Source: a virus. From it: a stretch of DNA of 64,000 nucleotides. The notes under the pieces were generated by a model. That model was given only the letters and a program-made list of their open reading frames with translations. It did no database searches and was not told the DNA's origin. This document shows, piece by piece, positions 1 through 64,000 of the stretch. The stretch spans positions 18,083 to 82,082 of the IMG/VR virus record IMGVR_UViG_3300016667_000726. The stretch is one strand, 5' to 3'. Every line of letters begins with the position of its first letter. Positions within the stretch are counted from its first letter, which is position 1. Both the position numbers and the translations under genes were made by a program.

Positions 1-2
1 GG

Positions 3-1337
3 TTTACGACAAACTTCATGTTGCAGGCGGTGTCGGTCTCCCGCAATGAAAAGTTCCAGGAGATCGAGACCTTTGGGCCTACCTACGGGTTCTTCTTTGG
101 TGAGCGCCCCATCATGATTACGGCGCAGGCCGTACTGCTCTCGACTCCTGACTTCCCATGGGTTGAGGAGTGGTGGTGGAACTATGCGCACGGACTCTCA
201 GGTACAAAACTCACTGAGGCCAATAGTAGAGTGTACCTTGAGTACAACGACATGATCCTTGAGGGCTACATCCTAAATTGCCAACTCGGAGAAACTGCGG
301 ATAACCCCAACAGCGTCAGCCTTACATTTACGATGTGGGTCACCCAAATCGACTACAAGATCGATATTGGGGCGACTACTCCCCAGGAGTCAGGGCTCAA
401 TACCGCAACCTTCTATGCGAGCCCTGACGTTCAAAGCTACGACACTGCGGGAGCTCCGGTCTCCACAAGTAACTCGCTCCGAGCCCTCAATATTGGGAGG
501 TTGCTCGGCATAGGTGGGGAGATGCAGGGCAGAACCGGCTTGGCAGCCATGAGATACCTAGCCGGAGAGGCCAGGACCTTCGTAGGAACTCTTGGAGGTC
601 TCACCGAGCTAGCCAGTGTGTTCCTGCTTGGTCGACAAGTCGTATTACCTGCCGGATACCTAGGGGCTGAGCTCTACTCTGGAGCAGCGGAGTTTGCTTC
701 AGGTACCCTTACAAACACACAGCTCATTGCGCTTCAGGGGGCGGGGGTCTCTCCTACCCAGGTACGGCTTCCTCCAGAGTTTACGGGCAATGATCAGAAC
801 TCGGATAGTAGGTCCAACCAACCATTTTCGAAGAATACCGATGAGTACCCGTTTGGACTTGCAGGGGGCTCAACTCAACCTCTAGCCCCTCTAGCGGCGG
901 GTGACATTACGGCTGCTACTCGGAGAGCATTCTCCATCAGTGGGGCTGGTGGCGTAGGAGTTGTTACTCAGGGATTTGCAGTACCCATTCCCGCGAAAGA
1001 AGTACAACAAGAGGTTGACCTCTACGCCCAGGAGCAGTTCAAGAAGGCGGGGCTAACTAAGCTCTACCCCACTATTAGCAACTTTGATGGAGGATCATTC
1101 CCCGACTGGGCTGTGGCGTTGGGGCGCGTAGCGTATGGCGGGGTCCTACTTGCTGGGTCTGAGTTGACATCGGCTACCTACGGGATCACTCCCTATGACA
1201 GCTCCTCCTCACTACCGAACTCCGAGGGACCAAGTACAGTCAACCTCCAGCGTGAGGCTGTGCCCCCTCTTCAGCTAAATCCAACGGTCACTGGGGATCT
1301 TTTCCCGCCCACCGTTGTTGCCGCATCAGCCGGGTGA
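3..1337 (+). CDS. Putative tail/baseplate-associated structural protein (5' truncated by window edge)
   Basis: Frame is open from position 3 (FTTNF-MLQAVSVSRNEKFQEIETFG...), so ATG 18 is probably internal. First gene of a coupled baseplate operon; function inferred from context only. Confidence 0.45.
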   Translation, partial: FTTNFMLQAVSVSRNEKFQEIETFGPTYGFFFGERPIMITAQAVLLSTPDFPWVEEWWWNYAHGLSGTKLTEANSRVYLEYNDMILEGYILNCQLGETADNPNSVSLTFTMWVTQIDYKIDIGATTPQESGLNTATFYASPDVQSYDTAGAPVSTSNSLRALNIGRLLGIGGEMQGRTGLAAMRYLAGEARTFVGTLGGLTELASVFLLGRQVVLPAGYLGAELYSGAAEFASGTLTNTQLIALQGAGVSPTQVRLPPEFTGNDQNSDSRSNQPFSKNTDEYPFGLAGGSTQPLAPLAAGDITAATRRAFSISGAGGVGVVTQGFAVPIPAKEVQQEVDLYAQEQFKKAGLTKLYPTISNFDGGSFPDWAVALGRVAYGGVLLAGSELTSATYGITPYDSSSSLPNSEGPSTVNLQREAVPPLQLNPTVTGDLFPPTVVAASAG

Positions 1338-1343
1338 TCGTCA

Positions 1344-4300
1344 ATGGGAACCGGAGCCAACGTAGAGCGTCTTCATATTCGGCTGTTCCTAGAGGGCGTC
1401 GAGATCCCAGTCATTGCAGCAACCGTCAACTGCTCAATGAACTCCCCCGTGTCTGCGCAGTTTGAGATCGTGCCCACAGATGCCGCCCTCAGGTTTAAGC
1501 CCCGTACGACTGTCCATGCGTTCTTCTTGGATACGTCTGACCCGAAGTACATTGCGGATGAGGATACCGGGCTACTCCCCGTAGGGCCTGATATCTACAA
1601 GCTCCTGTTTTGCGGAGAGGTGTTCGATATCGTATTTTCCAAGAGCGGAGCCGGGTCTCGCAGCATCGTGCTGAACTGCCTGGACTTCTCCTCCCTCTGG
1701 GACACCACGTACATCTACCTCCTGAGATTCGCTACTGGAGTCGGTGACTCTAGTGGGGGCCGGAATGTCGTAAGCGGATCCCAGGCGGTGTTCCTAGGGT
1801 CTCCGGAACTCCTTGACGACACCGGCCTAAACTCCCCGCAGCAGCTCATTGCCAGACTAGCTTCTCAACGCAAGTTTGCGTCCAACCCCGCATTCAACGG
1901 AGTCACCGACAATATTGGTGGCTTGTTGGCGGTCCTTGAGTTGATCGGTGGGATTCCTGGGGCCACGCTAGGGCTCTACGATTGGCAGACCGTCCAGGAG
2001 AGGCGAGTCCGCCTGATGGATCAGATTGGGACGGACTCCGGGCGCACCGCCGCCAAGATCTTTGATCAGACAATCCTAGAGGAATGGCTCGTCAATAGCC
2101 TAGGGCAGTCCGGAGAGTACATCTCGTTCCGGGAGATCATTGAGCAGATTATGGCGTACATCTACTACGGAGTAGCGCCGCAGGCAGTCGCTATCTACCG
2201 GAACGGTACTAGGGCTGTACCTCAGTATCTAGTTCCAACTCCACCCCCTCCTACAACCGGAGCATCGGCGAATCGTCAGCTGGTCAATGTAGACCCAGAC
2301 ATGATTACGGCCTACTACGAATTAGAACGGATCATGCGGGAGACGTACGGGTGGGGCGCCGGGACTAAACCCCCGATGGAGATCACCTCCGCCAACGGGG
2401 GTACCCACGCACCAAATTCGTTTCACTACTATGGGCTAGCATTAGATGTACGACCAGTAGGATTTGCACTAGGAGGCTTCTCGTTCATGAACGGCTCTAT
2501 CCGCGGCCCCACGGGGAGCCTAGCCACTTACCTAAAGAACCCTCAGGCGCACACTGGATGGAACTTCGCTAGAAACCTAGCACGAGAGAACAATATCAAG
2601 ACCAGAGAAGAGTTGGAACGTCAACTAGACGCGTATGGGATGAAGGATAAGTTCCTCACCACAGTCAACTTCTTCGTGGATCTAGGTAAGGCGGTCAAGG
2701 ACTTTAACGGACGTAACATCCCAGCCACGTCTTCTCGAGCAAAGATGCCCTACATTCAGATGAAGTGGGGAAACGCTTTTAAGTCTCAGTCCGTAGACCC
2801 CGCATTGTCCCTCTATGGGTTGAATGCGGACATTGTACATATTGAACTTAGTCCCTCACATAATAGGGAGGCGGGGGTTAACGCTAGCGCATCCCCTCCC
2901 CAAAATGGGGCGGAAAGCACAAGCGGCACAGAGAACGCGCTCTCACCTGCTGAGAGCGTCGCCTACGCGGTGCCTTCGTCAAATTCAAAAGTGGCGAAGT
3001 TGCCTCGCCAGAGGATGTACACGCAGATTTTCCGGCCAGATTGTTGGTTCGTCGCGCCGCCGATGTGTAATGTCATCTTCCCGGAAGAGTACACATCCTT
3101 CTCCTTCCGTCGTCAGATGATGAGAGAAATCACGCGCCTAGAGCTAGATACGTTCAACCTCATGCTCAATGACGCGCTCCTGCGCACAGTCTACTTCGCG
3201 CCCAGGATCAAGGGGTTTGATAGCCTTACGTCATCAGGGAACACCGCAAACAAGCGTCTAGTGTACCTCCACGAGAGGTTCTCTGGCGTGATCCCGAAGA
3301 CGGAGCAGATGCCCGATCTTCCCTTCTACGCGAAGAAGGAGATTGTTGAGCAGGTGAGCGGGTTCTCATCCACGACGGACATTACTCGCGCCGCAGTCGA
3401 TGTGAACGCAACACCTGAGGCATATACCGGAGAGGCAACAAACCTAATCGAGAGGTTTGCGTCTCGCGCCGTTACGTTCCACTTCTTGTCCTACCGCTAC
3501 GCGGCAAGATCCATGTCAGTGAGTGGCCGGTTTATGCCGAGGCTAGTGCTAGGCTTCCCTGGAGCGGTTGTTGATAGGCCGTCGACAGCGGAAGAGCTCC
3601 GACCCATTCACCATCTCGGCATGGTCACTAGTGTCCAGCACAGCATTAACCAGTCAGGCGGGTTTACCTTCGTCTCGTTCAGCCACGCGCGTTCGCACCG
3701 AACTAAGAGGAACGAGATTGATGACCTATTTGCCGAGTACGCTGGAGGTACGGTCTTTGATGTACAAGACCAGGTCACGTCTGGGTCCTTCGACACTGCC
3801 TATACAGGCGGACAGCCGTTGCCCTCCGGCGGATATGAGACTTGGCAGATCAAGCTAGACTCCTGGATTCGGAATCAGATCAAAGTTGTGCGTAAGAAGA
3901 ATGAGCAGATTGAAGCCCGCAACGCGATCAACGAGGCGCAGAGACTAGCAGCCGGAGGAAATCCACCGGCTCCGCCCCCGACATACCCTACATCTGTTCC
4001 CGGTGCGGAGGTCCCTGATCTAACGGAGAGCCCCATCCCTGAGCCGACGTCTTGGTCTGAGGCACAACTGAGAGGTACTGGCCTCGTCGGCCCAAATGGG
4101 AAGAGGTTGGTTAGAGTCGCAATCCAGGGTGCGGCGCCGGTAGAGACGATCATTGAACCGCAAGTTGATGCGAACGGCAATCCGTTCTACGACGCCGCCG
4201 GCGAGATCATCTACACTGAGCGCCCCGGCACTCCAGACCCCTCTAGGCCCTTCTCAAGGGTCTCATTTGATGAGGCTACGAAAGAGGAGGCCCCACTTGA

Positions 4301-4826
4301 GGACTCAATCCGCCCTCCCTGGTTTGACGATGAGTACTCCAACGACAACATCGACGAACTCTACAAGAAGCTCCTAGGCTGTACCTCGATCCTCAAGAAG
4401 GGAAAGAACGGGGTGGAGGCTGCACTGGATAGCCTCGTTAGCCAGTACAGCGCAGTCACCAAATCCGAAGGCCGGGCGCTTACGTCGGTCATCGACATGA
4501 TGACTCGAAGAGATATGGCTTCCCTTCGTCAGGTCCTGTTGACCCCCGGCAATAGGAAGGACCCGGCCAACAGCCCTGAAGCGTTCCACTACTACACAGT
4601 GGGGGACTGGAAGAACTTTGATGGGCTGCTACTTAGGAACGTGAAGGATGAGTTTGGCAACAAGGTGAAGATGAGGACCTCACTGCTGGGTACCCCAACC
4701 TCTGGACAGGAGAGGGACATCTTCAGCACGCCAGATATAGACTACCTGGATGTACGCATCGACCGCAGGCTGCCTGTCCTCACCTATATGAATGAGCTGT
4801 TCTCCAAGAGAGGCCTGAGAGGTTAA
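1344..4826 (+). CDS. Baseplate hub-like (gp27/gpD-type) protein with inserted peptidase M15 domain
   Basis: 1160 aa. Beta-rich hub-like N-terminus (IRLFLEGVEIPVIAATVN) and a later hub-like segment (SMSVSGRFMPRLVLGFPGAVVD...LGMVTSVQHSI). Insert with SFHYYGLALD (H-x6-D) and VHIE matches M15 zinc ligands, bounded by Pro-rich linkers. Confidence 0.6.
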   Translation: MGTGANVERLHIRLFLEGVEIPVIAATVNCSMNSPVSAQFEIVPTDAALRFKPRTTVHAFFLDTSDPKYIADEDTGLLPVGPDIYKLLFCGEVFDIVFSKSGAGSRSIVLNCLDFSSLWDTTYIYLLRFATGVGDSSGGRNVVSGSQAVFLGSPELLDDTGLNSPQQLIARLASQRKFASNPAFNGVTDNIGGLLAVLELIGGIPGATLGLYDWQTVQERRVRLMDQIGTDSGRTAAKIFDQTILEEWLVNSLGQSGEYISFREIIEQIMAYIYYGVAPQAVAIYRNGTRAVPQYLVPTPPPPTTGASANRQLVNVDPDMITAYYELERIMRETYGWGAGTKPPMEITSANGGTHAPNSFHYYGLALDVRPVGFALGGFSFMNGSIRGPTGSLATYLKNPQAHTGWNFARNLARENNIKTREELERQLDAYGMKDKFLTTVNFFVDLGKAVKDFNGRNIPATSSRAKMPYIQMKWGNAFKSQSVDPALSLYGLNADIVHIELSPSHNREAGVNASASPPQNGAESTSGTENALSPAESVAYAVPSSNSKVAKLPRQRMYTQIFRPDCWFVAPPMCNVIFPEEYTSFSFRRQMMREITRLELDTFNLMLNDALLRTVYFAPRIKGFDSLTSSGNTANKRLVYLHERFSGVIPKTEQMPDLPFYAKKEIVEQVSGFSSTTDITRAAVDVNATPEAYTGEATNLIERFASRAVTFHFLSYRYAARSMSVSGRFMPRLVLGFPGAVVDRPSTAEELRPIHHLGMVTSVQHSINQSGGFTFVSFSHARSHRTKRNEIDDLFAEYAGGTVFDVQDQVTSGSFDTAYTGGQPLPSGGYETWQIKLDSWIRNQIKVVRKKNEQIEARNAINEAQRLAAGGNPPAPPPTYPTSVPGAEVPDLTESPIPEPTSWSEAQLRGTGLVGPNGKRLVRVAIQGAAPVETIIEPQVDANGNPFYDAAGEIIYTERPGTPDPSRPFSRVSFDEATKEEAPLEDSIRPPWFDDEYSNDNIDELYKKLLGCTSILKKGKNGVEAALDSLVSQYSAVTKSEGRALTSVIDMMTRRDMASLRQVLLTPGNRKDPANSPEAFHYYTVGDWKNFDGLLLRNVKDEFGNKVKMRTSLLGTPTSGQERDIFSTPDIDYLDVRIDRRLPVLTYMNELFSKRGLRG

Positions 4827-4847
4827 GCTCCAACCATCGGAGGATTC

Positions 4848-5090
4848 ATGTTCAGAGGTAGAGACCCTGTGGCTCTGTTTAGCTTGGCGGCAGAGCAGGA
4901 CAACATCAACGGCACCAATGGACTCCTAGACGGGGTCCTGGCTCGCAAGGCAGAGATGGCTCGGCGCACTGAGGAGCAGATCAAGACGCTGCTTGTCAGC
5001 CCGTCAACTGGCCGCGTTCGCAACCTTGGCCCTACGGCCGAGGAAGCGTCGTCGATGCTATCGACCCTTCGGAGCAGCGGAGTCGTCTGA
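4848..5090 (+). CDS. Hypothetical protein (80 aa, helical)
   Basis: GGAGG Shine-Dalgarno just upstream of ATG; fills the gap between the hub gene and the sigma gene. Confidence 0.6.
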   Translation: MFRGRDPVALFSLAAEQDNINGTNGLLDGVLARKAEMARRTEEQIKTLLVSPSTGRVRNLGPTAEEASSMLSTLRSSGVV

Positions 5091-5091
5091 C

Positions 5092-6036
5092 ATGGGAACG
5101 GGGCTACTGCGAGACTTCCTCAGCCTTCAGAAGGAGGCAGCGCGGAAGAAGAAATCAGTGCTCCCGGAAATCCCGGGAGTCATCGCCCCTATGGCTATTC
5201 CCCCAATGGCTATGCCCTCGGTCCCTACTCCGCCCTCCCCACCCGCCACCTTTAGTTTCCCAGAGGCATGGAAGATCCCCACGGATCCTCGACGCCAGCA
5301 AGAACTTCATATGTGGAAGGAGTGGAAGGAGTCTGGCGAGCACCCTGACAAGCTCCAGCCGCTGCTTACGTCGCTACAGCCTCTGATCTCGAAGCAAGTG
5401 CGCGTCTTTGCTCGTACGCCTATTCCGGTTCCGGTAATTGAGGCTGAGGCGACTAAGCACACAATCGAGGCGCTCCGGAAGTATGACCCAGTTCCCAAGG
5501 CGGGTAAGCAGGGAACTCAGATTCATAGCTGGGTGACCGGTCAGCTCAAGGGGATGAACCGGTACATCTACTCGAACCAGAACTTCCGAAGGATTACCGA
5601 GGAGAGGTCGCAGCTCGTTGGCGACTACCAGCGCGCGTCCGCACACCTGAACGAGGAGTTGGGCCGTGCACCAACCTACACGGAGATCTCGGACTATATG
5701 AACGAGATGCCGGAGAGGGTTGACCGCTCGCGAGGGATCACCTCAAAGCAGATCAAGCTCCTAAGTCAGGAGCTGACTCCCGATCTGCTAGCCTCCGCAG
5801 AGATGGCTGATCCGTTTGTGCAGGAGACCCCACAAGAGCGAGAGCTAATGAAGCTCATCGTCTACGATCTTTCGCCAGATGAGCTCAGGGTGTTCGAGTA
5901 CATCCGAGGCATCAATGGCAAGACGAAGATCTCCAGCACAGGGCAGATTGCTAAGCTCTTGGGGTGGAGCGCGTCTAAGGTCTCGCAGGTCAAGAACAAG
6001 ATCGCCAAGAAGCTAGACGGGTACCTAAAGACATGA
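5092..6036 (+). CDS. Sigma-70-family RNA polymerase sigma factor (divergent) with Pro-rich N-terminal extension
   Basis: Region 2-like (LQPLISKQVRVF...EALRKYDP), region 3 (LNEELGRAPTYTEISDYM) and region 4 HTH (LSPDELRVFEYIRG...GQIAKLLGWSASKVSQVKNKI). ATG 5092 directly after the upstream stop is preferred to the TTG at 4993. Confidence 0.8.
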   Translation: MGTGLLRDFLSLQKEAARKKKSVLPEIPGVIAPMAIPPMAMPSVPTPPSPPATFSFPEAWKIPTDPRRQQELHMWKEWKESGEHPDKLQPLLTSLQPLISKQVRVFARTPIPVPVIEAEATKHTIEALRKYDPVPKAGKQGTQIHSWVTGQLKGMNRYIYSNQNFRRITEERSQLVGDYQRASAHLNEELGRAPTYTEISDYMNEMPERVDRSRGITSKQIKLLSQELTPDLLASAEMADPFVQETPQERELMKLIVYDLSPDELRVFEYIRGINGKTKISSTGQIAKLLGWSASKVSQVKNKIAKKLDGYLKT

Positions 6037-6266
6037 GTAGCGTACTCTCCGGCGAAGAGCTCAAGCTCCAACTTGACGAGCTCAAGAGGGAGCTAGATTC
6101 TGCCATCTCTGCCGCTGAGGAGGAGGTGCAGAAGAAGCTGGATCGTCTCCGAGCAATCCAAGATGCACTAGGGCAGTCAGACCTAGACTCTGCGGCAGAT
6201 GACAAGACCCTACAGTGGTACGATCTCTTTGATCAGTACTTCTTCCCGAAAGACCTGGAGGTCTGA
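6033..6266 (+). CDS. Hypothetical coiled-coil protein (77 aa)
   Basis: ATGA overlap with the sigma stop; heptad-like helix. Confidence 0.6.
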   Translation: MSSVLSGEELKLQLDELKRELDSAISAAEEEVQKKLDRLRAIQDALGQSDLDSAADDKTLQWYDLFDQYFFPKDLEV

Positions 6267-6619
6267 TGCCCCTGTCACCATCAAGCCTCTGCACGGTCAC
6301 CGCCCACTTCGTTAAGGCGGACGGCTCGGATATGCAGGGGGTGCTCGTGAGGTTCACCCCACTGACCGCCACTGAGCGTCCTCAAGGGTCCTCCTTTGTT
6401 GCCGCGGACGTAACTGCCGAGAGTGACGAAGATGGGCTTCTCTCGATCACGCTAATCCGCGGGATGAAGGGGTATCTAGCCGTGACTGGCATCCCTCTAT
6501 TCCGTGAAGTCACCGTGCCGAATACCCCAACGGCCAACCTGTTTGACCTCGTAGCCGACGCCCCGGATCCGCTTGAGCCGACGACGGTGACGGTCATCGA
6601 CCTGCCTCGGAGGTCCTGA
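6266..6619 (+). CDS. Small beta-sandwich virion protein (transthyretin/carboxypeptidase-regulatory-like)
   Basis: TGATG coupling; similar to the second domain of the next ORF (LCTVTAHFV..DG..GVLVRF vs LCRISGVVV.PAG..GVSMRF). Confidence 0.45.
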   Translation: MPLSPSSLCTVTAHFVKADGSDMQGVLVRFTPLTATERPQGSSFVAADVTAESDEDGLLSITLIRGMKGYLAVTGIPLFREVTVPNTPTANLFDLVADAPDPLEPTTVTVIDLPRRS

Positions 6620-7548
6620 TGACTCCCGTTACAATCTTCATCTTCGTGAATCCTGGCCTACAGACTCCGCTTGAGGACGTGATTATCCGCGTCTATTCCC
6701 AGGACGGTTCTACGTTCATCACCGAAGTGCAGACGGATGCTACCGGCGAGGTCACCTTCCTGCTGCCAGACATGACGACCTACTGGGTTCGGTTCTTCAA
6801 GCCGGGATACCGCTTCCCTACGCGGGCTCAGATTGAGGTGAACTCAAGCCTGCCCAACAACACATTCGACATTGAGGCGATCAACCTCACAGAGTCGGCA
6901 TCATCTCCATATGCCGGACTCTGCCGCATCAGCGGAGTCGTAGTTGATCCGGCCGGCACTCCTGCGGGTGGCGTGTCTATGCGATTTGAGATGACGCAGG
7001 ATGGCAACCCGCGCGTCTATCACGACCGCCCGATCATCCCGCAGACAGTCTTCGTACGCTCCTTGGACGATGGATACGTAGAGTTTGATCTCATCCAGGG
7101 CGGGCTCTATGAGGTGACCTACGAGGGAATCGTAGGCTATTCCTACAACGGGTTCACTAGTGAGGTCAGAGTCCCGGAGACCCAGGCCCTTGGTCTAGCG
7201 GACCTGATCTGGCCGTATGTCCTGTCCGCCACCTTCACGCCGAGTACGTTGGCCCTTACTGCCGGAGATCAGGCAGTTGTGGAGTTCAACGTAGTGCTAT
7301 CCAACCTCGTTCCGTTCCCAGTCTCGCTGGTAGAGTCCTCAGTAGACCTATTTAGCTTTGTTCGGGTTTCCGGAGATGATGGGGGCTCGTCTATTCGGTG
7401 GGACGGAACGAATCGTGAGTACGTCGTTACGGCTGGAGCCTCCGGCTCTACAACCGTCTTCTCCGTGACACTAGTGCCCGGCGCGGCAGCAGAGAGAGCC
7501 CCGGTACCAACCTCGACCCTCGGGACCCTTACGGTTACCGTCGCCTAG
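6619..7548 (+). CDS. Multi-beta-sandwich virion protein
   Basis: 309 aa; prealbumin-like segments (PLEDVIIRVY...QTDATGEVTF.L....Y) and an Ig-like tail; TGATG coupling. Confidence 0.45.
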   Translation: MTPVTIFIFVNPGLQTPLEDVIIRVYSQDGSTFITEVQTDATGEVTFLLPDMTTYWVRFFKPGYRFPTRAQIEVNSSLPNNTFDIEAINLTESASSPYAGLCRISGVVVDPAGTPAGGVSMRFEMTQDGNPRVYHDRPIIPQTVFVRSLDDGYVEFDLIQGGLYEVTYEGIVGYSYNGFTSEVRVPETQALGLADLIWPYVLSATFTPSTLALTAGDQAVVEFNVVLSNLVPFPVSLVESSVDLFSFVRVSGDDGGSSIRWDGTNREYVVTAGASGSTTVFSVTLVPGAAAERAPVPTSTLGTLTVTVA

Positions 7549-7559
7549 GAGGACGGCTG

Positions 7560-9098
7560 ATGGGCCTCTCTACGGCACTCAAGACGGCAGCAGTTGCAAG
7601 GATGGCACGGGGGCAGGCGCCCCTGGTGCGCTCCTCAAACTCGTTCATTGATCGAGAGCGGCGCTGGAAGGATGTCCAAGCGTTGATTGCGCGAGCCGTA
7701 GTCTCGGACCCGGACATCGTGTTCTACTTCAAGGCAATGGCGCTGAACAACACGCTCAAGCGACTACAGAAGGTCAAGTCCTTGGCAGAGGAGGCCTTAG
7801 TCACCCTGCCCGGAACCCTGATGCCGCAGCGGCCCCTCAACACTGAGCAATTGGCCCTTCTCGCATCCTCAGGCAGAGAGGCTCAATTGTCGGTTGAGGG
7901 CGGCCAAGATCCTATTGACCACCCGTGGTTCGGAAGTCAGACGTGGGACCGGGCTCTGGCCGGGATGGGCGCATCCTTGAACGCTGGAGGTATTTCCGGG
8001 CCGAGAGGCGAGGAGGCAGTGTCGAAGACCACGGCTGCCATCACAAACCTCGTTGCGGCTTGGACGGATTTTCAGGAGAGCTATCGGGCCACTACACTGA
8101 CTGGCTTGGGGGCTGAGTCCCTATTCCGAACGCTAGCTGTGCAGTCCTCGCTCTCGAAGACGCTCCAGACTCTTGAGATGGCTCCCCCTGACAATAGGCA
8201 GACGGAGTACATCAATCAGCTAGCGGCCGGGCTGTCCGCGGTGAAGACGATGTCCCGGGACTTCAGCTTTAGCCATAGGGTCCACATCCAAGGCGGAGAT
8301 CAGAGAGTTCCACAGGAATTTGAGGTCAGCCCGATAGTGCAGTCGGGCAACATCACTGGGTTCTCAGTCCGTGAGCGAAAGACCGGGCTAGGCGTGTCGC
8401 CTGCGCTGCTGAATATCAAGGTCCTCGATCAGGTCCTGATTAACCAAGGGTCGTTCCTAGGAGGCGCAAAGCAGGTAGCCTCCATCTCAGGCTCTCAGCT
8501 ACTGCTCAACTCACCGGTACCTGAGCAGGCCATTGTCAGCCTTGAGATTGTTCCCTTGGCGTACATCCAGCTCAATGAGCTGATCCTGCGCCTTACGGAT
8601 CAATTCTTCCTAGATCCAGTTGCGCAGCCCGGAGCGCGTAGGGTCAACTACCTTACTGAGTTCTCCAGCCTGGTTGGCCAGATCAATAGGCTCTCAGGGC
8701 AGCAATCTCAGGTCTCCCTACTAGCCCTATCGCTGTACAACCTGATCAACTCAATTGATGTTCCCTCAGCTAGAGCTGAGTCATCCCTTACGCGCCTAAG
8801 CCCGCTGACTCCGGCGAGCTATCCAGTTCGCCTCGCAACACTCTTCGCCGTAGGGAACCCTATCTCCTCTCTGCTTGCGTCCCGTCAGATTGATCTTGTG
8901 AAGCGCGCCCGGCTAATCCTCCGCACACTGAAGTCCGAGGGATGGCTTCGGGCGCACAGAGAGCTAGCTGAGTATGGGTCACTAGCGTCGGTAGTGTCTA
9001 TGAGCCTACAGATGGCCACGTTTGATGGAGTCATCGCTGAGCTCAACAGCGATATTCGTTCAAGCGCGGAAGTCTTCAACGCTGGAGTTAGGGCATGA
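7560..9098 (+). CDS. Hypothetical structural protein (512 aa)
   Basis: GGAGG SD upstream; long ORF within the baseplate operon; no recognised motif. Confidence 0.55.
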   Translation: MGLSTALKTAAVARMARGQAPLVRSSNSFIDRERRWKDVQALIARAVVSDPDIVFYFKAMALNNTLKRLQKVKSLAEEALVTLPGTLMPQRPLNTEQLALLASSGREAQLSVEGGQDPIDHPWFGSQTWDRALAGMGASLNAGGISGPRGEEAVSKTTAAITNLVAAWTDFQESYRATTLTGLGAESLFRTLAVQSSLSKTLQTLEMAPPDNRQTEYINQLAAGLSAVKTMSRDFSFSHRVHIQGGDQRVPQEFEVSPIVQSGNITGFSVRERKTGLGVSPALLNIKVLDQVLINQGSFLGGAKQVASISGSQLLLNSPVPEQAIVSLEIVPLAYIQLNELILRLTDQFFLDPVAQPGARRVNYLTEFSSLVGQINRLSGQQSQVSLLALSLYNLINSIDVPSARAESSLTRLSPLTPASYPVRLATLFAVGNPISSLLASRQIDLVKRARLILRTLKSEGWLRAHRELAEYGSLASVVSMSLQMATFDGVIAELNSDIRSSAEVFNAGVRA

Positions 9099-9427
9099 TC
9101 GCGTCTAGCGACGAAGCTTGGAGGGCAGGCGCTGAGAACCTAGCCAAGGCAGTAGTGTTCCTACAGTCTAGGCAGGTTCTTAGTGAGGCATCTGAGGTCT
9201 CGCTGGTGAGCGCGATCACCGCTGCGATTGAGAGGCTGGACAGCTCCCAAGGGGACGACGTAGCCGCCATGGGAGATGATCCTCCTCCTGCCTACATCGA
9301 TACCTCTCCAGAAGTTGGGCTTGGTGAGCTACAGAGGCTACAGAAACTCAGAGACGCTCTGCTGGGAGATGAGGGCCTTATTGAGGTCCTCAAGTCACTA
9401 GAGCCTCCTGTTGGCCAGCGAGAGTAG
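9095..9427 (+). CDS. Hypothetical protein (110 aa)
   Basis: ATGA overlap with the upstream stop. Confidence 0.55.
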   Translation: MIASSDEAWRAGAENLAKAVVFLQSRQVLSEASEVSLVSAITAAIERLDSSQGDDVAAMGDDPPPAYIDTSPEVGLGELQRLQKLRDALLGDEGLIEVLKSLEPPVGQRE

Positions 9428-9429
9428 CC

Positions 9430-10086
9430 ATGGACCTTCAGATCATCTCGTACAGGGACATTGCTCCCATCTCGAGGGTGGACTTTGTCCCTGGCTCTAT
9501 TGGGCTGGTCCTCGACATCACGGGAAGAGACTTCGTCAATGTTACCGACGTACTGGTTAACGGAGTCTCGTCTCCCGAGTTCATCGTGATGTCGCCAACT
9601 CGGATCACGGCGCAGATCCCGACGTCGCAGTTGACCCGCCAAATCCGTACGCTGAAGGTGCTGCTGACCTCAGTTAGCCAAACCGGAGCGGCTGTCCTCT
9701 CCTTTGAGGTGCGAGGAGGCAGGAGCGAGACGTCGGGCATCACCTACATTGTGCAGACGTTCCTTATGCTCCTGCTCTCAACCCCAGGATCGGACATCTT
9801 CAATCAGGACCTAGGGGCAGGACTCCTAGATCTGGTGCGTGGAGCAGTTCAGCGCGGAAGCTTCCGAGCCCAGGTATCTCAGGCAATTTCTAGGGCGCTA
9901 ACTCAGATGCTGGGTCTCCAGGCAGGGTCAAATCTCCCTGCGGAGGATAAGCTAGCGTCGGCTACGCTCCTTGAGGCCAGCTTCGATCCAAGATCCGCTT
10001 CGGTCTCAGTACGAATTCAGGTCTACTCTAGCGCAGGTCAGACAGCTGATGCCGGAGTGAGGCTCTCGACGGAGGCATCGCAATGA
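9430..10086 (+). CDS. gp25/gpW-like baseplate wedge protein with N-terminal IPT/TIG-like domain
   Basis: N-terminus (VLDITGRDFVNVTDVLVNG...IVMSPTRITAQIP) is IPT/TIG-like; C-terminus (FLMLLLSTPGSDIFNQDLGAGL) is gp25-like; lies immediately before the baseplate-J-like gene. Confidence 0.65.
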   Translation: MDLQIISYRDIAPISRVDFVPGSIGLVLDITGRDFVNVTDVLVNGVSSPEFIVMSPTRITAQIPTSQLTRQIRTLKVLLTSVSQTGAAVLSFEVRGGRSETSGITYIVQTFLMLLLSTPGSDIFNQDLGAGLLDLVRGAVQRGSFRAQVSQAISRALTQMLGLQAGSNLPAEDKLASATLLEASFDPRSASVSVRIQVYSSAGQTADAGVRLSTEASQ

Positions 10087-13000
10087 GCCAGGTCAGCCGA
10101 ATCACGACTCTTCTTCAGGACCGGCTCGCAGCCTATGACCCCGCTCTCGACGTAAGTCCGGGATCAGCGATCTACAATTCGGTCATCGCGCCCGTCGCTA
10201 ATGCGCTGACCCCAGATCCAATCGATACCAACTCTCTTGAGTTTCTGAAGACGCGCCTGTCTCAGGAGTACCCATCCCTATCCGTACAGGACACGGACAC
10301 GGTCGTATCGTTCCTGGTTAAGCCGCTCAGCTTGCTCTTGGAGCCGCTTAAGGCGGAGCTAGAGTCTGTGAAGATTGGACAGTCCACTCGCAATGCACAG
10401 GACATGACGAGTGATCAAGCGCAGGACCATGCGGCCAACTGGTTTGTGAGCCCTCGGGTTGGGGGTAGGGCTCAGAGCGTGGTGCGGATCAACTTTGCGG
10501 CTCCGCAGAATGTCCAGATTGACACCTCGGTCCGGTTCACCACCGACGCTGGCTTGCAGTTCATCCCTCTACGCTCTCAGGTTGTGCGCCTCGAGTCCAT
10601 GCTCGTGCAGCGAGAGGGCGCCAGTTACTACGTTGATGTGCCGGTCGTCGCGGAGAATGATGGGGCGGAGTACAACGTCGACGCTGCTGCAATTCGGCGC
10701 TCGACCTCCTTCGCAAACGCTACAAACATCCGCAACCTCTACGCGGCGTCTGGCGGCGTTTCTGGGGAGACTGCGGAACAGCTCCTTGCTCGTGTTGAGC
10801 AGAGCCTGACAGAACGCTCGCTGACTTCACGGCGTGGTATCGTGGCGCGCCTCTTCGATGAGTTCGGGGCGCAGATCCGAAATCTAGAGGTCGTCGGTGC
10901 CGGTGATCCTGAGATGCGCAGAGACATCATCACCGGAGGCGGAGAGGGCGCTGTTGTCTCTAGCGGCATCAGTCTGATTGTAGGTAACTACTGCCTACTC
11001 ATCTCTATGTTTGAGGATCGCGGGCTACAGGGCACCCGCCGCGTTGAGGCCGGGCAGGAGATCGAGCTAAACTTCTGGACCTTCCTGTACAATCTCGGCC
11101 CCGCTGAGACGAACCAGAAGTTCAAGATTGAGCAGGTCCTCCTGGATACTCGGGAGGCAATGACCTCAATCCCGTCAATCGTCCTCATGACGCTTGATCG
11201 GTCTCCAAACGTACCTCCTCCCGTGGCCGCCACGATCCCTGGATCCTATCCAGGAGTCTTTGCCGTTGTTCGCGGCCCGCAGGTGATTGAGATCTCGAAC
11301 GTCCCAGGTGGCATTGGTAACCCCAACACGCCGCGCGGGACTATCGAGATTGAGAACGATGAGATCCACGTATTCGGCCACAACGACATCTACGTGCGTC
11401 CTGCGGTCGATGTCGCCATCTCCTCGCAAACTAGGCTGGAGGGCGCCGAGGTCGTGCTTGAGGGTACTGACCTCGCAATCTCGTTGAACGCCAACTCTAT
11501 GACGAGCGGTGCCTACTACGCCGTCACGACAACGAGAACGCTTGTTGTATCCGTGACAGGTCCTGCGCTATCCCTAGGGGATATCCTCCGGAATACCACG
11601 ACGAACGAGCCTGTGGCCTCTGTCCTTGGGTTTGCTCCTACCCCAAACTCCATCTATGCGGCTCAGGCGTTTACCAGCGACATTGTTGGGAATGTCTTGC
11701 AGGTAGGCGGGTCCTACGGCACGTTGGCGGGCTCAGTCGTCACCGTACTATCCATCTCCGGCAATCCGCTTCCGCAGGAGTTGTTTGTCCGGGAAGGCGT
11801 GCTGGATCGCCTGTGCCTCCAGGTAATTAGCGGCCCGAACTCCGGGGTCTACCGGGTTGCGAGCCTAGTAGGAGAGTCGCTGTCCCTTCTTTCTCCGTTG
11901 CCTGCGCTTGCCTGCAATATGGCATTCCGCCTGTATCGAGAGATCCAGAACGACATTGTGGATCCTAAGAGGATCCTACATCCGTTCTCCGGCCTCAATC
12001 CTCTCGGGCTACAGACAACGATTGGCTCGAGAACAGTCAAGGTAGAGACGGACATCCGGGCGTTGGGGGCTACTGCGGGAGACTTCCTGGAGGTCCTCGT
12101 GGGACCTGACCAGGGAATCTACAGGATCGATAGCTTCGACGCGACCCTCGGAGGTACGGGCCCAATCCTGGCTGCTGCCATGAGGGCTACCAACTCTCAG
12201 GTCCAGTATCGGGTATTCCGGGATCTAGGAGGACTACAGCCTCCGTTCCTGCGTATTGTCCCCGGAGGCGTCAAGCTTCAGGATGCGACATCTGCGGATA
12301 GCGGAAGCACCATCCCTTACGCCCTGCCAGTTAGCTCCCGCTTCCAGAATGGGGTGGCTGGGGCCAGGGTTGTTGAGGTTGGTCGGGCTGGGTTCGTACT
12401 GCCGGATCCGGGACTCAACTGGACTCCCACGGGCGACGTAACGGCGGAGGCGAGTACCTTCGCGGACAAGATTGCATGCTACTCAACTGGGTGCGAGCCC
12501 TGCGAGGGATACATCGCCGTCCTCTCGATGACCGATGCCGGGGACGTGTACCTCGACACTGCGCTACCTCCCGCAGCCATCCAGTTCTTCACGGACATGA
12601 AGGCTTGGATCCTGGACACAATCACGACGCTAGGTCTCGGCCTCGACTTTGAGTTGTTTGTTCAGAGCTTCACTCCATTCCAACTTGCTAGCCCTCCAGT
12701 AGGGGCAACCCTGGTATGGCAAGAGGAAGTCTGTCTGCCGAAGGAGCTGTTCGACGGCAGGGCAAACATCTTCGTGGCCCTGCCGAACATCGACTGGCAG
12801 GCGGCGTTTGACTCCGCTGATTCATTCCAGTCCATCCTCAGCGCCTACATCAACGGCTTGCTCCCTGACAGCTTCACAGAGGGCGCCCGGCCTAGAGTAC
12901 TCGATGCGCTGCCTGGAGACTCTCTCTCAATCAATGTGGGAGCAAACGCAGGGTCGTACGTGATCGACTCTGTGCACCGGTTCCGCCTCCCGGTATTGGG

Positions 13001-15665
13001 CTCAATTGTCAGCGGCCAGGTAGATCAAGGTCGCCTGTACCATCTTGGACTGGTCGTTGTTCGTGACTCGTTCCCGGCTCCTCCAGCCGAGGGCTTGTCC
13101 GCGTTCTTCGCTGCTGGAGTCCCAACCCTGACAGTTCCTGCGCCTCCTGCATTCTCTGTGGCGGTCTTCGACAATACCGGAACTCCCATCTCTCCATGGC
13201 AGACGGTAACGCAGACCCTCACGTTCCTGTTCCAGTGGGCCAACGCTCTAGGCTTCAATGCCCCGGATACCTGGAATTTGGATGGGGGAGAAACCCTACG
13301 TCAGATCTGGAACAGCCTGACCCTGCCGTACTCCTACGGAAAGGCGTCTACGGTGCAGACCCTCCGTATGTGGTTCCAAGAACCCACCTCTGTTGACGTG
13401 TTCGCCCCATCTCCTCGTAGACAGGTCTACTCGCTAGCCCTTGCCTTCGCGAACGCGCCTACCCTTGAGAGCGCAGACCTCTCTCTGCCGGGTGCCCTAC
13501 CTGATGCGGCGTTTGCTTCGGCGGCCTTTACGTTCTGGGTCAAGGCTGTAGACGGGACGCTTACCGCGTACTCAGGGTCCTTGCAGGCCGGTGCGGGCAC
13601 AGCTGCGTCGGTCATGGCCCTACGTGGCTTCTTCGAGACTGCCCTGTCTGGCACTCCAATCATGGTAGGGGAAGACAGCGGAAAGCTCACGTTTACCGTG
13701 GATACTCAGAGTGTCACGTCCGGGGCTCATGAGTACTTTGCGAAGATCGATGTCTACCTTGAGGCGGACGCAACCTCAGCAGCAATCGTCGCGCTAGGCA
13801 TGACGACCTTCTCAGCCGGCGGCCAGCTTGCCACCAGCTTCCTCTCCGAGACCCCCTTCTATCCCCGCCATCCGACTAGGTTTATCGGGGTCAACCTTGA
13901 GCAGCCCATTGAGTTTGTCCCGGCAAACATTGAAATGCGCGTATGGCCTGCAAGCCAAAGCACAGTGCTAAGTCCCTCGGAGCTCACGAGAGACGCGTAC
14001 TTGTCTTCGCTGGTCCAGGGGTTCCAGCAGGTCGGAGTTGTACAGAACCTCACGACCCCAACCTGGACACGTAATCCCACCCAAGGTGTGGATTGGATTC
14101 GCGTATACGAGCAGCGTGTTCTGCTCGCCCCGAATGTTCCTGCCGGTAGCGTGTACTTCATGCCCGACCGCGCGGTTGCAGTCGTCACAACGGCGGGCTC
14201 CCCGCTTCTGTCGCTCCCCACGAAGATCTCAAGCCTTTACACCTTCACCAACCCTTCCTCGGGCAGTGATGCCGATGCGGTCGAGGTTGGAGATCTCGTA
14301 TTCATCGAGGAAGGTGAGTCCTCAGGAGGGTACCGGGTCGTTGCGCGCACGGCGACAACGCTGACGCTAGATCGCCCGGTTCTATCCTCTACCAACAGGC
14401 TCCTAGTCTCGGGTGTCGACGGCGTAATCGATGTCGATGTCTCTACGTCGCAGGTGTCCATCCCGGCACCATCCGGCGCGATCAATGCCACGTCGCTCGT
14501 TGGTCGGTACATCACAATTTGGGGCGCCAACTCCCCAACAGTAGATGGGTCCTACAAGATCAACTCGGTGACCAACCTTGGGTCTAGGGTAGTGCTAGAC
14601 CTCGCCATGTCGCCTCCGCTCTTTGTGAAGACGGAGGTCAACCTTCAGTGGGCGCTGATTGACCCGCCGACCAGCTCGTTGCTGCCGAGCTCGAACATCT
14701 CCGGGCGCACGCAGCTCTTCGGAGTAGTGCCTATCCGCATCTACAATGGCACCCCGCACGAGGAGCAAATCCAGTTCGTCGGGCCGGTGCTCGACAACAA
14801 GGACGCTCTCTTTGTCCTTCGTCCTGAGGCTGAAATCCGTCGAGGCGTAAAGCAGCCTTACGAGATCATCCGTAAGGATTGGGCAGGGATCTCATCTACG
14901 GAGATGAAGAACCAAGGTCGTGTTTCCGGCCTCTACTACTTCGATGTCCCAGTCGTGTCCCTCGGAAATACCCCAGAGCACAATGTTCCTCGGGATTTCC
15001 GTCTTGAGGCCCAGTTTGGGACATACTCGTCAGACGGCTACTGGTTCTCCGTGCGCGATCCTAACCTCTCGTTCTCCCCACGAGAGGCCACGGACCTAGT
15101 GTTCTCGGCGTACTTCCTACCCGTGGGGCAGGATCCTGTAGTCGGAAACAAGGTGCCCCTCGTCGGTAAGACGGTGAGCATCTCCTACGACTACGCTCCG
15201 CTGCTGGATCAAATCCAGACGTTGGTCACGTCGGATGCAGACAGAAACCTCTGCTCCGAGACGCTCGTTCGTCACTTCCTCCCCAGCTACGTCTACCTAG
15301 ACGCAGTGTTCAGCGGGGACGCTGACGGCTCCACTATCGCCACGGCAATGGCATCGTTCATCAACGGCCTAGAGCCAACTGCCGCGCTATCGGTCTCTGC
15401 GCTGGAGGGAGCGTTCGCCTCCAACCGAATCACCAACTACTCTCACCCCATCACCCTCATTGCTCTATCGCATGATTGGGATCGAAGGATTGTAGAGTCG
15501 AGGTCGGTCAGCCGGTTGGATGATACGAATCTTGCGTTCAACGGGTCAAACCGCACGACGTTCTATATCCCGGGTCCTGATCGGTCATCCGCTACGAAGG
15601 AGACCGACATCCCTGATGGCGAGCGGATCTACATTACTCAGGGATCCGCAACGTCCTCGCGGTAA
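10083..15665 (+). CDS. Giant baseplate J/gp6-like wedge protein (1860 aa)
   Basis: J-like N-terminus (VPVVAENDGAEYNV...AASGGVSGETAEQLLARVEQSL) and C-terminus (LVRHFLPSYVYLD...AMASFINGL), separated by about 1400 aa of repeated beta modules. Confidence 0.7.
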   Translation: MSQVSRITTLLQDRLAAYDPALDVSPGSAIYNSVIAPVANALTPDPIDTNSLEFLKTRLSQEYPSLSVQDTDTVVSFLVKPLSLLLEPLKAELESVKIGQSTRNAQDMTSDQAQDHAANWFVSPRVGGRAQSVVRINFAAPQNVQIDTSVRFTTDAGLQFIPLRSQVVRLESMLVQREGASYYVDVPVVAENDGAEYNVDAAAIRRSTSFANATNIRNLYAASGGVSGETAEQLLARVEQSLTERSLTSRRGIVARLFDEFGAQIRNLEVVGAGDPEMRRDIITGGGEGAVVSSGISLIVGNYCLLISMFEDRGLQGTRRVEAGQEIELNFWTFLYNLGPAETNQKFKIEQVLLDTREAMTSIPSIVLMTLDRSPNVPPPVAATIPGSYPGVFAVVRGPQVIEISNVPGGIGNPNTPRGTIEIENDEIHVFGHNDIYVRPAVDVAISSQTRLEGAEVVLEGTDLAISLNANSMTSGAYYAVTTTRTLVVSVTGPALSLGDILRNTTTNEPVASVLGFAPTPNSIYAAQAFTSDIVGNVLQVGGSYGTLAGSVVTVLSISGNPLPQELFVREGVLDRLCLQVISGPNSGVYRVASLVGESLSLLSPLPALACNMAFRLYREIQNDIVDPKRILHPFSGLNPLGLQTTIGSRTVKVETDIRALGATAGDFLEVLVGPDQGIYRIDSFDATLGGTGPILAAAMRATNSQVQYRVFRDLGGLQPPFLRIVPGGVKLQDATSADSGSTIPYALPVSSRFQNGVAGARVVEVGRAGFVLPDPGLNWTPTGDVTAEASTFADKIACYSTGCEPCEGYIAVLSMTDAGDVYLDTALPPAAIQFFTDMKAWILDTITTLGLGLDFELFVQSFTPFQLASPPVGATLVWQEEVCLPKELFDGRANIFVALPNIDWQAAFDSADSFQSILSAYINGLLPDSFTEGARPRVLDALPGDSLSINVGANAGSYVIDSVHRFRLPVLGSIVSGQVDQGRLYHLGLVVVRDSFPAPPAEGLSAFFAAGVPTLTVPAPPAFSVAVFDNTGTPISPWQTVTQTLTFLFQWANALGFNAPDTWNLDGGETLRQIWNSLTLPYSYGKASTVQTLRMWFQEPTSVDVFAPSPRRQVYSLALAFANAPTLESADLSLPGALPDAAFASAAFTFWVKAVDGTLTAYSGSLQAGAGTAASVMALRGFFETALSGTPIMVGEDSGKLTFTVDTQSVTSGAHEYFAKIDVYLEADATSAAIVALGMTTFSAGGQLATSFLSETPFYPRHPTRFIGVNLEQPIEFVPANIEMRVWPASQSTVLSPSELTRDAYLSSLVQGFQQVGVVQNLTTPTWTRNPTQGVDWIRVYEQRVLLAPNVPAGSVYFMPDRAVAVVTTAGSPLLSLPTKISSLYTFTNPSSGSDADAVEVGDLVFIEEGESSGGYRVVARTATTLTLDRPVLSSTNRLLVSGVDGVIDVDVSTSQVSIPAPSGAINATSLVGRYITIWGANSPTVDGSYKINSVTNLGSRVVLDLAMSPPLFVKTEVNLQWALIDPPTSSLLPSSNISGRTQLFGVVPIRIYNGTPHEEQIQFVGPVLDNKDALFVLRPEAEIRRGVKQPYEIIRKDWAGISSTEMKNQGRVSGLYYFDVPVVSLGNTPEHNVPRDFRLEAQFGTYSSDGYWFSVRDPNLSFSPREATDLVFSAYFLPVGQDPVVGNKVPLVGKTVSISYDYAPLLDQIQTLVTSDADRNLCSETLVRHFLPSYVYLDAVFSGDADGSTIATAMASFINGLEPTAALSVSALEGAFASNRITNYSHPITLIALSHDWDRRIVESRSVSRLDDTNLAFNGSNRTTFYIPGPDRSSATKETDIPDGERIYITQGSATSSR

Positions 15666-15955
15666 CGACACTGAAGGCACTGACCCACAAGACGAGTAGA
15701 GGCCCCAGAGAAGATCTTCCTGGGGTCTCTAGGTGTCGTGGGGGACAACGCACGATTGCACTTCGGGCAGAGCCGCTCTCCGATCTCTTGTCGAATCAGT
15801 CGGTCTCGCTCCGCGTTCTCCATCAAAACAGACGTGTGGCCTTGCAGCAGCTCACGGACTAGACTTACGGGCAGTTGGGAGAAGTTGTCGGGAATCGTGC
15901 TGGGCGGCAAGGTACCTCCATGTGCGAATCTAAGACCCAATAGCCTCCTCACCAA
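15638..15955 (-). CDS. C4 zinc-ribbon protein (antisense to the structural operon)
   Basis: CPKC...CLQC motif; fills exactly the gap between two + strand genes. Confidence 0.55.
   Translation of the reverse strand: MVRRLLGLRFAHGGTLPPSTIPDNFSQLPVSLVRELLQGHTSVLMENAERDRLIRQEIGERLCPKCNRALSPTTPRDPRKIFSGASTRLVGQCLQCRYREDVADP
15697..15731. terminator. Stem-loop downstream of the baseplate J gene (terminator or processing site)
   Basis: TAGAGGCCCCAG...CTGGGGTCTCTA arms (12 bp with one G-U pair) enclosing the palindrome GAAGATCTTC; no clear U-tract. Confidence 0.35.
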
Positions 15956-15974
15956 CTAGGAGGTAGGAGGACTC

Positions 15975-18236
15975 ATGCCGTCGCCCCCGATCGTCATTAA
16001 TCCTTCTCCTGCCGATGGGGATACCGACGTAGATCCGCTCTCGACCCTCACGTTTGGGGTCAGGGATCCAGACACCAGGGTGCTGCGGTCTTCGATCCAT
16101 ACTGTCCTGTTGTTCCACCGGGTTCACTACATCGGGGACAACCTGCCCAAGTTTGACCAGGCCCTGCGAAGAGGAGAGGGACGGTGGTCCGTCTCGGCGT
16201 TCTCGGACGCCACGATTGTTGGTATCCCCGGCAATCCAGCAACCCAGGCGCTAGTGCCCGCAGGTCTTGAGATCACCAAGAGCTCCGGCATGAAGCAGGA
16301 GTCATTCCTCTTCGCCTCAGACAGGTTTGTGCCGGGCAAGGCATCTGGGGTAGAAGCAAAGGTCAGTGTCTCCTCATGGACTAGAGGGACTACCGACTAC
16401 TACTCAAATTCTGACTTCGCAGGTGTCGTAGTCGGACTGATTAACTGGAAGTACCGCACGGGCATCTTCGCGATGCTCATGGATGATGGGCTCGGAGGCT
16501 ACTACGTAAATCTGGTAGGGCCTGCGTCCACCTCTGGCGGAGCACGGGTCTCACTCCAGAACAACATCGCCGTGGACTGGACTACCGGTTCCTGGAGATT
16601 CAGGTTTGTGTGGGATGACACCCTAGGAGTCGAGTCGGCCTTCTTCATTGCCGACGACGGAACCACAGAGTTGTCATTCATCCTAGATACTGCGGCTCTC
16701 CAGCTCCTCAAGACTCAGCAGTTCCTACCGGGGCTCTTTGTGGCTGGGCATCCTACGGGGCTTCAGGAAGACCGCATCTATGGTGTTGTCGGGATTGATG
16801 GTTCCCTAGGAGATGCACTGACGATCGAGCAGCTCAGCGTCGCGGGGTATGGGGAGCGACTGACTGCGGGAGGAGCAATCCTAGCCGGAGTCTCGGAGGC
16901 TAGCTTCTCGGGCAACTCAGCAGTACCTCTACTGGCCGGAGAGCGAGATTGGCGCCTGATTGGGACTTCCGGAGTTGTCTCAGAGCCCTCAGGGAATGTC
17001 GCACTAGTTGTCCCTCCAGCCGGAGGCGCTGCGTTCTTCCAAAGAGATGAGCCAGACCTAGATCGAGGCTCGTGGATGGTGCTTGGCACTCTTCTAGTAC
17101 CGTCGACCTCGGTAGCTCTGTCCGTCAGGCAGGGGCTTGGCATTGCTGTGTCCGATGGGTCCACCCGGTTTGAGCTGTCGCTCCTAGACGACAACCTCGT
17201 CCGCCGACTTGGGCTATTTACCGGAGGCGCGGGCCTTGATCTGTCCGACTACATCTACGGGGTCTCTGCCGACTGGACAGATCCCTGCTCCGTGGTCATG
17301 ACCGGGGATGCTGGCCTAGATCGGCTGTACGTCGAGTTCAATGGCGATGCGTACATCGACACGTCGTATTCCGGAAGCGGCGCGGCAGTATCGTCTGATA
17401 CGAGCGTTGAGGTGGGGCTCCTCTACAGCTCCGTGAATAAGCGCGAGCTCCAGATCGGAAGCCTGTGGGTGTTTCCCACGGCCCTTTTTGCAGAGCCCCT
17501 TCTCACTACCCTCCCAGATTCTCAAGGCTGGACTCTGGAGCAGACAGGATCTCCGAGCTCAACGATCACAATCGTGGACGATGAGTACGTCATCGACTGT
17601 GCGCCCTACCCAGGAGAGTACCTCTACTACACGGTCGTTCCACCAGCGAACGAGACTGAGGTGTTCGCGGCAGGAGCCCTGTTCTTTAGACTGCACCTAT
17701 CAGAGTGGTCAAACATCTACGGAGCGCCCTCTCCGACAAACTCCGAGATTGGGCCGATCGCCGCGATCGCAGTGGGGGACGTCTACAGCGTCCACATGTG
17801 CCTAGTACAATCTAGCAGCGGACAGGGCTTTGCTTACCTGCGCACGGAGTCAGGAATCCTAGCCGACGTGTTGGCGCAGAACCCGGTGGGCAAGAAGGTA
17901 TCTGCCCTCGTAGACCTAAGCACTCCGCACTCCTACTTCCTAGACGTGCGCCCCGGTAAGTACGTTAGGCTTTACATCGACTTCGACAGCGAGCCCTCCA
18001 TCAACATTCCGTGGGACCAGTTCTTGCTCGCCAGCTCTATCCTTCCTTCCGGCGCGGTAGCGGCGTTTGGATCCCTAAATCCGGACTGCCCCATCACAGG
18101 TACTTACTCCTTCTGTAGGTCGGGCAGAGGGAGAGGTTATGATGTACGCGCGACTCTTCGGATCCCAGAAGAGTCCATTCTCCTGTGGGCGTACGACTCT
18201 CACGCCACGCTACTCGTTGACCTCGAGGACAGCTGA
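15975..18236 (+). CDS. Virion structural protein with N-terminal Ig-like domain (753 aa)
   Basis: Strong SD (GGAGGTAGGAGG); N-terminus PIVINPSPADGDTDVDPLSTLTFGVRD is bacterial-Ig-like; the remainder is beta-rich. Confidence 0.55.
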   Translation: MPSPPIVINPSPADGDTDVDPLSTLTFGVRDPDTRVLRSSIHTVLLFHRVHYIGDNLPKFDQALRRGEGRWSVSAFSDATIVGIPGNPATQALVPAGLEITKSSGMKQESFLFASDRFVPGKASGVEAKVSVSSWTRGTTDYYSNSDFAGVVVGLINWKYRTGIFAMLMDDGLGGYYVNLVGPASTSGGARVSLQNNIAVDWTTGSWRFRFVWDDTLGVESAFFIADDGTTELSFILDTAALQLLKTQQFLPGLFVAGHPTGLQEDRIYGVVGIDGSLGDALTIEQLSVAGYGERLTAGGAILAGVSEASFSGNSAVPLLAGERDWRLIGTSGVVSEPSGNVALVVPPAGGAAFFQRDEPDLDRGSWMVLGTLLVPSTSVALSVRQGLGIAVSDGSTRFELSLLDDNLVRRLGLFTGGAGLDLSDYIYGVSADWTDPCSVVMTGDAGLDRLYVEFNGDAYIDTSYSGSGAAVSSDTSVEVGLLYSSVNKRELQIGSLWVFPTALFAEPLLTTLPDSQGWTLEQTGSPSSTITIVDDEYVIDCAPYPGEYLYYTVVPPANETEVFAAGALFFRLHLSEWSNIYGAPSPTNSEIGPIAAIAVGDVYSVHMCLVQSSSGQGFAYLRTESGILADVLAQNPVGKKVSALVDLSTPHSYFLDVRPGKYVRLYIDFDSEPSINIPWDQFLLASSILPSGAVAAFGSLNPDCPITGTYSFCRSGRGRGYDVRATLRIPEESILLWAYDSHATLLVDLEDS

Positions 18237-21200
18237 TGCGAGCGACCTCCGCAGTTAGCTTCAGTCTTGGGCCTGAGCGCACTACTCCAGTAGCGATCGT
18301 TCAGCCTGAGGAACTCTACTCGGTCATCGGATCGAGGATCATTATCGATGGTCGGCAGTCCTACTCGCCAGACAATCTAGATCTCATTTTCTCGTGGGCC
18401 ATTGAGTCAGCGCCAATCGGAAGCACGGCCGCGTCTCTCGTCCTCCTTGATGGCCAAGATCCCTCCGTCGTTGTGCTTCGCGCCGACGTCCTTGGTCCCT
18501 ACAAAATCACGCTAAGGGTGAGCACCGGGTTCAGGGTCAGCACCGCCGTCACATCTACGATCTATGTGCAGGCCATCCAGACACCATCACTCTCCAGAAT
18601 TGAGCCAGACGGCCACATCTTCTTCCGTACAATCCTGGATGGGTTTGCTCGGCAGCTTGAGCAGCAGGCGCTCCTGCCTATTTACTGGGCGGGCCTGAAG
18701 CAGCTCGTCGCAGGGGATCTGCTACGGCTCTTCCAGTATGAGTACGCCGCATCAATCAGAAACATCCAACCGTGGTTCCAACGCCGATGGATTCGATTTA
18801 CGCCTGAGCTGCCCATCATCAGCCAGGGGCAGGTAATCCTAGGGAATCACCAGTCGGGGTCGGACGCAATCACGCAGCCCTCATCCATCGTTGTTCAGGG
18901 CGCAATCCTCGATGCTACTACGTTCTCGCTTGCCGCTGGGTCGGTTAGCTCGGCATCCAAGGGCCAGAAGTTCGATATCTTCTCAGGACCGAACGCCGGG
19001 ACGTACTACATCGAGGACATCCTGCCCAACCTCAGCGGAGTCCGCGTTCAGGCGCTAAATCCATTTCCCGCCCCCGCCAGCGAACTGCTGATCACGAACG
19101 CTGATTTGATCACAGTGCTAGACTCGGACACCGTCTCTTCCGCCGGGTCCAACTTCCTTACTACGGTGCCTCCTGTAGCTCCGGGAGACTACGTTAGTAT
19201 CGACTCAGGCACGGGGACTGGGACCTATCGGGTAGTTTCAGTCCCGAGCGCTACATCACTCCAGCTTGATCGCAAGTTCCGCACAACGGCTGGCGCCATC
19301 TCATTCCGAGTCTTCTCTGTGAGGGCTGGTGCCTATCAGACACCAAGACGCCCGTTTACGGACACTGTACTCATTCCACAGGCATCGGCAGACCTCAATG
19401 CACTGGGCAGGTCGGAAGTCCGGGGTACAGGCACGCTCGCTGGACCGTATGAGATCATTGTGGAGACTCGACATCTGTTCGAGTCCGTGATCGGAAAGCA
19501 GATCACGATCACGACCGGGCCAAATACGGGTAAGAAGGTCGTAATTGCGTCCTTCAACTCCTCCGCTACGGGCTATCGGGTCTCAGTAGCCCTATCTCCG
19601 CCGTTCTCCTCTGTGGGGTACGCCATCCCAGTCATTACTGGGGTCTCAGATCGCCTCCTCGTTCTGGGAGATAGGGCTTATGAGATTGCATCGGCTACCC
19701 TAGACACTAATCAGCCCCCAACCTCGGTCGGAGGCCTCGGCCCAGTCTGGTCGATTAAGCTAGCCACTTCAGATGCCCCGGCGGATCAGAGGGGCCTGAC
19801 GTGGTCAATCGGCTCAGTCTTCCGCTCAGATGCCAATCTCGACTTTGAGGAGTTCGGGATTGGGCCTGGGGATGTCCTGTACTTTGAGGTGTCTCGCCTC
19901 GATGACTCCTCAAAGAGCCTCATTCCAGTTGGGATCTTGGGCGCACGTTCCAACAAGATGTCGTTCTCTTGGGGCCGCGCGGCCGATGGTTCGGCTCTTG
20001 ACGTAGATCTCCTCATGCTCGCAGAGGACCTCCACATCCGTGAGGCGTACCGCTCCGTAGTTACTGGCGAGGTTGTCTACGACGCTTTGGCCGCCGATAT
20101 CCTAGCGGAACTCCAGAGCTTTGGCTTCCAGCAGTCCTACTGGAACTTGGCCCTTCGAGAGTCGTCGATCATTACGGTCAGGGGTTTCTCCTTCAAGGTT
20201 CGCATCTCCTCTGTCCGCAGAAACTCTAGGCTGCCTGTTCCGGACGACCTAGTCTCGATTCCAGTTCTCTATGAGTTTGTCAGCGACGTAGAGGGCTCTA
20301 CCCTTGAAGATGGTACCCATGTGTACGTCGGGAAGGACGATGTTCAAGTAGGTATGCCTCGTCCTCCTGTGGAGTTGATTGAGGGCACCAACTTCTCCAT
20401 CGCGGGGAGACGCACGCTTAGGGGCACCTCTGGATCTACACTTGCCGGAGTAGATGAGATCGTAGTCCCAGGCGCCGACCTGCTTCGTAGGGGCGTCACG
20501 GCTGGCGATGTGATTGAGCTTCAAACCGGACCCGACGTGGGGCGGTACGCGATCCTTCGAGTCCTAGCGGCAGACCGCGCTCAGGTCCTAGGTGTCAACG
20601 GAAACATTCCACAGACTACATCTGGGGCGCTCTCGTTCCTCATCGACAAGAGGATCGATGGTCGCTTCCTATCTATGGCTACCCCATTCAGCCCGCTGAC
20701 TCCAGCCCCAAAGACCCTATGGGCGCACACAGCGCTATACGACAATTCTGCCTACATCGAGGCGAACTTTGGCGTAAAGGTAGGAATTACTAAGGCGCAG
20801 CTCGATGAGTTTGGCACCTCCCAGGTGTCTTATCTGACCGCTGTTCGTGGCCTCATGTACGCCTGGGCGTCCAATCGCTCCGTACTCGGACTAAAGACTG
20901 GTTCTTCCATCATGGCAGGAATGCCAGTAGCGGAGCACCGAGGGGTCATCACGTCGATTGAGCCTGGGTATTCCTCGACGCTAGGGCGCCTGATCATTGC
21001 GGCCCTCACCGACAACGGGCAGCCTCTAGGGTTTGAGAACGCATACTTCTACACCAGCTCCGTAGACCTGTCGTTGCCTGAGTTTGCGGGATTGGCTTCC
21101 AATCCCAAGACGGGTAGGCCCTACGAGGTGGGGGACATTGTTGAGCAAGATGCGGTGCTCACGAACGGCATCATCATCCACGATTGGATCAGCGCCCCGG

Positions 21201-23155
21201 GGTGGTGGGGCAGTGGTGTTGCCGGAGAACTTCAGAAGTACCACTCCTGGGAGATCCTCGCCGACGCCCAACAGATGGATTCCCGGGACCTCGCCCTGGT
21301 CCTTCAGTTTGCACTACAGGCCCGCCCAGCGCACACGTACCCCTCAGTTAAGCTGGTGCGCTTCCTAGCAGATACCCTCACGTTCACTGAGGACCTGGTT
21401 GCGGAGATCACTGTCTTCCTACTGGATGCCACGGCACTAAGCCTAGAAGCAGCTCACGCCACAGATGTCTACGCAGCATCCACATCCCTAAGGAAGATTG
21501 GAATCCCGTCGTCAGGAATGCGCACCCTGTTTGAGGGCCGAGACCTCGTGACAAGTGCGGGCAGCGGGGTTGTCACCTCTGCGCGCGGAGGATTTATCTC
21601 CTCACTCACGACAATCTTCCCGCCGTTCACGACCGCAATCACGACCCAAGGAGTCTCACTGGTACGCCCAGGAGATGTCCTTCTCATCATGAATGGCTGG
21701 AATCGCGGCAGATACGAGGTCTCCTCTGTAGACAGCGACACCCAGCTCACACTGATTCAGGTAAGTCCGGGGCTACCTCCGGTCAGCCCCGCAATCACAG
21801 AGATGGCTGCCGGCACCGGTCAGTTCTTCGTCGTCGAACGTCCGATGAAGAACCCAATCTCTGAGGGCGTAGATCTAGACACGTCCGGATCGACCGCGAC
21901 GTCGCTCAACTCCAACTTTGTTTGGGATGCGGTAGCGGTCGGCGACCTACTCGTCATCTCAAGCGGTGCGGACCGTGGGGTGTACGTCGTAGACACCGTC
22001 TCTGACACCGTGCTCACGATCAACGGGACCTTCCCATCTGGGGATACAGGGGCCACGTTCCGGATTGAGAGAGAGAACCTCCGCTCAAACCCACTGTTCT
22101 CGGCTACGGATGGAGCGTTGGCTGCCGGGGAGCGCAGGATCATCACCGCTGGAGATGCGGACCTAGCGGGGGTGCGAGTAGAGGATGAGCTCAGAATTAC
22201 CGCATCAGCCCTGCCCTTCCTAGTAGGCGTAGTTGTGCGGGTAACTGATGTCGTAAACGCCGGTGCGCAACGTGAGATTTGGTTTGAGATCTCAGACCCA
22301 CTCCCATTCCCTACGTCTGGGATTGAGTTTGAAATCGTTCGCCGGGGAGAGTTGGCCGGAGGAACTGAAGGCGACACGGATCAGAACCTCACCATCAACT
22401 TTGCGTACGACCCTGTAGTCACGACCTACTACAAGCCCACTACGCTACTAGCCGGGGGCCCGTACACTCTCGACATGTGCATCGACGGTAGCCCGGCTCA
22501 ACTCGACTTCGCGGTGGACGTGCAGGCCGCAGGCGTCACGACCTCAATGCTGGTCGAGATTGAAGACGGCCCCAACATCGGTGTGTACGGGATTGGGGCA
22601 GTGGCCCTCGATGTCGTAGATGTCCTCGACGTAGAGTCCTGGCCGGTTCCCGGAGCCGGGCCCTACAACGTAGAGTTCCTGGTACCTGCGGCGGTCTTCG
22701 ATGTTCTCGATGACACCGTTACTGAGAACTCTGGAGCAGTGAACCTAGAGTTCCTGGGGCTAGACGCCGCGACAACGACTACCCTGGCTGGGACGATTCA
22801 GTCGGTCGTGGGTAACTCCGTCACCGGGCTAGGTACCAACTTCACGACGGCCCTAGTGGGTAAGTTGTTCAGGATTGATGTGGATGGCGTCTTGGCTTGG
22901 ACCAAGATCGGTAGTGTCCAGAGCACTACCGCTCTTACTCTCGTAGGGAACTACCGAGGGGCATCAACAGGTCCGGGAGCAACTGGCGAGATCCACCCCT
23001 ATCTAGGAGGGGTGCGTCCGGGTGACCAGTTCGTGTTCTCTGGGGGAACTTATGTCGTGGCGCACGTCGCCGCCGAGGTGGTTACCCTCACGGAGGACAC
23101 CGGGGTCAATCCAGTCTCGTTTGAGGCCGGGGAGTTTAGGAGGAGAACATGGTAG
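18236..23155 (+). CDS. Giant baseplate/tail protein with N-terminal PKD-like domain (1639 aa)
   Basis: IIIDGRQSYSPDNLDLIFSWAIESAP.GS...LGPYKITLRVS is PKD-like; many GDx(V/L)xIxxGxxxGxY repeats; TGATG coupling. Confidence 0.6.
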   Translation: MRATSAVSFSLGPERTTPVAIVQPEELYSVIGSRIIIDGRQSYSPDNLDLIFSWAIESAPIGSTAASLVLLDGQDPSVVVLRADVLGPYKITLRVSTGFRVSTAVTSTIYVQAIQTPSLSRIEPDGHIFFRTILDGFARQLEQQALLPIYWAGLKQLVAGDLLRLFQYEYAASIRNIQPWFQRRWIRFTPELPIISQGQVILGNHQSGSDAITQPSSIVVQGAILDATTFSLAAGSVSSASKGQKFDIFSGPNAGTYYIEDILPNLSGVRVQALNPFPAPASELLITNADLITVLDSDTVSSAGSNFLTTVPPVAPGDYVSIDSGTGTGTYRVVSVPSATSLQLDRKFRTTAGAISFRVFSVRAGAYQTPRRPFTDTVLIPQASADLNALGRSEVRGTGTLAGPYEIIVETRHLFESVIGKQITITTGPNTGKKVVIASFNSSATGYRVSVALSPPFSSVGYAIPVITGVSDRLLVLGDRAYEIASATLDTNQPPTSVGGLGPVWSIKLATSDAPADQRGLTWSIGSVFRSDANLDFEEFGIGPGDVLYFEVSRLDDSSKSLIPVGILGARSNKMSFSWGRAADGSALDVDLLMLAEDLHIREAYRSVVTGEVVYDALAADILAELQSFGFQQSYWNLALRESSIITVRGFSFKVRISSVRRNSRLPVPDDLVSIPVLYEFVSDVEGSTLEDGTHVYVGKDDVQVGMPRPPVELIEGTNFSIAGRRTLRGTSGSTLAGVDEIVVPGADLLRRGVTAGDVIELQTGPDVGRYAILRVLAADRAQVLGVNGNIPQTTSGALSFLIDKRIDGRFLSMATPFSPLTPAPKTLWAHTALYDNSAYIEANFGVKVGITKAQLDEFGTSQVSYLTAVRGLMYAWASNRSVLGLKTGSSIMAGMPVAEHRGVITSIEPGYSSTLGRLIIAALTDNGQPLGFENAYFYTSSVDLSLPEFAGLASNPKTGRPYEVGDIVEQDAVLTNGIIIHDWISAPGWWGSGVAGELQKYHSWEILADAQQMDSRDLALVLQFALQARPAHTYPSVKLVRFLADTLTFTEDLVAEITVFLLDATALSLEAAHATDVYAASTSLRKIGIPSSGMRTLFEGRDLVTSAGSGVVTSARGGFISSLTTIFPPFTTAITTQGVSLVRPGDVLLIMNGWNRGRYEVSSVDSDTQLTLIQVSPGLPPVSPAITEMAAGTGQFFVVERPMKNPISEGVDLDTSGSTATSLNSNFVWDAVAVGDLLVISSGADRGVYVVDTVSDTVLTINGTFPSGDTGATFRIERENLRSNPLFSATDGALAAGERRIITAGDADLAGVRVEDELRITASALPFLVGVVVRVTDVVNAGAQREIWFEISDPLPFPTSGIEFEIVRRGELAGGTEGDTDQNLTINFAYDPVVTTYYKPTTLLAGGPYTLDMCIDGSPAQLDFAVDVQAAGVTTSMLVEIEDGPNIGVYGIGAVALDVVDVLDVESWPVPGAGPYNVEFLVPAAVFDVLDDTVTENSGAVNLEFLGLDAATTTTLAGTIQSVVGNSVTGLGTNFTTALVGKLFRIDVDGVLAWTKIGSVQSTTALTLVGNYRGASTGPGATGEIHPYLGGVRPGDQFVFSGGTYVVAHVAAEVVTLTEDTGVNPVSFEAGEFRRRTW

Positions 23156-23346
23156 GCCCTAAGAAGGACACCGCCTATTTCTCAGACGACCTGGCCCTAG
23201 AGGGCAACAACGGGGCGACCCGCCCCAAGTTCAAGGTTACTATGCCAGACGGAAGCCTACCGACGCTGGAGCAGCTCCAGCAGATCATCGGGGGCTCACT
23301 TGATCGGGCAGCCAAGATCCTCGAGGAGATGCAGAGTGATGACTGA
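23149..23346 (+). CDS. Hypothetical protein (65 aa)
   Basis: AGGAG SD; overlaps both neighbours as expected in a coupled operon. Confidence 0.5.
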   Translation: MVGPKKDTAYFSDDLALEGNNGATRPKFKVTMPDGSLPTLEQLQQIIGGSLDRAAKILEEMQSDD

Positions 23347-23956
23347 ACTCGAGATGATGAGGCGGGAGCTGGACAAGCTCCGGAATCAGCTGGCCAATCT
23401 GAAGCCGCAGATCCGGGGCTTCGTAACGGTCGAGGCCTTCCGTGAGGACGGTAAGCTCGTTCAGCGCTCAGAGGGGGAGAACATCCTCACGCTAACAGGG
23501 CGAGAGTTCTACTCAGAGCTGGCGGTACTGAGCGCGTTCTCTCCCCGGGTCACCTTCCGAGAGGATCGCCTAGCCTACTTCGGGCTAGGGATCGGCGCTC
23601 AGCCGGAAGTCCCTAACATCACGAGCCTGGTCACCCCAGTTCAGTACACGTCTGGTGAGTTCCTGGCGCCCGTTCAAGCCCCTGCTACCTTTCCTGCCGG
23701 GGTAACGAGCAACACCTCCGTTCGATTGATTCGTGAGTACGGACGCTCCGAGATCAGCCTCCTCGGCGCTACCGTCGTACTTACGGAGGCGGGAATCTTC
23801 TCGGACGGGGACCCTGCGAGTAACTGGGCAATCGGCCGTCTTACGGACATGACGAACTCCTCGGGAGACGCCCCGTTCTTCTACAAGACGTTTGAGCCAC
23901 TCGTGAAGACTCCGGACACCACCATCCGGCTTACCTGGGAGCTGCGAGTCGTATGA
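23339..23956 (+). CDS. Tail-collar/fibre-attachment-like protein
   Basis: ILTLTGREF...YFGLGIG...LTEAGIF...YKTFEPLVKT...TWEL pattern typical of proteins preceding tail fibres. ATG 23339 has a GAGGAG SD. Confidence 0.55.
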   Translation: MTELEMMRRELDKLRNQLANLKPQIRGFVTVEAFREDGKLVQRSEGENILTLTGREFYSELAVLSAFSPRVTFREDRLAYFGLGIGAQPEVPNITSLVTPVQYTSGEFLAPVQAPATFPAGVTSNTSVRLIREYGRSEISLLGATVVLTEAGIFSDGDPASNWAIGRLTDMTNSSGDAPFFYKTFEPLVKTPDTTIRLTWELRVV

Positions 23957-26900
23957 CATTCCGTAGAACCCCCACACAGCGCGGCAATACCGATGTTCCC
24001 GTCGTAGCGATCCCAAGGATCGTTGGGACTGCACGCAGGAACTCCCTCGGAGATCTTCCGATCAGCCCGGATGCGGAGCTATGTATTGAGACGGATACGA
24101 TGGGCGGAGTCCCAGTATCTGTGATCTTGACCTCTGCGAACATGACGGCCGTAGTGTCTACGATCAACACGTCGTTGGGGGCAAATGGGCTTGCAGAGGA
24201 CGTCGATGGCTGCCTTGCTATCTCGACCCTAACGGCAGGTCAGGGGGCGTTCGTTCGCATCCTACCGGCGGCTGTACTAACGACTTCGGATGCGGCTCCT
24301 GATCTTGGGTTCTTCCTATACCCACACCCTCAAGCCGAAGTTCAGGCTGGGACGATTGAGTCCTCAGAAGTCCGTCCGGATAGCCAGGCGAACAGTGCGG
24401 GCACGACGATGCTGCCCGTTGCCGCAGACCGCCTAAGCAGGAACTTCAATCGCGCACTGGCGATGATGGGCCGTAATGCGGACTTCAGTCACACGCAGCT
24501 CACCAACCCGGTGGCGCTCCCTACCGTAATCCCAGTTGATCTCACGGATCCCGCCTGGGTGGGCAGGACTGCCTACATTGCGGCAACCCCCATCACCGAG
24601 ATCAATCTGTCCGCACTTACGCGCGGAGAAGCGGGCCTGCCCGGAGATCCTCTCGCTGATGCTGGTCGTGTATGGGTAGGGTCGCTTACTCAGAACTCCT
24701 CTCTGGATGAGATCAGCAAGTACTTCAAGATCGTAGACGAGAACGATAACGAAGTCGTAGATTCCGTAACCCAGCGTGTAGTTAGGGTTGCCCTCGTAAC
24801 TCGAGGTTCTGCCGGTCCTGGCTTTGTCGCCGGAACCACTGACTGGTCCGCACCTGTAAACCCTCAGGCCGATACCGCTGCTACAACTCCAGATGGCCTT
24901 GGAGTTCTGGGCGTGGATCTGGTCAAGCAGACCTCTCTGGCCATCGGTGAGGTACTTGGGGACCGCTCTACTGTCCATGTGCCTGGGGCCACATTTGTCT
25001 CGAATGGGGTAGTCCCCGGAGACAAGGCGGTAATCTCAGGGTGCTTGATTACCTCCCCTAAGACCCTCGATGGGACTTACATCGTGGAGCAGGTCGTCGG
25101 CGAGGAGTACCTGATTCTACGTCCGTCCGACCCCTCGGACGATGGAGATCTCACCCCATCTACCGCGCCGTCTCCTGGCAACATCGTCGTCTCTAGTGGC
25201 GGGCAGTTCCAGGACAATATCTGGATTACCCTCTACCCACCGCTGAACGCTCCTGTGCAGCATTCAAGCTGCAATTTCAAGATCATCCTGGGTCTTGAGC
25301 GCTCAGTGGGACAGATCCAGGAGGAGACCGACTCTCTCCTGCGCGCGGCAGTACGCGCGGCCCCGGAAGTTGACGGCTTCGTGATGCGCGACATCGTTCG
25401 GCAGTTCAACTTCGGAGGCGTCTACGACGGGCAGGCTCCGCGCTCTGCTAGGGGTGCGGGTGGCTTTGGTAACTTCACGCGGCCAGCGGTCCTGAACCTG
25501 AAGGGAGTTGATGTCCCTCACTTCTCCGGTGGATCCTTCGGTAGTGGAGATGTCGATGGGGTCTACCTCATCTCCACCGGAGCACTAGACTTCACTGAGG
25601 ATCTCATTGGGCACTTCTTTGGGCTATCCGGGGTTCCTGGATTCCCTGACTATGGGATTTGCTTGGCCGTTGAGCTCGATGGTAATAGGCGGCTGAAGCT
25701 GCTGCGCCTCGATGACAACTTCGGCGAGCCAATCGGAACCGCGAGCGGGATCAACTTCATCTACCAGATGGATATCTTCCCGGAGTTCCCGGCCGCAATG
25801 ATCGCCAGGTCTGTGCGGACCCCCTCCCTAGATCGCTCCGGTGGGTTTGTAGCCCTCCATGAGCACACGGATACTGGCCTCACATCAAACGACCAACTGG
25901 CTAAGTACGGGATTGCGTCGATTGAGCAGTTGGTCAGTGACAATGTTCCGGGCAACATGCTTGGGCTGCTCGGCATCTTGCACGCTCCAGATGAGATTGA
26001 GCTCTCATTTGACCCGGCGGACAACGCAGCCATCTTCGGTCCTGAGAACGCCGCTCTTGCCGCAGACGTGCAAGACCAGCACTCTACGTTGGTTCGCATC
26101 GTCGGAGGCCCGGACGTTGGCTGGTATCGAGTCCGTAAGGTCCTGAGTGCAGCTGCGGGAAGCTCCTATGACGGAGTTCAGCTCGTCAACCTAGACGGCA
26201 GCGCGGTGACCCTCTCCGCGCTCATCAGCCCCGTGTCGGTGGCGTTCTACAACATCATCTTCGCGTCGGACGTTCCTTACGGAGTCGATACGACACGGAG
26301 ATCTGCCATCCGGGCATTTGTAAACTGGTTCCAGACCCTTGAGACCGCACAGGATGGCGTGGTCTCTGTGTCTTGGCGTGGCGGTGATGCCAACAGCGCC
26401 GGCATCAAGATTAAGCCGAATGACCTCGAGGGAGTTGTCGACTCCTCTGGAGGAGGGGCTCAGGGGTGGGGTGTCTACACCATCGTTGGCGCTCCCTTGT
26501 CGGGAGGCTCTAGGATTGAGGCGTACGACAACACTCTAGGCGCCTGGTGGACCTACTCCAAGAATACCGTTGATGTCCCAGACATCACGGGGTTGCCTTC
26601 AGCAGGACTTGGACATTTTGGCTCGGTAACTGGCCAAATCGGGCAGAGCACCGCACTGACCTTCCGGTCTACCCTCTGGCTAGGTCGGTCTATCAGTCCA
26701 GGCTCCACGACCTGGGATAACTCCGCCCTGGTCGTCAACACGACGGCAGCTGCGGGCTGGGTTGCCTACGCGCCTTACTTCGATGCAACCTCGTCTCCGT
26801 ACGGCACCGGCTCATATGAGGAGTACGATGCACCTACCAGGCTAGGTCACCCGGCAGTATTGTACCCTGCGTCCGCAGGCGCGACAGAGTCGGCACCCGT

Positions 26901-29763
26901 TGAGCCTCCGGACTCGACGCTATTCTCCCATGCCCACGACGGCGTACTCGACATCTCTGGCATGCTCAATCAGCCTCTTGGGGCGTTGATTGGATGCAAG
27001 GTCTCGATCACCAGCGGAGCAAACTCCGGGGATGATTACCGCATCTCGGCAGTCGACGAGACGGTGCAGAAAGCTGCGCTCAACGGTCCCACCCCGATTG
27101 CGGCCTCGTACACCGCAGACCTCGTGGTTTACGGAGCTCGGTGGAGAGAGTCACATCTCGATATTGGAGATTGGACTCAGGTAGGGTCAATTTGGGCAAG
27201 AGGAGACGCATCTGCGGTTTCCATCCTAACCTCCGGGTACTGGACTACGGAGCAATGGACCGAGACGCAGGTTGCGGACAATCCTCTCCAGTTCATCGAC
27301 GTAGACGTAGGGACTGGGATCTGGGCAGCGGGAGTTTCCTCAGGCACAGGCACCATCTCTGCGGTCTCCGGCCTCTCCGTTACAGGTAGCGGCACGCTCT
27401 TCCTATCTGAGGTCAACGTTGGGGACTTCATTAAGGTTAGCGCCAACGGTAACGCGGCCTGGACACGAGTTGCGTCGATCAGCAGCAATACCTCGCTCAC
27501 CCTCTGTACCGCTTACCCCTTTGGCGGTTCCTCTGGCGCGTATAGCATCTGCACGAACCCCGGAGTTCAGCCGGACATGCCCGGTCTCCTTGGGGGCGCC
27601 CCTCTACCGATGGGGAACTTCTGGGGCGTAGGTCGCTCCAATGGAACTCCGACCGCAGTCCTCGCTGGTGACCCACTTGCATGGGCAGAGGAGTGGCAGG
27701 AATCCTACGAGGAGCCCCGCGCGCCGGTGCCCAACGCAGCAGCGCTTGTAGGTACGGGTACCACATACCTCACGAGGACGTCGCTGTACCTTGCAGGCGC
27801 GGCGTCTCTCAGCACAGCAGGGTACCGAGGAAGCTTGGCGGTGGACGGTATCGTCCTTACCCAGATCGCCCAAGATGACCCCGCGATGTACATCGTATCG
27901 ACGGTGTCTCCATTGATGGGTGGGAGCCTCGTATTCACTCCCGCTAATGGATCTCCGGGCGACTCTACCACGTTCCGTATTACGTTCCGCGGCCTTCATG
28001 GGGTCTCACGCGACGCGCTCAAGTTGACTGTGCGGTCCATCCTGTGGCGCCCCAGCGCGATGGCTACGGACTGCTCTGTAACTGCGCGGCTAGTTCTGTC
28101 CACCGGGCAGGTCATTGCTTCATCTACGCCCTACCTCCTTAGCCCCAGCACCAACCCGGAGCAGGTGACCTTCTCGTTCACCGAGGATGCGTTCGTTGAG
28201 ATCTCGTCGGATGAGTTCTACCAGCGGCAGGCAGAGTCCAACTCCTTTGCGGTCTGTGTTGCGCTTGAGATCGATTCATTCCTGGCGGGAGATGAGCTCT
28301 ACATTGGAAAGTTTGAGGTCATCGACGAGGTTCTTCCTCTACGTCAGTACGGCCCCCAAGAGGTTGTGGGTGTTCACCGTGCGGCCGAGTACCGTCTACT
28401 AAGTCAGCAAAGGGCTTACCTCATGGTAGGCGCAGCTAGGGCCAGCCTACTAAACTCTGACGAGTATGGCCTTCTTGAGATGAGCACAAATTCGTTCAAC
28501 AACGCAGCACGATTTGTTGAGGGCAATGGAGTTGGGCTAATTAGGGCACATGACGGCGCCCTAAATAGAATGCTCCGGCCTGCCTTCCATACATCAGAAT
28601 TTTTCAAGAAGGGGGCGTCCGGGTCAGTAATTACGGCGTATCACCCATACTTTGACCCGTTGTGGTACTACTACGCGTCAGGATTGAGGTCTGCGCCCAA
28701 CCTAACGATCGCAGAGGCCAACGATCACGCAGACATCCCTAATCCTGGAGATCCGGCTGGGTATGACGATTACCGATCTACGTTTGTCCCTCCCGGAAGA
28801 ACTGGATTTATTCTCCCCCTAGAGAATTTGCCGCAGGGGGCAGTTCTATCCGACCTGTCCTTTGTCCTAGGCTTTCAGCCGTCCTTTGTGGAGGACACCT
28901 CTGCTCCCGGGACGATACACTCAAACTTCCAGGTCTGGCGTAGGTGGAGCCCTGTACAGGATCTAGGACTCCTAGGCATCACGAATATCGCAAGGACCGA
29001 CCACGAAAAGGGCATCAAGTCAGATTGGGATGCAGATGAGGGCTACATCGTACGAGTCTGGCGCCGCCAAGTGTTTGATATGGGCAGCGACCTACCATTC
29101 CCCCAGGTTCCGCCTGCGTACGCGAATACTAAGGCAAACCTACTAAATAGACAACCGGGAGAGGTTGGTGGTCCGGATTACGCTCAGATGCCAGAGACCG
29201 GCTGGGCCGAGGTCATTTGGCAAAAGGAGTACGATCTTTCCGGGGTTACGGAGCCTACCCCAGCTGACTACTCTCTCGACATCAAGGTGAGCAGCAGTAG
29301 TTCGAATAATACGAGGACCGAGTTCTTCTCAAATGAGTATCTTGATAGGAGGACCGCAAACCTCCTACAGGACAACGACGTAGAGGGACCAGAGACATTC
29401 CAGTCCGAGGTCGCGAGAGCATCTAAGCTGAGGATCGATAACTCTCAGTTTGAGTACTTCGTTACGATTGAGTTCTGGATTGGATGCCGTGTAGTAGATT
29501 CCTCAGGCACGTGGGGCATGGAGTACACGTACTACAGTACCCTCGAGGACGTCGGTACCGTAGATGTGAGGAAGTACGATGGTTCCACCGGTCCTAGTGT
29601 CTACGGAATTACAAACCGAGCTTATAGATCGAAGTCTGCTTCCCCAACGGTCTCCTGGATCGAGGTTGAAGACGGCCCTGCTGTTCAGACCCCAGTCCCT
29701 CCCAAGGTTAGATTCCGAGGACTTCGCGTAGGCTACCTCACCGACCGTCCCGGTAGGACATAG
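23953..29763 (+). CDS. Giant tail fibre/receptor-binding-like protein (1936 aa)
   Basis: Last gene of the tail operon; beta-rich and Gly/Ser/Thr-rich; contains a VTGSGTLF...GDFIKV...SISSNTSLTL module shared with the 1639-aa protein. Confidence 0.55.
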   Translation: MTFRRTPTQRGNTDVPVVAIPRIVGTARRNSLGDLPISPDAELCIETDTMGGVPVSVILTSANMTAVVSTINTSLGANGLAEDVDGCLAISTLTAGQGAFVRILPAAVLTTSDAAPDLGFFLYPHPQAEVQAGTIESSEVRPDSQANSAGTTMLPVAADRLSRNFNRALAMMGRNADFSHTQLTNPVALPTVIPVDLTDPAWVGRTAYIAATPITEINLSALTRGEAGLPGDPLADAGRVWVGSLTQNSSLDEISKYFKIVDENDNEVVDSVTQRVVRVALVTRGSAGPGFVAGTTDWSAPVNPQADTAATTPDGLGVLGVDLVKQTSLAIGEVLGDRSTVHVPGATFVSNGVVPGDKAVISGCLITSPKTLDGTYIVEQVVGEEYLILRPSDPSDDGDLTPSTAPSPGNIVVSSGGQFQDNIWITLYPPLNAPVQHSSCNFKIILGLERSVGQIQEETDSLLRAAVRAAPEVDGFVMRDIVRQFNFGGVYDGQAPRSARGAGGFGNFTRPAVLNLKGVDVPHFSGGSFGSGDVDGVYLISTGALDFTEDLIGHFFGLSGVPGFPDYGICLAVELDGNRRLKLLRLDDNFGEPIGTASGINFIYQMDIFPEFPAAMIARSVRTPSLDRSGGFVALHEHTDTGLTSNDQLAKYGIASIEQLVSDNVPGNMLGLLGILHAPDEIELSFDPADNAAIFGPENAALAADVQDQHSTLVRIVGGPDVGWYRVRKVLSAAAGSSYDGVQLVNLDGSAVTLSALISPVSVAFYNIIFASDVPYGVDTTRRSAIRAFVNWFQTLETAQDGVVSVSWRGGDANSAGIKIKPNDLEGVVDSSGGGAQGWGVYTIVGAPLSGGSRIEAYDNTLGAWWTYSKNTVDVPDITGLPSAGLGHFGSVTGQIGQSTALTFRSTLWLGRSISPGSTTWDNSALVVNTTAAAGWVAYAPYFDATSSPYGTGSYEEYDAPTRLGHPAVLYPASAGATESAPVEPPDSTLFSHAHDGVLDISGMLNQPLGALIGCKVSITSGANSGDDYRISAVDETVQKAALNGPTPIAASYTADLVVYGARWRESHLDIGDWTQVGSIWARGDASAVSILTSGYWTTEQWTETQVADNPLQFIDVDVGTGIWAAGVSSGTGTISAVSGLSVTGSGTLFLSEVNVGDFIKVSANGNAAWTRVASISSNTSLTLCTAYPFGGSSGAYSICTNPGVQPDMPGLLGGAPLPMGNFWGVGRSNGTPTAVLAGDPLAWAEEWQESYEEPRAPVPNAAALVGTGTTYLTRTSLYLAGAASLSTAGYRGSLAVDGIVLTQIAQDDPAMYIVSTVSPLMGGSLVFTPANGSPGDSTTFRITFRGLHGVSRDALKLTVRSILWRPSAMATDCSVTARLVLSTGQVIASSTPYLLSPSTNPEQVTFSFTEDAFVEISSDEFYQRQAESNSFAVCVALEIDSFLAGDELYIGKFEVIDEVLPLRQYGPQEVVGVHRAAEYRLLSQQRAYLMVGAARASLLNSDEYGLLEMSTNSFNNAARFVEGNGVGLIRAHDGALNRMLRPAFHTSEFFKKGASGSVITAYHPYFDPLWYYYASGLRSAPNLTIAEANDHADIPNPGDPAGYDDYRSTFVPPGRTGFILPLENLPQGAVLSDLSFVLGFQPSFVEDTSAPGTIHSNFQVWRRWSPVQDLGLLGITNIARTDHEKGIKSDWDADEGYIVRVWRRQVFDMGSDLPFPQVPPAYANTKANLLNRQPGEVGGPDYAQMPETGWAEVIWQKEYDLSGVTEPTPADYSLDIKVSSSSSNNTRTEFFSNEYLDRRTANLLQDNDVEGPETFQSEVARASKLRIDNSQFEYFVTIEFWIGCRVVDSSGTWGMEYTYYSTLEDVGTVDVRKYDGSTGPSVYGITNRAYRSKSASPTVSWIEVEDGPAVQTPVPPKVRFRGLRVGYLTDRPGRT

Positions 29764-29807
29764 CTAAAGAAGAACCCCCAGGAGACTTGCTTCTGGGGGC
29801 CTTCTTC
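29763..29807. terminator. Rho-independent terminator between convergent operons (probably bidirectional)
   Basis: Stem CCCCCAGGAG-ACTTG-CTTCTGGGGG extended by GAAGAA/TTCTTC; on the minus strand it is followed by TTCTTCTTT. Confidence 0.75.
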
Positions 29808-29979
29808 ACTCGATGCTGTTGCGCGCCAAGTGGCTGATCATCTGCGTGGGCGGTGCGTTGACGTCTACATAGAAGTTCAACTCATCTCCCGCGAATCTAA
29901 TCAGCTGCTGAACGCCCATAGCCTTGAGCTCATCTAGGATGACGATCTTGGAGGAGACCGGAGCCTCCTCCTCGATCAG
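29806..29979 (-). CDS. 57-aa -1-frame extension of the charge-repeat protein (HeH/Rho-N-like domain)
   Basis: Open frame LIEEEAPVSSKIVILDELKAMGVQQLIRFAGDELNFYVDVNAPPTQMISHLARNSIE*. An in-frame stop at 30010-30012 and no ATG/GTG/TTG before the slip site; the TGA abuts the terminator. Confidence 0.7.
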   Translation of the reverse strand: MIEEEAPVSSKIVILDELKAMGVQQLIRFAGDELNFYVDVNAPPTQMISHLARNSIE

Positions 29980-29985
29980 TTTCCC
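29950..29985 (-). promoter_or_regulatory. Programmed -1 ribosomal frameshift signal
   Basis: Slippery heptamer G GGA AAC (29985-29979) in the 0-frame immediately before TGA, a 7-nt spacer, then a 9-bp stem GGAGGAGGC-UCCG-GUCUCCUCC with a cUCCGg tetraloop. Confidence 0.75.
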
Positions 29986-31055
29986 CCGTTGATGTAGCTC
30001 TCGAGGCTCTCATCCAGGCTGAGGACATTGCTGATCTTGTCCTTCTTGCCGAGCTGGAAGTAGTCGTTGGCGATGAACGCGATGGCCTGACCCAGAGTTT
30101 CCGTCTGCGTCAGGATGCGGTCGATCTCGACGTTCAGCTTGCTGAGGGCCTGGATCGCCTCGCTGTTGCCGTCGACCTGCTTACGGAGGTCGGCGATCAA
30201 AGCCACAACCGCAGCTCCGCCATCACCAGTGCCCGTATCGGCAGGCTTGCCGCGACGGCCACGGCCCGCAGGCGCGGTCTCCTCCTCAGCAGGCTCCTCC
30301 GCGACCTCTTCGGCCTTGCCACGGCGACCGCGGCGGGCGGCGGGCTCTTCAGCCACTTCCTCCTCCGCAGGCTTGCCGCGACGGCCGCGACGGGGAACCT
30401 CCTCAGGCTCCTCTTCCTCGACGGGGGCCTTCTCCTCCGCCGCAGGACGACGCCCACGACGAGGCGCGGGAGCCTCCTCTTCCTCTTCGGCCACGGGCTT
30501 GCCCCGGCGACGAGGCGCGGGAGTCTCCTCCTCTTCCTCCTCAGCCTTGGCAGCAGGGCGCCCACGACGAGCCGCAGGGGCCTCCTCCTTCTTCTCGACC
30601 TTGCCGACAGGCTCGCCGCCGTCATCCCCGATCTGCTCGAGGATCTCTAGCAGCGCATCAAGGTCGTTCTGCGCGACGACCTCTTCGAGATCGACATTGA
30701 ACTCAGCCACGTGAGACTGAAGCGCCTCCGCCATGGCCTTCGCGGGCATCTGGAACGCCTTACGCGTGTCCAGGACTCCGAGCTTACGGCCAATCTCACC
30801 AAGGGCGCCACGAACGGTCTGCGGCTTGCGCGACATGTACTCTCCTTCTCGTCGTTTGGGGAAAGGTCCTCTGAGTAGTACCCAGGGGCCTATGAGGTCC
30901 GTCATGTCGGCGCGGGCCTTGATGACGGACAGGTGGGCATTCTCAAACACAGCGCATGAGTCGAGGTCCACCAGCATTTGAAGATCAACGCTAGGGCACT
31001 CGCTCAGTCGACTGCACGACTGACAGGACGGCTCAGGTTTATGGGCCGTCCTCAC
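29976..31055 (-). CDS. Charge-repeat (RRGRRGK / poly-E) putative nucleoid/DNA-binding protein
   Basis: Six alternating basic (RRGRP, RRGRRGK) and acidic blocks between helical domains. Two plausible starts: GTG 31055 (coupled, adds a Cys-rich 73-aa leader) and ATG 30836 (AAGGAG SD). Confidence 0.6.
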   Translation of the reverse strand: MRTAHKPEPSCQSCSRLSECPSVDLQMLVDLDSCAVFENAHLSVIKARADMTDLIGPWVLLRGPFPKRREGEYMSRKPQTVRGALGEIGRKLGVLDTRKAFQMPAKAMAEALQSHVAEFNVDLEEVVAQNDLDALLEILEQIGDDGGEPVGKVEKKEEAPAARRGRPAAKAEEEEEETPAPRRRGKPVAEEEEEAPAPRRGRRPAAEEKAPVEEEEPEEVPRRGRRGKPAEEEVAEEPAARRGRRGKAEEVAEEPAEEETAPAGRGRRGKPADTGTGDGGAAVVALIADLRKQVDGNSEAIQALSKLNVEIDRILTQTETLGQAIAFIANDYFQLGKKDKISNVLSLDESLESYINGGN

Positions 31056-31354
31056 AGCATCTCATCCTTCGATCCCAGCCAGCAACGCTGGACAATCAAG
31101 TCAGGGCATCCGTATGTCGAGCACTCCCCTGTACAGCCAGGGAGCTGTGTCTTGAGCCTACGGTAGTTCTTCTTGATGTGTGCCTGCATGCGGGCTCGAA
31201 TCTGATCGAGCGGGCAGGGAGTTACCTCCCCATCTTCAAGGGCTTCGTAGAGGTCATCTCGGTCTCTACGAGAGTTTCCAAGCTCAGCTTTACGCGCCAT
31301 CTCGACCAGCTCAGTCGTATTGACATTGTCGAGGACGTGGCTCTCATCCTTCAT
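31052..31354 (-). CDS. Hypothetical protein: HeH-like N-terminus plus Cys cluster
   Basis: LDNVNTTELVEMARKAELG...RDDLYEAL; C-terminal CTGEC..YGC...C. Confidence 0.55.
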   Translation of the reverse strand: MKDESHVLDNVNTTELVEMARKAELGNSRRDRDDLYEALEDGEVTPCPLDQIRARMQAHIKKNYRRLKTQLPGCTGECSTYGCPDLIVQRCWLGSKDEML

Positions 31355-31856
31355 TGCTGGCCTCCAAATACTCCGGAGGGATCCCGAACCGAGTCGGATC
31401 CGCCCTTTCGATGCTTACTGCCAGTGCCGACGACATCCCTGCAAACTTGCGGACGCACACCTCAAAGAACAGGGAGTCGTCGATATCCAGCACCTCTGCC
31501 ACAGCATCCAACAGCAGCTTATTTCTGTTGGGGCCGTCTACTTTCTTGTACGGGCTTTTCGCCTTTCCTTTACCGCCCTTAAGCCAGGTCTTGTTGAGGA
31601 TGTCGGCCTCTTCAAAATCTAGGGCGATCTCTACGGTGTACAGATCAATCGGCTTATGCTCGCGCCTGAAGCGGGTGATCTGCACAAAGAACTCTGCGCG
31701 CATGGCATCGCTGAACTTACGCTTCCAAGACTCAGCTTGGGTCGTGTAGCCGATCGCAGCCTTGCGCTTACCTCCGGCATTAAACCATCGGATATCCTTG
31801 ATATCGTTTTCGCTGGGTGGGTGAAGATCAAAGGTCAGGGTGAGCGAGGACATCAC
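31344..31856 (-). CDS. rusA: RusA-like Holliday junction resolvase
   Basis: LTFDLHPPSEN N-terminus; DGPNRNKLLLDAV...IDDSLF matches the RusA DxDNxxKxxxD...DD catalytic pattern with substitutions. Confidence 0.7.
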   Translation of the reverse strand: MMSSLTLTFDLHPPSENDIKDIRWFNAGGKRKAAIGYTTQAESWKRKFSDAMRAEFFVQITRFRREHKPIDLYTVEIALDFEEADILNKTWLKGGKGKAKSPYKKVDGPNRNKLLLDAVAEVLDIDDSLFFEVCVRKFAGMSSALAVSIERADPTRFGIPPEYLEASNEG

Positions 31857-32455
31857 CGGCCCCCGACCTTACCCCTCTTTCGAAGACGGTCGCCCGGAGC
31901 CAGTTGACGAGCAACGCTATCATTGCGCGTCCCGGCCTCAAGCTGAGCCTGAAGGGCGGTGATGGTGCGGCTGATGAACTCGCGGTCGCGTCTAGCCGCA
32001 GCAGAGACGTGCTCTGTAATGTCCGCCTTCTCCGAGATCTCGACGAACTTCGAGTTGACCTCGACGTAGCGGATGTCGCAGAGCGTATCGTCATCCTTGT
32101 CAGCCTTGGGTCCGCTCTTGACCTTGCGGATCTTGGCTTTCGCCATGGCTAGTCGCTCAGAGTAGTTCCTCTTGGCGGCGACGAACATCTGGTGCAGGCC
32201 GCCCACATAGTCGGCCCACTGAGTTGTGACGCCAAGCAGCTCCGCCAGCTCGGTCATGCTCATTCGAGAGACGTCGTCAGGGAGGCGACCATCGTACACC
32301 TCCCCTCGATACGTCGGTGGTTCCTCGCGAGGGAGGATGCCCAGGTCGGCGAGCGCTTTATGCGCACTCTCGGAGGCCTGCTCGTAGAGCTCGAGTCCCT
32401 CCTCAAGTCCAATATCATAGTCGTCGCGGTCTCCGCGTGCCTTGCCTGGCATCAC
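31853..32455 (-). CDS. Hypothetical helical protein (200 aa)
   Basis: Coupled within the operon; long amphipathic helices. Confidence 0.55.
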   Translation of the reverse strand: MMPGKARGDRDDYDIGLEEGLELYEQASESAHKALADLGILPREEPPTYRGEVYDGRLPDDVSRMSMTELAELLGVTTQWADYVGGLHQMFVAAKRNYSERLAMAKAKIRKVKSGPKADKDDDTLCDIRYVEVNSKFVEISEKADITEHVSAAARRDREFISRTITALQAQLEAGTRNDSVARQLAPGDRLRKRGKVGGR

Positions 32456-33507
32456 TTCCTCCTGATGAGCTTGCGCCCGGCGTTTTGTTGCATGGGATCC
32501 TTACGACGCACAGAGCAGCCACCGGAGTAGCCGTACTTGCAGTCGTTGCAGGCCCAGTGGCTGGTGATGTCTGGGATTGGAGGCTCCCCGGCTTCGATCG
32601 CGCGCTCTAGGACAGAGAGCTTGCGGGAAGACCAGTCCTCAAACTTCTTCTGATCGTATGCGACCACGAACTCGTGCATGGGCGCTTCGAACGCTTTTGA
32701 GATGTAGAGGAAGCTGATGAAGGGAACATCGAGGGCAGTCGCGTACAGAGCGTGCGCCTGCGTCGTGTGCTCGTCCTTCACCTTCGTCAGCTTCTTGAAG
32801 CCCTCGTCCCCGATGGACTTGATCTCAAGTACGACGCGGACGCGGACCCAGACATCAAACCCACCTCGGACATACGTATCGAATTCGAGCACGCCGTCAG
32901 CGTGGCCGTTCTCGATCATGGCCTCGGGTAGGTCGACCTGGACCTCGTCTGCGAACTTGACTTCCAGGCCCGCCACATAGTCTCCATGGCGCTCGTACTC
33001 AATCGCCTCCGGGCTTCCAGGAGTGATGAAGCGCTTCAACAACTCACGCTCAGTGTCCCAGTGCGCGAGGTTGTGAAACGTCTTCTGCACGATCGCGTGG
33101 AGTGCGTGGCCATACTCAAATGTCAGCCGCAAGTAGTACGGCAGCTTCTCCTTGGGCCGCAGCGTCCCCATGATGTCATGATAGAGCGCAGTGACGCAGT
33201 TCTCTGCGGCCGAGGAGTGCAGCACGCCTCGCGAACGTGGCTTGGGCGTCTCGACCCATCCACTTCCCTTGCACTTGTGGCACTCTACCTCAGCAGGGAG
33301 GTTGGCCATCATCTCGTCGTATTCGTCGAGTGTCAGGCCAACAGACCGGCCGTCGAAGTCGGCTTGGGCGAGGAACATGCCCTTCAGGTCGATGGATTTG
33401 CGTACCGCCTCAATAAAGGCGGCTGGGTGGTCCGCCAGATCTTCAATCGTCAGAATCTCGATCGGCTCGTCGCTCACGTTCCAGCTCCAGTAGGTACTCC
33501 GCGTCAT
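32452..33507 (-). CDS. Cas4-like PD-(D/E)xK exonuclease with Fe-S cysteines
   Basis: HSSAAENC (Cys1), GHADG, LEIKS, Q...LY, and C-terminal CNDCKYGYSGGC; extra CHKCKGSG insert. The start may be GTG 33477. Confidence 0.75.
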   Translation of the reverse strand: MTRSTYWSWNVSDEPIEILTIEDLADHPAAFIEAVRKSIDLKGMFLAQADFDGRSVGLTLDEYDEMMANLPAEVECHKCKGSGWVETPKPRSRGVLHSSAAENCVTALYHDIMGTLRPKEKLPYYLRLTFEYGHALHAIVQKTFHNLAHWDTERELLKRFITPGSPEAIEYERHGDYVAGLEVKFADEVQVDLPEAMIENGHADGVLEFDTYVRGGFDVWVRVRVVLEIKSIGDEGFKKLTKVKDEHTTQAHALYATALDVPFISFLYISKAFEAPMHEFVVAYDQKKFEDWSSRKLSVLERAIEAGEPPIPDITSHWACNDCKYGYSGGCSVRRKDPMQQNAGRKLIRRK

Positions 33508-33958
33508 TAGCGGAGAAGATGTAGAACTCCTGAGGCAGGAGCCCAGGTGGGCGGAACTCGACTACGAAGACGGCCATCTCGCCGCCTTCCCGCGCCTTCT
33601 GAACCTTCACAAGGTCATCCAGCGTTAGTCGGTATCCCTTGTTGATGGTGGTCTTGAACTCTACTCGGACTCCTTCGGGGAACGACCCTTTCTCAGAGGT
33701 AGTGCCATCCCCCTTCTGGAATCTTGTAGCGCCGGAGGCGACCGTTTTTCGTCCGCCTAGTCTTCTCATCCCGCGAGTCTCTTGACTCCGAGATTGTCTG
33801 AGCCGCTCATGCTGCGCCGATGCCGCTACAGCCCTAGGCACAAACTCGGCACCACAATCGTGGCAGGCGTACCTGCCACGAAGTCGAGCAATCAAGCTAG
33901 TGTCCTCAGATCTGCAACCAGGGCAAGTCGTGTCCAGCTTCCTAGGCGAGGCGGGCAC
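33443..33958 (-). CDS. Zinc-ribbon + PD-(D/E)xK resolvase-like endonuclease
   Basis: CPGC...CHDC ribbon followed by RLGGRKTVASGA...KGDG...VEFKTT, a phage Holliday-junction-resolvase-like pattern. GTG 33958 overlaps the recA end and has a GGAG SD. Confidence 0.6.
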   Translation of the reverse strand: MPASPRKLDTTCPGCRSEDTSLIARLRGRYACHDCGAEFVPRAVAASAQHERLRQSRSQETRGMRRLGGRKTVASGATRFQKGDGTTSEKGSFPEGVRVEFKTTINKGYRLTLDDLVKVQKAREGGEMAVFVVEFRPPGLLPQEFYIFSANDAEYLLELERERRADRDSDD

Positions 33959-35393
33959 GCGCCAGCTCCAGCAGTTTCGGAGTCTTGATGTTCTTCGGGA
34001 ACTCCTCTCCAACCTGAGTCAGGAGGGACTTGAGGCGCTCGCGATCCTCGGACTGAACAGCGGCAGAGAGCTGCGTAGCAAAGTCCTCGTCCTGAACCTC
34101 GCTGTCGTCAGACTCGTTCTCTAGAACTGCCTCCACCTCATCAACGGGATCTTCGTCGATGCTCATGTCATCCACGAACTCATTCCCGTAGAGAGGCAAG
34201 CCCTCCCACTCTTCCTGCACGCACGCAGCCTCAATGACGCGGTCGTAGAGGAACTGAGTGAACTCGGCGTCCTCCTCCACGTAGTCAGCGGCCGCGAGGA
34301 GTCCGCAGTTCTTACGCGGCCCAAGGAGGGCCGTCATGCCATCCTCGTCCGTGAAGTAGAACGAGTTGCCTTCCTGCTGTACGATGCCGTACTTGATCGC
34401 GCAGCGTAGGATGTCGAGCGCAAAGTGCGCGCCGGAATCGAAGCGGTAGGTATACGAGCCCGACCCTCCCTCATGGGCACCAGCCTTCTGCTTGGTGATC
34501 TCCCACATGATCTCCTTCGCGCTACGAACCTTGCCACCCGTCTCTGCCGACTTCTCCTTGTCGGTCATGCGGCCTTTCACTGAGAACTCAATCGCGACAG
34601 CGCGAGTGTGCTTCAGCGAGTAGCCGCCCGACTCGGTCTTGGTAGGAGAGTTGGGGTTGGCTGGGCGCATGTTGGCGCGGACCTGGTTGATCCCAATCAC
34701 GCAAGTCATGTTGGGATTGCCCTGCGCATCTGGGGCAAGCGCAGAGAACAGCCGAGTAGCGAACTTGGTATTCAAGCCCGCAGGCCCCGCCATCCGGTCG
34801 TTGTCCGTAAGCGTCTTGTCCACATCGGTTTCCAGCAGCACGCTGCCGAATGAGTCGATGAGGACCACATCGAACTTACGACTACGGACCATGTCGAGCG
34901 CAATCTCAAACAGCTTGTCCGTCGTGTCGCCAGTAGCAACCACGAACTGGCCAATTTGCTTCTGCCTCTCGGAGACCTCTGACCGAGTCACCGCCTGCCC
35001 TCGCTTCTTGCGGCCACGGATGAACGCCGAGAGCTCCTCGGGAGAGTCCGCGATGACCACACCATTGAAGCGCATCTGGTCCTTGTCCAGGCTGCCCTCA
35101 GTAATGATGATGCCTACGCGGAGCTTGTCTCCGAACAACTGCTGCTGCCGGGCGATCACGTAGTTCGAGAACGTGTTCTTGCCGATGCCCGGCTCCCCGA
35201 TGAACATACTAAGCGTGCCCGCAGGTAGGCCGCCCTTCATCTCGATGTCTAGAGAGGCCAGTCCAGTAGGCAGCCTCTTGAGAGTCCAGGGCGAGGTGAC
35301 CTCCTCCGCCCTGCGGATCAACCCGCCCCACTTCGTGATGAGCTGATCGATTGCATCCGGCTCAGCGCCGTCGGTCTTCTTTCCTCTGGCCAT
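33942..35393 (-). CDS. recA: RecA-like recombinase with acidic C-terminal extension
   Basis: PTGLASLD, Walker A GEPGIGKN, VLIDSF Walker B, GINQVR, ESGGYSLKH; about 90 extra C-terminal residues. Confidence 0.9.
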   Translation of the reverse strand: MARGKKTDGAEPDAIDQLITKWGGLIRRAEEVTSPWTLKRLPTGLASLDIEMKGGLPAGTLSMFIGEPGIGKNTFSNYVIARQQQLFGDKLRVGIIITEGSLDKDQMRFNGVVIADSPEELSAFIRGRKKRGQAVTRSEVSERQKQIGQFVVATGDTTDKLFEIALDMVRSRKFDVVLIDSFGSVLLETDVDKTLTDNDRMAGPAGLNTKFATRLFSALAPDAQGNPNMTCVIGINQVRANMRPANPNSPTKTESGGYSLKHTRAVAIEFSVKGRMTDKEKSAETGGKVRSAKEIMWEITKQKAGAHEGGSGSYTYRFDSGAHFALDILRCAIKYGIVQQEGNSFYFTDEDGMTALLGPRKNCGLLAAADYVEEDAEFTQFLYDRVIEAACVQEEWEGLPLYGNEFVDDMSIDEDPVDEVEAVLENESDDSEVQDEDFATQLSAAVQSEDRERLKSLLTQVGEEFPKNIKTPKLLELARARLA

Positions 35394-35550
35394 GCGGCTT
35401 CATCTCCCAGGGTTCTGTGCCGCAGTGCGCACAGCGCGGGACGTACCCGCTGTAGTTGACGTTGTGGCTCCCGCACTGCGGGCAGGAGCGTTCCTTGGAT
35501 GCTGCCTTCGTCATCTCGGGATCTAGGGCTACTCCAAACTTGTCGTGCAT
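35362..35550 (-). CDS. Small zinc-ribbon protein (62 aa)
   Basis: CPQCG...CAHCG; the AAGGAG SD and ATG lie inside the 3' end of the HNH gene. Confidence 0.6.
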   Translation of the reverse strand: MHDKFGVALDPEMTKAASKERSCPQCGSHNVNYSGYVPRCAHCGTEPWEMKPHGQRKEDRRR

Positions 35551-36017
35551 GTCTCACTCTCCTTCTGGTGCGGGCAATAGCCATACAACCCATAAGACAG
35601 ATTGCAGTTCATGCACAGCAACCGAAGGTGGGGAGGAAAGTTGTTCTCAATGATCCACTTGTAGAATGGGATGGCGGCTCGAAATTTCTTCCGGTCCTCC
35701 TTACCCCCTCCATTGATGTGATCTATCGTAAGGAACTCTTTTCGGTGCTCAGCACAGCACGCACATACTCCCCCATAGCCCTTATGGACTTCCTCCCGGA
35801 TTCTCGTTCGGCGTGCTGAGGATAATTGGTTGCTCTTGTCCCGATATCTCTCGTGCCAGGCCACTCTCTGCGTGCTGCACTTAGCGCACAGAGCGCGTGC
35901 TAGGTCTTGGCGTTCCTGTCCGCACTGGGGGCAGAGTCCCGCCAACTTTAGAGCATGATAGCGCTCTCTCATCTTAGCCTTCTCGTTCTCAGATGCTTTA
36001 GGCATGTCTCTCTCCAC
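35529..36017 (-). CDS. HNH homing endonuclease
   Basis: CACC...LTIDHING...LLCMNCN HNH/His-Me motif; N-terminal CPQC...CAKC zinc finger; visibly more AT-rich than its neighbours. Confidence 0.85.
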   Translation of the reverse strand: MERDMPKASENEKAKMRERYHALKLAGLCPQCGQERQDLARALCAKCSTQRVAWHERYRDKSNQLSSARRTRIREEVHKGYGGVCACCAEHRKEFLTIDHINGGGKEDRKKFRAAIPFYKWIIENNFPPHLRLLCMNCNLSYGLYGYCPHQKESETCTTSLE

Positions 36018-36066
36018 GACATACCTATAGTTCTGTACTATCTACTTGTCCATCGGAGAACTTGTC
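35537..36066 (-). mobile_element. 522-bp HNH insertion flanked by GACAAGTT direct repeats
   Basis: GACAAGTT (minus strand) at 36066-36059 and 35544-35537, 522 bp apart; removing the insert rejoins the HU 3' end and an MDKFGV start. Confidence 0.6.
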
Positions 36067-36332
36067 CATTGGTTCATCTCCTTGCGGAAGGGGCGTGTGG
36101 GATTGACGCGCAGGCGAACCTGCCGCCTTGTACCCTGTACCCCACCTAGCCCATTGGCGACATGGTTTCGCTCATAGGGCTCAAGGGTCATGAGTCCTCG
36201 GAATCGAACGGAGGATCCGTTACGAAAAGCACTCTTCATCATGTCGATCTGCTCATCGAGAATGTGAGCAACGACACGCTGGGGAAACCCGGTGCGCTCC
36301 GCGAGGAAGCGCACCATCTCTTCGTGAGTCAT
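36042..36332 (-). CDS. HU/IHF-family DNA-binding protein
   Basis: MTHEEMVRFLAERTG...GSSVRFRGLMTLEPYER...RRQVRLRVNPTRPFR is the canonical HU/IHF fold pattern. Confidence 0.85.
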   Translation of the reverse strand: MTHEEMVRFLAERTGFPQRVVAHILDEQIDMMKSAFRNGSSVRFRGLMTLEPYERNHVANGLGGVQGTRRQVRLRVNPTRPFRKEMNQWTSSPMDK

Positions 36333-36442
36333 CGCACCGGCACCCCATCCGCCGTGCGGATGCTGCCGTCCGAGAACAGGTACAAGATCCGCCCATCACC
36401 AAGGCGACCAACGGATCGAACGATTCTCAACTCTCTGTCCAT
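36329..36442 (-). CDS. Small hypothetical protein (37 aa), not in the ORF track
   Basis: MDRELRIVRSVGRLGDGRILYLFSDGSIRTADGVPVR*; GGAGG SD; the stop overlaps the HU start (ATGA). Confidence 0.55.
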   Translation of the reverse strand: MDRELRIVRSVGRLGDGRILYLFSDGSIRTADGVPVR

Positions 36443-36457
36443 ATTAGCCTCCATTAG

Positions 36458-38932
36458 CTACTTGGCGTCGCCCCATGACTCGGCTGTATCCATCGAGATG
36501 GCGATGGGCACTCGCATATCGAACGGATCTTCCATCAACTGGCGCACTCGAATCTTGGCCTTCTCGATCAACTCTGGGTCCTTGGGGACCTCAAACACCA
36601 GCTCGTCATGGATCTGGAGTAGCAGTCGGCAGCCATAGCTTCTTAGCTTCAGGTCACTCTCGCACTTCAGCATGGCCTCATTGGTGATGTCAGCCGCTGT
36701 ACCCTGGATGATGGAGTTGACCGACTGCCGCTCAGCCTGCGCCGCAACTCCGCGATCGTAAGATGCGATGTCAGGCAGTCGGCGATGCCTACCGGTGTAG
36801 GTCTGAACGAAGAGGTTCCTCTTCGCGGACTCATGGGTCTCATCGATGAACTGCTTCACACCAGGGTAGGCGGAGAAGTACGCGTCGATGAGCTTCTCGG
36901 CCAACGCGCACTTCTGGAAGACGCGCCCATTCTTGCGGCTCACAGACTCAGTGATCGGGAGGTTGAGCTGGCGCCCCAGCTTGACCGCGCCGATGCCGTA
37001 GAGAAGTCCGAAGCCAATCGCCTTCATCGCAGAACGGACATCCACGAGCTGTAGATCCCGAGGATCATTGCTGCCCGCCTCAACTGCCTTCTTCGCGTTC
37101 TTTAGGTCGTCGTAGTCGAACGCGTCCTTGGTCATCCCAGCTTCCCGGATGTACTCCGAAGCCAAGTGGCCAGTCCAGCAGTGCAGATCCAGGTCATCCT
37201 TGATGGCCTTGATCATGTTCTCATCGCCAGAGAAGTGCGCCATGATGCGCATCTCCAACTGCGCATAATCGGCGACCAGGAGCTCCATCGGGAAGTCATC
37301 TGGTAGGTTCGGTACTGGCGCGTCGACCAAGTGATCCATGCACCAGTCGGGGCTGCAATCACCCCACCGACCCGCGATGAACAGCTTGCGGATCTTCCGC
37401 CCCATGTCTCCCTTAGCCGGGATGTTCTGGAGGTTGGGATCCGACGAGCTGAGGCGGCCAGTGACGGTGCCGGTCTGCTTGAGCGAGGTGTGGACACGAC
37501 CTCGGTGATCAACCCAGTCCTGCATGTTGTGGACATAGGTGCCGTACAGCTTGCTGACAGCGCGGTAGTCCACAATCGCTCGGCTGAGTTCATGGCCGCG
37601 CTCAGCGTACGACTCAAGGACTTCCTTGCTCGTAGAAGGGGCCTTCACGCCAGTCGTTCCGCCTCCGGTCATGTGCAGGGGTTCTCCCCCAAAAGGGTCG
37701 ACCCACGATCCGTCTGGCAGTTGCTTGAACAGCGCGTCCCTCAGCTGCTGAGTGCTGTTGGGGTTCATGTCGAACCCGGCCAGCTTCACGATCTCCCTCT
37801 CGATGCGGCCCATCTCCTTGCGCATGGGCTTGTCCAGCTCATCCGCAGCGACTAGGTCGATGGAGAGGCCCCTGCGCTCCATGTTCCAGAGCACCCGAGT
37901 GAAGGGTACAGACACGTCGAAGTAGTAGTCCTTCAGCGTGTATGGCGTTCCTTCGTCATCAAAGAACATGTCCTGGCCATCGAGCATCTCCGTGTAGAAC
38001 GTCTCCACAAGCGCGTTCGATGCCCACGCGTCAAGTGAAGAGTAATCGCCTACGAGAAGCTCCAAGATCTCCAGCGGCTCGCCCGGAACTTCGACCATGG
38101 ACTTGAGCTTGTCCATCAGCAGGACATGCGCCTCCTCAATGAGCTCCTGCTTCTCCAGCAGATGCTTCATGCTCTCTCGATCCGTGGCCGAGAGCTCGAG
38201 GTCGCGCCCGTACAGCAGGCTGAGGAAGTCATTGACGAACCCGGCCTTCCCGCCAGTCTTAGGCGCAAGGCCATACTCGCGAGCAATCCTCACCAGAGTC
38301 GGCTGCGGTTTCAGCACATACCCTGCCTTCTCAGACAGGTAGAGCTTGCGGATCGTGTCGAGCAGCTTCTCGTCGCCGCGCGCATGTCCGAGGAGAACGA
38401 GAACAGCAACGGCCTCATCCACGTCCCTGGCCTCCAGGATGTCGTGGATCTTGACTAGGGTCTCGACCTCATTGTCTGTCTTGCCGACGTCTCCGAAGAC
38501 GACCTTGAAGGGAAGCATGCGGAGCCCGAGGTGCTCCTTCGCGGTGTCCTTGAGTCCGTGGCCGCCACGGCGATTCTCGTCGTAGAGCCAGTCAGCCGGC
38601 AAGGTGTCATGGACAGGGCCACGGATGATGATGCCGTGGTTAGCAGTCCAGTGCAGATCGACTCGTGCGTTCGTCATGCGCTTGGCGATCTTTGGGTTCG
38701 TCAGCGCGTCCTCAAAGTATGGCAGCAGCCGAACTGGCAGAGCGATGCGGTGATCAAGATCCCCGAACGATGCGAACTTGATGCGAGTCTTGATTGGGTC
38801 GAGGCCGTTGGTCTCGGTGTCATAGCCGAAGGCCGGCAAGCTCCCGAAGTACTTGGCCCAACGACGCGCTTCCTCCTCCGTAGTGATGTAGGTTGGATCC
38901 GGGGTACGGACGAACTGATAGTTGGAGCCCAT
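36458..38932 (-). CDS. polA: DNA polymerase family A (3'-5' exonuclease + polymerase, no 5'-3' exonuclease)
   Basis: ExoI YDTET, RLSSSDPNLQNIP, motif A ADYAQLEMR, motif B KAIGFGLLYG, motif C QIHDEL. Confidence 0.95.
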   Translation of the reverse strand: MGSNYQFVRTPDPTYITTEEEARRWAKYFGSLPAFGYDTETNGLDPIKTRIKFASFGDLDHRIALPVRLLPYFEDALTNPKIAKRMTNARVDLHWTANHGIIIRGPVHDTLPADWLYDENRRGGHGLKDTAKEHLGLRMLPFKVVFGDVGKTDNEVETLVKIHDILEARDVDEAVAVLVLLGHARGDEKLLDTIRKLYLSEKAGYVLKPQPTLVRIAREYGLAPKTGGKAGFVNDFLSLLYGRDLELSATDRESMKHLLEKQELIEEAHVLLMDKLKSMVEVPGEPLEILELLVGDYSSLDAWASNALVETFYTEMLDGQDMFFDDEGTPYTLKDYYFDVSVPFTRVLWNMERRGLSIDLVAADELDKPMRKEMGRIEREIVKLAGFDMNPNSTQQLRDALFKQLPDGSWVDPFGGEPLHMTGGGTTGVKAPSTSKEVLESYAERGHELSRAIVDYRAVSKLYGTYVHNMQDWVDHRGRVHTSLKQTGTVTGRLSSSDPNLQNIPAKGDMGRKIRKLFIAGRWGDCSPDWCMDHLVDAPVPNLPDDFPMELLVADYAQLEMRIMAHFSGDENMIKAIKDDLDLHCWTGHLASEYIREAGMTKDAFDYDDLKNAKKAVEAGSNDPRDLQLVDVRSAMKAIGFGLLYGIGAVKLGRQLNLPITESVSRKNGRVFQKCALAEKLIDAYFSAYPGVKQFIDETHESAKRNLFVQTYTGRHRRLPDIASYDRGVAAQAERQSVNSIIQGTAADITNEAMLKCESDLKLRSYGCRLLLQIHDELVFEVPKDPELIEKAKIRVRQLMEDPFDMRVPIAISMDTAESWGDAK

Positions 38933-38967
38933 TGGCTCTCCTCAAGTAGTAGGGAGCTACGACAAAT

Positions 38968-38999
38968 GCGGCCCCGCGATCAAGTGACCACGGAGCCGC
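38968..38999 (-). terminator. Intergenic stem-loop between SSB and polA
   Basis: Minus strand GCGGCTCCGTGGTC-ACTT-GATCGCGGGGCCGC (14 bp with G-U pairs), followed by ATTTGT. Confidence 0.55.
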
Positions 39000-39019
39000 A
39001 GAACCTACTGGATGTCCGG

Positions 39020-40351
39020 TCAGTTCCGGAAACGACGACCTGAGCTAGGAGCCGAACCCGCAGCGCTGGGCTTGCCACGAGAACGACGGGCAGAGCTATC
39101 GGTCTCGCCGCCCTCATCCTCCGACTCCCCGCCGGACGAGTATGACCGGCGAGCGGCACCCGCCTTGTAGGGGTTCTCGATTTCCAACCAGCCCGCGACG
39201 ATGTCGTTGTCAACGGGCTCGTGGATCGCATCGAAGTTGAACTGGTTCGTGACGAGTGGAGCGACCTCGTCGATGAACTTGAAGTTGCCCTCATCGTCGA
39301 CGATTGCCGCACCGCTCTTGTCGGTCTCAACAATCGGGCGGCCGTCAGCCGCGAGGAACGTGTCGAGCGGAACCACCTTGTCGATGACGATGGTAGTCTG
39401 CGCGCCCTCGCCAGCCTTGTGGAGGAAGGCAACAACCTGATCCCAGGAGTAGGGCTCGGGCTGATCGCAATCATCGCACTCGTAAGCCGGATCGGGGAAG
39501 TCCGTCACACCACACTTCGGGCACGACTCCTGCTCCTTGTCGAAGCTGGCGAGCATATCCTCGGTGGCGTCGTCCTCATTCACGTTCAGGAGTTCGTGCC
39601 CGCAGTGCGCGCACTTGAACCCAATCTTCGTGAGGTTGCCTCCGCAGCGGCAGAGCTCCGCAGCCTTGTCCGCAATCTCCTCGATGCAGCCAAGGTGGCC
39701 AAAGCCAACCTCGAGGAACGCCTTGCGCCACAGTCGGATCTCACCGTCGTCAACGAGGTCCGCGAGAGACTCGGGGCTGGAGAGCAGTTGCTTGCGCTCC
39801 TTCAGATTCTCAACGGGAACCCACCGCTTGATGATGTCTCCGCGCTTGTACTTGCCCTCGGGGTGATCCGAGTCGTAGCGCAGCACCTTCCCATCGCGGT
39901 CGGTTGCGTCCACCTGCTCGTACAGGTCAAACTCAAGCGCGTTGATGGAGAACTTCGAGCGAGGGCGAGACTTAGGCTTGCGTCCACCGTCGATCTTCTT
40001 GTTGCCGCGCTCAAACTCGTCGCACGCGAGGCACGCGCTGCCATCGTGGAACCGGCGGCAGGTCATGCTGCGGTAACCGGACGCAGCTCCCTTCTTACCA
40101 GGGAGCGCGAACGTGTGGACATGGCGAGCGTGGTACGTCAGCGTCGCTTCGCCGCTATTGCGGTCGATCGACTCAGCACGCCGATCCGCGTACTCTCCAG
40201 CAATCAGCAGGATGCCCTGCTCCTTGCCCATCTTGTTGTGATCCAGCTTGAGCTGGTCGCGCCAGTTGCCCTTCCAGCCCTTGCCGCTGCTCTTCGGCTT
40301 GGCCTTCTCCTGGCGAATGGACTGACGCATACGAATGTTCTTGGTGGCCAT
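39020..40351 (-). CDS. Putative gp32-like single-stranded DNA-binding protein with zinc ribbons
   Basis: H...C...CLAC zinc site, additional CRC/CAHC/CPKC/CDDC pairs and a charged C-terminal tail; located between primase and polA. Confidence 0.5.
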   Translation of the reverse strand: MATKNIRMRQSIRQEKAKPKSSGKGWKGNWRDQLKLDHNKMGKEQGILLIAGEYADRRAESIDRNSGEATLTYHARHVHTFALPGKKGAASGYRSMTCRRFHDGSACLACDEFERGNKKIDGGRKPKSRPRSKFSINALEFDLYEQVDATDRDGKVLRYDSDHPEGKYKRGDIIKRWVPVENLKERKQLLSSPESLADLVDDGEIRLWRKAFLEVGFGHLGCIEEIADKAAELCRCGGNLTKIGFKCAHCGHELLNVNEDDATEDMLASFDKEQESCPKCGVTDFPDPAYECDDCDQPEPYSWDQVVAFLHKAGEGAQTTIVIDKVVPLDTFLAADGRPIVETDKSGAAIVDDEGNFKFIDEVAPLVTNQFNFDAIHEPVDNDIVAGWLEIENPYKAGAARRSYSSGGESEDEGGETDSSARRSRGKPSAAGSAPSSGRRFRN

Positions 40352-40354
40352 TGG

Positions 40355-41380
40355 TTACCCCTTCGGGTTTGATCGTTTGACTCGCGCCACGAGCTCGGGG
40401 TGAAGCCGAGTGAAGTGGCTGAATGGAATTGCGTTGTCTACTGCTGCGGTAAGCTCATCAGGCGACAAGTCGTCTGGCTGGAGCTTGGGGTCGTCTGAGG
40501 GGTAGCGGATTACGCGAACCCTTGTCTTCCCGCGCAGCTTATAACCGCTTCTTAGTGTTCCGAGTAGCCCTGCCTCGTTGTTATCGAGACATAGGACCAC
40601 CGTCCCACCAAGATGCTCTAGGAACCTCAGCTGCTCATCCGTCGCAGTGCTGCCCAAGATGGCCCCTGTAGTTGGGTAGCCATTCTGGACCATCCAGAGG
40701 CAGGCCTTGAAGCCTTCAGTCACGTATGTTGTAGGCTTAGGCCCTTCAGCAAGGAAGGCGGGGTAGATGCGGTCGCAGCGCCACACGAGTTTCCTCGGGT
40801 CTAGGTCCTGCCCGCGATACCCAAGCTCCTCCAACTCTGTCGTGTAGATCTTGTACTTGGGTCCATCCCCAGACAGCCTCTTTCCGGAGATGCCTGCCAA
40901 GTACCCGTCAACGTCTCGCAGAGGAAAGGTGATTCGGTTTCTGTCTTGGTCTACTCCTATGTCGTTGTCTTGCAGTACCCACTCCTCAAAGCCCTCCTTG
41001 ATCAGCTCTTCTGGGACCCAGTCGAACAGTCCAAGGATGCGCTCCGGGATGGGATGCTCAGTCCGAAACAATCCCACACCATCTCTAGAGAGAGGCGTGG
41101 CCTTCCTGACTCCGGGCTTCTTCAGCGAGCGCTTGACCTTCTCAAACGCCCTTTCGGCTTTGGTAGCCGTCGTGACGTTCTTGAGGAAGCTGAAGAGCGC
41201 GCCGCCTCCGCAACCTGCGAAGCAGAACCACTGACCCGTCTCCGTGTTCACGCTGAGTGAGCGCTTCGACGTCTTCGGATCCTCTCCGTGGATAGGACAG
41301 AACCCTACGTAGTTGCTGCCTGCGCTGGCTTTGAGACCCGGAACATACGTCTCGAAGATCTCAAGCACGCCCTGGCTCAT
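40355..41380 (-). CDS. dnaG: DNA primase (CHC2 zinc finger + TOPRIM)
   Basis: CPIH...SLSVN...WFCFAGC; VTEGFKAC; LCLDNNEAG. Confidence 0.9.
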   Translation of the reverse strand: MSQGVLEIFETYVPGLKASAGSNYVGFCPIHGEDPKTSKRSLSVNTETGQWFCFAGCGGGALFSFLKNVTTATKAERAFEKVKRSLKKPGVRKATPLSRDGVGLFRTEHPIPERILGLFDWVPEELIKEGFEEWVLQDNDIGVDQDRNRITFPLRDVDGYLAGISGKRLSGDGPKYKIYTTELEELGYRGQDLDPRKLVWRCDRIYPAFLAEGPKPTTYVTEGFKACLWMVQNGYPTTGAILGSTATDEQLRFLEHLGGTVVLCLDNNEAGLLGTLRSGYKLRGKTRVRVIRYPSDDPKLQPDDLSPDELTAAVDNAIPFSHFTRLHPELVARVKRSNPKG

Positions 41381-41381
41381 G

Positions 41382-42785
41382 CTACTTCCTTAGACGAGAT
41401 TTGCCTCTAGTGAGCTTAGTTGGATGCGCCGGAGTCTGTGTGGGTGCGGCAGGAGCTGCGTCTCCGCTACGCCCATCAACCTTCTCGGCGTTCTCGAAGA
41501 ACTCCTTGACGTTGACGGTCGCAGACCGAAGTGAGAAGTCCTTGCCTGGGATCGCGTTGATCACGAATGGGGACATGTCCCCATCACGTACACCCGGGAA
41601 CATGAACATCAGCATCGGATGGCCCTCGGGAGCTTTGCCCTTGACCACCTGCATGACGATGTCCGCATCCTGGCCGATCGCATCAGCGAACGCGATGTCA
41701 GAGAGGTCGGAGCCTCCCTTGTTCTGCGCAGCTGCACGATTTGCCTGACAGGTGCCGATGATCGGCAGGTCCATCTCCAGAGCAAGCTCCTTGATGTCTG
41801 CCGACACGTTGCCGACCGTCTTCCAGTCGCGATCCTTCTTACCTGAGCGCGCATCCCTCATGAGGTAGAAGCCGTCCACCACCAGCAGATCCGGCTCGAA
41901 CTTCTCGATTCGAGCGCGGAGACTGTCGATCGTGGAGCCGCCACGTACGCCCTTGTCGGACAAGAACAGAAGTCCTGGCTTACGCTGGGTGTCCTCTGCC
42001 CATGTCTGCTCAAGGTCCTCAAGGTCCGCGAGCACGTCGAAGAAATGATCCTCGTCCTCGGGAGACAGCGAGCCCGTACGGATCTCGCCGTCGTCCAGCT
42101 TGGCGACGATGGACGCACACCTGCGGCGCATCTGCTTGACGGTCATCTCCTTGGAGTAGACCGCTACGCGCTTGCCGCAGTCTAGGTACGCATGTACGGC
42201 GATCGCACACGCTACCCACGTCTTCATCTGCTTCGGCCTTGCGAAGACGACAACGAACTGGCCGGGTTGAAGTCCGCCGGTCTCCTCATTGAGCGGTCCC
42301 CATGGGTAGGAGATGCCAACGATGCCACCTGCGTGCTTCATCGCGTCGTAGTCGGCCCGCATTTCCTCAGCCGCTCGGGACAGCAGAGAGCCGCCCGAGT
42401 CTGAGAACTCTACAAGTGTGTCTCGGAGCTGCGGGATGTGCAGTTGGAGTGCCTCCTCGGGATCTTCATCCCCAGACTCCAACTTCTCCAGCAGATCCTC
42501 AAGCACCTGAAGCGCCTCAGATCGAATGTTGTTGCTCCGTAGCTCACGTAGCTGGGCCGAGATGGGATCTCGCGAGGGACAAAACTCGAACTGAGGAAAC
42601 TTCCTCAGGAACCGAGTCTTGGATGGCACAGCTCCGTCTTTCTTGACCTCGTCGAACAGCCACCGAAACGCAGAGTGGCCATCCTCCGTCAGGAAGTGAT
42701 CTGGGACCGTGCCCGTGGAGTGGACTGTGCGCCAGTCCCCTTGTTCAATGATGTTTGAGATCAGTTGTAGTTCTACGTGCGCCAT
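41382..42785 (-). CDS. dnaB: DnaB-like replicative helicase
   Basis: LNEETGGLQPGQFVVVFARPKQMKT, YSKEM, VVDGFYLM, TCQANR, IGQDADIV. Confidence 0.9.
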   Translation of the reverse strand: MAHVELQLISNIIEQGDWRTVHSTGTVPDHFLTEDGHSAFRWLFDEVKKDGAVPSKTRFLRKFPQFEFCPSRDPISAQLRELRSNNIRSEALQVLEDLLEKLESGDEDPEEALQLHIPQLRDTLVEFSDSGGSLLSRAAEEMRADYDAMKHAGGIVGISYPWGPLNEETGGLQPGQFVVVFARPKQMKTWVACAIAVHAYLDCGKRVAVYSKEMTVKQMRRRCASIVAKLDDGEIRTGSLSPEDEDHFFDVLADLEDLEQTWAEDTQRKPGLLFLSDKGVRGGSTIDSLRARIEKFEPDLLVVDGFYLMRDARSGKKDRDWKTVGNVSADIKELALEMDLPIIGTCQANRAAAQNKGGSDLSDIAFADAIGQDADIVMQVVKGKAPEGHPMLMFMFPGVRDGDMSPFVINAIPGKDFSLRSATVNVKEFFENAEKVDGRSGDAAPAAPTQTPAHPTKLTRGKSRLRK

Positions 42786-42798
42786 GTGTGTTGGTCCT

Positions 42799-43092
42799 CT
42801 ACAGCGGCTCGTCTTCGGCTTCGATAGGACTCTCGATCAGGCGGAGATCGCTCTTCTCGAGACCAGCACCTACCCGCAACACCCGCCGTACGTGACCCAT
42901 GAAGTTTGCCGCAGCAGCGCGAAATTCGTCATCCTCAAGCATGGCCAAGTTCATCGTGCCGCTGCCGACCGAGTTGGACCCGGACTCGGACATGACGAGA
43001 TGGACGTTGTACCGTACCGTTAGGGTAGTCACGTCGTAGCCGTCGCTCCCTAGGGTGATCTGCCTAGGGAGCAGCTCGACTTCAATGCTCAT
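42799..43092 (-). CDS. Hypothetical protein (97 aa)
   Basis: AAGGGG SD; overlaps the upstream stop. Confidence 0.55.
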   Translation of the reverse strand: MSIEVELLPRQITLGSDGYDVTTLTVRYNVHLVMSESGSNSVGSGTMNLAMLEDDEFRAAAANFMGHVRRVLRVGAGLEKSDLRLIESPIEAEDEPL

Positions 43093-43478
43093 TTACCCCT
43101 TCCTCGACCCTTGGCTGGAGTCCTGGAGGCTTCGGGATCGTAGTCGTCATCGTCCTGCTTCCAGACTTCCTCGGCCATCTCCAACATCTCAGGCAGGTAC
43201 TCCTGAGATAGAGCGACAGCCAACTCACGTGCGTCCCGGATGCTGCGCACATCCTGGTTGCACGAGAGACTGACGGAGCAGAAGACGCTCGACCCGGCAC
43301 CCATGTACTTGGCGGCGCGTTCTGCGCTGACCGTAACCCGAGCCTGGGCATTGCCGAGGAGGGCCTCGGCCTCGTCTTCCTTCATTTGGACCTCCTTGTG
43401 GGTGATGTCCGCGTCGAAGTCCTGAGATGCGCGACCAGATTTTTCTGCCCGGCCGCGCATGGTCCCAAGGACCGCCAT
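43089..43478 (-). CDS. Hypothetical protein (129 aa)
   Basis: TGATG coupling; operon context. Confidence 0.55.
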   Translation of the reverse strand: MAVLGTMRGRAEKSGRASQDFDADITHKEVQMKEDEAEALLGNAQARVTVSAERAAKYMGAGSSVFCSVSLSCNQDVRSIRDARELAVALSQEYLPEMLEMAEEVWKQDDDDYDPEASRTPAKGRGRGK

Positions 43479-43948
43479 CAGAGCTTGAGCTCCTTAGGCG
43501 GCGTGACGCGCACGGTCCCTTCCTTCTTCTCGACGAGCTCCTGATAGAAGGCCCGACGAGCAGCGGGGAGGTACTGGAGGTTCTTCGGGTCTGCCGTGTA
43601 GGCGAGAACCTTGGCCTCGAGGAGGATGTCCAACTCTCCACGGATCTTGGCCTCTTCGACAACGGCCTCCGGATCCATGAACTCCACTACGGAACGAGAC
43701 ACCGCAACCGTGACGCTGCCCACAGTCACCCGATCCTCTCCGCTCTCCTTGGCCGCCTTCTTCAGATCCTCAAGCATGCGCTCGTGGTCCTTGAGGGCCG
43801 CTTGGTATTCACGCCACTCATCCGGGTGCTCCGTGATGAAGAACGCGGTCACCTGCTCAATGAACGCCTTGGTGTCCTGGATGTCCTGGACGAGCTTGGC
43901 GACGGCATCCTGCTTGCGCTCGGGCGGCGGGGTCTTCTTGATGGCCAT
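43478..43948 (-). CDS. Hypothetical coiled-coil protein (156 aa)
   Basis: GAGG SD; operon context. Confidence 0.55.
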   Translation of the reverse strand: MAIKKTPPPERKQDAVAKLVQDIQDTKAFIEQVTAFFITEHPDEWREYQAALKDHERMLEDLKKAAKESGEDRVTVGSVTVAVSRSVVEFMDPEAVVEEAKIRGELDILLEAKVLAYTADPKNLQYLPAARRAFYQELVEKKEGTVRVTPPKELKL

Positions 43949-43951
43949 TGT

Positions 43952-44713
43952 TCACCTCTCTGGGAACGAAGTCCCATACTCAAGTTGGTATTGTTGGTTG
44001 AGTAATTCCAAGGCCCACTTCAGGTCTTGGATCGTAGCGTAGGTCTCCCCACGCTCCTTGGATACGAGTCCCTGATCCCCCTTCCTCAGCAGGTACGCCG
44101 GGTGGAGAATCGCCAGCATCGGATACCGGACCATCTCTCCCGTCGCGGGAGACGGAATCGAGATGTCGTAGATGGTGCCCCTATCTTTCGTAATCTGGAC
44201 CACCTTGCCCATCAGGGCGGAGGCGGCGGTCTTCCCAGCTGCAATGATGATCCTCGGATCTACTGCATAGATGGTCCGAATCAGCCGGTCTCGGCACGCT
44301 TTGATCTCCGAGGGGATCGGAGTTCGATTGTCCTCTGGGCGACACTGCACGACGTTAGTCCACAAGATGTGGTCATCGAAGAAGTCGCGCAGGGCCTCCC
44401 AGTAGGAGGAGTTGTCGCCAGCCCTCTCATCCCACATCTCTTCGATGCGCTCCAGCTCCTCACTCTCTGGCCAAGCCGACTTCAGCATCTCCATGAAGAG
44501 CTGACCCGCCTTGCCCACAAAGGGGACTCCCTGCTCATCCTCATCAGCGCCCGGTGCCTCTCCTACAATCAGGATCGGCGCGCTAGCGCTTCCCGAGGCA
44601 TGAACCACCACCTGACGAGAGGCACAGAGGGCGGGGCATTGGTTGCACCCGTCATAGACCTCGATCAGTTCTCCTAGGGCGGAGAGCCCAAGGAGAGGTC
44701 GTTCGTTGTTCAT
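43952..44713 (-). CDS. Uracil-DNA glycosylase family 4 (Fe-S)
   Basis: CNQCPAL, IVGEAPGADED..G.PFVGKAG, NVVQCRP, ILHPAYLLR. ATG 44713 overlaps the helicase stop. Confidence 0.9.
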   Translation of the reverse strand: MNNERPLLGLSALGELIEVYDGCNQCPALCASRQVVVHASGSASAPILIVGEAPGADEDEQGVPFVGKAGQLFMEMLKSAWPESEELERIEEMWDERAGDNSSYWEALRDFFDDHILWTNVVQCRPEDNRTPIPSEIKACRDRLIRTIYAVDPRIIIAAGKTAASALMGKVVQITKDRGTIYDISIPSPATGEMVRYPMLAILHPAYLLRKGDQGLVSKERGETYATIQDLKWALELLNQQYQLEYGTSFPER

Positions 44714-46098
44714 CGTAGTTTCTCCCTTCCTCGTTTTGAGGGCACACCTCTCGTTACCCATCCTCTCTCATGACAGTATCGGATGATGGACCACACGAGG
44801 CCGTCGCACATCTCGATCCCTCGGTCCCAGTAGAGGCGGGCGATAGGTTGAGGTTTGCCGGGCAGATCCCGAAGGACTCGCCCAACACACTGATTGAAGG
44901 CAATCGCCACGTTGTCTCGAGCTCCTGGAGGAGTCACGATGTGGATAGTGTCCAGGTCCTTACGGTTGTAGGACTCAGACCCAATCCCAACGGTGGTGAA
45001 CACCAACTTGCCAGTACCCAACTGACGCAGACGCTCATCCCCCTTCATGGATTGAAGAATCAACCCGGATCCGGGGAACCGGCGGTGCAGCTCCTCAACG
45101 TGCTTGGGGGAGTGACTGATCACATAGATCGTCCTCCCGTCATCCAAGTCCTGTTGAATCTTGGCGCAGATGAGGTCGTTCCTGGCCTGGTTCTCTCCCA
45201 GAACTCCACGGAGCTTCCCCATGTGGACCTCTCCGGTCTTGTCCTTACTGTCTTTGTTTTCCTGCTCGGAAAGGACGAGCCCGGTCTCCTCAATCACGAT
45301 CACCGGAGTCAGGTCCGGTTCTGTGTCTGAGTAGACGATAGGGCCTAGGTGGGCCAGGAAGATGCCCTCAAGGCCGTCTGTTCTCTCCTTCTCAGCGGTC
45401 AGGCCCAGCCTCTGCCCCTGCACCACATTTGAGGCGAGCCCAAAGTAGGACGCGGACATGTGATGCGCCTCGTCGAAGATGCCCAGGGCGAAGTGCCGGT
45501 GAAACTCCCAGGGCAGGGATCCGTCCTTCACTAGTCCTGCGACTGCCTGAACAGTTCCTAGGACAATGTCCCGGTCCCATTCCCGCTTACCATCCCCCAG
45601 CCATCCGACCGAGCCAGAGAAGTCGTAGAACTGCTCAAGCTCCTTCATGGCATTGAGTAGATGGGCTCGCTGCGGAGCTAGGAATAGCACTGGGCCGCCG
45701 ATCTCGGATGCTCGATACCAAGCAAGCACTGTCTTGCCGCGGCCACACGCTAAGTTGAGCGTCGTATCCTGACGCCCCCACTGACTTAGGGCGTTCATCG
45801 CTGTGAGCTGTCGGTCCCTAAGATGAAACGAAGCCTTAGGCTTAAGCCTAATAGGGCGGAATGACTTAGGGCGCAGATCAGTCAGAGGTATTGAGAGTTG
45901 CTCAAGCTGCTTGAGAGTAAACGCGTTGCGGGGGACTTCCAAGTGGTAGGGGTGATGCCGTGCAAGAGTGACCGCATCCTCCCCAACCCCAAAGGTCATC
46001 GCCGACTCGACGGACTTCTCAATGATCAGGTCTTTGGGCAGAAACAAATCCGCCCCAAGAAACCCCCTGCCGGGCTCTAGCTTGACAAGCCGCGCCAT
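44710..46098 (-). CDS. Superfamily 2 helicase (UvsW/XPB-like)
   Basis: ACGRGKT, FDEAHH, LGLTA, QCVGRVLR motifs. Confidence 0.85.
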   Translation of the reverse strand: MARLVKLEPGRGFLGADLFLPKDLIIEKSVESAMTFGVGEDAVTLARHHPYHLEVPRNAFTLKQLEQLSIPLTDLRPKSFRPIRLKPKASFHLRDRQLTAMNALSQWGRQDTTLNLACGRGKTVLAWYRASEIGGPVLFLAPQRAHLLNAMKELEQFYDFSGSVGWLGDGKREWDRDIVLGTVQAVAGLVKDGSLPWEFHRHFALGIFDEAHHMSASYFGLASNVVQGQRLGLTAEKERTDGLEGIFLAHLGPIVYSDTEPDLTPVIVIEETGLVLSEQENKDSKDKTGEVHMGKLRGVLGENQARNDLICAKIQQDLDDGRTIYVISHSPKHVEELHRRFPGSGLILQSMKGDERLRQLGTGKLVFTTVGIGSESYNRKDLDTIHIVTPPGARDNVAIAFNQCVGRVLRDLPGKPQPIARLYWDRGIEMCDGLVWSIIRYCHERGWVTRGVPSKRGREKLR

Positions 46099-46104
46099 GG
46101 TGCC

Positions 46105-46551
46105 TCACTTCTTCTGGTCGCGTTCGTTGTCGCCGTACATGTCCCACGGAGACCGATACTCAAGCCGTGGGATCTGAGTCACGGAGTACCAGAACTCCTT
46201 CAGGATCGCGCTCATGGTCTCAAGCACGGTATTGTGCCCAAGCGCGGTCCAGAAGGACACGTCCCTCCTGATGACTGGGGTCTCACCACGACCCGTAGGT
46301 TCTTCTCGCCCAAATCTCCTACGCGGCAGCAAGGGAGACTGAACTGCCTCTCGGCTGGGCGATGGGGAGGTCATCGTGCTAGTAGGCCGCCCAAGGGCGC
46401 GGTCCCGTATCCTCTTCTTTCGTGCCGACCGAACCTCGGCACCGCAGGCATCCCGGATGTCGCAGACCTTACAATGGCGATCATGATCCGGGTCGTGCTC
46501 GCTCTCGTCCCCGAAGCAATTTGGGATATCATCGTCATCGACCACTCTCAC
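46105..46551 (-). CDS. Cys-containing hypothetical protein, first gene of the replication operon
   Basis: PNCFG...HCKVCDIRDAC; GGAGG SD; GTG start. Confidence 0.55.
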   Translation of the reverse strand: MRVVDDDDIPNCFGDESEHDPDHDRHCKVCDIRDACGAEVRSARKKRIRDRALGRPTSTMTSPSPSREAVQSPLLPRRRFGREEPTGRGETPVIRRDVSFWTALGHNTVLETMSAILKEFWYSVTQIPRLEYRSPWDMYGDNERDQKK

Positions 46552-46640
46552 CTCCTAGATACGTGTGTGGGTTTGTGTCCAACCGGCTTATGCCGGACTA
46601 TGTTAGGGTCTACACGAGACCTCAGAGTTGAGGAGCCACC
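46552..46640. promoter_or_regulatory. Divergent promoter region (replication vs head module)
   Basis: Non-coding gap at the strand switch; contains CTTATG..TATGTTAGGG, similar to 52369-52392. Confidence 0.4.
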
Positions 46641-48134
46641 ATGTCTCAGCATCGCGTGATCGACTTCCACGACGACCTAGGCGCCTCGTTCTGCGCCACT
46701 GATCTCCGCCCTCCTGAGTTTCTCAAGACGGCGTCCTTCCGGGAGACGTATGAGCTCCACGACGGAGACTTCGCCCTGATCATCGTTGATGAGGACGGAA
46801 AGGAGCACCGCAAGTTTGCCTGCAACGACGCAGGCAATACGTGGCTATCCCTCTGGTACTTTGAGAATGTTGAGTCAGGATTGCCAGAGTACGCGAAGGT
46901 GGCCGCGGCGGAGAACCTCGCGACGTACGCGGGCATCCACGAGATCGACATGGAGGATATGTTCCCGCGCACGGCGGCTCTATGCTCCGAGCTTGGGATC
47001 AGCCCTTTCCGGCACCGCACCTGGCATGGGGACGGCAACCACTCCGAGAAAGTCGGGGCGGCCCTCCCCCAGACGGCAAGCTCTCAATTTTGGGAGAGAG
47101 TCAATCGTACAGGAGTAGACCCTTCCTGGCTTCAGCCTCCAACCCCTGCCTCCCTGAGGAGGAGCCAAACGCCCAAGGTTGCCAATCTCTCTGCGGTTGG
47201 CAACCTCGCTGGCAAGGTCCTTGCTAATCCGTGGGGCCGCCGTGCAGCAGGTGCCGCGACGGGAGCAGCACTTGGCGGAGTTGGCTCCGCAACGGCTGCC
47301 TATATGACCGGGGGCGATACAGGTAAAGCCTTTAGGCGGGGAGCGGTCGTTGGAGGTATTGGAGGTCTAGGTGTGGGCCATGCCTCGACCATGGGGATGC
47401 AAGTACCTCCAAAGGTAGCCTCCTCTCCCTACCGCCTAGATGAGAGGCGTGTCCTTGTGAAGTCTGCATCCTGCGCCCCAATCCCCACGGTCAAGGAGGC
47501 GTCCGCGCCTTCAATTCTAGAGAAGGTGGCTGAGGCAGATCGTCGGTGGGAGGACTTGAACCCATGGGAGCGTCGAGTCGTCGCACTGACTCTCGCCGCC
47601 GAGGAGCCCGGATTCGGAGAGTTCCCCGCGAAGGTCGCTTCCTACATGGGAGAGGAGATTCACCCGAACATCCTCGACAACATGCGATGGAGGGCCACTC
47701 GAGTTGCGCGCTCAGACGAGGACGCCGAGAACTACCTTCGCGTGGGGGCCATGGCTAAGGTCGGAAGCCTTGACCTTGAGGATGCCGTTGAGGCGGTATT
47801 CCTACTCGATGAGAAGAATGGCGTAGTTGTCCAGAATGGCTACGGACCGTCACTCCCCGATCCATACCTAGCCGTCTACGCTGGCCTAAAGAAGGAGGCC
47901 ATGTGGGCTTGGACTCGTGGTGACGCGTACATCAACGAGCACCAGCTACGCTCTTATGTCGGAACTGCCGCCGCAAAGATTCAGATGGGCGAGCTCTTCA
48001 CCGATGACCTGATCGACAAGTTCCGCAAGGACCCGATCAAGACGTTTGAGTCCTTGCCTTCTGAGCAGAAGAAGGTGATTGCGCGCATGACCTCCAGCAC
48101 CTCTGGTCTCATCACCGGATCGTTCCGCGCATGA
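46641..48134 (+). CDS. Putative internal head/scaffold-type protein with glycine zipper and K-x-A repeats
   Basis: GAGGAG SD; GAATGAALGGVG...GAVVGGIGGLGVG; 10 of 23 lysines are in K-x-A. Confidence 0.45.
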   Translation: MSQHRVIDFHDDLGASFCATDLRPPEFLKTASFRETYELHDGDFALIIVDEDGKEHRKFACNDAGNTWLSLWYFENVESGLPEYAKVAAAENLATYAGIHEIDMEDMFPRTAALCSELGISPFRHRTWHGDGNHSEKVGAALPQTASSQFWERVNRTGVDPSWLQPPTPASLRRSQTPKVANLSAVGNLAGKVLANPWGRRAAGAATGAALGGVGSATAAYMTGGDTGKAFRRGAVVGGIGGLGVGHASTMGMQVPPKVASSPYRLDERRVLVKSASCAPIPTVKEASAPSILEKVAEADRRWEDLNPWERRVVALTLAAEEPGFGEFPAKVASYMGEEIHPNILDNMRWRATRVARSDEDAENYLRVGAMAKVGSLDLEDAVEAVFLLDEKNGVVVQNGYGPSLPDPYLAVYAGLKKEAMWAWTRGDAYINEHQLRSYVGTAAAKIQMGELFTDDLIDKFRKDPIKTFESLPSEQKKVIARMTSSTSGLITGSFRA

Positions 48135-48934
48135 GCAATTTGTTCACAGACGAGCAGACGCATCCAATCCTATTGGTGCGTGAGCTCACTAAGAAGTACG
48201 GCCCAGACTGGATGACGTGGGGTCCTGTGGTCCTACGTCAGTCCATTCAGGCGGACTTCAACGTGACGGTGTCTCGTCTGAACATGAACAAGGCTCTAGC
48301 TGCCGGAGTTGTGGCTACGCAGGATTCCTTCTGGACAAGGTGGGAGGACTTCCTGTTTCTTGCCCAGGCTCTCAACGGCAACATCCCCATCCCGGGGGAG
48401 CTGGTTGAGATGTCCATCGGTCAGATGATGGTAGCCGTAGACATCGCCAATCAGATCCGCAGAGAGCTTAAGAGCCTATCCTACGTCCCAGAGTTCTCCG
48501 AGGATGTGGCCAGGTTCGTTGCGGCGCAGGCAAAGAATCAGGGAGTCTGGTATCTACCCGCCCCTCTAGACTTCGCGGCCAAGTACGCTGCCGGGATTAA
48601 GTATCGCTGCCGGTCGTGCGGGAACACAGATGAGCTGATGTTCCATGACGGTGTGTGCGACTCCTGCTCGGATCGCTTCATGGAAGGCGGGGTCAAGCAG
48701 TTGACGGCTTGGCGCCCTAATCCCCTCTACCTTAAGGATGCTAAGAACATTGAGGTGTTCGAGGAGAACCCAACGGATAAGGTACGCGCAAGACTAGACC
48801 AGGTGTTGGGAGGCAAGGATGTTACCCTTCAGGAGAACCAGGTCGATGCGTGCGTGGCGAGATTGCTAGTCGCGCAAGAGTATCTAACCCGCAGACAATC
48901 AGAGCTACGAGCACAAGTAGGAGCCCCTCCATGA
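48131..48934 (+). CDS. Hypothetical protein with C4 zinc ribbon
   Basis: CRSCG...CDSC; ATGA coupling. Confidence 0.55.
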   Translation: MSNLFTDEQTHPILLVRELTKKYGPDWMTWGPVVLRQSIQADFNVTVSRLNMNKALAAGVVATQDSFWTRWEDFLFLAQALNGNIPIPGELVEMSIGQMMVAVDIANQIRRELKSLSYVPEFSEDVARFVAAQAKNQGVWYLPAPLDFAAKYAAGIKYRCRSCGNTDELMFHDGVCDSCSDRFMEGGVKQLTAWRPNPLYLKDAKNIEVFEENPTDKVRARLDQVLGGKDVTLQENQVDACVARLLVAQEYLTRRQSELRAQVGAPP

Positions 48935-49836
48935 TCCACCCAGCCATCGTTGCAGCAGCCCGGATCGGGGTTGAGAAGCAGGCCGCATCTCTTGGAGAGT
49001 TGGCTGCCAGGGGAGGAGCTGCAATTGGCACTGCCCTCGGTGGACGTACTGTGGACGTAGCTCGATTTGCGCCGGCTGCACTAGGCGCCCTTGGTGGGGC
49101 CTATGTCGGCTCAATGCGCCCGGATGTTGGTGGAGACCAACAGCTCACCCGGGGACAGAAGATTCGGGGAGCACTGGCCGGAGGGCTAGCAGGCGCAGGC
49201 CTGGCGCAAATGACGGGGCTCGGTAGTACGATGGCGGCAGGGTTGGCAGATCGAGCGAGGAGAACGGGCCTCCACGGAGATCAGGCCATTGTCGAGGCGA
49301 TGCGGAATATGGGGAGGAGCGCAGGTAAGTCCGTCGCATCGATTCCGGGACGGGTTGGCCAAAGCATTGCTGGTGCTGGAAGGACGGTAGCGGATACGGT
49401 CATGAATCCCGTTCGCTCCGCCAAGGACATCGTGAGCGGAGGTGCCAGTCCGATCTACCGGGCCGTTACACAACCTGGCACGGTGGGTCAGCACCTCATG
49501 AGAGAGGCCACGAATCCTGTTGGCGCTGTGTTCCTGGGACTGTCGGGGCTCGACGCGGCTAGGAATATGGCTATGACTGAGGACCCAATGACCGGGCGTC
49601 GTCGTGGTTTTGGTGAGCGCGCACTAGGCTCCGCTGCCACACTGGGAACTGGCCTAGCGTATGGGGCACATGGCGCCACTGCTCCAGGTAATGCCCTGAC
49701 TAGGTTCATCGGTCAGACTGCTGGCTCAATTGCGGCCAGGGAAGGGGCCTCAGCGCTCGGTAGGCAGCTGGATAAGCTAAGGCCTTCCCAACCGCAGCCG
49801 CTGTCTAGTCAAGGCCAAGAAGAGGGTCCCGCATGA
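48931..49836 (+). CDS. Glycine-zipper-rich putative membrane-active virion protein
   Basis: ATG 48931 (ATGA coupling); EKQAAS, then several GxxxG tracts. Confidence 0.45.
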   Translation: MIHPAIVAAARIGVEKQAASLGELAARGGAAIGTALGGRTVDVARFAPAALGALGGAYVGSMRPDVGGDQQLTRGQKIRGALAGGLAGAGLAQMTGLGSTMAAGLADRARRTGLHGDQAIVEAMRNMGRSAGKSVASIPGRVGQSIAGAGRTVADTVMNPVRSAKDIVSGGASPIYRAVTQPGTVGQHLMREATNPVGAVFLGLSGLDAARNMAMTEDPMTGRRRGFGERALGSAATLGTGLAYGAHGATAPGNALTRFIGQTAGSIAAREGASALGRQLDKLRPSQPQPLSSQGQEEGPA

Positions 49837-51839
49837 ACGGGTTCATCTCCAGCGAGACTAACCGCTACAACCCCAGAGGTACGGAAGCGGGACGTGTAGG
49901 CCGCCAGTTTGGCCTGCGGTACCCATCCCCGTTCTTTGATGTAGCGTCGCAGTTCTTGCCGGAGAACATGACGCAGCTCCTTCAGTGGTGCCGCTACTAC
50001 TTTCTCACGAACCCCATCATTAACGTCGCTGTGTCGAAACTGGCCGAGTACCCGGTTACGCCGCTAGTCTTTGAGTCTCCAGATGAGACGATGCGGCAGA
50101 ACTACAAGACGCTTGAGTCTACGCTCCGCCTTCGTTCCTTCCAGATTGGGATTGGCCTAGATTACTTTGCGTATGGCAACGCGTTCGCCTCTGTCTACAC
50201 CCCATTTGAGCGCTGGCTAAAGTGCAGGGGTTGCGGGCGTCGTCATCTCGCCCGTGAGAACCGCTCCAGGTACACCTGGAAGAACTTTGAATTCCTGCTG
50301 CGCTGCTCAAAGTGCAGCCATCATGGTGCGGCAGATGTGGTGGACACCGCGATCCGCAGTGTTCGCGACATCAAGCTCGTCAGGTGGAACCCCGAAAACA
50401 TCAGCGTTCGGTACAACGAGGCAACGGGTAAGTCTCGGTACTACTACCGAATTCCCAAGAGCATTCGTAACGACGTCACGCTCGGGGACCTTGACACGAT
50501 CGAGGCTCTGCCGATGGACTTCATCCGCGCGGTGCAGGAGAAGCAGCAGCTCCTCTTTCACCCGGACGGGATGTACCATCTCAAGCGCGAAGGTCTTGCC
50601 CAGGCGGACCAGGGCTGGGGTACCCCGCTTATCTACCCACTCCTCAAGGACGCGTTCTACCTCCAGATCATGAAGAAGGCCCAAGAGGCGCTCTTGATGG
50701 AGCATGTCGTCCCGATGAGGGTCATGTTCCCTAGCAACCAGGGTATGCCTGAAGGCATCTTCGACAACCTGAACCTGGGCACCTGGCGTAGCCGCATCGA
50801 GACCGAAGTCAATATGTGGCGTCGCGACCCCAACTACATCCCGATCTTGCCGATCCCGCTTGGGTTCCAGCAGATGGGTGGCGATGCTCGTGCCCTGATC
50901 CTGCATCAAGAGTTCCGGCTACACTCTGAGCAGATGTTGGCGGGTGCGGGTATCCCCGTTGAGTTTGTCTTCGGCGGACTACAGTGGAGCGGAACCAACA
51001 CGTCGCTCCGCGCCCTTGAGAACATGTTCCTCGGCTACAACAAGCAGCGCGAGGAGCTCGTCGTTGATTTCGTCTTGGGCAAGATTGCCGACTTTATGGG
51101 TTGGCCCCGCATCAAGGCTAAGTTCGACAGGTTCAAGATGGCGGACGATCTACAGCGCGCCATGTTCATGTTCCAGCTTAACCAGGCCAACAAGATCTCT
51201 GACCGTAAGCTCCATGAGGAGCTCGGCACGGACTTTGATGTTGAGACTCGCCGGATCAAGGATGAGCTCGGTCAGCAGCTTGAGGCGCAGCGGCGCTCGC
51301 AGGTTGCTGCTGCCGACATCCAGGGTGAGGCGTCTCTCCACACTGGCAGGTACCAAGCCAGAGCTGCCGCAATTCAGCAGCGGGTTCAGATGGAAACCCA
51401 GATGGAGATGCAGGCCCTTCAGCAGCAACAGGCCGGAGGACAGCCTCCCCAGCAACAAGAGGCCCCCGCAGGACCAGAAAACAATCCTCAGGCGCCTAGC
51501 CCCGATGAGGGAGCGACCACAGAGCCCAAGGCTAGGCCATCTGAGATTCCAGTCGCGCTTTCGGGCATGACATCCCCGCTCCAGCAGGGAGCCGGTGGCA
51601 TGGATTTGCTCATGGTCGCTAAGAAGGCGGCGGCCTACATGCGCCAAGTCCGAGAGGCCGCAGGCGAACAGTCGATGTACCAAGAGCTACAGCGTCTACA
51701 GCTACAGGATGCCAACCTGTACAAGATCGTGGTTCAGCTCCTAAATGACTCTGGATCGAAGGAGAAGCCTTTGGATGGGGCAGCTAATCCTCGTCCGGCC
51801 GGTACTTCGCAGAAGGATGTTAGCCGTACTACTGGCTAA
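49833..51839 (+). CDS. Putative portal protein with inserted zinc ribbon
   Basis: 668 aa. Portal-like layout (NPIINVAVSKLAEYP; VRWNPENISV; MYHLKR...WGTPLIYPL; EQMLAGAGIPVEF), a CRGC...CSKC insert and a Q/P-rich tail. Confidence 0.55.
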   Translation: MNGFISSETNRYNPRGTEAGRVGRQFGLRYPSPFFDVASQFLPENMTQLLQWCRYYFLTNPIINVAVSKLAEYPVTPLVFESPDETMRQNYKTLESTLRLRSFQIGIGLDYFAYGNAFASVYTPFERWLKCRGCGRRHLARENRSRYTWKNFEFLLRCSKCSHHGAADVVDTAIRSVRDIKLVRWNPENISVRYNEATGKSRYYYRIPKSIRNDVTLGDLDTIEALPMDFIRAVQEKQQLLFHPDGMYHLKREGLAQADQGWGTPLIYPLLKDAFYLQIMKKAQEALLMEHVVPMRVMFPSNQGMPEGIFDNLNLGTWRSRIETEVNMWRRDPNYIPILPIPLGFQQMGGDARALILHQEFRLHSEQMLAGAGIPVEFVFGGLQWSGTNTSLRALENMFLGYNKQREELVVDFVLGKIADFMGWPRIKAKFDRFKMADDLQRAMFMFQLNQANKISDRKLHEELGTDFDVETRRIKDELGQQLEAQRRSQVAAADIQGEASLHTGRYQARAAAIQQRVQMETQMEMQALQQQQAGGQPPQQQEAPAGPENNPQAPSPDEGATTEPKARPSEIPVALSGMTSPLQQGAGGMDLLMVAKKAAAYMRQVREAAGEQSMYQELQRLQLQDANLYKIVVQLLNDSGSKEKPLDGAANPRPAGTSQKDVSRTTG

Positions 51840-51849
51840 GGAAGACGCC

Positions 51850-52170
51850 CTAGTCTTGGACTAGGAGCGTCAAGACGATGGAGCGCTCCCCGCAGAAGGA
51901 GCACTCCCCGTCTTTCCAATAGGGCCTACGGCTCCACGAGCCGAGATTGCGAGAGCAGGAACTGCAAGCCCATGCCCTAGCGATCTCTCCCAAGTCCTCC
52001 TCAAGCGCTTTACAGGCGCCACAGTCGACTAGGGAACATCGGCGCTGAATTACCGGGCAGTAGGCCAGCTTCTGGGGCAGCTCATGATCAGGTGACCTAG
52101 TAGGTAGAGGAGCAGGCTCTCCAAGACCATTGGCCTTGGATAGGGCTCGTTCTAATCTCCTAGTGTCCAC
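51850..52170 (-). CDS. Cys-rich zinc-finger protein (antisense)
   Basis: CP...C...CGAC...CSSC...CSFC; fills the gap between the portal and RNAP genes. Confidence 0.55.
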   Translation of the reverse strand: MDTRRLERALSKANGLGEPAPLPTRSPDHELPQKLAYCPVIQRRCSLVDCGACKALEEDLGEIARAWACSSCSRNLGSWSRRPYWKDGECSFCGERSIVLTLLVQD

Positions 52171-52321
52171 AGAAGACTCCCTGTCACGTTACCAAACCCG
52201 GTCAGGAACCCTGCCAGGAATGAGAACCCGAAGATCCATAGGGCCATTAGCGCCCCCCACCGATCAAGGGGGTGATAATCATTGCCAAGACTAGCTTGGC
52301 GAACTCCTCAATCGAACTCAT
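52152..52321 (-). pseudogene. Small two-TM membrane ORF split by a G6 run (frameshifted, phase-variable or assembly error)
   Basis: GGGAG SD + ATG 52321 gives MSSIEEFAKLVLAMIITPLIGGGR*; one extra G at 52253-52258 continues as ALMALWIFGFSFLAGFLTGFGNVTGSLLWTLGD*. Confidence 0.35.
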
Positions 52322-52396
52322 GATGGTACTCCCATGGCGGGGCGAGATATGCTACCTCCGCCATAGTACTTATGACCGAATCATGCTGAGGGATTG
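52322..52396. promoter_or_regulatory. Divergent promoter region upstream of RNAP
   Basis: ATGGCGG/CCGCCAT inverted repeat (52334-52364) around TATGCT, plus CTTATGACCGAATCATGCTGAGGG. Confidence 0.35.
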
Positions 52397-55300
52397 ATGG
52401 CCAACCTGCTCAACCCAGTCCAGGCGTTCGAAACTCTCAAGCAGCGGGTAGTCGAGGCATTTAGGGCTCACTTCCCGATCGAGGGTCAGCAGAATCGTCT
52501 TGAGCTGGTCGACATCTCCGTCGAAGACTCAAACGACCCAGGCTCTCCCTACCACATTGATAATATCAAGGCGCAGGAAGAGGCCAAGCTGAGCGGCGGG
52601 TCGTGGGACATCCCGGTCAAGGGCAGGATGCGGCTGGTCCGTAAGTCAGACGGGAAGGTGTTGGACGAGTCTAGGATCACGCTTGCCAAGATTCCCAAGA
52701 TCACGAGCCGCTACAGCTACATCGTGGAGGGCAATGAGCGCCAGCATGACGGGGTGTTTCGTCTACGCTCGCGTCCGTACCACTTTACGGCTGACAATGG
52801 AGTGATCAAGGCTCAGTGGAACATGGCCAAGGGTCTCGGCTTTGACCTGTTCATCGCCGACCGTAAGACCGGGTTCATCAAGATGAACATCGGTACCTCC
52901 AACTTGCCGGTGTACTCTGTGCTCAACGCGCTCGGCGTAAGTGACGAGGAGATGCGTCAGTCGTGGGGGTCTGAGACTTTTGAGGCGAACAAGAAGAAGG
53001 CAAAGCCTGACGACCTTCTCAAGATCACCAAGCTTATCAAGCGTCCTAAGAAGGGGGAGCCCGCTCCTACGGCGGCCTCTGCCAGAGCAGACGTAGCCAA
53101 CTACTTCACGACTCAGACTAAGCTTCGCCCTGACGCGATGTACTCGGCGTTTGGGATCAAGGACGATCATGTCAATGGGCAGAACCTGCTCATGTCGGCA
53201 ACACGCATCCTAGGCATTAGCCGAGGTACGACTGGAGAGGATGATCGTCAGTCCTTGGCTGCGAAGGACCTCACCAGCACTGAGGACTTCATCGCTGAGG
53301 CCATCACCAATCGATCCAGGGACATTGAGAAGAACATTCGAGAGAACGTCGACCGTAAGACCCGGGTTGCGGACGTCATCTCGAACTACCCCTACACCAA
53401 GATCATCCGCCAGACGTTCACCAACGCACAGCGTCCGGAGCAGACCAACCCTCTTACGTTCGTTTCCGGGTACCTCCGCACTACGATTCGTGGTGCCGAC
53501 TTCGGCGGTATCAAGGGTGAGCAGGTCAACCTCGACCGCGACCAGCAGATCAATCCATCCCACCTGGGATTCCTAGATGCGGTCCAAACTCCTGAGGGCA
53601 CAGAGACGGGTATTGCGCTCCATCTTCCCCTGGGCGTGAAGAAGGTCGATAAGGAGCTCAAGACCACAGTCTGGGATGTCAAGGCCGGAAAGAGTGTCGA
53701 CGTCACTCCTGCTGAGATGGAACGCGCAGTCGTAGCGTACCCAGATCAGGTCGAATGGAGGGGCGGAAAGCCGGTTCCTCGTGAGCCCATCGTTACGGTC
53801 TACGACAATGACCGCTCAACGACTCGCCGTCCGTGGGCAGACGTCCAGTACGTGCTGCCGTCAGCCAAGGCTACCCTTAGCTTCTCCGCCAATCTTGTGC
53901 CGTTCCTACAGAACAACAACGGCAACCGAGCCATGATGGCGGCGAAGCAACAGGAGCAGGCTGTCTCCCTCAAGTATCGTGAGGCCCCGCTAGTTCAGGC
54001 CAAGACTGATGGAGCGTTGACGTTTGATGAGTTGCTCGGGACCGTGTCCTCCCACCGAGCACCCGTAGACGGAGTAGTTGAGTCCGTCTCCGCAGATGAG
54101 ATCGTCATTCGTAGCGCAGATGGCAAGCGAGTCCCTGTCAGTATCTACAACCACTTCCCGCTCAATGGCGGGAAGACGATGCTGCATGCCGATCCCGTCG
54201 TCAAGAAGGGAGACCAAGTAAAGAAGCACCAGCTCATCGCAGACACGAACTACACAAAGGACGGCCGACTAGCTCTGGGGACCAACATTCGAGTTGCTTA
54301 CATTCCATACGAGGGACGTAACTTTGAAGATGGCATTGTCGTCTCCGAGAGCGCAGCAAAGAAGTTGACCTCCTCGCATCTGCATGAGGAGAGCCTCTTC
54401 CTGTACGAGGGCATGCAGGTCAACCGTAATCGGTGGAAGGACTACACAATCCCTGAGCGGTCTAGAGCGGACAGACTAGCAAAGCTGGATGAGAATGGCG
54501 TCGTGAAGGTCGGAGAGAAGGTCCGCCATGGCGATATCCTCGTCGCGGCGATTGCTCCTCAGCGGACGCTGTCTCAAGACCAACTCGACATGGCCTCGAT
54601 CCGCAAGTCTCTCGTTCGTGGATTTAGGGATTCCGCCCTGAGCTGGGAACACGACCACGAGGGTACCGTTGCTAAGGTTGTGCGCGCGAACAACAAGATC
54701 ACCGTCTTTGTGCGCACAGATGAGCCCCTAATCGTTGGCGATAAGCTCTCTGGCCGCCACGGGAACAAGGGGATCGTCTCTAGGATCATTCCCGATCATG
54801 AGATGCCGCACGACAAGGCAGGCAACCCAGTACAGATCCTGCTCAATGTAGCGGGCGTACCTAGCCGTATGAATGTGGGTCAGGCGCTTGAAACAGCTGC
54901 GTCGAAGATCGCCAAGAAGACCGGACAGACCTACGTCACCGAAAACTTCCAACCCGGCGTGGACTACACCCAGACAGTCCTCAACGACCTAAAGAAGCAC
55001 AACCTGAGTGACACTGAGGAGCTTACGGATCCAAAGACTGGGCGGTCACTAGGCCCAATCATGGTCGGCGATCAGTACATCATCAAGCTTCACCAGCAGG
55101 TGGAGAAGAAGATGACTGCCCGCTCCTATGGGGATCGCTACTCAGCCGTCTCAGGAGCTCCTCCAAAGGGGTCCGGGATCCCAGGTGGCGGACAGAAGCT
55201 CGATCAGCTGACGACCTACGCACTTCTGGCACATGGTGCTGTACACAACCTCAGGGAGGCGCAGACATACAAGTCTGACGTAGACCAAGAGGATGTATGG

Positions 55301-58300
55301 GATGCGCTGATTACGGGCAGGTCTGTTCCAGCTCCGCAGCCTAGCAAGGCTCTGGGCAACTTCCTCTCGTATGTGAAGGCCATGGGCATCCACGTCGGTA
55401 AGGAGGGAGACTCCTACGTTCTCTCCCCGATGACCGATAAGCAGTCTCTCGCCATCTCTAATGGCGAGATCAAGATGCCAAGCAAGACCCTAGCCGCCCG
55501 TGGACTTAGGACGATCGAGGAGGCCGGCGGCCTTTTCGACCCCAAGGTAACTGGCGCAAGGTTCACGGAGAACGGGGTTGAGGGCAAGTTCTGGGGACAC
55601 ATCAACCTAGCAACGAGAGTACCCAACCCGATGTTTGAGACCCCGATCACGATGATCCTAGGTCTCAAGGAGCAGGAGTTTGATGATCTCGTAGGCCCCA
55701 AGCTCATCAATGGTAGATCGGGGTTCGACATCCTTAATGAGCGCTTGGCCGCAGTGAACGTGCCTAAGGAGCTTGCTGAGGCGGAGGCATCGCTATCAAA
55801 GTTGTCTGGGCCTGCGCTAGCCCGTGCGTACCGCAAGGTCCGTTACCTAAGGGCACTGGCAAAGCTCAACATCAGCCCGCTAGATGCGTACACGAACAAG
55901 GTATTGCCGGTCATTCCGCCCGCGCTGCGTCAGGTCAAGCTGGACCCGACCGGTAAGCTCACCTTCGACGACCTCAACGCTATCTACCGAGTAGTTGGTC
56001 AGGTCAACGAGCAGTTGAAGGAAATGGATAAGGCAACTCCGCAGGAGACAATGCAGAAGTCCCGCTCGTTCCTATACGACGCTATTCGTGGCCTTCGAGT
56101 CTCCGGTATGGACCTTGGAGCTACCAAGAGTCAGCGTCACCACGAAGGACTGATGGAGAAGATGAGGGGCAGAAACCCCAAGTCCTCGTTCTTCCAGGAC
56201 TTCGTTGTAGGTCGGCGTCAGGACCTCTCGGGAAGATCTACGATCATCCCCGAGCCCGATATGGGCCTAGACGAGATTGGCATCCCAGTTCCAATTGCGA
56301 TGGAGATGTACAAGCCCTTCGTGATCCGGGAGCTGTCGAACTCATTGGGCGTGACCCCTGCTAGGGCGTGGCAGCTGTTCAAGACGAAGGATCCCACCGC
56401 TCGGCGTGCACTTGAGCGTGTCATCCAGCGCCGCCCTGTCATGGCAAAGCGGGATCCGGCTCTGCACCGGTTCTCAATCATGGCGTTCCAGCCCAGGCTT
56501 ATTTCTGGTAAGGCAATTGCCATCCACCCACTGATCACCGGAGGGTTCAACGCAGACTTCGATGGCGACACGATGGGCCTGTACGTCCCCGTGCACCAGA
56601 CTGCGGTGGACGAAGCCTTCAAGCTACTCCCGTCTCAGAATCTATTCTCGCCAACCCATGGCGGCCTGATGAACATTCCGAGTCAGGACTCCCTGCTTGG
56701 ACTGTTCCAGGCAACCGCATGGGGCAAGGATATCGGAAAGACGTACACGAAGGACGACGCAATCCGACTAGCTAAGGCTGGCACTATCAAGGCGACGGAT
56801 GTCATTACCGTGGACGGCAAGAAGACCACGGGAGGACGCCTCTGGCTTGCCTCGTGCCTCCCACTCGCCATGCGCGGGGATGAGCGCCTCCTCTACAACT
56901 CCTCCTTCCGTCTCGACAAGAAGGGGTTGAAGGACATGTTGACGCGAGTAGCCAAGGATTTCCAAAAGGACTTTGCCCAGACAGTCAACGACTGGAAGGA
57001 CATCGGCAACAAGCTCTCGTTCCTTCATGGGTCCTCGTTTAGCTTGCGGGACTTCCACGACGGTAAGGAGCTTCGCGAGGAGATCCTTGCTCCCTTCAAG
57101 AAGCAAGAGGCGGCCATCTACTCATCACGCCTGCCGAAGAAGGAGAAGGACGCCCAGATCGTACAGCTATACGAGCAGGCAAGCACCCTCCTTAAGCAGA
57201 GAGGGGAAGCCCGCTACAATCAGGGCGACAACCGGATCTACGAGTGGAAGGCATCTGGCGGACGCGGCAACTGGGAGCAGTTCTCTCAGCTCGTCATGGG
57301 CGCCATGCTCGTCAAGGATCCTACTAACGAGTACGTGCCGGTCCCCATCACCAAGTCATTCGGTGAGGGGCTGCCGTTCAGTCAGTACTGGGCATCTCTG
57401 CACGGAGCACGTAAGGGCACCCTAGATAGAGCATCAGGTACGGCCGAACCCGGCGCCCTCACGAAGGAGATCATCAATACGATGATCGACCACAAGATCT
57501 CCATGGACGACTGCGGCACAACCCAGGGCGTTGCCATGGATCCAAAGAACTCCGATGCTCTGGGAAGATACCTGGCTCCGGACCTCACCCTGAAGTCGGG
57601 CGAGGTTCTTCGGGCGGGAACTCTGATCGACAGCGCAGTCAGGGCAAAGATTGTGAATGCAGGTATGGACAAGGTGATTGTCCGCTCCCCTCTGCGTTGT
57701 CGGGCAGCCTCGGGTGTCTGTGCCAAGTGCTTTGGCCTAAATGAGAACGATAAGCTCCACCCCGTTGGTACGAACATCGGAGTCATCGCCGGACACGCTC
57801 TGGGAGAGCCGGTCATCCAGCTCACCATGCGTACCTTCCATACGGGCGGCGTAGGCGGTGGCGGCGTTGTCGACGCGTTTGCCAGAGTCAAGCAGCTCTT
57901 CAGCGTTCCTCAGAAGCTCAAGGGGCAGGCAACCTTGGCGACAGCTGAGGGTTCCATCACGCGTGTTGTGGCCAATCGAGAGCAAGGCGGGCACGACGTG
58001 TTTATCCGCGACTCAAAGGGAGTTGAGAAGGGGCACTACGTTCCGGCGGAACTTCAGCTGTTGCCAGGCACGACAGTAGGCGCGTCCGTCAAGCGAGGCG
58101 ATCCTCTCTCAACCGGACCTCGTAATCCTAATGAGATTCTCAAGCTCACGGGGAACATGAACGCAGTCCGCAGCTATCTCGTAGATGAGACAGACCAGGC
58201 GTACGGCGGACTCACCAAGCGAAGGAATATTGAGGCGGTTGTACGTGCGGCTACGAATCTAGCTCGTGTTGAGGCGGCTCCTGGGCACCCAGAATACCTG

Positions 58301-58624
58301 CGTGGTCAACATGTCCCCCTCAATGAGCTCGAGGATGTGAATCGTCGTGCTGCTGCGCAAGGAGTGCCGCTTGTCCTCTACACTCCAATCCTCAAGCCTA
58401 TGCAGCAAATGCCGACTGAGGGACGTGAGGACTGGATGGGTCGCCTGAACTTCCAGCGCCTCGAGAACACCTTCCGCGAGGGTGCTGCTCAGGGATGGGC
58501 ATCGGACATCCATGGTTCTACGATTGCAGGTATGGCACATGGTGCCCAGTTCGGGCTGCCTAAGGCTCCACCGCCATTCAGCGCTGCGGCCTTTGGCGCC
58601 CCTTCCTCTGGAGTTCGTAGATGA
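52397..58624 (+). CDS. rpoBC: Single-chain DNA-directed RNA polymerase, fused beta-beta'
   Basis: Beta motifs QTPEG, NRAMMA, NFEDGI, GDKLSGRHGNKG, PSRMNVGQ; beta' motifs GHINL, LPVIPP, GRRQDLSGRS, RDPALHR, NADFDGD (56549-56569), HGARKG, CRAASGVCAKCFG, GEPVIQLTMRTFHTGG. Confidence 0.95.
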   Translation: MANLLNPVQAFETLKQRVVEAFRAHFPIEGQQNRLELVDISVEDSNDPGSPYHIDNIKAQEEAKLSGGSWDIPVKGRMRLVRKSDGKVLDESRITLAKIPKITSRYSYIVEGNERQHDGVFRLRSRPYHFTADNGVIKAQWNMAKGLGFDLFIADRKTGFIKMNIGTSNLPVYSVLNALGVSDEEMRQSWGSETFEANKKKAKPDDLLKITKLIKRPKKGEPAPTAASARADVANYFTTQTKLRPDAMYSAFGIKDDHVNGQNLLMSATRILGISRGTTGEDDRQSLAAKDLTSTEDFIAEAITNRSRDIEKNIRENVDRKTRVADVISNYPYTKIIRQTFTNAQRPEQTNPLTFVSGYLRTTIRGADFGGIKGEQVNLDRDQQINPSHLGFLDAVQTPEGTETGIALHLPLGVKKVDKELKTTVWDVKAGKSVDVTPAEMERAVVAYPDQVEWRGGKPVPREPIVTVYDNDRSTTRRPWADVQYVLPSAKATLSFSANLVPFLQNNNGNRAMMAAKQQEQAVSLKYREAPLVQAKTDGALTFDELLGTVSSHRAPVDGVVESVSADEIVIRSADGKRVPVSIYNHFPLNGGKTMLHADPVVKKGDQVKKHQLIADTNYTKDGRLALGTNIRVAYIPYEGRNFEDGIVVSESAAKKLTSSHLHEESLFLYEGMQVNRNRWKDYTIPERSRADRLAKLDENGVVKVGEKVRHGDILVAAIAPQRTLSQDQLDMASIRKSLVRGFRDSALSWEHDHEGTVAKVVRANNKITVFVRTDEPLIVGDKLSGRHGNKGIVSRIIPDHEMPHDKAGNPVQILLNVAGVPSRMNVGQALETAASKIAKKTGQTYVTENFQPGVDYTQTVLNDLKKHNLSDTEELTDPKTGRSLGPIMVGDQYIIKLHQQVEKKMTARSYGDRYSAVSGAPPKGSGIPGGGQKLDQLTTYALLAHGAVHNLREAQTYKSDVDQEDVWDALITGRSVPAPQPSKALGNFLSYVKAMGIHVGKEGDSYVLSPMTDKQSLAISNGEIKMPSKTLAARGLRTIEEAGGLFDPKVTGARFTENGVEGKFWGHINLATRVPNPMFETPITMILGLKEQEFDDLVGPKLINGRSGFDILNERLAAVNVPKELAEAEASLSKLSGPALARAYRKVRYLRALAKLNISPLDAYTNKVLPVIPPALRQVKLDPTGKLTFDDLNAIYRVVGQVNEQLKEMDKATPQETMQKSRSFLYDAIRGLRVSGMDLGATKSQRHHEGLMEKMRGRNPKSSFFQDFVVGRRQDLSGRSTIIPEPDMGLDEIGIPVPIAMEMYKPFVIRELSNSLGVTPARAWQLFKTKDPTARRALERVIQRRPVMAKRDPALHRFSIMAFQPRLISGKAIAIHPLITGGFNADFDGDTMGLYVPVHQTAVDEAFKLLPSQNLFSPTHGGLMNIPSQDSLLGLFQATAWGKDIGKTYTKDDAIRLAKAGTIKATDVITVDGKKTTGGRLWLASCLPLAMRGDERLLYNSSFRLDKKGLKDMLTRVAKDFQKDFAQTVNDWKDIGNKLSFLHGSSFSLRDFHDGKELREEILAPFKKQEAAIYSSRLPKKEKDAQIVQLYEQASTLLKQRGEARYNQGDNRIYEWKASGGRGNWEQFSQLVMGAMLVKDPTNEYVPVPITKSFGEGLPFSQYWASLHGARKGTLDRASGTAEPGALTKEIINTMIDHKISMDDCGTTQGVAMDPKNSDALGRYLAPDLTLKSGEVLRAGTLIDSAVRAKIVNAGMDKVIVRSPLRCRAASGVCAKCFGLNENDKLHPVGTNIGVIAGHALGEPVIQLTMRTFHTGGVGGGGVVDAFARVKQLFSVPQKLKGQATLATAEGSITRVVANREQGGHDVFIRDSKGVEKGHYVPAELQLLPGTTVGASVKRGDPLSTGPRNPNEILKLTGNMNAVRSYLVDETDQAYGGLTKRRNIEAVVRAATNLARVEAAPGHPEYLRGQHVPLNELEDVNRRAAAQGVPLVLYTPILKPMQQMPTEGREDWMGRLNFQRLENTFREGAAQGWASDIHGSTIAGMAHGAQFGLPKAPPPFSAAAFGAPSSGVRR

Positions 58625-59640
58625 TCTTTGAGCCTGCGCCGCCAAAGCCATCTAAGAATGCTGAGAGGCCCGGCTCATCGGCAGGCAACGTCGTTAAGGG
58701 CGTGGCCACCGATGGCCTTAAGACGGCAGTGATCCAACGTGGGTTCATTGTTGGGGTGAGTCCCGACAAGTGGTCCATGACAGTCCAGACCATCTATGGG
58801 CGTAGAAGGATTGTGGATTGCTCAATCCCTAGCCTCTATGCTCATAGAAATAGAGGAGAGGGAATCCACTTCATCCCAGAGGTGGGGGCAGACGTATGGC
58901 TTTGCTTTCCCTCTGAGGACTCCCGGCCGTTCCCAATCTGCTACATGCCACCTCCCGGACAGGATGGAAGCTCAAAGGCCAACCGTCCAAACTTGACTCC
59001 AGGCTCCTACGCGATGCTCACGCGCGACGGAAATGGGATCAAGATCCACAGGGGCGGACTCGTAGAGATCGAGGCGACTCCCATCTGTAAGATGCTCTTT
59101 CTCCCACGAGAGGATGCAATCGTAACTCTCGCCCAGGAGTGGAGGCTGGAGACGCCTGTCGGCAGGATGCACTTCTACGCTGGTGAGCCAGGAGAGCTTC
59201 CTAATGATCAGCTAGCTGGGAGGTTCCTTGCCCAGTTTAAGCAAGAGGTAAATCAGAAGCACCACGCCGTTGACCTCTCTATTGGATCTGAGGTTGGGGT
59301 TGATGGTGTATTCCAGCTCGACATCTACGAGAGTGGGGACGTAGAGACTGAGGCACAGCGAACCAAGAAGCTCCAAGTCGTTGGCCAGAGCGACGGGGAT
59401 ATGCTGGTTGGGGTCGCGCAAGGAAAGGCTCTTCAAGTAGGCTCACTAACGGGTACGACACGATATCCAGTAGTCGTCAACGACTCGTTCTTTAGCGACG
59501 TGGCTGCTGCCTTCACCGAGGTAAAAGCGGTTCTGTCTGCGTTGGGGCTTCCAACAACCAACATCGACACGCTACTCGTCAACCTGCTGTTGCCCACAGA
59601 GAGCAATCCCTATCTATCGCAGTATTTGAAGGCAGAATAA
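58621..59640 (+). CDS. gpV/gp5-like baseplate spike protein (N-terminal OB fold)
   Basis: VQTIYG...[16 protein letters not shown]...PICY pattern resembles the gpV/VgrG OB-fold; ATGA coupling to RNAP. Confidence 0.55.
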
Positions 59641-61070
59641 TGGGAACCATCTCCGACAATCTCCGAGATGCGCTTGACGCTGCCATGCTTGACCGGATTG
59701 GAGCTGGGTACGCTCCTCAATCTGATGCGTTCAAGAGTGGACTACTTGGTGCGATTGGCGACGCGATGGAGGAGCGTAAGGACGACTTCGGCGGAGGAGG
59801 CGGCGGAGGCCAAGGGCCGCAAGGTCCTCAGGGAGCAGCAGGTCCGCAAGGCCCAGCAGGATCAACTGGAGCAACCGGCCCACAAGGATCTATAGGCCCT
59901 ACTGGTCCCGCAGGTTCTCAGGGGGCGACAGGTCCTCAAGGACCTCAGGGAGCAACTGGGTCTACCGGGAGTACGGGTGCTCAAGGATCAACTGGTCCGC
60001 AGGGGGCTACAGGCCCCCAGGGAGCTACAGGCCCCCAGGGCTCTAGCGGACCCCAAGGGGCATCTGGTGCCCAAGGAGCCACGGGGTCTCAGGGAGCTGC
60101 TGGGGCTCAGGGCGCAACTGGCGCACAGGGGCCGGCTGGTCCTGCAATTACGATCCTTGGGAGTGTGGCAACCCCGGCAGGCCTCCCGATATCAGGCTCA
60201 TTTGGGGACGCCTGGATCGTAGACTCCGATGGCGACCTATACGTTTGGAACGGTGTAGCCTTTTCCTCGGTGGGTCAGATTGTAGGCCCTCAAGGGCCCA
60301 CCGGCGCGCAGGGGGCGACTGGGTCGACCGGACCTCAGGGTGCGTCCGGTCCCCAGGGTGCAACTGGGCCACAGGGAGCAACTGGACCCACAGGGCCGCA
60401 GGGAGATATTGGTCCACAAGGACCTCAAGGAAGTACTGGTGCCCAGGGTCCGCAGGGCGACGCGGGATCTACGGGAGCGCAGGGATCGGTAGGTCCTCAA
60501 GGAGCTCAAGGTCCTACCGGAGCTACTGGTGCTCAGGGAGACATCGGTCCTCAGGGAGCAACCGGGGCACAGGGACCTCAAGGTGCTCAAGGTGCTCAGG
60601 GTGCCCAGGGATCGCAGGGAGCAACAGGTCCTGGATTTGCGTGGACAACTCAATCGTCGGTGCTGTCCACGACAGACAACAGCACCGGAGTCAGTACCTC
60701 AATTACCTTCTCGGTTACTTCAGGTAAGTCATACGCCATTGAGGTATTTGGCGCCGTTGCCTCCGCTGCTGGCACCACAGGCATTCAGTTTAAGTGGCAG
60801 GAGTCTGGAGGGGCGTCCTCTACCATCTGCGCCGCCAGGATCGTGTACGGTCTTACGGGCACTAGCTCCTCTGACTCGTATCTCTACGCGGCAAACGCGT
60901 GGACTACTGTGGGCACCGGCCCGGGCAACGCAAACGCGCCGCTCCACATTGGCCTAACCTATGTCTGTAGCGGTACGGGAACTCTGACACTGTGGATGCG
61001 CTCTGAAGTCAACGGGTCATCCGTAACCCTACACGCGGGCTCGACTGGAAGGTCGATTGCCTCCACATGA
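59640..61070 (+). CDS. Collagen-like triple-helix fibre protein
   Basis: Two Gly-X-Y tracts (about 37 and 39 triplets) separated by a small beta domain; beta-rich C-terminal head. Confidence 0.85.
59812..60632 (+). repeat. Gly-X-Y coding repeats ([12 protein letters not shown])
   Basis: Degenerate 9-nt periodicity visible directly; interrupted at about 60147-60284. Confidence 0.85.
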
Positions 61071-61176
61071 TCTTCATTTCGCTCCGTACCTGACGGGTCT
61101 ACAACCAAGATTCCTGATAGACTGACGACGGACCTCGCTCCGGTTAGTCTTGGCTCAACTCTGTAGGGGTTTGCCC

Positions 61177-62898
61177 ATGCCGCGCACCGCACATTCTTCT
61201 GCTCCACTCTTCCGTAGCGTTGCTCCGATTGAGACCTACGAGAAGGTGGCCTTCTTCGACAGCGGCATGTCCGCTAGTCTTGGCAAGGTGCCCGACGATG
61301 CAGAGAAGTGGCCAGCGCATGCGCTAAGTCGTGCCCATAAAGAGATGCCGTACCTCAGTGAGTTCGACGTCTCGATTGTCATGGAGCGCACCGACCCCGA
61401 GGCTGGCTACGGCATGGGATACCTCATGCTTCGTAATCGCTCAGCGCAGAACAAGCCCCAGGCAGAGATTGCGCGCCCGCAGAACTACGTTCGGGTACCG
61501 GTCATCATCAAGGAGCGTGAGCTCCTGCCCTTCAAGGTATTTGAGCTTGGCGGACGAATCTACCCGCTGAACAAGGCCCGTATTCGCCGCGCGCTGGTCA
61601 ACACCTCGATCTTCGATGGCGTGGGTTCGGCTCCTCGTCACTCCAAGAACCTCACGTTCGACCATCGTCCTCCGTACCAGCAGCGTCAGGGCTTCGGCAA
61701 GATCTACGATGCCACCGCCGGTCAGGCAGGTCTCGGCAAGATCTCAAGCGCTCCCTTGACTGCGAAGGCGCATGTTGCCCTCGCTCTGGAGGAGTTTGCG
61801 GAGAAGAAGGCGTACGGATTCATGCCGGTCCCCGCTAACGGCGGCAGTGACCCGTGGGTCGAGAAGTTCGCCGGAACTCCGTTCTATGACGAAGCTAAGG
61901 ATCTGTGCGCGGACGGGGCGCAGCGTCGCCTTGAGGACGCTCAGCGTGAAGCAGTGCGCAGCGCGAAGTTTGCCGCAGAGGCGCATCTCCGCGTTGAGGG
62001 CGCTACGCTTGAGGCAAAGCTGGCCGCGTTCAAGGCCGATACTGAGGATATCCCCGAGGAGGACACTCTCCGCAAGCTGTCATCCGCCCGGTACGGAGAT
62101 CCTAGCGCCCAAGGCTGCTCCTGGGACATGATGTTTGAGGGCACTCCGTTCTACTCAGATGCCCTGCACTACTGCGCCAAGGAAGCTCAGCTCCGTGCGC
62201 AGGACAACATGGACTGGGACAACGCATCATGGCGCGAGACTGAGCGCGCAAAGAGAATGCTCGATGCCAAGCTTGCCGCATGGAAGTACGAGCAGGAGAC
62301 CGGGCGCGAGTTCACTGGCCTACAGGCAAACGTCCACATCTCTCTCACCGAGGGAGGAGAGGAGCCAGGGCCGGTCAAGGCAGCTAGCGCTACTAAGATT
62401 GCCCGTATCTTTGGCGCCTCTGTCCCAAGGGAACTGGGGGAGTCCGCCCTAGACTACAGCAGGCGTCGGCGTAGCTTTGCAGACTACGTAGATCGTAAGC
62501 GTCAGGAGCAGCCCACCCCCATGTCGACTGCCCTTACCACCGGAGGGGGAGTAGGAGCGGGCCTAGGTGCCCTCGCAGGCCTGGCCTCTTCCAAGAGCCT
62601 CACTGGAGGACTTGCTGGGGGAGCGATCGGTGGCCTAGGTGGGATGGCCCTAGGGGCGCTAATGCAGGCATCCGACGCCGCCAAGATTCGCAAGGCACAG
62701 GCACTGCATGGAGATTCTGAGGGCATTGACTCTGAGCTGGATCGGCAGATCATCAAGCAAGTGCGGGGCAAGCAGCTAGCGCGCCGCATGAATGAAGATC
62801 TTCGGCACCGACAGATCCTACAAGCGATTGACCGCAGAAATAGTCAGTACCCTGAAGGCCTATCATACGGCTCGTACGCCCCATTTGGGCGCTACTGA
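61177..62898 (+). CDS. Putative internal virion protein with internal duplication, glycine zipper and K-x-A motifs
   Basis: ATG 61177 has an AGGGG SD; FAGTPFY/FEGTPFY duplicated module; GGGVGAGLGALAG...GGLAGGAIGGLGG. Confidence 0.5.
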   Translation: MPRTAHSSAPLFRSVAPIETYEKVAFFDSGMSASLGKVPDDAEKWPAHALSRAHKEMPYLSEFDVSIVMERTDPEAGYGMGYLMLRNRSAQNKPQAEIARPQNYVRVPVIIKERELLPFKVFELGGRIYPLNKARIRRALVNTSIFDGVGSAPRHSKNLTFDHRPPYQQRQGFGKIYDATAGQAGLGKISSAPLTAKAHVALALEEFAEKKAYGFMPVPANGGSDPWVEKFAGTPFYDEAKDLCADGAQRRLEDAQREAVRSAKFAAEAHLRVEGATLEAKLAAFKADTEDIPEEDTLRKLSSARYGDPSAQGCSWDMMFEGTPFYSDALHYCAKEAQLRAQDNMDWDNASWRETERAKRMLDAKLAAWKYEQETGREFTGLQANVHISLTEGGEEPGPVKAASATKIARIFGASVPRELGESALDYSRRRRSFADYVDRKRQEQPTPMSTALTTGGGVGAGLGALAGLASSKSLTGGLAGGAIGGLGGMALGALMQASDAAKIRKAQALHGDSEGIDSELDRQIIKQVRGKQLARRMNEDLRHRQILQAIDRRNSQYPEGLSYGSYAPFGRY

Positions 62899-62908
62899 GG
62901 AAAGAACT

Positions 62909-64000
62909 ATGATCAGCCTAAGCATTACTGAGTCTGACCGGGTCCCCTCATCCACTATTACCTCGAAGGTGAAGCAGTGGAACGTGGCACCGGGTGTCGT
63001 CCCTAGCTCGCTCGTTTACTTTAGGATTCGTGGCGGTCAGGGATACATTATCGGTGTGCCTGCGGATACGGCATCTAAGCTCCTCAAGGAGAAGGATGCT
63101 ACGAAGCTCCGCAAGATGATGGCCTCGATGATTGTCCCAGAGATGCAGGCTGCTCGCTCTGGCATGCCCTCGCCGGGAAAGATGCTCCTCCTAATGCAAT
63201 CTGGGGACTCCATCGCACAGGTGACTCAGTCTGCGCCTGGCATGGGTAAGAGGGCAAATCTGGCAAGCTACGTCGTCCCTACCCTGACAGGGGCTGCGGT
63301 CGGGACTATCGGCACAGCGGCGACAAATTACGCCGCAGGTAGAGACGTCAGGCAGGGCCTGGGCAGGGCTGCCTTAGTTGGAGGGGCATTTGGCGCCGGC
63401 ACCCACGGCCTAGGGCGTCTCTCCTCAAAGGTGCAGGGTATGGTCGGGAAGTCAGCTCCCGCGACACCTCTCCCCACGACAGCCCCGGCCTCACAACCTC
63501 AAGTACGCGCGCCGTCCTCTACTCCGCCTCCTCCAGACCCTGGACACTGGGGCGGCGCAAGTTGGTTTGATAAGGGGGCAAGCTCTAGCTTCATCCACTT
63601 CTCAAAGATAGCCGCAGAACTTTCGACCAGGGCGAGGAATCGTCTTGGGGAGGGCGAGTTCGCACTTCCTGGAAGGCGCTACCCGATTCACGATCGCCCC
63701 CACGCCCGAAATGCTCTTGCTCGGGTCGCTCAGCATGGAACTGCCAGTGAGCAGTCCCAGGTGCAGAAGGCAGTTCATGCGCGCTTTCCCGATATTGGCG
63801 ATGAGAAGAAGGCCGACTCGCCCTCCTCCAAGACTGACTGGCAGAGGGCAACTCCACTAGAGAAAGGTTTCCTCCTCTCCGGACTCGGAGCAAACCTAGG
63901 AGCGCTAGGGATGCGTACCGCAGACCTAATCCACGATATGCGAGGCAAGGGTCCGCTCTTCAGAGAGCGTACAATGATGCTTCCGCATGCAGTGGGGCTT
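62909..64000 (+). CDS. Modular virion-associated protein (3' truncated; absent from the ORF track)
   Basis: ATG 62909 after GAGGAAA; frame open to the window end. Glycine zipper after KRAN; after KIAA a module RNRLGEGEFALPGRRYPIHDRPHARNALARV resembling small conserved phage domains (DUF6582-like, unverified). Confidence 0.7.
   Translation, partial: MISLSITESDRVPSSTITSKVKQWNVAPGVVPSSLVYFRIRGGQGYIIGVPADTASKLLKEKDATKLRKMMASMIVPEMQAARSGMPSPGKMLLLMQSGDSIAQVTQSAPGMGKRANLASYVVPTLTGAAVGTIGTAATNYAAGRDVRQGLGRAALVGGAFGAGTHGLGRLSSKVQGMVGKSAPATPLPTTAPASQPQVRAPSSTPPPPDPGHWGGASWFDKGASSSFIHFSKIAAELSTRARNRLGEGEFALPGRRYPIHDRPHARNALARVAQHGTASEQSQVQKAVHARFPDIGDEKKADSPSSKTDWQRATPLEKGFLLSGLGANLGALGMRTADLIHDMRGKGPLFRERTMMLPHAVGL

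Follow-up and report, generated by a model that had tools for sequence, protein, structure and literature searches.

To our knowledge, nearly all documented cases of programmed frameshifting in tailed phages concern tail chaperones or the accessory domains of capsid and tail proteins. In systems of the lambda gpG/gpGT type slippage takes place right where the upstream ORF ends and yields a minor long form containing the whole of the short form; across tailed phages and haloarchaeal viruses the arrangement is kept among relatives despite little sequence similarity (PMC5009743). The lambda heptamer, G_GGA_AAG, is highly shift-prone in E. coli, and both G_GGA_AAC and G_GGA_AAG are used as G-T shift sites in haloarchaeal viruses (PMC5009743). 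Recoding at the end of a gene also places small accessory domains on a fraction of molecules, as with the Ig-like domains, gene 10 of T3/T7 and Lactobacillus phage A2 (PMC5009743). A further parallel comes from variants of dnaX in which tau is made by a −1 shift: in some bacteria the 0-frame stop lies directly after the shift site and the long product requires frameshifting, stimulated by a 3' stem-loop (PMC5009743).

The locus described here would use this known mechanism, and it is the gene that is unusual: a conserved canonical −1 signal lies in a replication/recombination operon. The locus is found in the window (the whole stretch of DNA that was analysed, 64,000 nucleotides), and its parts are:

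29976..31055, minus strand: 0-frame (carrier) gene, which closes the replication/recombination operon, taken from the ORF list
29985-29979, minus strand: slippery heptamer G_GGA_AAC, of the form X_XXY_YYZ, with GGA and AAC as 0-frame codons
29976..29978, minus strand: 0-frame stop TGA, immediately 3' of the heptamer
29944..29977, minus strand: putative stimulatory hairpin, from RNA folds
29806..29979, minus strand: −1 extension ORF (P0002), 57 codons from CTG 29979 plus the stop TGA 29808-29806
29815..29937, minus strand: small three-helix domain, extension residues 15-55, from an AlphaFold2 model
29917..29919, minus strand: in-frame ATG (extension Met21), where gene callers start a 37-aa ORF
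29766-29805, minus strand: terminator-like GC hairpin and T-run at the operon end, shared with a convergent plus-strand gene

From comparison of these parts with their counterparts in relatives, we consider it highly likely that a programmed −1 ribosomal frameshift appends the domain and so makes a second, longer protein.

The carrier gene follows genes for RusA, a Cas4-like exonuclease, a UvsX/RecA-like recombinase, PolA and primase, with HNH as a further operon neighbour, which bears out the original prediction that this is not a tail gene. Unlike lambda gpG/gpGT it thus belongs to a replication/recombination operon and not to a tail module and, unlike the tail chaperones, it has neither sequence nor fold similarity to chaperones: its location in the replication operon and the lack of a PHROG or Pfam match speak against membership of the tail assembly chaperones (G/GT). 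As in dnaX the gene is associated with replication and its stop abuts the shift site, as does the gamma stop; there is, however, no homology to DnaX, the heptamer is G_GGA_AAC as opposed to A_AAA_AAG, and an upstream Shine-Dalgarno-like stimulator was not identified in the window. The source is uncultivated freshwater phages, and the genome fragment is 124 kb long; this phage is present in 14 studies.

Translation of the carrier gene probably begins at GTG 31055, giving 359 aa; this GTG overlaps the stop of the upstream gene as GTGA. An internal ATG (30836) would yield a 286-aa form (P0001), but the first 73 codons are coding (pN/pS 0.21 in frame vs 1.1-3.0 in the other frames), and a Cys motif in the N-terminal part of the gene is also found in distant homologues. 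The protein is predicted to be mostly disordered and is R/G-rich, while the part common to the short and long forms includes a long predicted coiled-coil helix. Pfam and PHROGs gave no match for either the 0-frame protein or the extension, blastn against the phage collection and fold searches with the full-length model found no match, and protein atlas scores (0.82 or less) were uninformative. With family and fold searches empty, the label "nucleoid protein" that had been given to this gene is not borne out. At the other end of the gene, relatives retain the terminator hairpin but build its stem from another sequence (alignment A2); a simple terminator scan gave no score for 29766-29805 because the hairpin loop exceeds the limit of the scan.

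On the minus strand the 0-frame ends AAC GGG GGA AAC TGA (29990-29976), as read directly from the letters, and the heptamer is canonical and in the correct phase, as had been proposed. It is the same or nearly the same as in the lambda type of system (G_GGA_AAG in lambda and in lineages L013 and L014; G_GGA_AAC in the window), and the slip site again falls right where the upstream ORF ends. In L012, L013 and L014 a stop, here TAG, likewise follows the heptamer directly. One point counts against frameshifting: as an A-site motif, A_AAC is weaker in E. coli than A_AAG (PMC5009743), although this is an E. coli measure and E. coli may not be the host. The original prediction gave the junction as ...INGKLIEE...; this is wrong, since tandem slippage gives ...I-N-G-G-N-L-I-E-E-E..., and a slip of the P-site tRNA only would give ...G-G-K-L....

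How often such a site arises by chance was gauged from the window's 146 stop-to-stop ORFs with 100 or more codons: three carry an in-phase X_XXY_YYZ within their last 10 codons together with a long −1 run (one of them being a false ORF that lies within a genuine gene). Taken by itself, the heptamer is therefore not significant. As far as sequence can tell, the significance of the slip site is in the comparative evidence.

Among close relatives, the 12 nt GGGGGAAACTGA are unchanged and free of indels in ten independent assemblies. Seven close assemblies show a synonymous difference of 0.41 overall (up to 0.53 for a pair), and yet the last six 0-frame codons have no synonymous changes at all, against 0.41 per site expected: these codons form the second-longest invariant run of the gene. 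The GGG and GGA of the slip site are the only invariant glycine codons other than GGC among 24 conserved Gly columns.

Distant homologues came from a profile search, and relatives reach down to about 21-35% protein identity. Seven of nine lineages have an in-phase G_GGA_AAC or G_GGA_AAG: the window clade, L012 (G_GGA_AAC followed by TAG), L013 and L014 (G_GGA_AAG followed by TAG), and L018, L019 and L020, in which G_GGA_AAC is situated 13 codons before the stop within a 13-nt invariant block. The −1 frame reaches a homologous domain of 54-58 codons in L013, L014, L018, L019 and L020; the L012 contig ends 65 nt past the stop, so that the domain is not reached there. In all nine lineages the extension is in the −1 frame, with linker lengths that differ by whole codons, and of 45 proteins gathered as family members or candidates, not one has the domain fused in frame. 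The relatives thus differ from frameshifted Ig-like domains, which have in-frame fused variants. Two lineages depart from the pattern: a slippery heptamer is missing from L015 and its relative P0031, and L016 has only U_UUC_CCG at the junction, a sequence not known as shift-prone (PMC5009743). The domain is therefore reachable, or retained, without a canonical site. Conservation of the heptamer consequently holds for all close relatives and for seven of nine lineages, with L015 and L016 as the exceptions; and the −1 frame of homologues, far from being interrupted by stops, is open into the homologous domain. It is because the signal is kept in distant relatives that this is a well-supported case of frameshifting.

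These counts apply to a lineage DNA comparison that leaves out P0016, P0017, P0019, P0024 and P0031-P0037. Scans of IMG/VR viral contigs with A1, P0002, A5, and A7 or A9 returned nothing, and only the A8 scan gave loci; a scan of genome contigs returned nothing, a metagenome scan one further close relative only, and a word-based protein search limited to the C-terminal domain no new homologues.

Unlike lambda gpG/gpGT, the window has a clear hairpin 3' of the slip site. The upper stem has 9 bp, GGAGGAGGC (29971-29963) with GUCUCCUCC (29958-29950), including one G.U pair, and is closed by the loop UCCG (29962-29959); a lower stem of 4 bp joins GAUC 29977-29974 to GAUC 29947-29944, although an alternative register, UGAU with GUCA, fits equally well. 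The spacer between heptamer and upper stem is 7 nt (29978-29972). Stem, spacer, loop and GAUC/GAUC extension are therefore all present in the sequence as first described. The hairpin folds at −32.7 to −34 kcal/mol (z about −3.4), a stability equalled by 0-1 of 200 shuffles.

Seven of the nine upper-stem pairs never vary among close relatives; one of the others alternates between A-U and G.U, and another is an A.C mismatch in L006. Both the flanks and the loop, where a 3-nt insertion occurs, are variable, the arms being otherwise invariant. The lower stem shows one double change, U-A to C-G in L007, with shuffle controls not exceeded, and genuinely compensatory double changes are absent from the upper stem among close relatives. 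Support for the structure thus comes from invariance and from positional conservation in distant relatives. Hairpins of unrelated sequence occupy the same position in L002, L012, L013 and L016; those of L012, L013 and L016 are stable and begin 7-8 nt after the heptamer. The L013 hairpin is the element of −51.4 kcal/mol (z −9.1) that buries the ATG equivalent to ATG 29919. Folding revealed no significant structure downstream in L014, and weak or distant structures in L018-L020. The expectation that homologues keep a stem therefore holds for most of them, as a 3' hairpin at 7-8 nt, and fails for L014. A pseudoknot in L012 was considered and dropped, the connecting loop being too short.

A TGA closes the −1 frame 24 nt upstream of the heptamer, and the frame lacks ATG, GTG and TTG before the heptamer; beyond the slip site its 57 codons run to TGA 29808-29806, directly before the GC-rich hairpin and T-run (29805-29766), in agreement with the earlier description. 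Strong purifying selection acts on this ORF in its own frame: pN/pS is 0.069, vs 3.0-4.2 in the other frames. The frame is open in every relative that reaches the extension, and contigs from three other independent runs carry zero substitutions or indels across 29806-30089. Among RNA runs, none clearly contains the locus.

Three helices are predicted in the extension, at residues 15-20, 23-34 and 44-55 (AlphaFold2, mean pLDDT 73.5), and a conserved motif of the domain is common to several lineages. The appended unit is thus a domain of about 40 aa, and not a T-like domain as in lambda gpGT; unlike the frameshifted Ig-like domains it is helical, and its carrier is non-structural. In size, predicted helix pattern and an L-x-x-L-x-x-M...L...A motif it is similar to the SAP, LEM, HeH and Rho N-terminal domains, and there are weak structural matches to Rho 5-44, SAP domains and a LEM domain (VIA-align Z 3.2 to Rho 1a62 and 3.0 to SAP 1h1j and LEM 7ndy, tied with unrelated folds). 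Unlike members of those families, however, the extension matched nothing by sequence in Pfam or PDB, even at E=10: Pfam was negative at E<=10 for three extension variants, as was a PDB sequence search with profile A5, and Foldseek with the extension model against PDB and BFVD gave nothing significant (E at least 0.7). Given the negative Pfam result and Z of only about 3 to SAP, LEM and Rho-N folds, the proposed helix-extended-helix label is tentative. A profile of the extension searched against the phage's own 124-kb record found only itself (E<=10), so no paralogous tags are detectable at that threshold in the record.

If the domain did not arise by frameshifting, it could be a separate small gene: a 37-aa peptide started at ATG 29919, perhaps by termination at the TGA and reinitiation, with the heptamer incidental. 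Gene callers do annotate an ORF of 36-43 aa here in several relatives, the Met is conserved in seven of the eight lineages with a readable extension, and a purine-rich stretch, AAGG or GGAG, precedes it by 0-3 nt. The conserved Met and the purine-rich stretch mean that some independent initiation may occur. The stretch is nevertheless too near the ATG for a normal Shine-Dalgarno site, the Met is replaced by Leu in L015 and by Arg in L016, L015 lacks any ATG, GTG or TTG upstream of the domain, and in L013 the ATG is buried in the −51 kcal/mol hairpin. Conserved residues (V-x-[IV]-[DE] ... L) and predicted helix 1 (AlphaFold2), moreover, lie upstream of the Met. Nor does an independent gene need a −1 frame that is open from the upstream gene in nine lineages despite whole-codon indels, or the retention of G_GGA_AAN in seven. 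ATG 29919 is thus probably an internal Met of the domain, and a separate gene is very unlikely; translation from this ATG, raised at the outset as grounds for rejecting the frameshift, is unlikely to be the main route, given the absence of the Met from L015 and L016 and the position of helix 1.

Reinitiation might instead take place at a CUG overlapping the stop (CUGA), giving a separate 57-aa protein and no fusion. The window clade, L015, L018 and L020 do carry CTGA, and the preceding G-rich run could serve as a weak Shine-Dalgarno-like site; but five lineages have [C/G]TAG, and neither CTA nor GTA is a start codon, CUG is itself a very poor bacterial initiator, and the conserved heptamer 13 codons before the stop in L018-L020 is left unexplained, which makes this route highly improbable. 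Short homopolymers (G5, A3) bring to mind a change of frame in the nucleic acid itself – a sequencing or assembly indel in G5A3, a disrupted gene, or RNA polymerase slippage – but this is scarcely credible when the same arrangement recurs without an indel in more than 10 independent assemblies and three further runs, when distant lineages share it (L014 with only G3A3), when the −1 ORF is under purifying selection, and when bacterial transcriptional slippage requires runs of about 9 A or T (PMC5009743).

The programmed −1 frameshift, as originally predicted, is supported by the conserved heptamer, phase and −1 ORF, by purifying selection and by helix 1 lying upstream of the ATG. In ribosomes at G_GGA_AAC the P site would be occupied by Gly-tRNA paired with GGA and the A site by Asn-tRNA paired with AAC, with the hairpin, its main stem 7 nt downstream, at the mRNA entry channel. 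Most would read into the TGA that follows, releasing the short protein of 359 aa; a fraction would slip one base back onto GGG and AAA and then read CTG and the rest of the 57 codons of the −1 frame. The product would be a protein of 416 aa with a flexible linker and the small three-helix domain at its C-terminus. As in lambda gpG/gpGT, the ratio of long to short form would be fixed and the tagged share low, and the long form is predicted to be minor and to contain the whole of the short form. Slippage itself and its efficiency are what we infer; the signal, its conservation and the selection on the −1 ORF are observed. Because the part shared by the two forms has the predicted coiled-coil helix, long and short forms probably co-assemble, and the domain probably functions in tethering to nucleic acid or to a partner.

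It is quite unlikely, though suggested by L015, that the family has more than one recoding route to the same −1 domain; if L015 does make the domain, it would have to do so by translational bypassing or an undescribed type of frameshift. In L015 the −1 frame becomes open just two codons ahead of the stop, and ATG, GTG and TTG are absent before the conserved domain; GAC, the final sense codon, precedes UGA and a strong hairpin, and GAU stands in the −1 frame immediately after the hairpin – a layout (GAC-UGA-hairpin-GAU) that recalls the take-off and landing sites of T4 gene 60 bypassing. Lineages that lack the heptamer and have the −1 domain thus offer a testable entry to alternative recoding.

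Gene callers split the locus into one ORF and an orphan ORF of 36-43 aa, so the finding translates into a concrete annotation fix. The G_GGA_AAC and G_GGA_AAG sites of these phages, with their diverse stimulators, make up a natural set useful for studies of frameshift efficiency in bacteria. For the phages themselves, the locus would define a new protein family with two isoforms, which share a Cys-rich N-terminus, a helical domain, repeats of R/G-rich and of acidic type and a coiled coil; the small helical tag would be present in one isoform and absent from the other.

Very probably, the slip-site gene carries a canonical programmed -1 frameshift: slippage at G_GGA_AAC would yield a minor long isoform bearing the extension. 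The gene closes a minus-strand operon – following primase, family A DNA polymerase, HNH endonuclease, UvsX/RecA-like recombinase, Cas4-like exonuclease, RusA-like resolvase and a 100-aa protein – and, standing last in an operon of the replication/recombination type, it is neither a tail nor a head gene. The window belongs to a 123,674-nt IMG/VR record (completeness estimate about 67%), and the phage occurs in metagenomes of 14 studies, from freshwater, aquatic and estuary sites. The features at the gene end are as follows.

29990-29976, minus strand: end of the 0-frame gene, AAC GGG GGA AAC TGA (from sequence)
29985-29979, minus strand: slippery heptamer G_GGA_AAC, of the form X_XXY_YYZ, in the correct phase (from sequence)
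29977-29974 with 29947-29944, minus strand: lower-stem extension GAUC/GAUC (from folding)
29971-29963 with 29958-29950, minus strand: upper stem of 9 bp, GGAGGAGGC / GUCUCCUCC, loop UCCG (from folding)
29808-29806, minus strand: stop TGA of the -1 frame ORF (P0002), 57 codons past the heptamer (from sequence)
29766-29805: terminator-like hairpin and T-run adjoining the TGA of the -1 ORF (from sequence)

The heptamer and the 9-bp stem are separated by 7 nt, the hairpin has a folding energy of -32.7 to -34 kcal/mol (z about -3.4), and upstream of the heptamer the -1 frame lacks a start codon and has a stop at a distance of 24 nt. The original prediction described this sequence correctly throughout, except for the junction peptide, given as ...INGKLIEE...: the predicted peptide is ...INGGN-LIEEE... 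(tandem slippage) or ...INGGK-LIEEE... (P-site-only slip). By itself the heptamer is unremarkable, given that the window has 146 long stop-to-stop ORFs, three of which combine an in-phase heptamer near the ORF end with a long -1 run. The primase gene (40355-41389, minus strand) has an in-phase A_AAC_CCG two codons ahead of its stop and a 63-codon open -1 run, probably by chance. The terminator-like hairpin, which lies between convergent operons, was not picked up by a simple terminator scan; relatives keep it with differing stem sequences (alignment A2), suggesting compensatory evolution.

Every relative whose sequence extends into the -1 ORF keeps it open. Between the D/V-E-L-K-A-M segment and the ORF end, its pN/pS is 0.069 in the -1 frame vs 3.0-4.2 in the other frames: judged by these substitutions, the -1 ORF is translated and under selection. 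At the start of the extension, a linker of 15 codons overlapping the hairpin varies freely in sequence and keeps the frame, also across a 3-nt insertion.

Distant homologues came from profile-searching 1.84 billion representatives and from a second, word-based search. Their architecture is the same, with identity of about 21-45%, and DNA was recovered for eight further loci from eight lineages.

Junctions in the distant lineages
L012: GGG GGA AAC TAG
L013: GGG GGA AAG TAG
L014: GAG GGA AAG TAG
L018, L019, L020 (identical to L021): in-phase G_GGA_AAC within a 13-nt invariant block, 13 codons ahead of the 0-frame stop
L016: only U_UUC_CCG, then GAG TAG
L015: no heptamer

The arrangement expected of homologues is thus found in most: the heptamer is present in 10 of 10 close assemblies and in L012-L014 and L018-L020, and the -1 frame runs into a homologous domain in all nine lineages (alignments A5 and A11); judging by L015 and L016, not every family member has the canonical site. 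Among the 45 collected proteins, family members and candidates alike, none has the domain in the 0 frame. Slip site and stop are 54-58 codons apart in those heptamer-bearing lineages whose contig reaches the ORF end, and linkers of different lineages differ in length only by whole codons (the DVN motif has its Asp at codon 39, 39, 37, 46 and 47). Hairpins of unrelated sequence start 7-8 nt past the heptamer in L012, L013 and L016, that of L013 (L013:3535-3601; -51.4 kcal/mol, z -9.1) 8 nt past G_GGA_AAG; folding gave no significant structure after the L014 heptamer, and in L018-L020 downstream structures are weak or farther away. In the L016 lineage (L016:3403-3624; P0016-P0019, proteins ending YVFPE) U_UUC_CCG GAG TAG replaces G_GGA_AAN. 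L015 (L015:1468-1682; P0014/P0031) retains the -1 frame domain intact with neither slippery heptamer nor start codon, and its -1 frame opens merely 2 codons ahead of the stop. There UGA and a strong hairpin come after the final sense codon, GAC, and a -1 frame GAU stands right behind the hairpin at 1518, a layout that is, speculatively, reminiscent of translational bypassing.

Independent translation of the extension from ATG 29919, the alternative set out in the original prediction, was tested: the evidence is against this ATG as the main route, and some initiation there may occur. Gene callers do annotate an ORF of 36-43 aa from this Met; however, L015 has Leu at that position and L016 has Arg, and no ATG, GTG or TTG occurs anywhere ahead of the domain in L015. 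Conservation across lineages extends to residues upstream of the Met (V-x-[IV]-[DE]-x3-L-x-x-M), differences there between L019 and L020 are mainly synonymous in the -1 frame, and in the extension's AF2 model (pLDDT 73.5) the first helix, at residues 15-20, precedes Met21. Moreover, the ATG lies inside the 3' arm of the very stable hairpin in L013, a purine-rich stretch is merely 0-3 nt from ATG 29919, and independent initiation leaves both the conserved heptamer and the conserved frame unexplained. Programmed -1 frameshifting, on the other hand, is supported by the heptamer in close and most distant lineages, by selection on the -1 ORF and by the kept frame.

Close relatives were represented by seven homologous proteins (77-97% identity, all ending YINGGN), their DNA loci and one further locus. 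Synonymous difference among them is 0.41 overall and up to 0.53 per pair; the 12-nt stretch GGGGGAAACTGA is unchanged in 10 of 10 assemblies, and the last six codons of the 0-frame gene, its second-longest codon-invariant run, show zero synonymous change. Across the seven distinct sequences, glycine is conserved in 24 columns, and eight of these are codon-invariant: six are the preferred GGC, and the remaining two are the slip-site GGG and GGA. A sequencing artefact or private mutation at the slip site is excluded by the unchanged site in the relatives and by contigs from three other runs, which cover the site without indel and with zero substitutions across 29806-30089. The longest run without synonymous change among the seven diverged relatives is a separate one, ten codons (NDYFQLGKKD; 30039-30068, minus strand) some 55 nt ahead of the slip site, which could be an RNA element or merely strongly preferred two-fold codons.

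The upper-stem arms are invariant in close relatives apart from A-U/G.U alternation at one pair and, in L006, an A.C mismatch. Both the loop (UCCG, UCGG, UACG, UUUG, or 7 nt with a 3-nt insertion) and the flanks are variable; since this variation alters -1 frame residues, constraint on the stem arms acts at the RNA level. Among these relatives the upper stem has no true compensatory pair and covariation does not exceed shuffle controls, so covariation support is weak. The lower stem has two registers of about equal fit, and in the close relative L002 the hairpin starts directly after the heptamer (z -5.7).

The true start of the gene is probably GTG 31055 rather than ATG 30836. GTG 31055 overlaps the upstream gene's stop as GTGA, and the 73 codons ahead of ATG 30836 are open in all relatives, are under purifying selection (pN/pS 0.21 in frame vs 1.1-3.0 in other frames) and carry a C-x2-C-x5-C ... 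C motif common to distant homologues. ATG 30836, which has a strong GAAGGAGA site, could serve as an internal start. As modelled by AlphaFold2, the 359-aa protein has an N-terminus that is Cys-rich and poorly predicted, a helical domain (residues 81-143), a disordered region (145-276) in which R/G-rich repeats (RRGRRGKP-like) alternate with acidic runs, and a long helix (279-332). Sequence and fold searches gave no known family, and the "nucleoid protein" label is a guess from composition.

The extension is modelled as three helices (15-20, 23-34 and 44-55). Foldseek returned no significant match; Rho N-terminal, SAP and HeH/LEM domains are over-represented among the named entries of its weak matches, and the VIA-align Z-scores, 3.2 for Rho residues 5-44 and 3.0 for SAP and LEM domains, are on a par with those of unrelated folds. 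"Helix-extended-helix-like" is thus a reasonable description, but membership is not demonstrated, Pfam and PDB sequence searches being negative. The extension profile matches only itself in the 124-kb virus record (E<=10), and therefore other SAP/HeH-like tags proposed for the operon are not detectably related to it by sequence.

By analogy, the heptamers of the family match those working in prokaryotic systems: G_GGA_AAG, the lambda G-T site, is highly shift-prone in E. coli, haloarchaeal viruses use G_GGA_AAC and G_GGA_AAG alike for G-T frameshifting, and some dnaX genes have a 0-frame stop directly past the shift site, the long product arising by frameshifting (PMC5009743). The closest functional analogies would be lambda gpG/gpGT and accessory domains appended via frameshifting to phage structural proteins. 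PRFect gave scattered non-tail frameshift predictions in phages, none matching the slip-site gene, and no paper in the literature searched connected frameshifting with such a domain in phages. The novelty lies in the gene family and the module of the genome that carries it, in the kind of domain appended, and in a product that current annotation splits.

Follow-up and report, generated by a model that had tools for sequence, protein, structure and literature searches.

The window analysed here, a 64,000-nucleotide stretch of a 123.7-kb contig from an uncultured phage (IMG/VR record IMGVR_UViG_3300016667_000726), carries from position 46641 onwards several head-module genes and an RNA polymerase gene, and the in-window features described below all lie on the + strand. 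ORF 46641 (46641..48134, 497 aa) is a head-module protein composed of a disordered N-terminal stretch, a helical module, a glycine zipper and a C-terminal helical domain. Beyond the adjoining ORF 48131 lie ORF 48931 (48931..49836), a Gly/Ala-rich glycine-zipper protein of 301 aa, the portal protein (49833..51839, 668 aa), which shares 31% identity with the portal of Salmonella phage Arash, and a fused beta-beta' RNA polymerase of 2076 aa (52394..58624). These are followed by ORF 61177 (61177..62898), a head-module protein of 573 aa, and ORF 62909 (745 aa), which occupies 62909..64000 and continues to extrapolated window position 65146. The first-pass annotation had pointed to a Lys-x-Ala (K-x-A) motif recurring in these ORFs and read it as the cleavage code of a head protease encoded outside the window. 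The copies it named are all present: KTAS, KFAC, KVAA, KVAN, KVAS (twice), KSAS, KEAS, KVAE and KEAM in ORF 46641, EKQAAS in ORF 48931, EKVAF, EKKAY, VKAAS and TKIAR in ORF 61177, and KRAN, KGAS, KIAA and KKAD in ORF 62909.

In ORF 46641, K-x-A is found at 10 of 23 lysines, where 2.9 are expected (5000 shuffles, P=0.0004). With expected counts corrected for each protein's own composition, the in-window ORFs other than the RNA polymerase and a collagen-like protein contain 37 K.A against 15.1 expected (P=1e-6), and K.A ranks first among 400 "a.b" patterns. When all nine in-window ORFs are kept, K.A drops to rank 12 because the RNA polymerase is depleted of it (3 vs 12.45 expected, with K-x-A-S/A absent). 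The signal extends downstream of the window on the same contig: over 26 head-module ORFs, including a part outside the window, K.A occurs 107 times against 49 expected (P=5e-13) and K.AS 33 times against 3.5 (P=5e-21, rank 1 of 8000 patterns), neither P value yet including the multiple-pattern factor of 400 or 8000. The other 86 ORFs of the contig, comprising replication and tail genes and the RNA polymerase, show no K.A enrichment (109 vs 125.5 expected). Other registers are flat (observed/expected: KA 48/49, K..A 54/49, A.K 47/49), and arginine does not replace lysine (R.A 68/67.5). The enrichment survives composition correction and an unbiased scan, and is confined to head-module genes.

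Among the 107 head-module copies the residue after Ala is Ser in 33 and Ala in 23, and the fuller form of the motif is [A/E/V]-K-x-A-[S>A>G]. All four Ala codons are used, and Ser is encoded by both TCN (24) and AGY (9); because these codons vary, the motif is selected at the protein level. The first K.A falls within the first 45 aa in 17 of 30 head-region ORFs (6.0 expected), compared with 13 of 82 ORFs outside the head region (12.8 expected), and in many head proteins, the major capsid protein among them, the first K-x-A lies at residues 11-37. Ten K-x-A-S are present in a single head-module ORF of 308 aa.

The motif is conserved in ORF 46641, whose 35 orthologues contain 384 K.A against 105 expected and 81 K.AS against 6.4; the orthologues of the adjoining ORF 48131 show no K.A enrichment (23 vs 29.5 expected). 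Twelve K-x-A columns are kept across 20 orthologues at 20-25% identity, with a Lys conservation of 0.57 in the motif versus 0.27 for other lysines. The KTAS site at K29 (46725..46736) lies in the disordered N-terminus (pLDDT below 50), is K-x-A in 17 of 20 orthologues, and is a candidate propeptide cut. The KVAN site at K179 (47175..47186, coordinates verified), immediately 5' of the glycine zipper, is kept in 16 of 20. Four further sites, KVAS K258, KSAS K274, KEAS K285 and KVAE K295 (47412..47534), form a cluster that follows the glycine zipper and precedes the C-terminal helical domain, in columns that are also kept. The suggestion that the motif marks domain borders was borne out in this protein, with K179 just before the zipper and K258, K274 and K285 just after it. 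The predicted model has low confidence at residues 1-57 and 124-287, the second of these regions taking in K258-K285 as part of a linker that stops near residue 287. The model places K86, K295 and K331, though conserved, within helices of folded modules, which counts against the cleavage reading. Six to seven of the ten sites are in low-confidence regions, which make up 46% of the protein, a bias that is not significant. ORF 46641 is a probable multiply-cut substrate.

Border placement also holds in ORF 62909, where KRAN at K114 (63248-63259) lies 5' of a glycine zipper and a 61-aa DUF6582-like module (63614..63796; Pfam DUF6582 E=7e-4, phrog_16160 E=2e-17) has K-x-A on both sides. Upstream, KGAS at K222 (63572-63583) is 11 residues from the module and KIAA at K233 (63605-63616) abuts it; KKAD (63806-63817) follows. 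Among 56 proteins with this module, K-x-A occupies exactly positions -3 to -1 in 18 (chance about 1% each) and lies within 12 aa past the module in 31, and the module is the protein start in eight. The N-terminal versions begin M|S-E-L-T and the internal ones K-x-A|S-E-L-T. In these proteins the module begins right after K-x-A or right after the initiator Met, and a cut would therefore fall after Ala.

The remaining in-window ORFs are less uniform. ORF 48931 has a single N-terminal site, KQAA-S (48976-48987), and is not enriched overall (1 vs 0.9 expected); only the placement of this site, before the glycine zipper, counts toward a cleavage code, and it is suggestive. ORF 61177 has 9 K.A against 4.4 expected. 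Distant homologues keep its N-terminal EKVAF site (61243-61254) as E-K-x-A-S, and about 40 residues upstream of its glycine zipper lies a KAAS/KIAR pair (62377-62406). The portal has 7 K.A against 2.4 expected, but its orthologues have just 158 against 125, and KKAA/KAAA in the C-terminal tail (51621-51635) is the sole portal site with a small residue after Ala. The five other portal copies, in which E, F, Q or D comes next, are doubtful as sites, as is the KLAA[F/W]K pair of ORF 61177. The RNA polymerase is context and not a substrate. Its homologue in Arash ranks first in abundance among the virion proteins detected by mass spectrometry (PMC10585845). K.A is low in the fused polymerase of the closest relative as well (7 vs 14.3 expected) and not in the remaining orthologues (143 vs 145); depletion would fit avoidance of the motif, but is confined to this phage and its closest relative.

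The predicted head protease outside the window was found as a 600-aa homologue 12.8 kb downstream of the window (contig 94887-96689, extrapolated window 76805-78607), the sole such match in the contig, in a head-assembly operon with the terminase on one side and the major capsid protein on the other. The profile phrog_18299, "head maturation protease", is matched by 24 of 27 family members, and tblastn with the protein returned phage G gp19, a Gordonia "capsid maturation protease" and Arash gp222. Of 108 homologues, 92 have K-x-A-S at reference position 37 and 77 have it at position 292, the point at which the conserved domain gives way to a hypervariable linker. Both positions are in disordered parts of the predicted model, and the family in total contains 298 K.AS against 22 expected. 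Searches with the protein gave no match in Pfam, Peptidase_S77 included, and none to T4 gp21 by hhalign. The model (pLDDT 63) gave no significant match in Foldseek, and its VIA-align scores (Z 3.5 with VZV protease, Z 3.0 with T4 gp21) are within noise; the protease fold assignment is weak.

Phage G gp19, named a head maturation protease in PMC12484599, and Arash gp222 are the nearest cultured homologues (25-34% identity in the protease domain), and both carry E-K-V-A-S/N directly past that domain. Arash gp222 is annotated just as "structural protein". The head modules of Arash and Vibrio phage D69 have the same motif top-ranked; K.A is the top a.b pattern in phage G too, with a weaker excess of nominal significance only. 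In this phage, as in Arash and D69, the capsid protein has K-E-A-[A/G] at residue 27/28. Coverage of 96-100% in the Arash virion table for proteins rich in K-x-A-S would, if literal, require peptides across A|S bonds; it is not literally readable, because the same column gives 100% with two unique peptides.

We consider it likely that the phage's own prohead serine protease recognises and cleaves at K-x-A-(S/A/G), usually with Ala, Glu or a hydrophobic residue before the Lys. The K-x-A-S flanking the protease domain, the conserved ORF 46641 columns, the module edges and the N-terminal placement are all as this reading predicts, and at the sequence level they favour it. Inside the procapsid the protease would release itself by cutting at K37 and K292, which flank its catalytic domain. 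Many head proteins would lose N-terminal propeptides of about 11-37 residues, the major capsid protein being one of them (at K28-E-A-A), and scaffold-like or internal proteins such as ORF 46641 and the 308-aa ORF would be cut into small pieces, while modules such as the DUF6582-like unit may be set free. The scissile bond is most likely the one after Ala, with Lys at P3, Ala at P1 and Ser/Ala/Gly at P1'. The "polyprotein" label of the first-pass annotation fits ORFs 46641 and 62909 and suits the other ORFs less well.

Cleavage by the same enzyme after Lys (K|x-A-S, trypsin-like with P1 Lys) is unlikely. The Lys is invariant and lineage-defining and Arg is not tolerated, such a cut would be hidden from tryptic proteomics and hence fit the high Arash coverage, and in eight of the 56 module proteins, from other lineages, x-E-K directly precedes the module with Lys at P1. 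However, in the lineage studied here the module begins three residues past Lys, exactly after Ala (the 18 of 56), the N-terminal and internal module starts are equivalent, the small residues after Ala suit P1', and known relatives read P3-x-P1 (L/I-x-E, A-x-E; PMC10052503). We regard as quite improbable that K-x-A-S is an uncut docking or capsid-targeting tag, bound by scaffold, portal, capsid interior or protease, that recruits proteins into the procapsid. Its restriction to head proteins and frequent position near N-termini are as a targeting signal would have, and in the T4 capsid-targeting sequence targeting and cleavage are combined. However, a pure tag would be expected neither in ten copies within a single protein of 308 aa nor around the protease's own domain, the module-edge rule with its N-terminal variants indicates a boundary and not a binding patch, and a stretch of four residues is very short if it only binds and is not cut.

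There is very little likelihood that the motif is a structural feature of shuffled helical modules (e.g., a helix start K-x-A-x-x-Y-F) with no role in proteolysis. Some copies do sit in conserved helical contexts (lrKYACvD, qvKAASaYFde), and an internal duplication accounts for two of the nine in ORF 61177 (KLAA at K281 and K365), but the motif recurs where flanks have no detectable similarity (protease termini, capsid N-terminus, Gly-zipper proteins and acidic scaffold-like proteins), many copies are in disordered linkers, and helical proteins elsewhere in the genome are not enriched. Several head proteins are Ala-rich (12-18% Ala), as an artefact of chance or of Ala/Lys-rich composition would have it; this explanation is ruled out by the unbiased pattern scans and by the register and Arg controls, only i,i+2 being enriched after per-protein correction, and the signal is replicated in Arash, in D69 and in 35 plus 108 metagenomic orthologues, and to a lesser degree in phage G.

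The cleavage code favoured here resembles that of T4 gp21 (MEROPS S77, L/I-x-E), another protease of a head module whose motif spans three residues in P3-x-P1 style. Such motifs occur in the N-terminal propeptides of the capsid protein and numerous other head proteins, in many copies in degraded scaffold and core proteins, and at sites flanking the protease itself. The present code differs in having Lys-x-Ala in place of Leu/Ile-x-Glu. Its protease differs too: at 600 aa, it has a C-terminal extension that is long and studded with motifs, and an invariant cluster of Cys and His residues (C204, C207, C218, H220). Herpesvirus assemblin (MEROPS S21) has (V/L/I)-x-A|S at its maturation and release sites, and is not known to have an invariant Lys at P3. 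It shares the putative Ala|Ser bond and the self-release of a protease domain from a longer precursor. The best structural matches, all weak, include herpesvirus proteases as well as T4 gp21; assemblin and the phage enzyme are not similar in sequence. The phiKZ gp175 (S/A/G-x-E) and SPN3US gp245 (A-x-E) systems are alike in that many internal head proteins are extensively processed, propeptides hold several motifs each, Ser is preferred at P1' and, judging by Arash mass spectrometry, an RNA polymerase is packaged in the same head. SPN3US gp245 cuts after A-X-E, prefers Ser at P1' and leaves multiple motifs in propeptides (PMC10052503). In those phages, which are Chimalliviridae whereas the present lineage is Arash-like and phage G-like, P1 is Glu, while here it would be Ala with a basic P3. 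The literature examined gives no cleavage specificity for phage G gp19 or Arash gp222, and our literature search found no published description of a K-x-A head-protease code. If true, the K-x-A code would give a familiar type of enzyme a new specificity.

The Lys-x-Ala (K-x-A) motifs that the first-pass annotation had picked out in the head-module proteins (46641-64000) are all present where they were reported, and the excess claimed for ORF 46641 stands, with 10 of its 23 lysines in K-x-A against 2.9 expected from composition (5000 shuffles, P=0.0004). The portal (7 against 2.4 expected), ORF 61177 (9 against 4.4) and the in-window part of ORF 62909 (6 against 2.4) also exceed expectation. 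Since the motif had been picked after looking at the sequence, an unbiased scan covered every one of the 400 a.b and the 8000 a.bc patterns. K-x-A ranks only 12th with all nine in-window ORFs included, because of the RNA polymerase; with the polymerase and the collagen protein removed it is first of 400 (37 against 15.1, P=1e-6), and K-x-A-S and K-x-A-A rank second and third in the same ORFs.

In order on the plus strand, the nine in-window ORFs are ORF 46641 (497 aa), ORF 48131 (267 aa), the Gly/Ala-rich ORF 48931 (301 aa), the portal (49833-51839; 31% identical to that of Salmonella phage Arash), an RNA polymerase with beta and beta' fused (52394-58624), the baseplate-like ORF 58621, a fibre protein with collagen repeats (ORF 59640), ORF 61177 (573 aa) and ORF 62909 (745 aa, extending past the window end). 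Pfam and PHROGs searches with these nine proteins returned only RNA polymerase, collagen repeats, a weak DUF6582 match and a weak baseplate OB domain. The source is a single linear IMG/VR viral contig of 123,674 bp (CheckV completeness 67%), of which the window covers bases 18083-82082. A head-assembly operon lies beyond the window end and is given in extrapolated window numbering, to which 18082 is added for contig positions. It includes the large terminase (71573), a K-x-A-S-rich ORF of 308 aa between terminase and protease (74832), the 600-aa candidate protease (76805-78607; L002:12887-14689), an acidic ORF of 297 aa between the protease and capsid protein (78678), and the major capsid protein (83385; 28% identical to gp226, its Arash counterpart).

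The K-x-A excess runs on downstream of the window end, through the 308-aa ORF (11 of 15 lysines, ten of them in K-x-A-S; 2.4 expected), the protease (11 against 3.1), the acidic ORF (9 against 3.1), a 562-aa ORF at 79904 (11 against 5.6) and a 128-aa ORF at 82387 (4 against 0.7). Enrichment relative to the rest of the genome was recovered: K-x-A occurs 107 times against 49 expected in the 26 plus-strand head-module ORFs (P=5e-13, top of 400), and the excess is absent from the other 86 contig ORFs (109 against 125.5). K-x-A-S is the top pattern of 8000 in the 26 ORFs, level with the collagen G.QG repeat (33 against 3.5, P=5e-21).

The i,i+2 register is the sole one enriched (observed/expected: KA 48/49, K..A 54/49, A.K 47/49), and there is no excess with Arg in place of Lys (R.A 68/67.5). 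Ser and Ala predominate directly after the motif, the logo being [A/E]-K-[V/T/E/I]-A-[S>A]-[A]. An explanation at the DNA level, by a nucleotide motif, was ruled out by codon diversity: all four Ala codons are used and Ser is encoded by 24 TCN and 9 AGY codons, so that selection acts at the protein level. Some individual sites are probably incidental, namely those in the portal core and the duplicated KLAA[F/W]K of ORF 61177. The portal has a Gln/Pro-rich low-complexity linker between core and C-terminal tail (residues about 500-560; window 51300-51500), and its only K-x-A-A site sits in the tail past this linker. ORF 61177 holds an internally duplicated unit of ~60 aa, W..F.GTPFY...C...AKLAA[F/W]K, at residues about 225-290 and 315-372 (window 61800-62300), which supplies two of the nine K-x-A counted there.

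In the in-window RNA polymerase the motif is depleted (3 against 12.45 expected, P=0.0016), as it is in that of the closest relative (L007:13320-19595; 7 against 14.3), with a combined P of about 2e-4. Ten other polymerase orthologues are not depleted (143 against 145), and general avoidance of the motif by the polymerase was dropped as an explanation, the depletion being confined to this phage and its closest relative. The portal-adjacent RNA polymerase is the most abundant protein of the Arash virion (PMC10585845). Chance may account for the depletion; alternatively, an enzyme that is packaged in the virion may be avoiding the motif of the protease.

In 35 IMG/VR loci, an orthologue of ORF 46641 precedes the portal. 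At 20-25% identity, these orthologues retain 384 K-x-A against 105 expected and 81 K-x-A-S against 6.4; among the controls, ORF 48131 orthologues have no K-x-A excess (23 against 29.5) and portal orthologues have 158 against 125. An alignment of 20 ORF 46641 sequences contains 12 columns with K-x-A in at least 8 sequences, and conservation of the motif Lys is 0.57 versus 0.27 for other Lys. Three of the ten sites of ORF 46641 fall within predicted helices, and their bias toward disorder is not significant (6-7 of 10 sites versus 46% of residues). The N-terminal site of ORF 61177 is kept as E-K-x-A-S among distant homologues. More broadly, 17 of 30 head-region ORFs carry K-x-A in their first 45 residues (6.0 expected), compared with 13 of 82 ORFs elsewhere in the genome (12.8 expected). 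At residue 28 the capsid protein reads K-E-A-A, and those of Arash and Vibrio D69 read K-E-A-G at residue 27. The ten K-x-A-S sites of the 308-aa ORF (extrapolated window 74832-75758; L002:10914-11840) are spaced about 10-55 residues apart, and this ORF likely encodes a scaffold or core protein that can be degraded. Counterparts of like size and position are present in Arash (gp220, 307 aa) and Vibrio D69 (0268, 311 aa); BLAST similarity between either of them and the 308-aa ORF was not detected.

A head protease encoded outside the window had been predicted, and a homologue was found in the 600-aa ORF at 76805-78607. It matches phrog_18299, 'head maturation protease' (E about 7e-6 to 2e-5), as do 24 of 27 protease family members (best E=2e-7), and its tblastn matches include Vibrio phage D69, Arash gp222, phage G gp19 and Gordonia-phage 'capsid maturation protease' genes. 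Phage G gp19 has been given as a head maturation protease (PMC12484599). This ORF is the only head-maturation-protease locus found in the contig; Peptidase_S77 (PF03420) has no match there, and neither do Peptidase_S78 (PF04586) and ClpP (PF00574) at E<=1 in this contig of an estimated 67% completeness. The 27 family members have no Pfam hit, an hhalign comparison of the protease profile with T4 gp21 gave a probability of 0.2%, and a PDB sequence search with the profile gave no match. Foldseek of the AlphaFold model (pLDDT 62.9) against the PDB gave no hit at E<=0.001 and many weak herpesvirus-protease rows. In VIA-align the VZV protease has rank 1 (Z 3.5), T4 gp21 rank 4 (Z 3.0) and the HCMV protease rank 6 (Z 2.9), all within noise.

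The candidate catalytic residues H138 and S194 do not vary among 27 homologues (segments HRFRHHVNKD and DTSMG), and Arash gp222 and phage G gp19 have equivalents; the model has low confidence at both positions, and they are not alignable to known catalytic residues. An invariant Cys/His cluster, C-x-x-C...C-x-H (C204, C207, C218 and H220), is shared with Arash gp222 and phage G gp19 (CSICG) and suggests a zinc-binding insert. T4 gp21 is not known to have such an insert. Across 108 full-length homologues, residues about 40-290 are conserved and are followed by a hypervariable linker. K-x-A-[S/A] stands at reference position 37 in 92 of the 108 and at position 292 in 77, with further sites at positions 381 (48/108) and 576 (28/108), and the family total of K-x-A-S is 298 against 22 expected. 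Residues 1-43 and 289-300 of the model, which hold both flanking K-x-A-S sites, are disordered. Nine homologues (P0030, P0045, P0073, P0093, P0106, P0112, P0117, P0122 and P0124) reach about 1010-1046 aa, an extra ~400 aa, and contain Hint/intein and LAGLIDADG domains (PF13403, PF14890, PF14528); some relatives thus apparently have inteins inserted in their prohead protease gene.

The position of the putative cut is suggested by the DUF6582-like module, 61 residues of ORF 62909 (residues 236-296; window 63614-63796) that are found in many otherwise unrelated proteins. Among 56 such proteins, the module is preceded by K-x-A exactly at -3 to -1 in 18 (chance about 1% each), by the initiator Met, so that the module starts the protein, in eight, by x-E-K directly in eight more distant sequences, and by other residues in 22. 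K-x-A also occurs within 12 residues after the module in 31 of the 56. The equivalence of K-x-A↓S-E-L-T and M↓S-E-L-T argues that the boundary, and hence the putative scissile bond, lies after Ala. We infer a cut between Ala and Ser, in a layout that would have Lys at P3, Ala at P1 and Ser/Ala/Gly at P1'. The module is highly portable: at 55-90% identity it is present in >100 proteins (P0141-P0259), joined to NUDIX, helicase, DnaJ and peptidase domains as well as many unnamed ones. The short motifs at its edges differ by lineage, with K-x-A↓ in this one and x-E-K↓ in sequences further removed, and the module may act as head cargo or in targeting.

The same enrichment is observed in cultured relatives. 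K-x-A is the top pattern in Arash gp218-225 plus gp199 (45 versus 20.7), the Vibrio D69 head module (50 versus 20.7) and phage G gp11-28 (31 versus 17); K-x-A-S is top in Arash (12 versus 1.5) and Vibrio D69 (18 versus 1.66) and third in phage G (6 versus 1.16). In phage G gp19, E-K-V-A-S directly follows the protease domain. Arash gp222 (L062:6738-8213), annotated only as a 'structural protein', is a homologue of the protease with 34% identity over 230 aa. The Arash paper makes no mention of a protease or of cleavage, and its virion tryptic coverage is unusable as a cleavage test, since 100% coverage is given with 2 unique peptides (PMC10585845).

Head-only enrichment, the protease homologue, conservation and placement support the cleavage interpretation first proposed, and we conclude that K-x-A is probably the cleavage code of this phage's head-maturation protease. 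Herpesvirus assemblin cuts an Ala-Ser bond, the same bond as in the putative K-x-A↓S site. The P3-x-P1 layout of the putative code is common to T4 L/I-x-E and to SPN3US A-x-E with Ser at P1' (PMC10052503). As in the T4, phiKZ and SPN3US codes, a short motif is over-represented in head proteins alone after composition correction, and it falls in N-terminal stretches, in the capsid protein and around the protease domain. K-x-A would be a new specificity of a known kind of head-protease system. A literature search for a K-x-A cutting rule found no description, and a 2026 jumbo-phage review cites S/A/G-x-E alone.

A wider reading, taken jointly with its claims on origin and cargo, is considerably more doubtful: Lys-x-Ala↓Ser would be an ancient specificity shared across a large clade of head proteases, mostly from uncultured phages, that may include the enzymes of Arash-like phages, Vibrio D69 and phage G-type megaphages. 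The Ala-Ser cut, mirroring the assemblin rule, would then suggest a specificity that predates the Glu-specific T4 and phiKZ enzymes, and the DUF6582-like module, widespread as it is, would serve as portable head cargo, freed by a cut that differs between lineages: at K-x-A↓ here and at x-E-K↓ in others. The mature head contents of these phages would be readable from sequence.

Head-protease rules are known for few phages only (T4, phiKZ/SPN3US and HK97-like), and in large phages the motif has Glu as its last residue. The K-x-A rule is cheaply testable because virion mass spectrometry data exist for Arash and phage G. If true, it would reveal gp222 as the so far unannotated protease of Arash, offer a point of comparison with the Ala-Ser specificity of assemblin, and provide phage engineering with an orthogonal protease and its matching site. 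It would also make the mature virion proteome, with its propeptides, released modules and degraded scaffolds, predictable from sequence for a large uncultured clade together with Arash, Vibrio D69 and phage G.

What the first reader, a model, noticed from the sequence alone, without database searches (positions are those of the whole stretch)
52397..58624. Compact single-chain bacterial-type beta-beta' RNA polymerase lacking the beta' zinc ribbon, embedded in virion genes
Seen: one 2076-aa ORF carries all beta then beta' motifs, joined by a linker of about 6 aa (YVKAMGIHV-GKEGDS-YVLSPMT, about 55370-55435). Where bacterial beta' has its N-terminal C4 zinc ribbon (between GLF and GHI), this protein has GLFDPKVTGARFTENGVEGKFWGHI with no Cys. 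The second zinc site and trigger loop are intact. No alpha or omega gene is seen in the window. It lies between the putative portal and a translationally coupled spike gene. Known: fused rpoBC occurs in some bacteria (e.g. Helicobacter, Wolbachia), and phage lineages with cell-like multisubunit RNAPs have been reported. Inference: an alpha-independent, possibly virion-packaged RNAP with altered promoter and terminator handling.
Basis: partly seen in the sequence, partly recalled or inferred. Interest (0 to 1): 0.8.

Follow-up and report, generated by a model that had tools for sequence, protein, structure and literature searches.

The report
Single-chain phage RNA polymerase, beta-beta' fused
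A phage gene next to the portal gene encodes the two large subunits of a bacterial-type RNA polymerase as one 2075-residue chain without the usual N-terminal zinc finger; it belongs to a very large, mostly uncultured phage family whose cultured cousins carry the enzyme and a sigma factor in the virus particle.

Summary
Window 52397-58624 (+) is one 2075-aa ORF with Pfam beta domains followed by beta' domains. The beta C-terminus runs straight into beta'. The beta' N-terminal Zn ribbon is deleted: the chain has 5 Cys, none before residue 1487. NADFDGD, the second Zn site, the bridge helix and the trigger loop are canonical.

It is not a one-off.
- All 150 best 50%-identity cluster representatives are this family, nearly all fused.
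- More than 100 IMG/VR loci share the layout, and none has the Zn ribbon.
- Cultured Salmonella phage Arash and Vibrio phage D69 show the same junction, the same deletion and the same portal-RNAP order, but cut beta' after the catalytic barrel.
- In a beta' tree all of these form one clade apart from bacteria (support 100).

Published Arash virion proteomics found this protein with the most spectra, plus a sigma factor. The window has a homologous sigma, also present in 5/5 related genomes. No alpha or omega gene is found here or in three complete relatives, each of which has a single RNAP gene.

My reading is a sigma-dependent, alpha/omega-less single-chain phage RNAP, probably packaged in the virion. 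It is a new variant of a known kind (mReC/Arash-like phage RNAPs). I found no paper that describes the fusion or the zinc-finger loss.

The parts
52369..52376 (+). CTTATGAC promoter-like motif, 20 nt before the RNAP start codon
   Evidence: The same 8-mer class lies 20-28 nt before the RNAP start in 10 of 17 related loci. In the own genome 7 of 12 copies are intergenic, although intergenic DNA is 2.2% of the genome (P 1.6e-9).
52388..52392 (+). GAGGG ribosome-binding site
   Evidence: Read directly from the sequence.
52397..58624 (+). Fused beta-beta' RNA polymerase gene, 2075 aa
   Evidence: PDB beta' hits reach E 1e-110.
52397..55414 (+). beta module (residues 1-1006), including the GRHGNKG active-site lysine motif at 54752-54772 and the flap-tip region at 54569-54613
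   Evidence: Pfam Rpb2_3/_6/_7; alignment to E. coli RpoB.
55397..55438 (+). beta/beta' junction (GKEGDS-YVLSPMTD), modelled as a tight beta-hairpin
   Evidence: Multiple alignment. In the AlphaFold model strands 139-144 and 147-152 form the hairpin, with pLDDT 89-97.
55415..58621 (+). beta' module (residues 1007-2075)
   Evidence: Pfam Rpb1_1/_2/_3/_5; PDB; Foldseek top hits are all bacterial beta'.
55529..55603 (+). Cys-free segment in place of the beta' N-terminal Zn ribbon
   Evidence: E. coli beta' 65-86 is deleted in all 26 family members aligned and in Arash and D69. No Zn-ribbon Cys pattern in about 100 IMG/VR loci.
55967..56095 (+). beta' clamp helices, the predicted docking site of sigma region 2
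   Evidence: Alignment. Complex prediction places the interface at residues 1188-1242.
56549..56569 (+). NADFDGD catalytic Mg site
   Evidence: the Asp residues are invariant.
57404..57484 (+). Bridge-helix region
   Evidence: Located in the sequence. It lies within the stretch that aligns to bacterial beta' and in the conserved part of the family alignment. The bridge-helix label rests on recognising the sequence from established knowledge of beta', not on a separate test here.
57506..57736 (+). Second zinc site (Cys1706, 1768, 1775, 1778)
   Evidence: Invariant in 47 sequences; alignment.
57791..57853 (+). Trigger loop (GHALGEPVIQLTMRTFHTGGV)
49833..51839 (+). Portal protein gene upstream
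   Evidence: 30% identical, E 3e-91, to the Arash gp204 portal, which was seen in virion mass spectrometry. The same position is kept in D69 and L006.
58621..59640 (+). 339-aa gene whose start overlaps the RNAP stop (ATGA); function unproven, possibly baseplate hub or spike
   Evidence: A homologue sits directly after the RNAP gene in L006 (33% identity). Pfam Phage_base_V hit is below threshold.
4993..6036 (+). Phage sigma-70-family factor, the likely partner
   Evidence: Sigma70_r3 26.6 bits; phrog_351; PDB SigA E 2.5e-3; Arash Gp10 E 3e-17; homologue in 5/5 related genomes; complex score 0.62 against control 0.00.

Best explanation
The gene encodes the complete catalytic core of a bacterial-type two-barrel RNA polymerase as one polypeptide. 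A beta module (residues 1-1006) is joined through a short structured hairpin to a beta' module (1007-2075). It belongs to a phage with a genome of roughly 180 kb.

Shown:
- The order of the modules, the junction and the intact catalytic elements.
- The clade-wide loss of the beta' N-terminal zinc ribbon.
- No recognisable alpha or omega gene, and one RNAP gene per complete related genome.
- A co-occurring phage sigma-70-family factor.
- The position of the gene in the structural gene block, directly after the portal gene.

Inferred:
- The chain folds into an active core without alpha2 or omega, the covalent link taking over the 1:1 assembly role.
- It uses the phage sigma, docked on the beta' clamp helices, to start at phage promoters.
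- As in its cultured cousin Arash, it is made late, packed into the capsid together with sigma, and ejected with the DNA to transcribe early genes independently of the host. Being the only phage RNAP, it probably also serves later in infection.
- Loss of the zinc ribbon, which is part of the RNA exit channel, should change hairpin-dependent pausing and termination and remove a docking site for host factors.
For: Architecture and motifs. A structural model of residues 860-1460 has pLDDT 86.6, an ordered junction, and bacterial beta' as its top folds.

Family-wide fusion and Zn-ribbon loss. They are shared with Arash gp206 and D69. One clade apart from bacteria has support 100.

No alpha or omega: own record and five relatives, three of them 99-100% complete, with 14/14 positive controls.

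One RNAP gene per genome.

Sigma. The predicted sigma/clamp-helix interface scores 0.62; the best of 3 controls scores 0.00. That mark was reached by 58 of 80 solved complexes and by 2 of 110 mismatched pairs. The pass may reflect memory of solved holoenzymes.

Virion link: in Arash virion mass spectrometry Gp206 gave 3516 spectra (the most), Gp216 1210 and sigma Gp10 467 (PMC10585845). The portal-RNAP order is conserved. The RNAP gene carries the same upstream motif as the structural operons.

Precedents: phiKZ and AR9 phage RNAPs work without alpha or omega, and the AR9 non-virion RNAP lacks the beta' zinc domain (PMC7618050; PMC13282480).
Against: - There are no data on this phage itself. 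Packaging is transferred from a homologue only 28-30% identical.
- The Arash particle preparation contained 116 of 272 proteins, including ribonucleotide reductases and ligases. Its authors warn that abundant non-structural proteins may be carried over.
- The own record is only about 67% complete.
- Absence of alpha and omega was tested with Pfam models only. A divergent assembly factor, or use of host alpha and omega, is not excluded.
- The sigma could instead redirect host RNAP, as proposed for RNAP-less jumbo phages.
- The complex score comes from shallow alignments of my own making.
Confidence: 0.6

Rival explanations
1. It is a phage RNAP that is not packaged. It is made during infection and works only inside the cell, for example on middle or late genes together with the phage sigma. 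Its place beside the portal gene is inherited gene order without functional meaning.
For: There is only one RNAP gene per genome, unlike phiKZ-type phages, which have separate virion and non-virion sets. The CTTATGAC motif precedes structural operons that this enzyme might itself transcribe. The Arash particle proteome is contaminated with many enzymes.
Against: Gp206 gave the most spectra of any protein in Arash particles, above the major capsid protein. The portal adjacency is kept across lineages sharing only about 30% identity. The gene lies in the late-looking + strand structural block and is coupled to a downstream structural-block gene.
Confidence: 0.25
2. It is a hybrid enzyme: the fused chain still needs host alpha2, and perhaps omega, to assemble and be active. 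The phage therefore depends on the host for part of its polymerase.
For: Bacterial beta/beta' is inactive without alpha2 (as cited in PMC7618050). From general knowledge, artificial and natural cellular rpoBC fusions still use alpha. The beta C-terminal conserved blocks are well kept.
Against: phiKZ and AR9 enzymes lack alpha and omega and do not bind them stably. An ejected virion enzyme would have to work before it met host alpha, or would need alpha to be packaged with it. No such gene is present.
Confidence: 0.13
3. It is cellular rpoBC on a misassembled or contaminating bacterial contig, or a very recent capture from a bacterium.
For: Identity of 28-31% to bacterial beta'. Several 'phage' database hits are really bacterial rpoB/rpoC.
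Against: The gene is flanked by portal, tail-fibre and baseplate genes. Relatives include genomes with terminal repeats. The clade is cleanly separated from bacteria. The Zn ribbon is absent, whereas the literature treats it as a shared feature of multisubunit RNAPs.
Confidence: 0.01

Closest known systems
Salmonella phage Arash gp206 + gp216 (OQ632216; PMC10585845) and Vibrio phages D69/D181/D148
   Same: The same beta-to-beta' junction and the same Zn-ribbon deletion. The portal-RNAP gene order is kept, and there is a homologous sigma and a large structural protein gene before the sigma gene at the matching place in the map. They fall in the same clade in the beta' tree. They are experimentally virion-associated.
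   Different: Only 28-30% identical. In these phages beta' is cut about 90 aa after the catalytic motif into a 1525-aa and a roughly 606-aa protein, with genes or homing endonucleases inserted between them. Their motifs are degenerate: AADYDGD, and a trigger loop ending ..TKHDAKAG, where the window keeps the canonical forms. The published paper annotates them as 'beta' and 'beta prime' and does not mention the fusion.
mReC phages (multisubunit-RNAP-encoding Caudovirales; Weinheimer & Aylward 2020, PMC7481178)
   Same: Uncultured tailed phages with cell-like beta and beta' that branch apart from cellular RNAPs. [quoted passage not shown] The data source is the same (IMG/VR).
   Different: Every mReC entry I read (the first rows and all of part 10) has separate beta (900-1563 aa) and beta' (899-1391 aa) genes, and some contigs have two sets. 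The paper discusses neither a fusion nor the zinc ribbon. I could not obtain mReC sequences, so whether the fused family lies inside or beside mReC is untested.
phiKZ / AR9-type jumbo-phage multisubunit RNAPs
   Same: Phage-encoded two-barrel RNAPs without alpha or omega. A virion-packaged form exists. The AR9 non-virion RNAP also lacks the beta' N-terminal zinc domain.
   Different: Those enzymes are split into 4-5 polypeptides, come as two paralogous sets, have no sigma-70-family factor, and are far more divergent. Here there is one chain, one set, and a sigma.
Cellular rpoBC fusions (Helicobacter, Wolbachia; artificial E. coli rpoB-rpoC fusion)
   Same: A head-to-tail beta-beta' chain is tolerated because the beta C-terminus and the beta' N-terminus lie next to each other in the enzyme (general knowledge, not tested here).
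   Different: Those fusions are cellular and, from general knowledge, keep the zinc ribbon and still use alpha2 and omega. The phage clade is phylogenetically separate from the bacteria sampled.
Single-chain two-barrel phage RNAPs (YonO, crAss-like gp66, P23-45 tape-measure-fused RNAP)
   Same: A single polypeptide with both barrels. The crAss-like and P23-45 enzymes are virion-delivered.
   Different: Those are so divergent that the COG beta/beta' profile models used in the mReC study do not detect the crAssphage enzyme. The window protein scores 230 bits on Pfam Rpb2_6 and E 1e-110 against bacterial beta', and it keeps the sigma-docking clamp helices.

Membership tests
Bacterial-type multisubunit RNAP large subunits (beta + beta') | beta domains followed by beta' domains, with both catalytic barrels (GRHGNKG lysines; NADFDGD) | tested here: met
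Bacterial-type multisubunit RNAP large subunits (beta + beta') | Bridge helix, trigger loop and the second (C-terminal) zinc site | tested here: met
Bacterial-type multisubunit RNAP large subunits (beta + beta') | [quoted passage not shown] | tested here: not met
   Deleted, with no Cys before residue 1487.
Bacterial-type multisubunit RNAP large subunits (beta + beta') | Partner subunits alpha2 and omega encoded or used | tested here: not met
   No Pfam alpha or omega hit in the own record (PF01193 and PF01192 only; PF01000 was not run on it) or in 5 relatives tested with all three models. Use of host subunits cannot be tested here.
Bacterial-type multisubunit RNAP large subunits (beta + beta') | Sigma-70-family initiation factor docking on the beta' clamp helices | tested here: inconclusive
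   A phage sigma is present and co-occurs with the RNAP. The predicted interface scores 0.62 against control 0.00. This is a prediction, not a measurement.
Arash/D69-type phage RNAP | beta fused to beta' at the same junction, with the Zn ribbon deleted | tested here: met
Arash/D69-type phage RNAP | Gene directly downstream of the portal gene; homologous sigma elsewhere in the structural block | tested here: met
Arash/D69-type phage RNAP | beta' split after the catalytic barrel into two genes | tested here: not met
   The window ORF is continuous. The split class forms its own subclade.
Arash/D69-type phage RNAP | Protein present in purified virions | not testable with these tools
   Only the Arash proteomics exist.
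mReC (PMC7481178) | Tailed-phage contig whose beta and beta' are detectable with cellular profile models and branch apart from cells | tested here: inconclusive
   Phage context and separation from bacteria are met. No mReC reference sequence could be put in the tree.
mReC (PMC7481178) | beta and beta' as separate proteins, as in every entry I read of the paper's list | tested here: not met
   Searches compared.
phiKZ/AR9-type split RNAP | beta and beta' each split into several polypeptides, two paralogous sets, no sigma | tested here: not met
   description of the type.
YonO / crAss gp66-type single-chain RNAP | Divergence so high that cellular beta/beta' profiles do not detect it | tested here: not met
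   Strong Pfam and PDB matches.

The most novel reading that the evidence does not exclude
This clade has evolved a minimal, self-sufficient cellular-type RNA polymerase: one roughly 230-kDa chain plus one sigma, with no alpha, omega or zinc ribbon. It is carried in the capsid and ejected to start infection. The covalent beta-beta' link and the trimmed RNA-exit channel would be adaptations for packaging, for passage through the tail, and for refolding without an assembly platform. That would make it the simplest known sigma-dependent RNAP and a widespread, overlooked host-independent transcription strategy in phages of about 180 kb.
Probability: 0.4. Interest if true: 0.78.

Novelty: new variant of a known kind. 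Interest (0 to 1): 0.6.

Why it matters
Cell-like RNA polymerases are thought to need an alpha dimer to assemble and to share an N-terminal zinc domain in the largest subunit. Here a very large natural family (all 150 best 50%-identity clusters, hundreds of IMG/VR contigs) keeps canonical active-site chemistry and a sigma factor but has dropped both features and welded the two big subunits together.

If the enzyme is active on its own, it would offer four things:
- A compact, genetically simple model for sigma-dependent transcription.
- A test of what alpha, omega and the zinc domain are really for.
- A possible tool for biotechnology.
- An explanation of how mid-size phages such as Arash escape dependence on host RNAP.

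Cultured cousins exist (Arash on Salmonella, D69 on Vibrio), so the questions are directly testable at the bench.

Tried and rejected
- PHROG and Pfam gave nothing for most neighbouring ORFs. A PDB sequence search gave nothing for the 339-aa downstream ORF, so the 'spike' label stays unproven.
- The Pfam Sigma70_r2 model finds nothing in the record. The sigma call rests on region 3, a weak region 4 hit, the Arash homology and PDB SigA.
- I guessed that IMG/VR contig 3300017987_000006 (L021) was an mReC contig with split genes. It is a single 2580-aa ORF, probably carrying an intein.
- mReC reference sequences could not be fetched. Scans of IMG/VR with my alignment and with Arash gp206 returned only the fused and Arash-type classes, so the relation to mReC is unresolved. 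One mReC contig in the paper's tables (3300000243..._1000001) has a 1563-aa 'beta' plus a separate Rpb1_5 gene, which resembles the Arash layout. This is not checked.
- The longer motif TACTTATGAC occurs only twice and is not enriched. Only the shorter core CTTATG(A/G/C)C, together with its position, is significant.
- Literature searches (and reviews) found no description of a fully fused, sigma-associated phage RNAP or of its zinc-ribbon loss.
- Cellular contamination was rejected on gene context and on the tree.
- Rhizobium phage TM30 beta' is unfused, keeps the zinc ribbon and groups with bacteria. It is a different lineage.
- Yersinia phage YerA41 has beta'N, beta'C and beta as separate genes. 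It lacked the motif used for the tree and was left out.


Full report
**1. The observation.**
The window is bases 18083-82082 of a linear IMG/VR virus record of 123,674 bp, estimated 67% complete. On the + strand an ORF runs from 52394 (TTG) or 52397 (ATG, preceded by GAGGG at 52388-52392) to 58624, giving 2076 or 2075 aa.

- Pfam finds Rpb2_3, Rpb2_6 (230 bits) and Rpb2_7 at residues 348-967, then Rpb1_1, Rpb1_2, Rpb1_3 and Rpb1_5 at 1168-1848.
- The beta' half matches solved bacterial beta' chains at E 1e-110, from about chain residue 164 to the C-terminus.
- I aligned it with E. coli RpoB+RpoC, taken from the annotated K-12 record. The beta C-terminal helix (..YVKAMGIHV) is followed by GKEGDS, and then directly by beta' from about E. 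coli residue 28 (YVLSPMTD..).
- E. coli beta' 65-86, which holds Cys70/72/85/88 of the zinc ribbon, has no counterpart. The chain contains only five cysteines. Four of them form the second zinc site and none lies before residue 1487.
- NADFDGD, GRHGNKG, the lid, the clamp helices, the rudder, the trigger loop and the second zinc site are all canonical.
- The other shortenings relative to E. coli are mostly lineage-specific insertions (SI1, SI2, SI3) and part of the jaw. This explains the compact 2075 aa against 1342 + 1407 aa in E. coli.

The one exception is the label 'spike' for the downstream gene, which rests on a sub-threshold hit.

**2. It is a family trait, not a singularity.**

- A word-indexed search returned more than 120 clusters of 2030-2120-aa proteins that cover 99% of the query at 42-88% identity. 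They sit on contigs of up to 217 kb. Some members are lengthened to 2400-2830 aa by inteins.
- An exhaustive HMMER search used residues 876-2075, that is the beta C-terminus plus all of beta'. All 150 best 50%-identity representatives (E <= 1e-184) belong to this family. Nearly all align from query position 1-6 at about their own residue 870, which means they are fused. Several exceed 3000 aa with 3-5 matched stretches.
- IMG/VR scans gave 29 + 80 loci, and more than 564 stretches encode a relative.
- I classified these loci with a script. The catalytic motif lies 1360-1470 residues into an ORF of at least 2000 aa in most of them.
- A second class has ORFs of about 1436-1523 aa that end about 95 aa after the motif.
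- No locus has a zinc-ribbon Cys pattern upstream of the motif.
- One close relative (L027) has beta and beta' separated exactly at the junction by a frame change with an ATGA overlap, while its near twin L022 is fused.

**3. Cultured cousins.**
The best hits among deposited phage genomes are Vibrio phages D69, D181 and D148 (187 kb; 28.5% identity over 96% of the query) and Salmonella phage Arash (181 kb).

- In both, a 1525-1527-aa CDS holds beta plus the N-terminal half of beta'. It is annotated only as 'subunit beta' or as hypothetical. A CDS of about 606 aa holds the rest, with other genes or homing endonucleases in between.
- They share the same junction and the same zinc-ribbon deletion. 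Their catalytic motifs, however, are degenerate: AADYDGD and a non-canonical trigger loop.
- The gene order portal, small gene, RNAP is the same. The window's 668-aa upstream ORF is 30% identical (E 3e-91) to the Arash portal gp204. A portal homologue also precedes the RNAP gene in D69 and in a 217-kb family member, L006.
- A maximum-likelihood tree of the beta' N-terminal half (61 rows, 481 columns) splits 17 bacteria plus Rhizobium phage TM30 from all fused, Arash-type and other split forms, with support 100. The Arash-type proteins form a subclade among the fused ones.
- TM30, which has an unfused beta', keeps its zinc ribbon.

Fusion and zinc-ribbon loss are therefore shared derived characters of one phage clade, and the later splits appear secondary.

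**4. Partners.**

- *Alpha and omega.* RNA_pol_L (alpha) and omega Pfam models find nothing in the own record. RNA_pol_L, RNA_pol_A_bac and omega models find nothing in five related IMG/VR genomes. Three of these are 99-100% complete at 178-188 kb, and one has terminal repeats. The same searches hit 14/14 control genomes.
- *A single RNAP.* Each of these genomes has one RNAP gene (own record).
- *Sigma.* Window 4993-6036 encodes a 347-aa protein. The evidence that it is a sigma factor is:
  - Sigma70_r3 above threshold.
  - A PHROG sigma hit.
  - A weak region 4 hit.
  - PDB SigA similarity over regions 2.4-4.2.
  - 26% identity (E 3e-17) to Arash Gp10.
- Homologues of this sigma occur in 5/5 related genomes.
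- *Predicted interface.* I ran a complex prediction of this sigma with beta' residues 1030-1420. It places sigma region 2 on the clamp helices (residues 1188-1242). The score is 0.62; the best of 3 controls scores 0.00. That mark was reached by 58 of 80 solved complexes and by 2 of 110 mismatched pairs. Because holoenzymes are solved many times over, this shows likeness rather than proof.

**5. Virion link.**
The Arash paper (PMC10585845) reports mass spectrometry of purified particles.

| Protein | Spectra |
|---|---|
| Gp206 (beta + beta' N-half) | 3516, the highest of all proteins |
| Gp216 (beta' C-half) | 1210 |
| Sigma Gp10 | 467 |
| Portal Gp204 | 877 |

The authors caution that abundant enzymes may be carried over, since 116 of 272 proteins were detected. 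In the window the RNAP gene lies in the + strand structural block. That block runs portal, RNAP, a 339-aa gene whose ATG overlaps the RNAP stop, then a collagen-like tail fibre gene. It is separated from the minus-strand replication block, which holds PolA, DnaB and helicases.

**6. Structure.**
An AlphaFold model of residues 860-1460, built on a 47-sequence alignment, has pLDDT 86.6 and pTM 0.79.

- The junction is an ordered beta-hairpin (pLDDT 89-97), not a floppy linker.
- The segment replacing the zinc ribbon forms short strands.
- The best structural matches are bacterial beta' and cyanobacterial gamma chains.

**7. Mechanism.**

*Shown.* The gene encodes a complete, conserved catalytic core in one chain, without the zinc ribbon. 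It comes with a co-occurring sigma and with no recognisable alpha or omega gene.

*Inferred.*
- Self-assembly without alpha.
- Sigma-directed initiation.
- Late synthesis, packaging and ejection, as in Arash.
- Use throughout infection, because it is the only phage RNAP.
- Altered hairpin-dependent pausing and termination, and altered factor docking, because the zinc ribbon lines the RNA exit channel. This last point rests on general knowledge. The only literature support read here is that the domain is called a shared feature of all multisubunit RNAPs and that it is missing from the AR9 non-virion RNAP.

**8. Comparison and novelty.**
In the rows of the mReC paper's list that I read, every entry has separate beta and beta' genes. 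The paper does not discuss a fusion or the zinc domain. Its pipeline required two proteins per contig, so fused genes may have been missed; this is my inference. Reviews of jumbo-phage RNAPs describe only split, sigma-less phiKZ/AR9 enzymes and very divergent single-chain forms. I found no paper that describes this fused, sigma-associated family.

The window's protein is one ordinary member of a large undescribed architecture within a known kind of system, so I class it as a new variant of a known kind.

Noticed in passing
window 46587, 52369, 65263, 71570 (+ strand); also genome positions outside the window: The 8-mer CTTATG(A/G/C)C lies 3-54 nt upstream of + strand gene starts. Seven of its 12 copies in the genome are intergenic, although intergenic DNA is 2.2% of the genome (P 1.6e-9). 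The same motif lies 20-28 nt before the RNAP start in 10 of 17 related loci that share only 40-60% protein identity. It is a candidate phage-specific (late?) promoter. None precedes the minus-strand replication genes.
   Followed up: partly
family members P0013-P0051, P0128-P0246; L014, L021, L062: Many RNAP genes of this family carry one to several inteins (LAGLIDADG and intein-splicing Pfam domains), reaching 2400-4739 aa. The window's copy has none. D181 and D148 have a homing endonuclease gene inside the RNAP region.
   Followed up: partly
L027:6060-6130: One relative at 52% identity has beta and beta' as two ORFs separated exactly at the fusion point by a 1-nt frame change with an ATGA overlap. 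Its near twin L022 is fused. This is either a real secondary split or an assembly error.
   Followed up: partly
window 1344-4826, 10083-15665, 18236-23155, 23953-29763: There are four very large + strand ORFs of 1160-1936 aa: a baseplate-wedge-like N-terminus in the 1860-aa protein, and tail-fibre-like segments in the 1639-aa and 1936-aa proteins. The 1160-aa protein is weakly similar to the Arash gp8 structural cell-wall hydrolase.
   Followed up: partly
G004:C1:9247-9405 (related complete genome with terminal repeats): One complete relative encodes a second, much more canonical sigma factor: a 449-aa ORF scoring 66 bits on Sigma70_r4. The window record shows no such gene in the part that is present.
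   Followed up: no
window 51850-52170 (- strand): A 106-aa minus-strand ORF sits alone between the portal and RNAP genes, inside a 223-bp-flanked divergent region. In L006, three small minus-strand genes occupy the same place.
   Followed up: no
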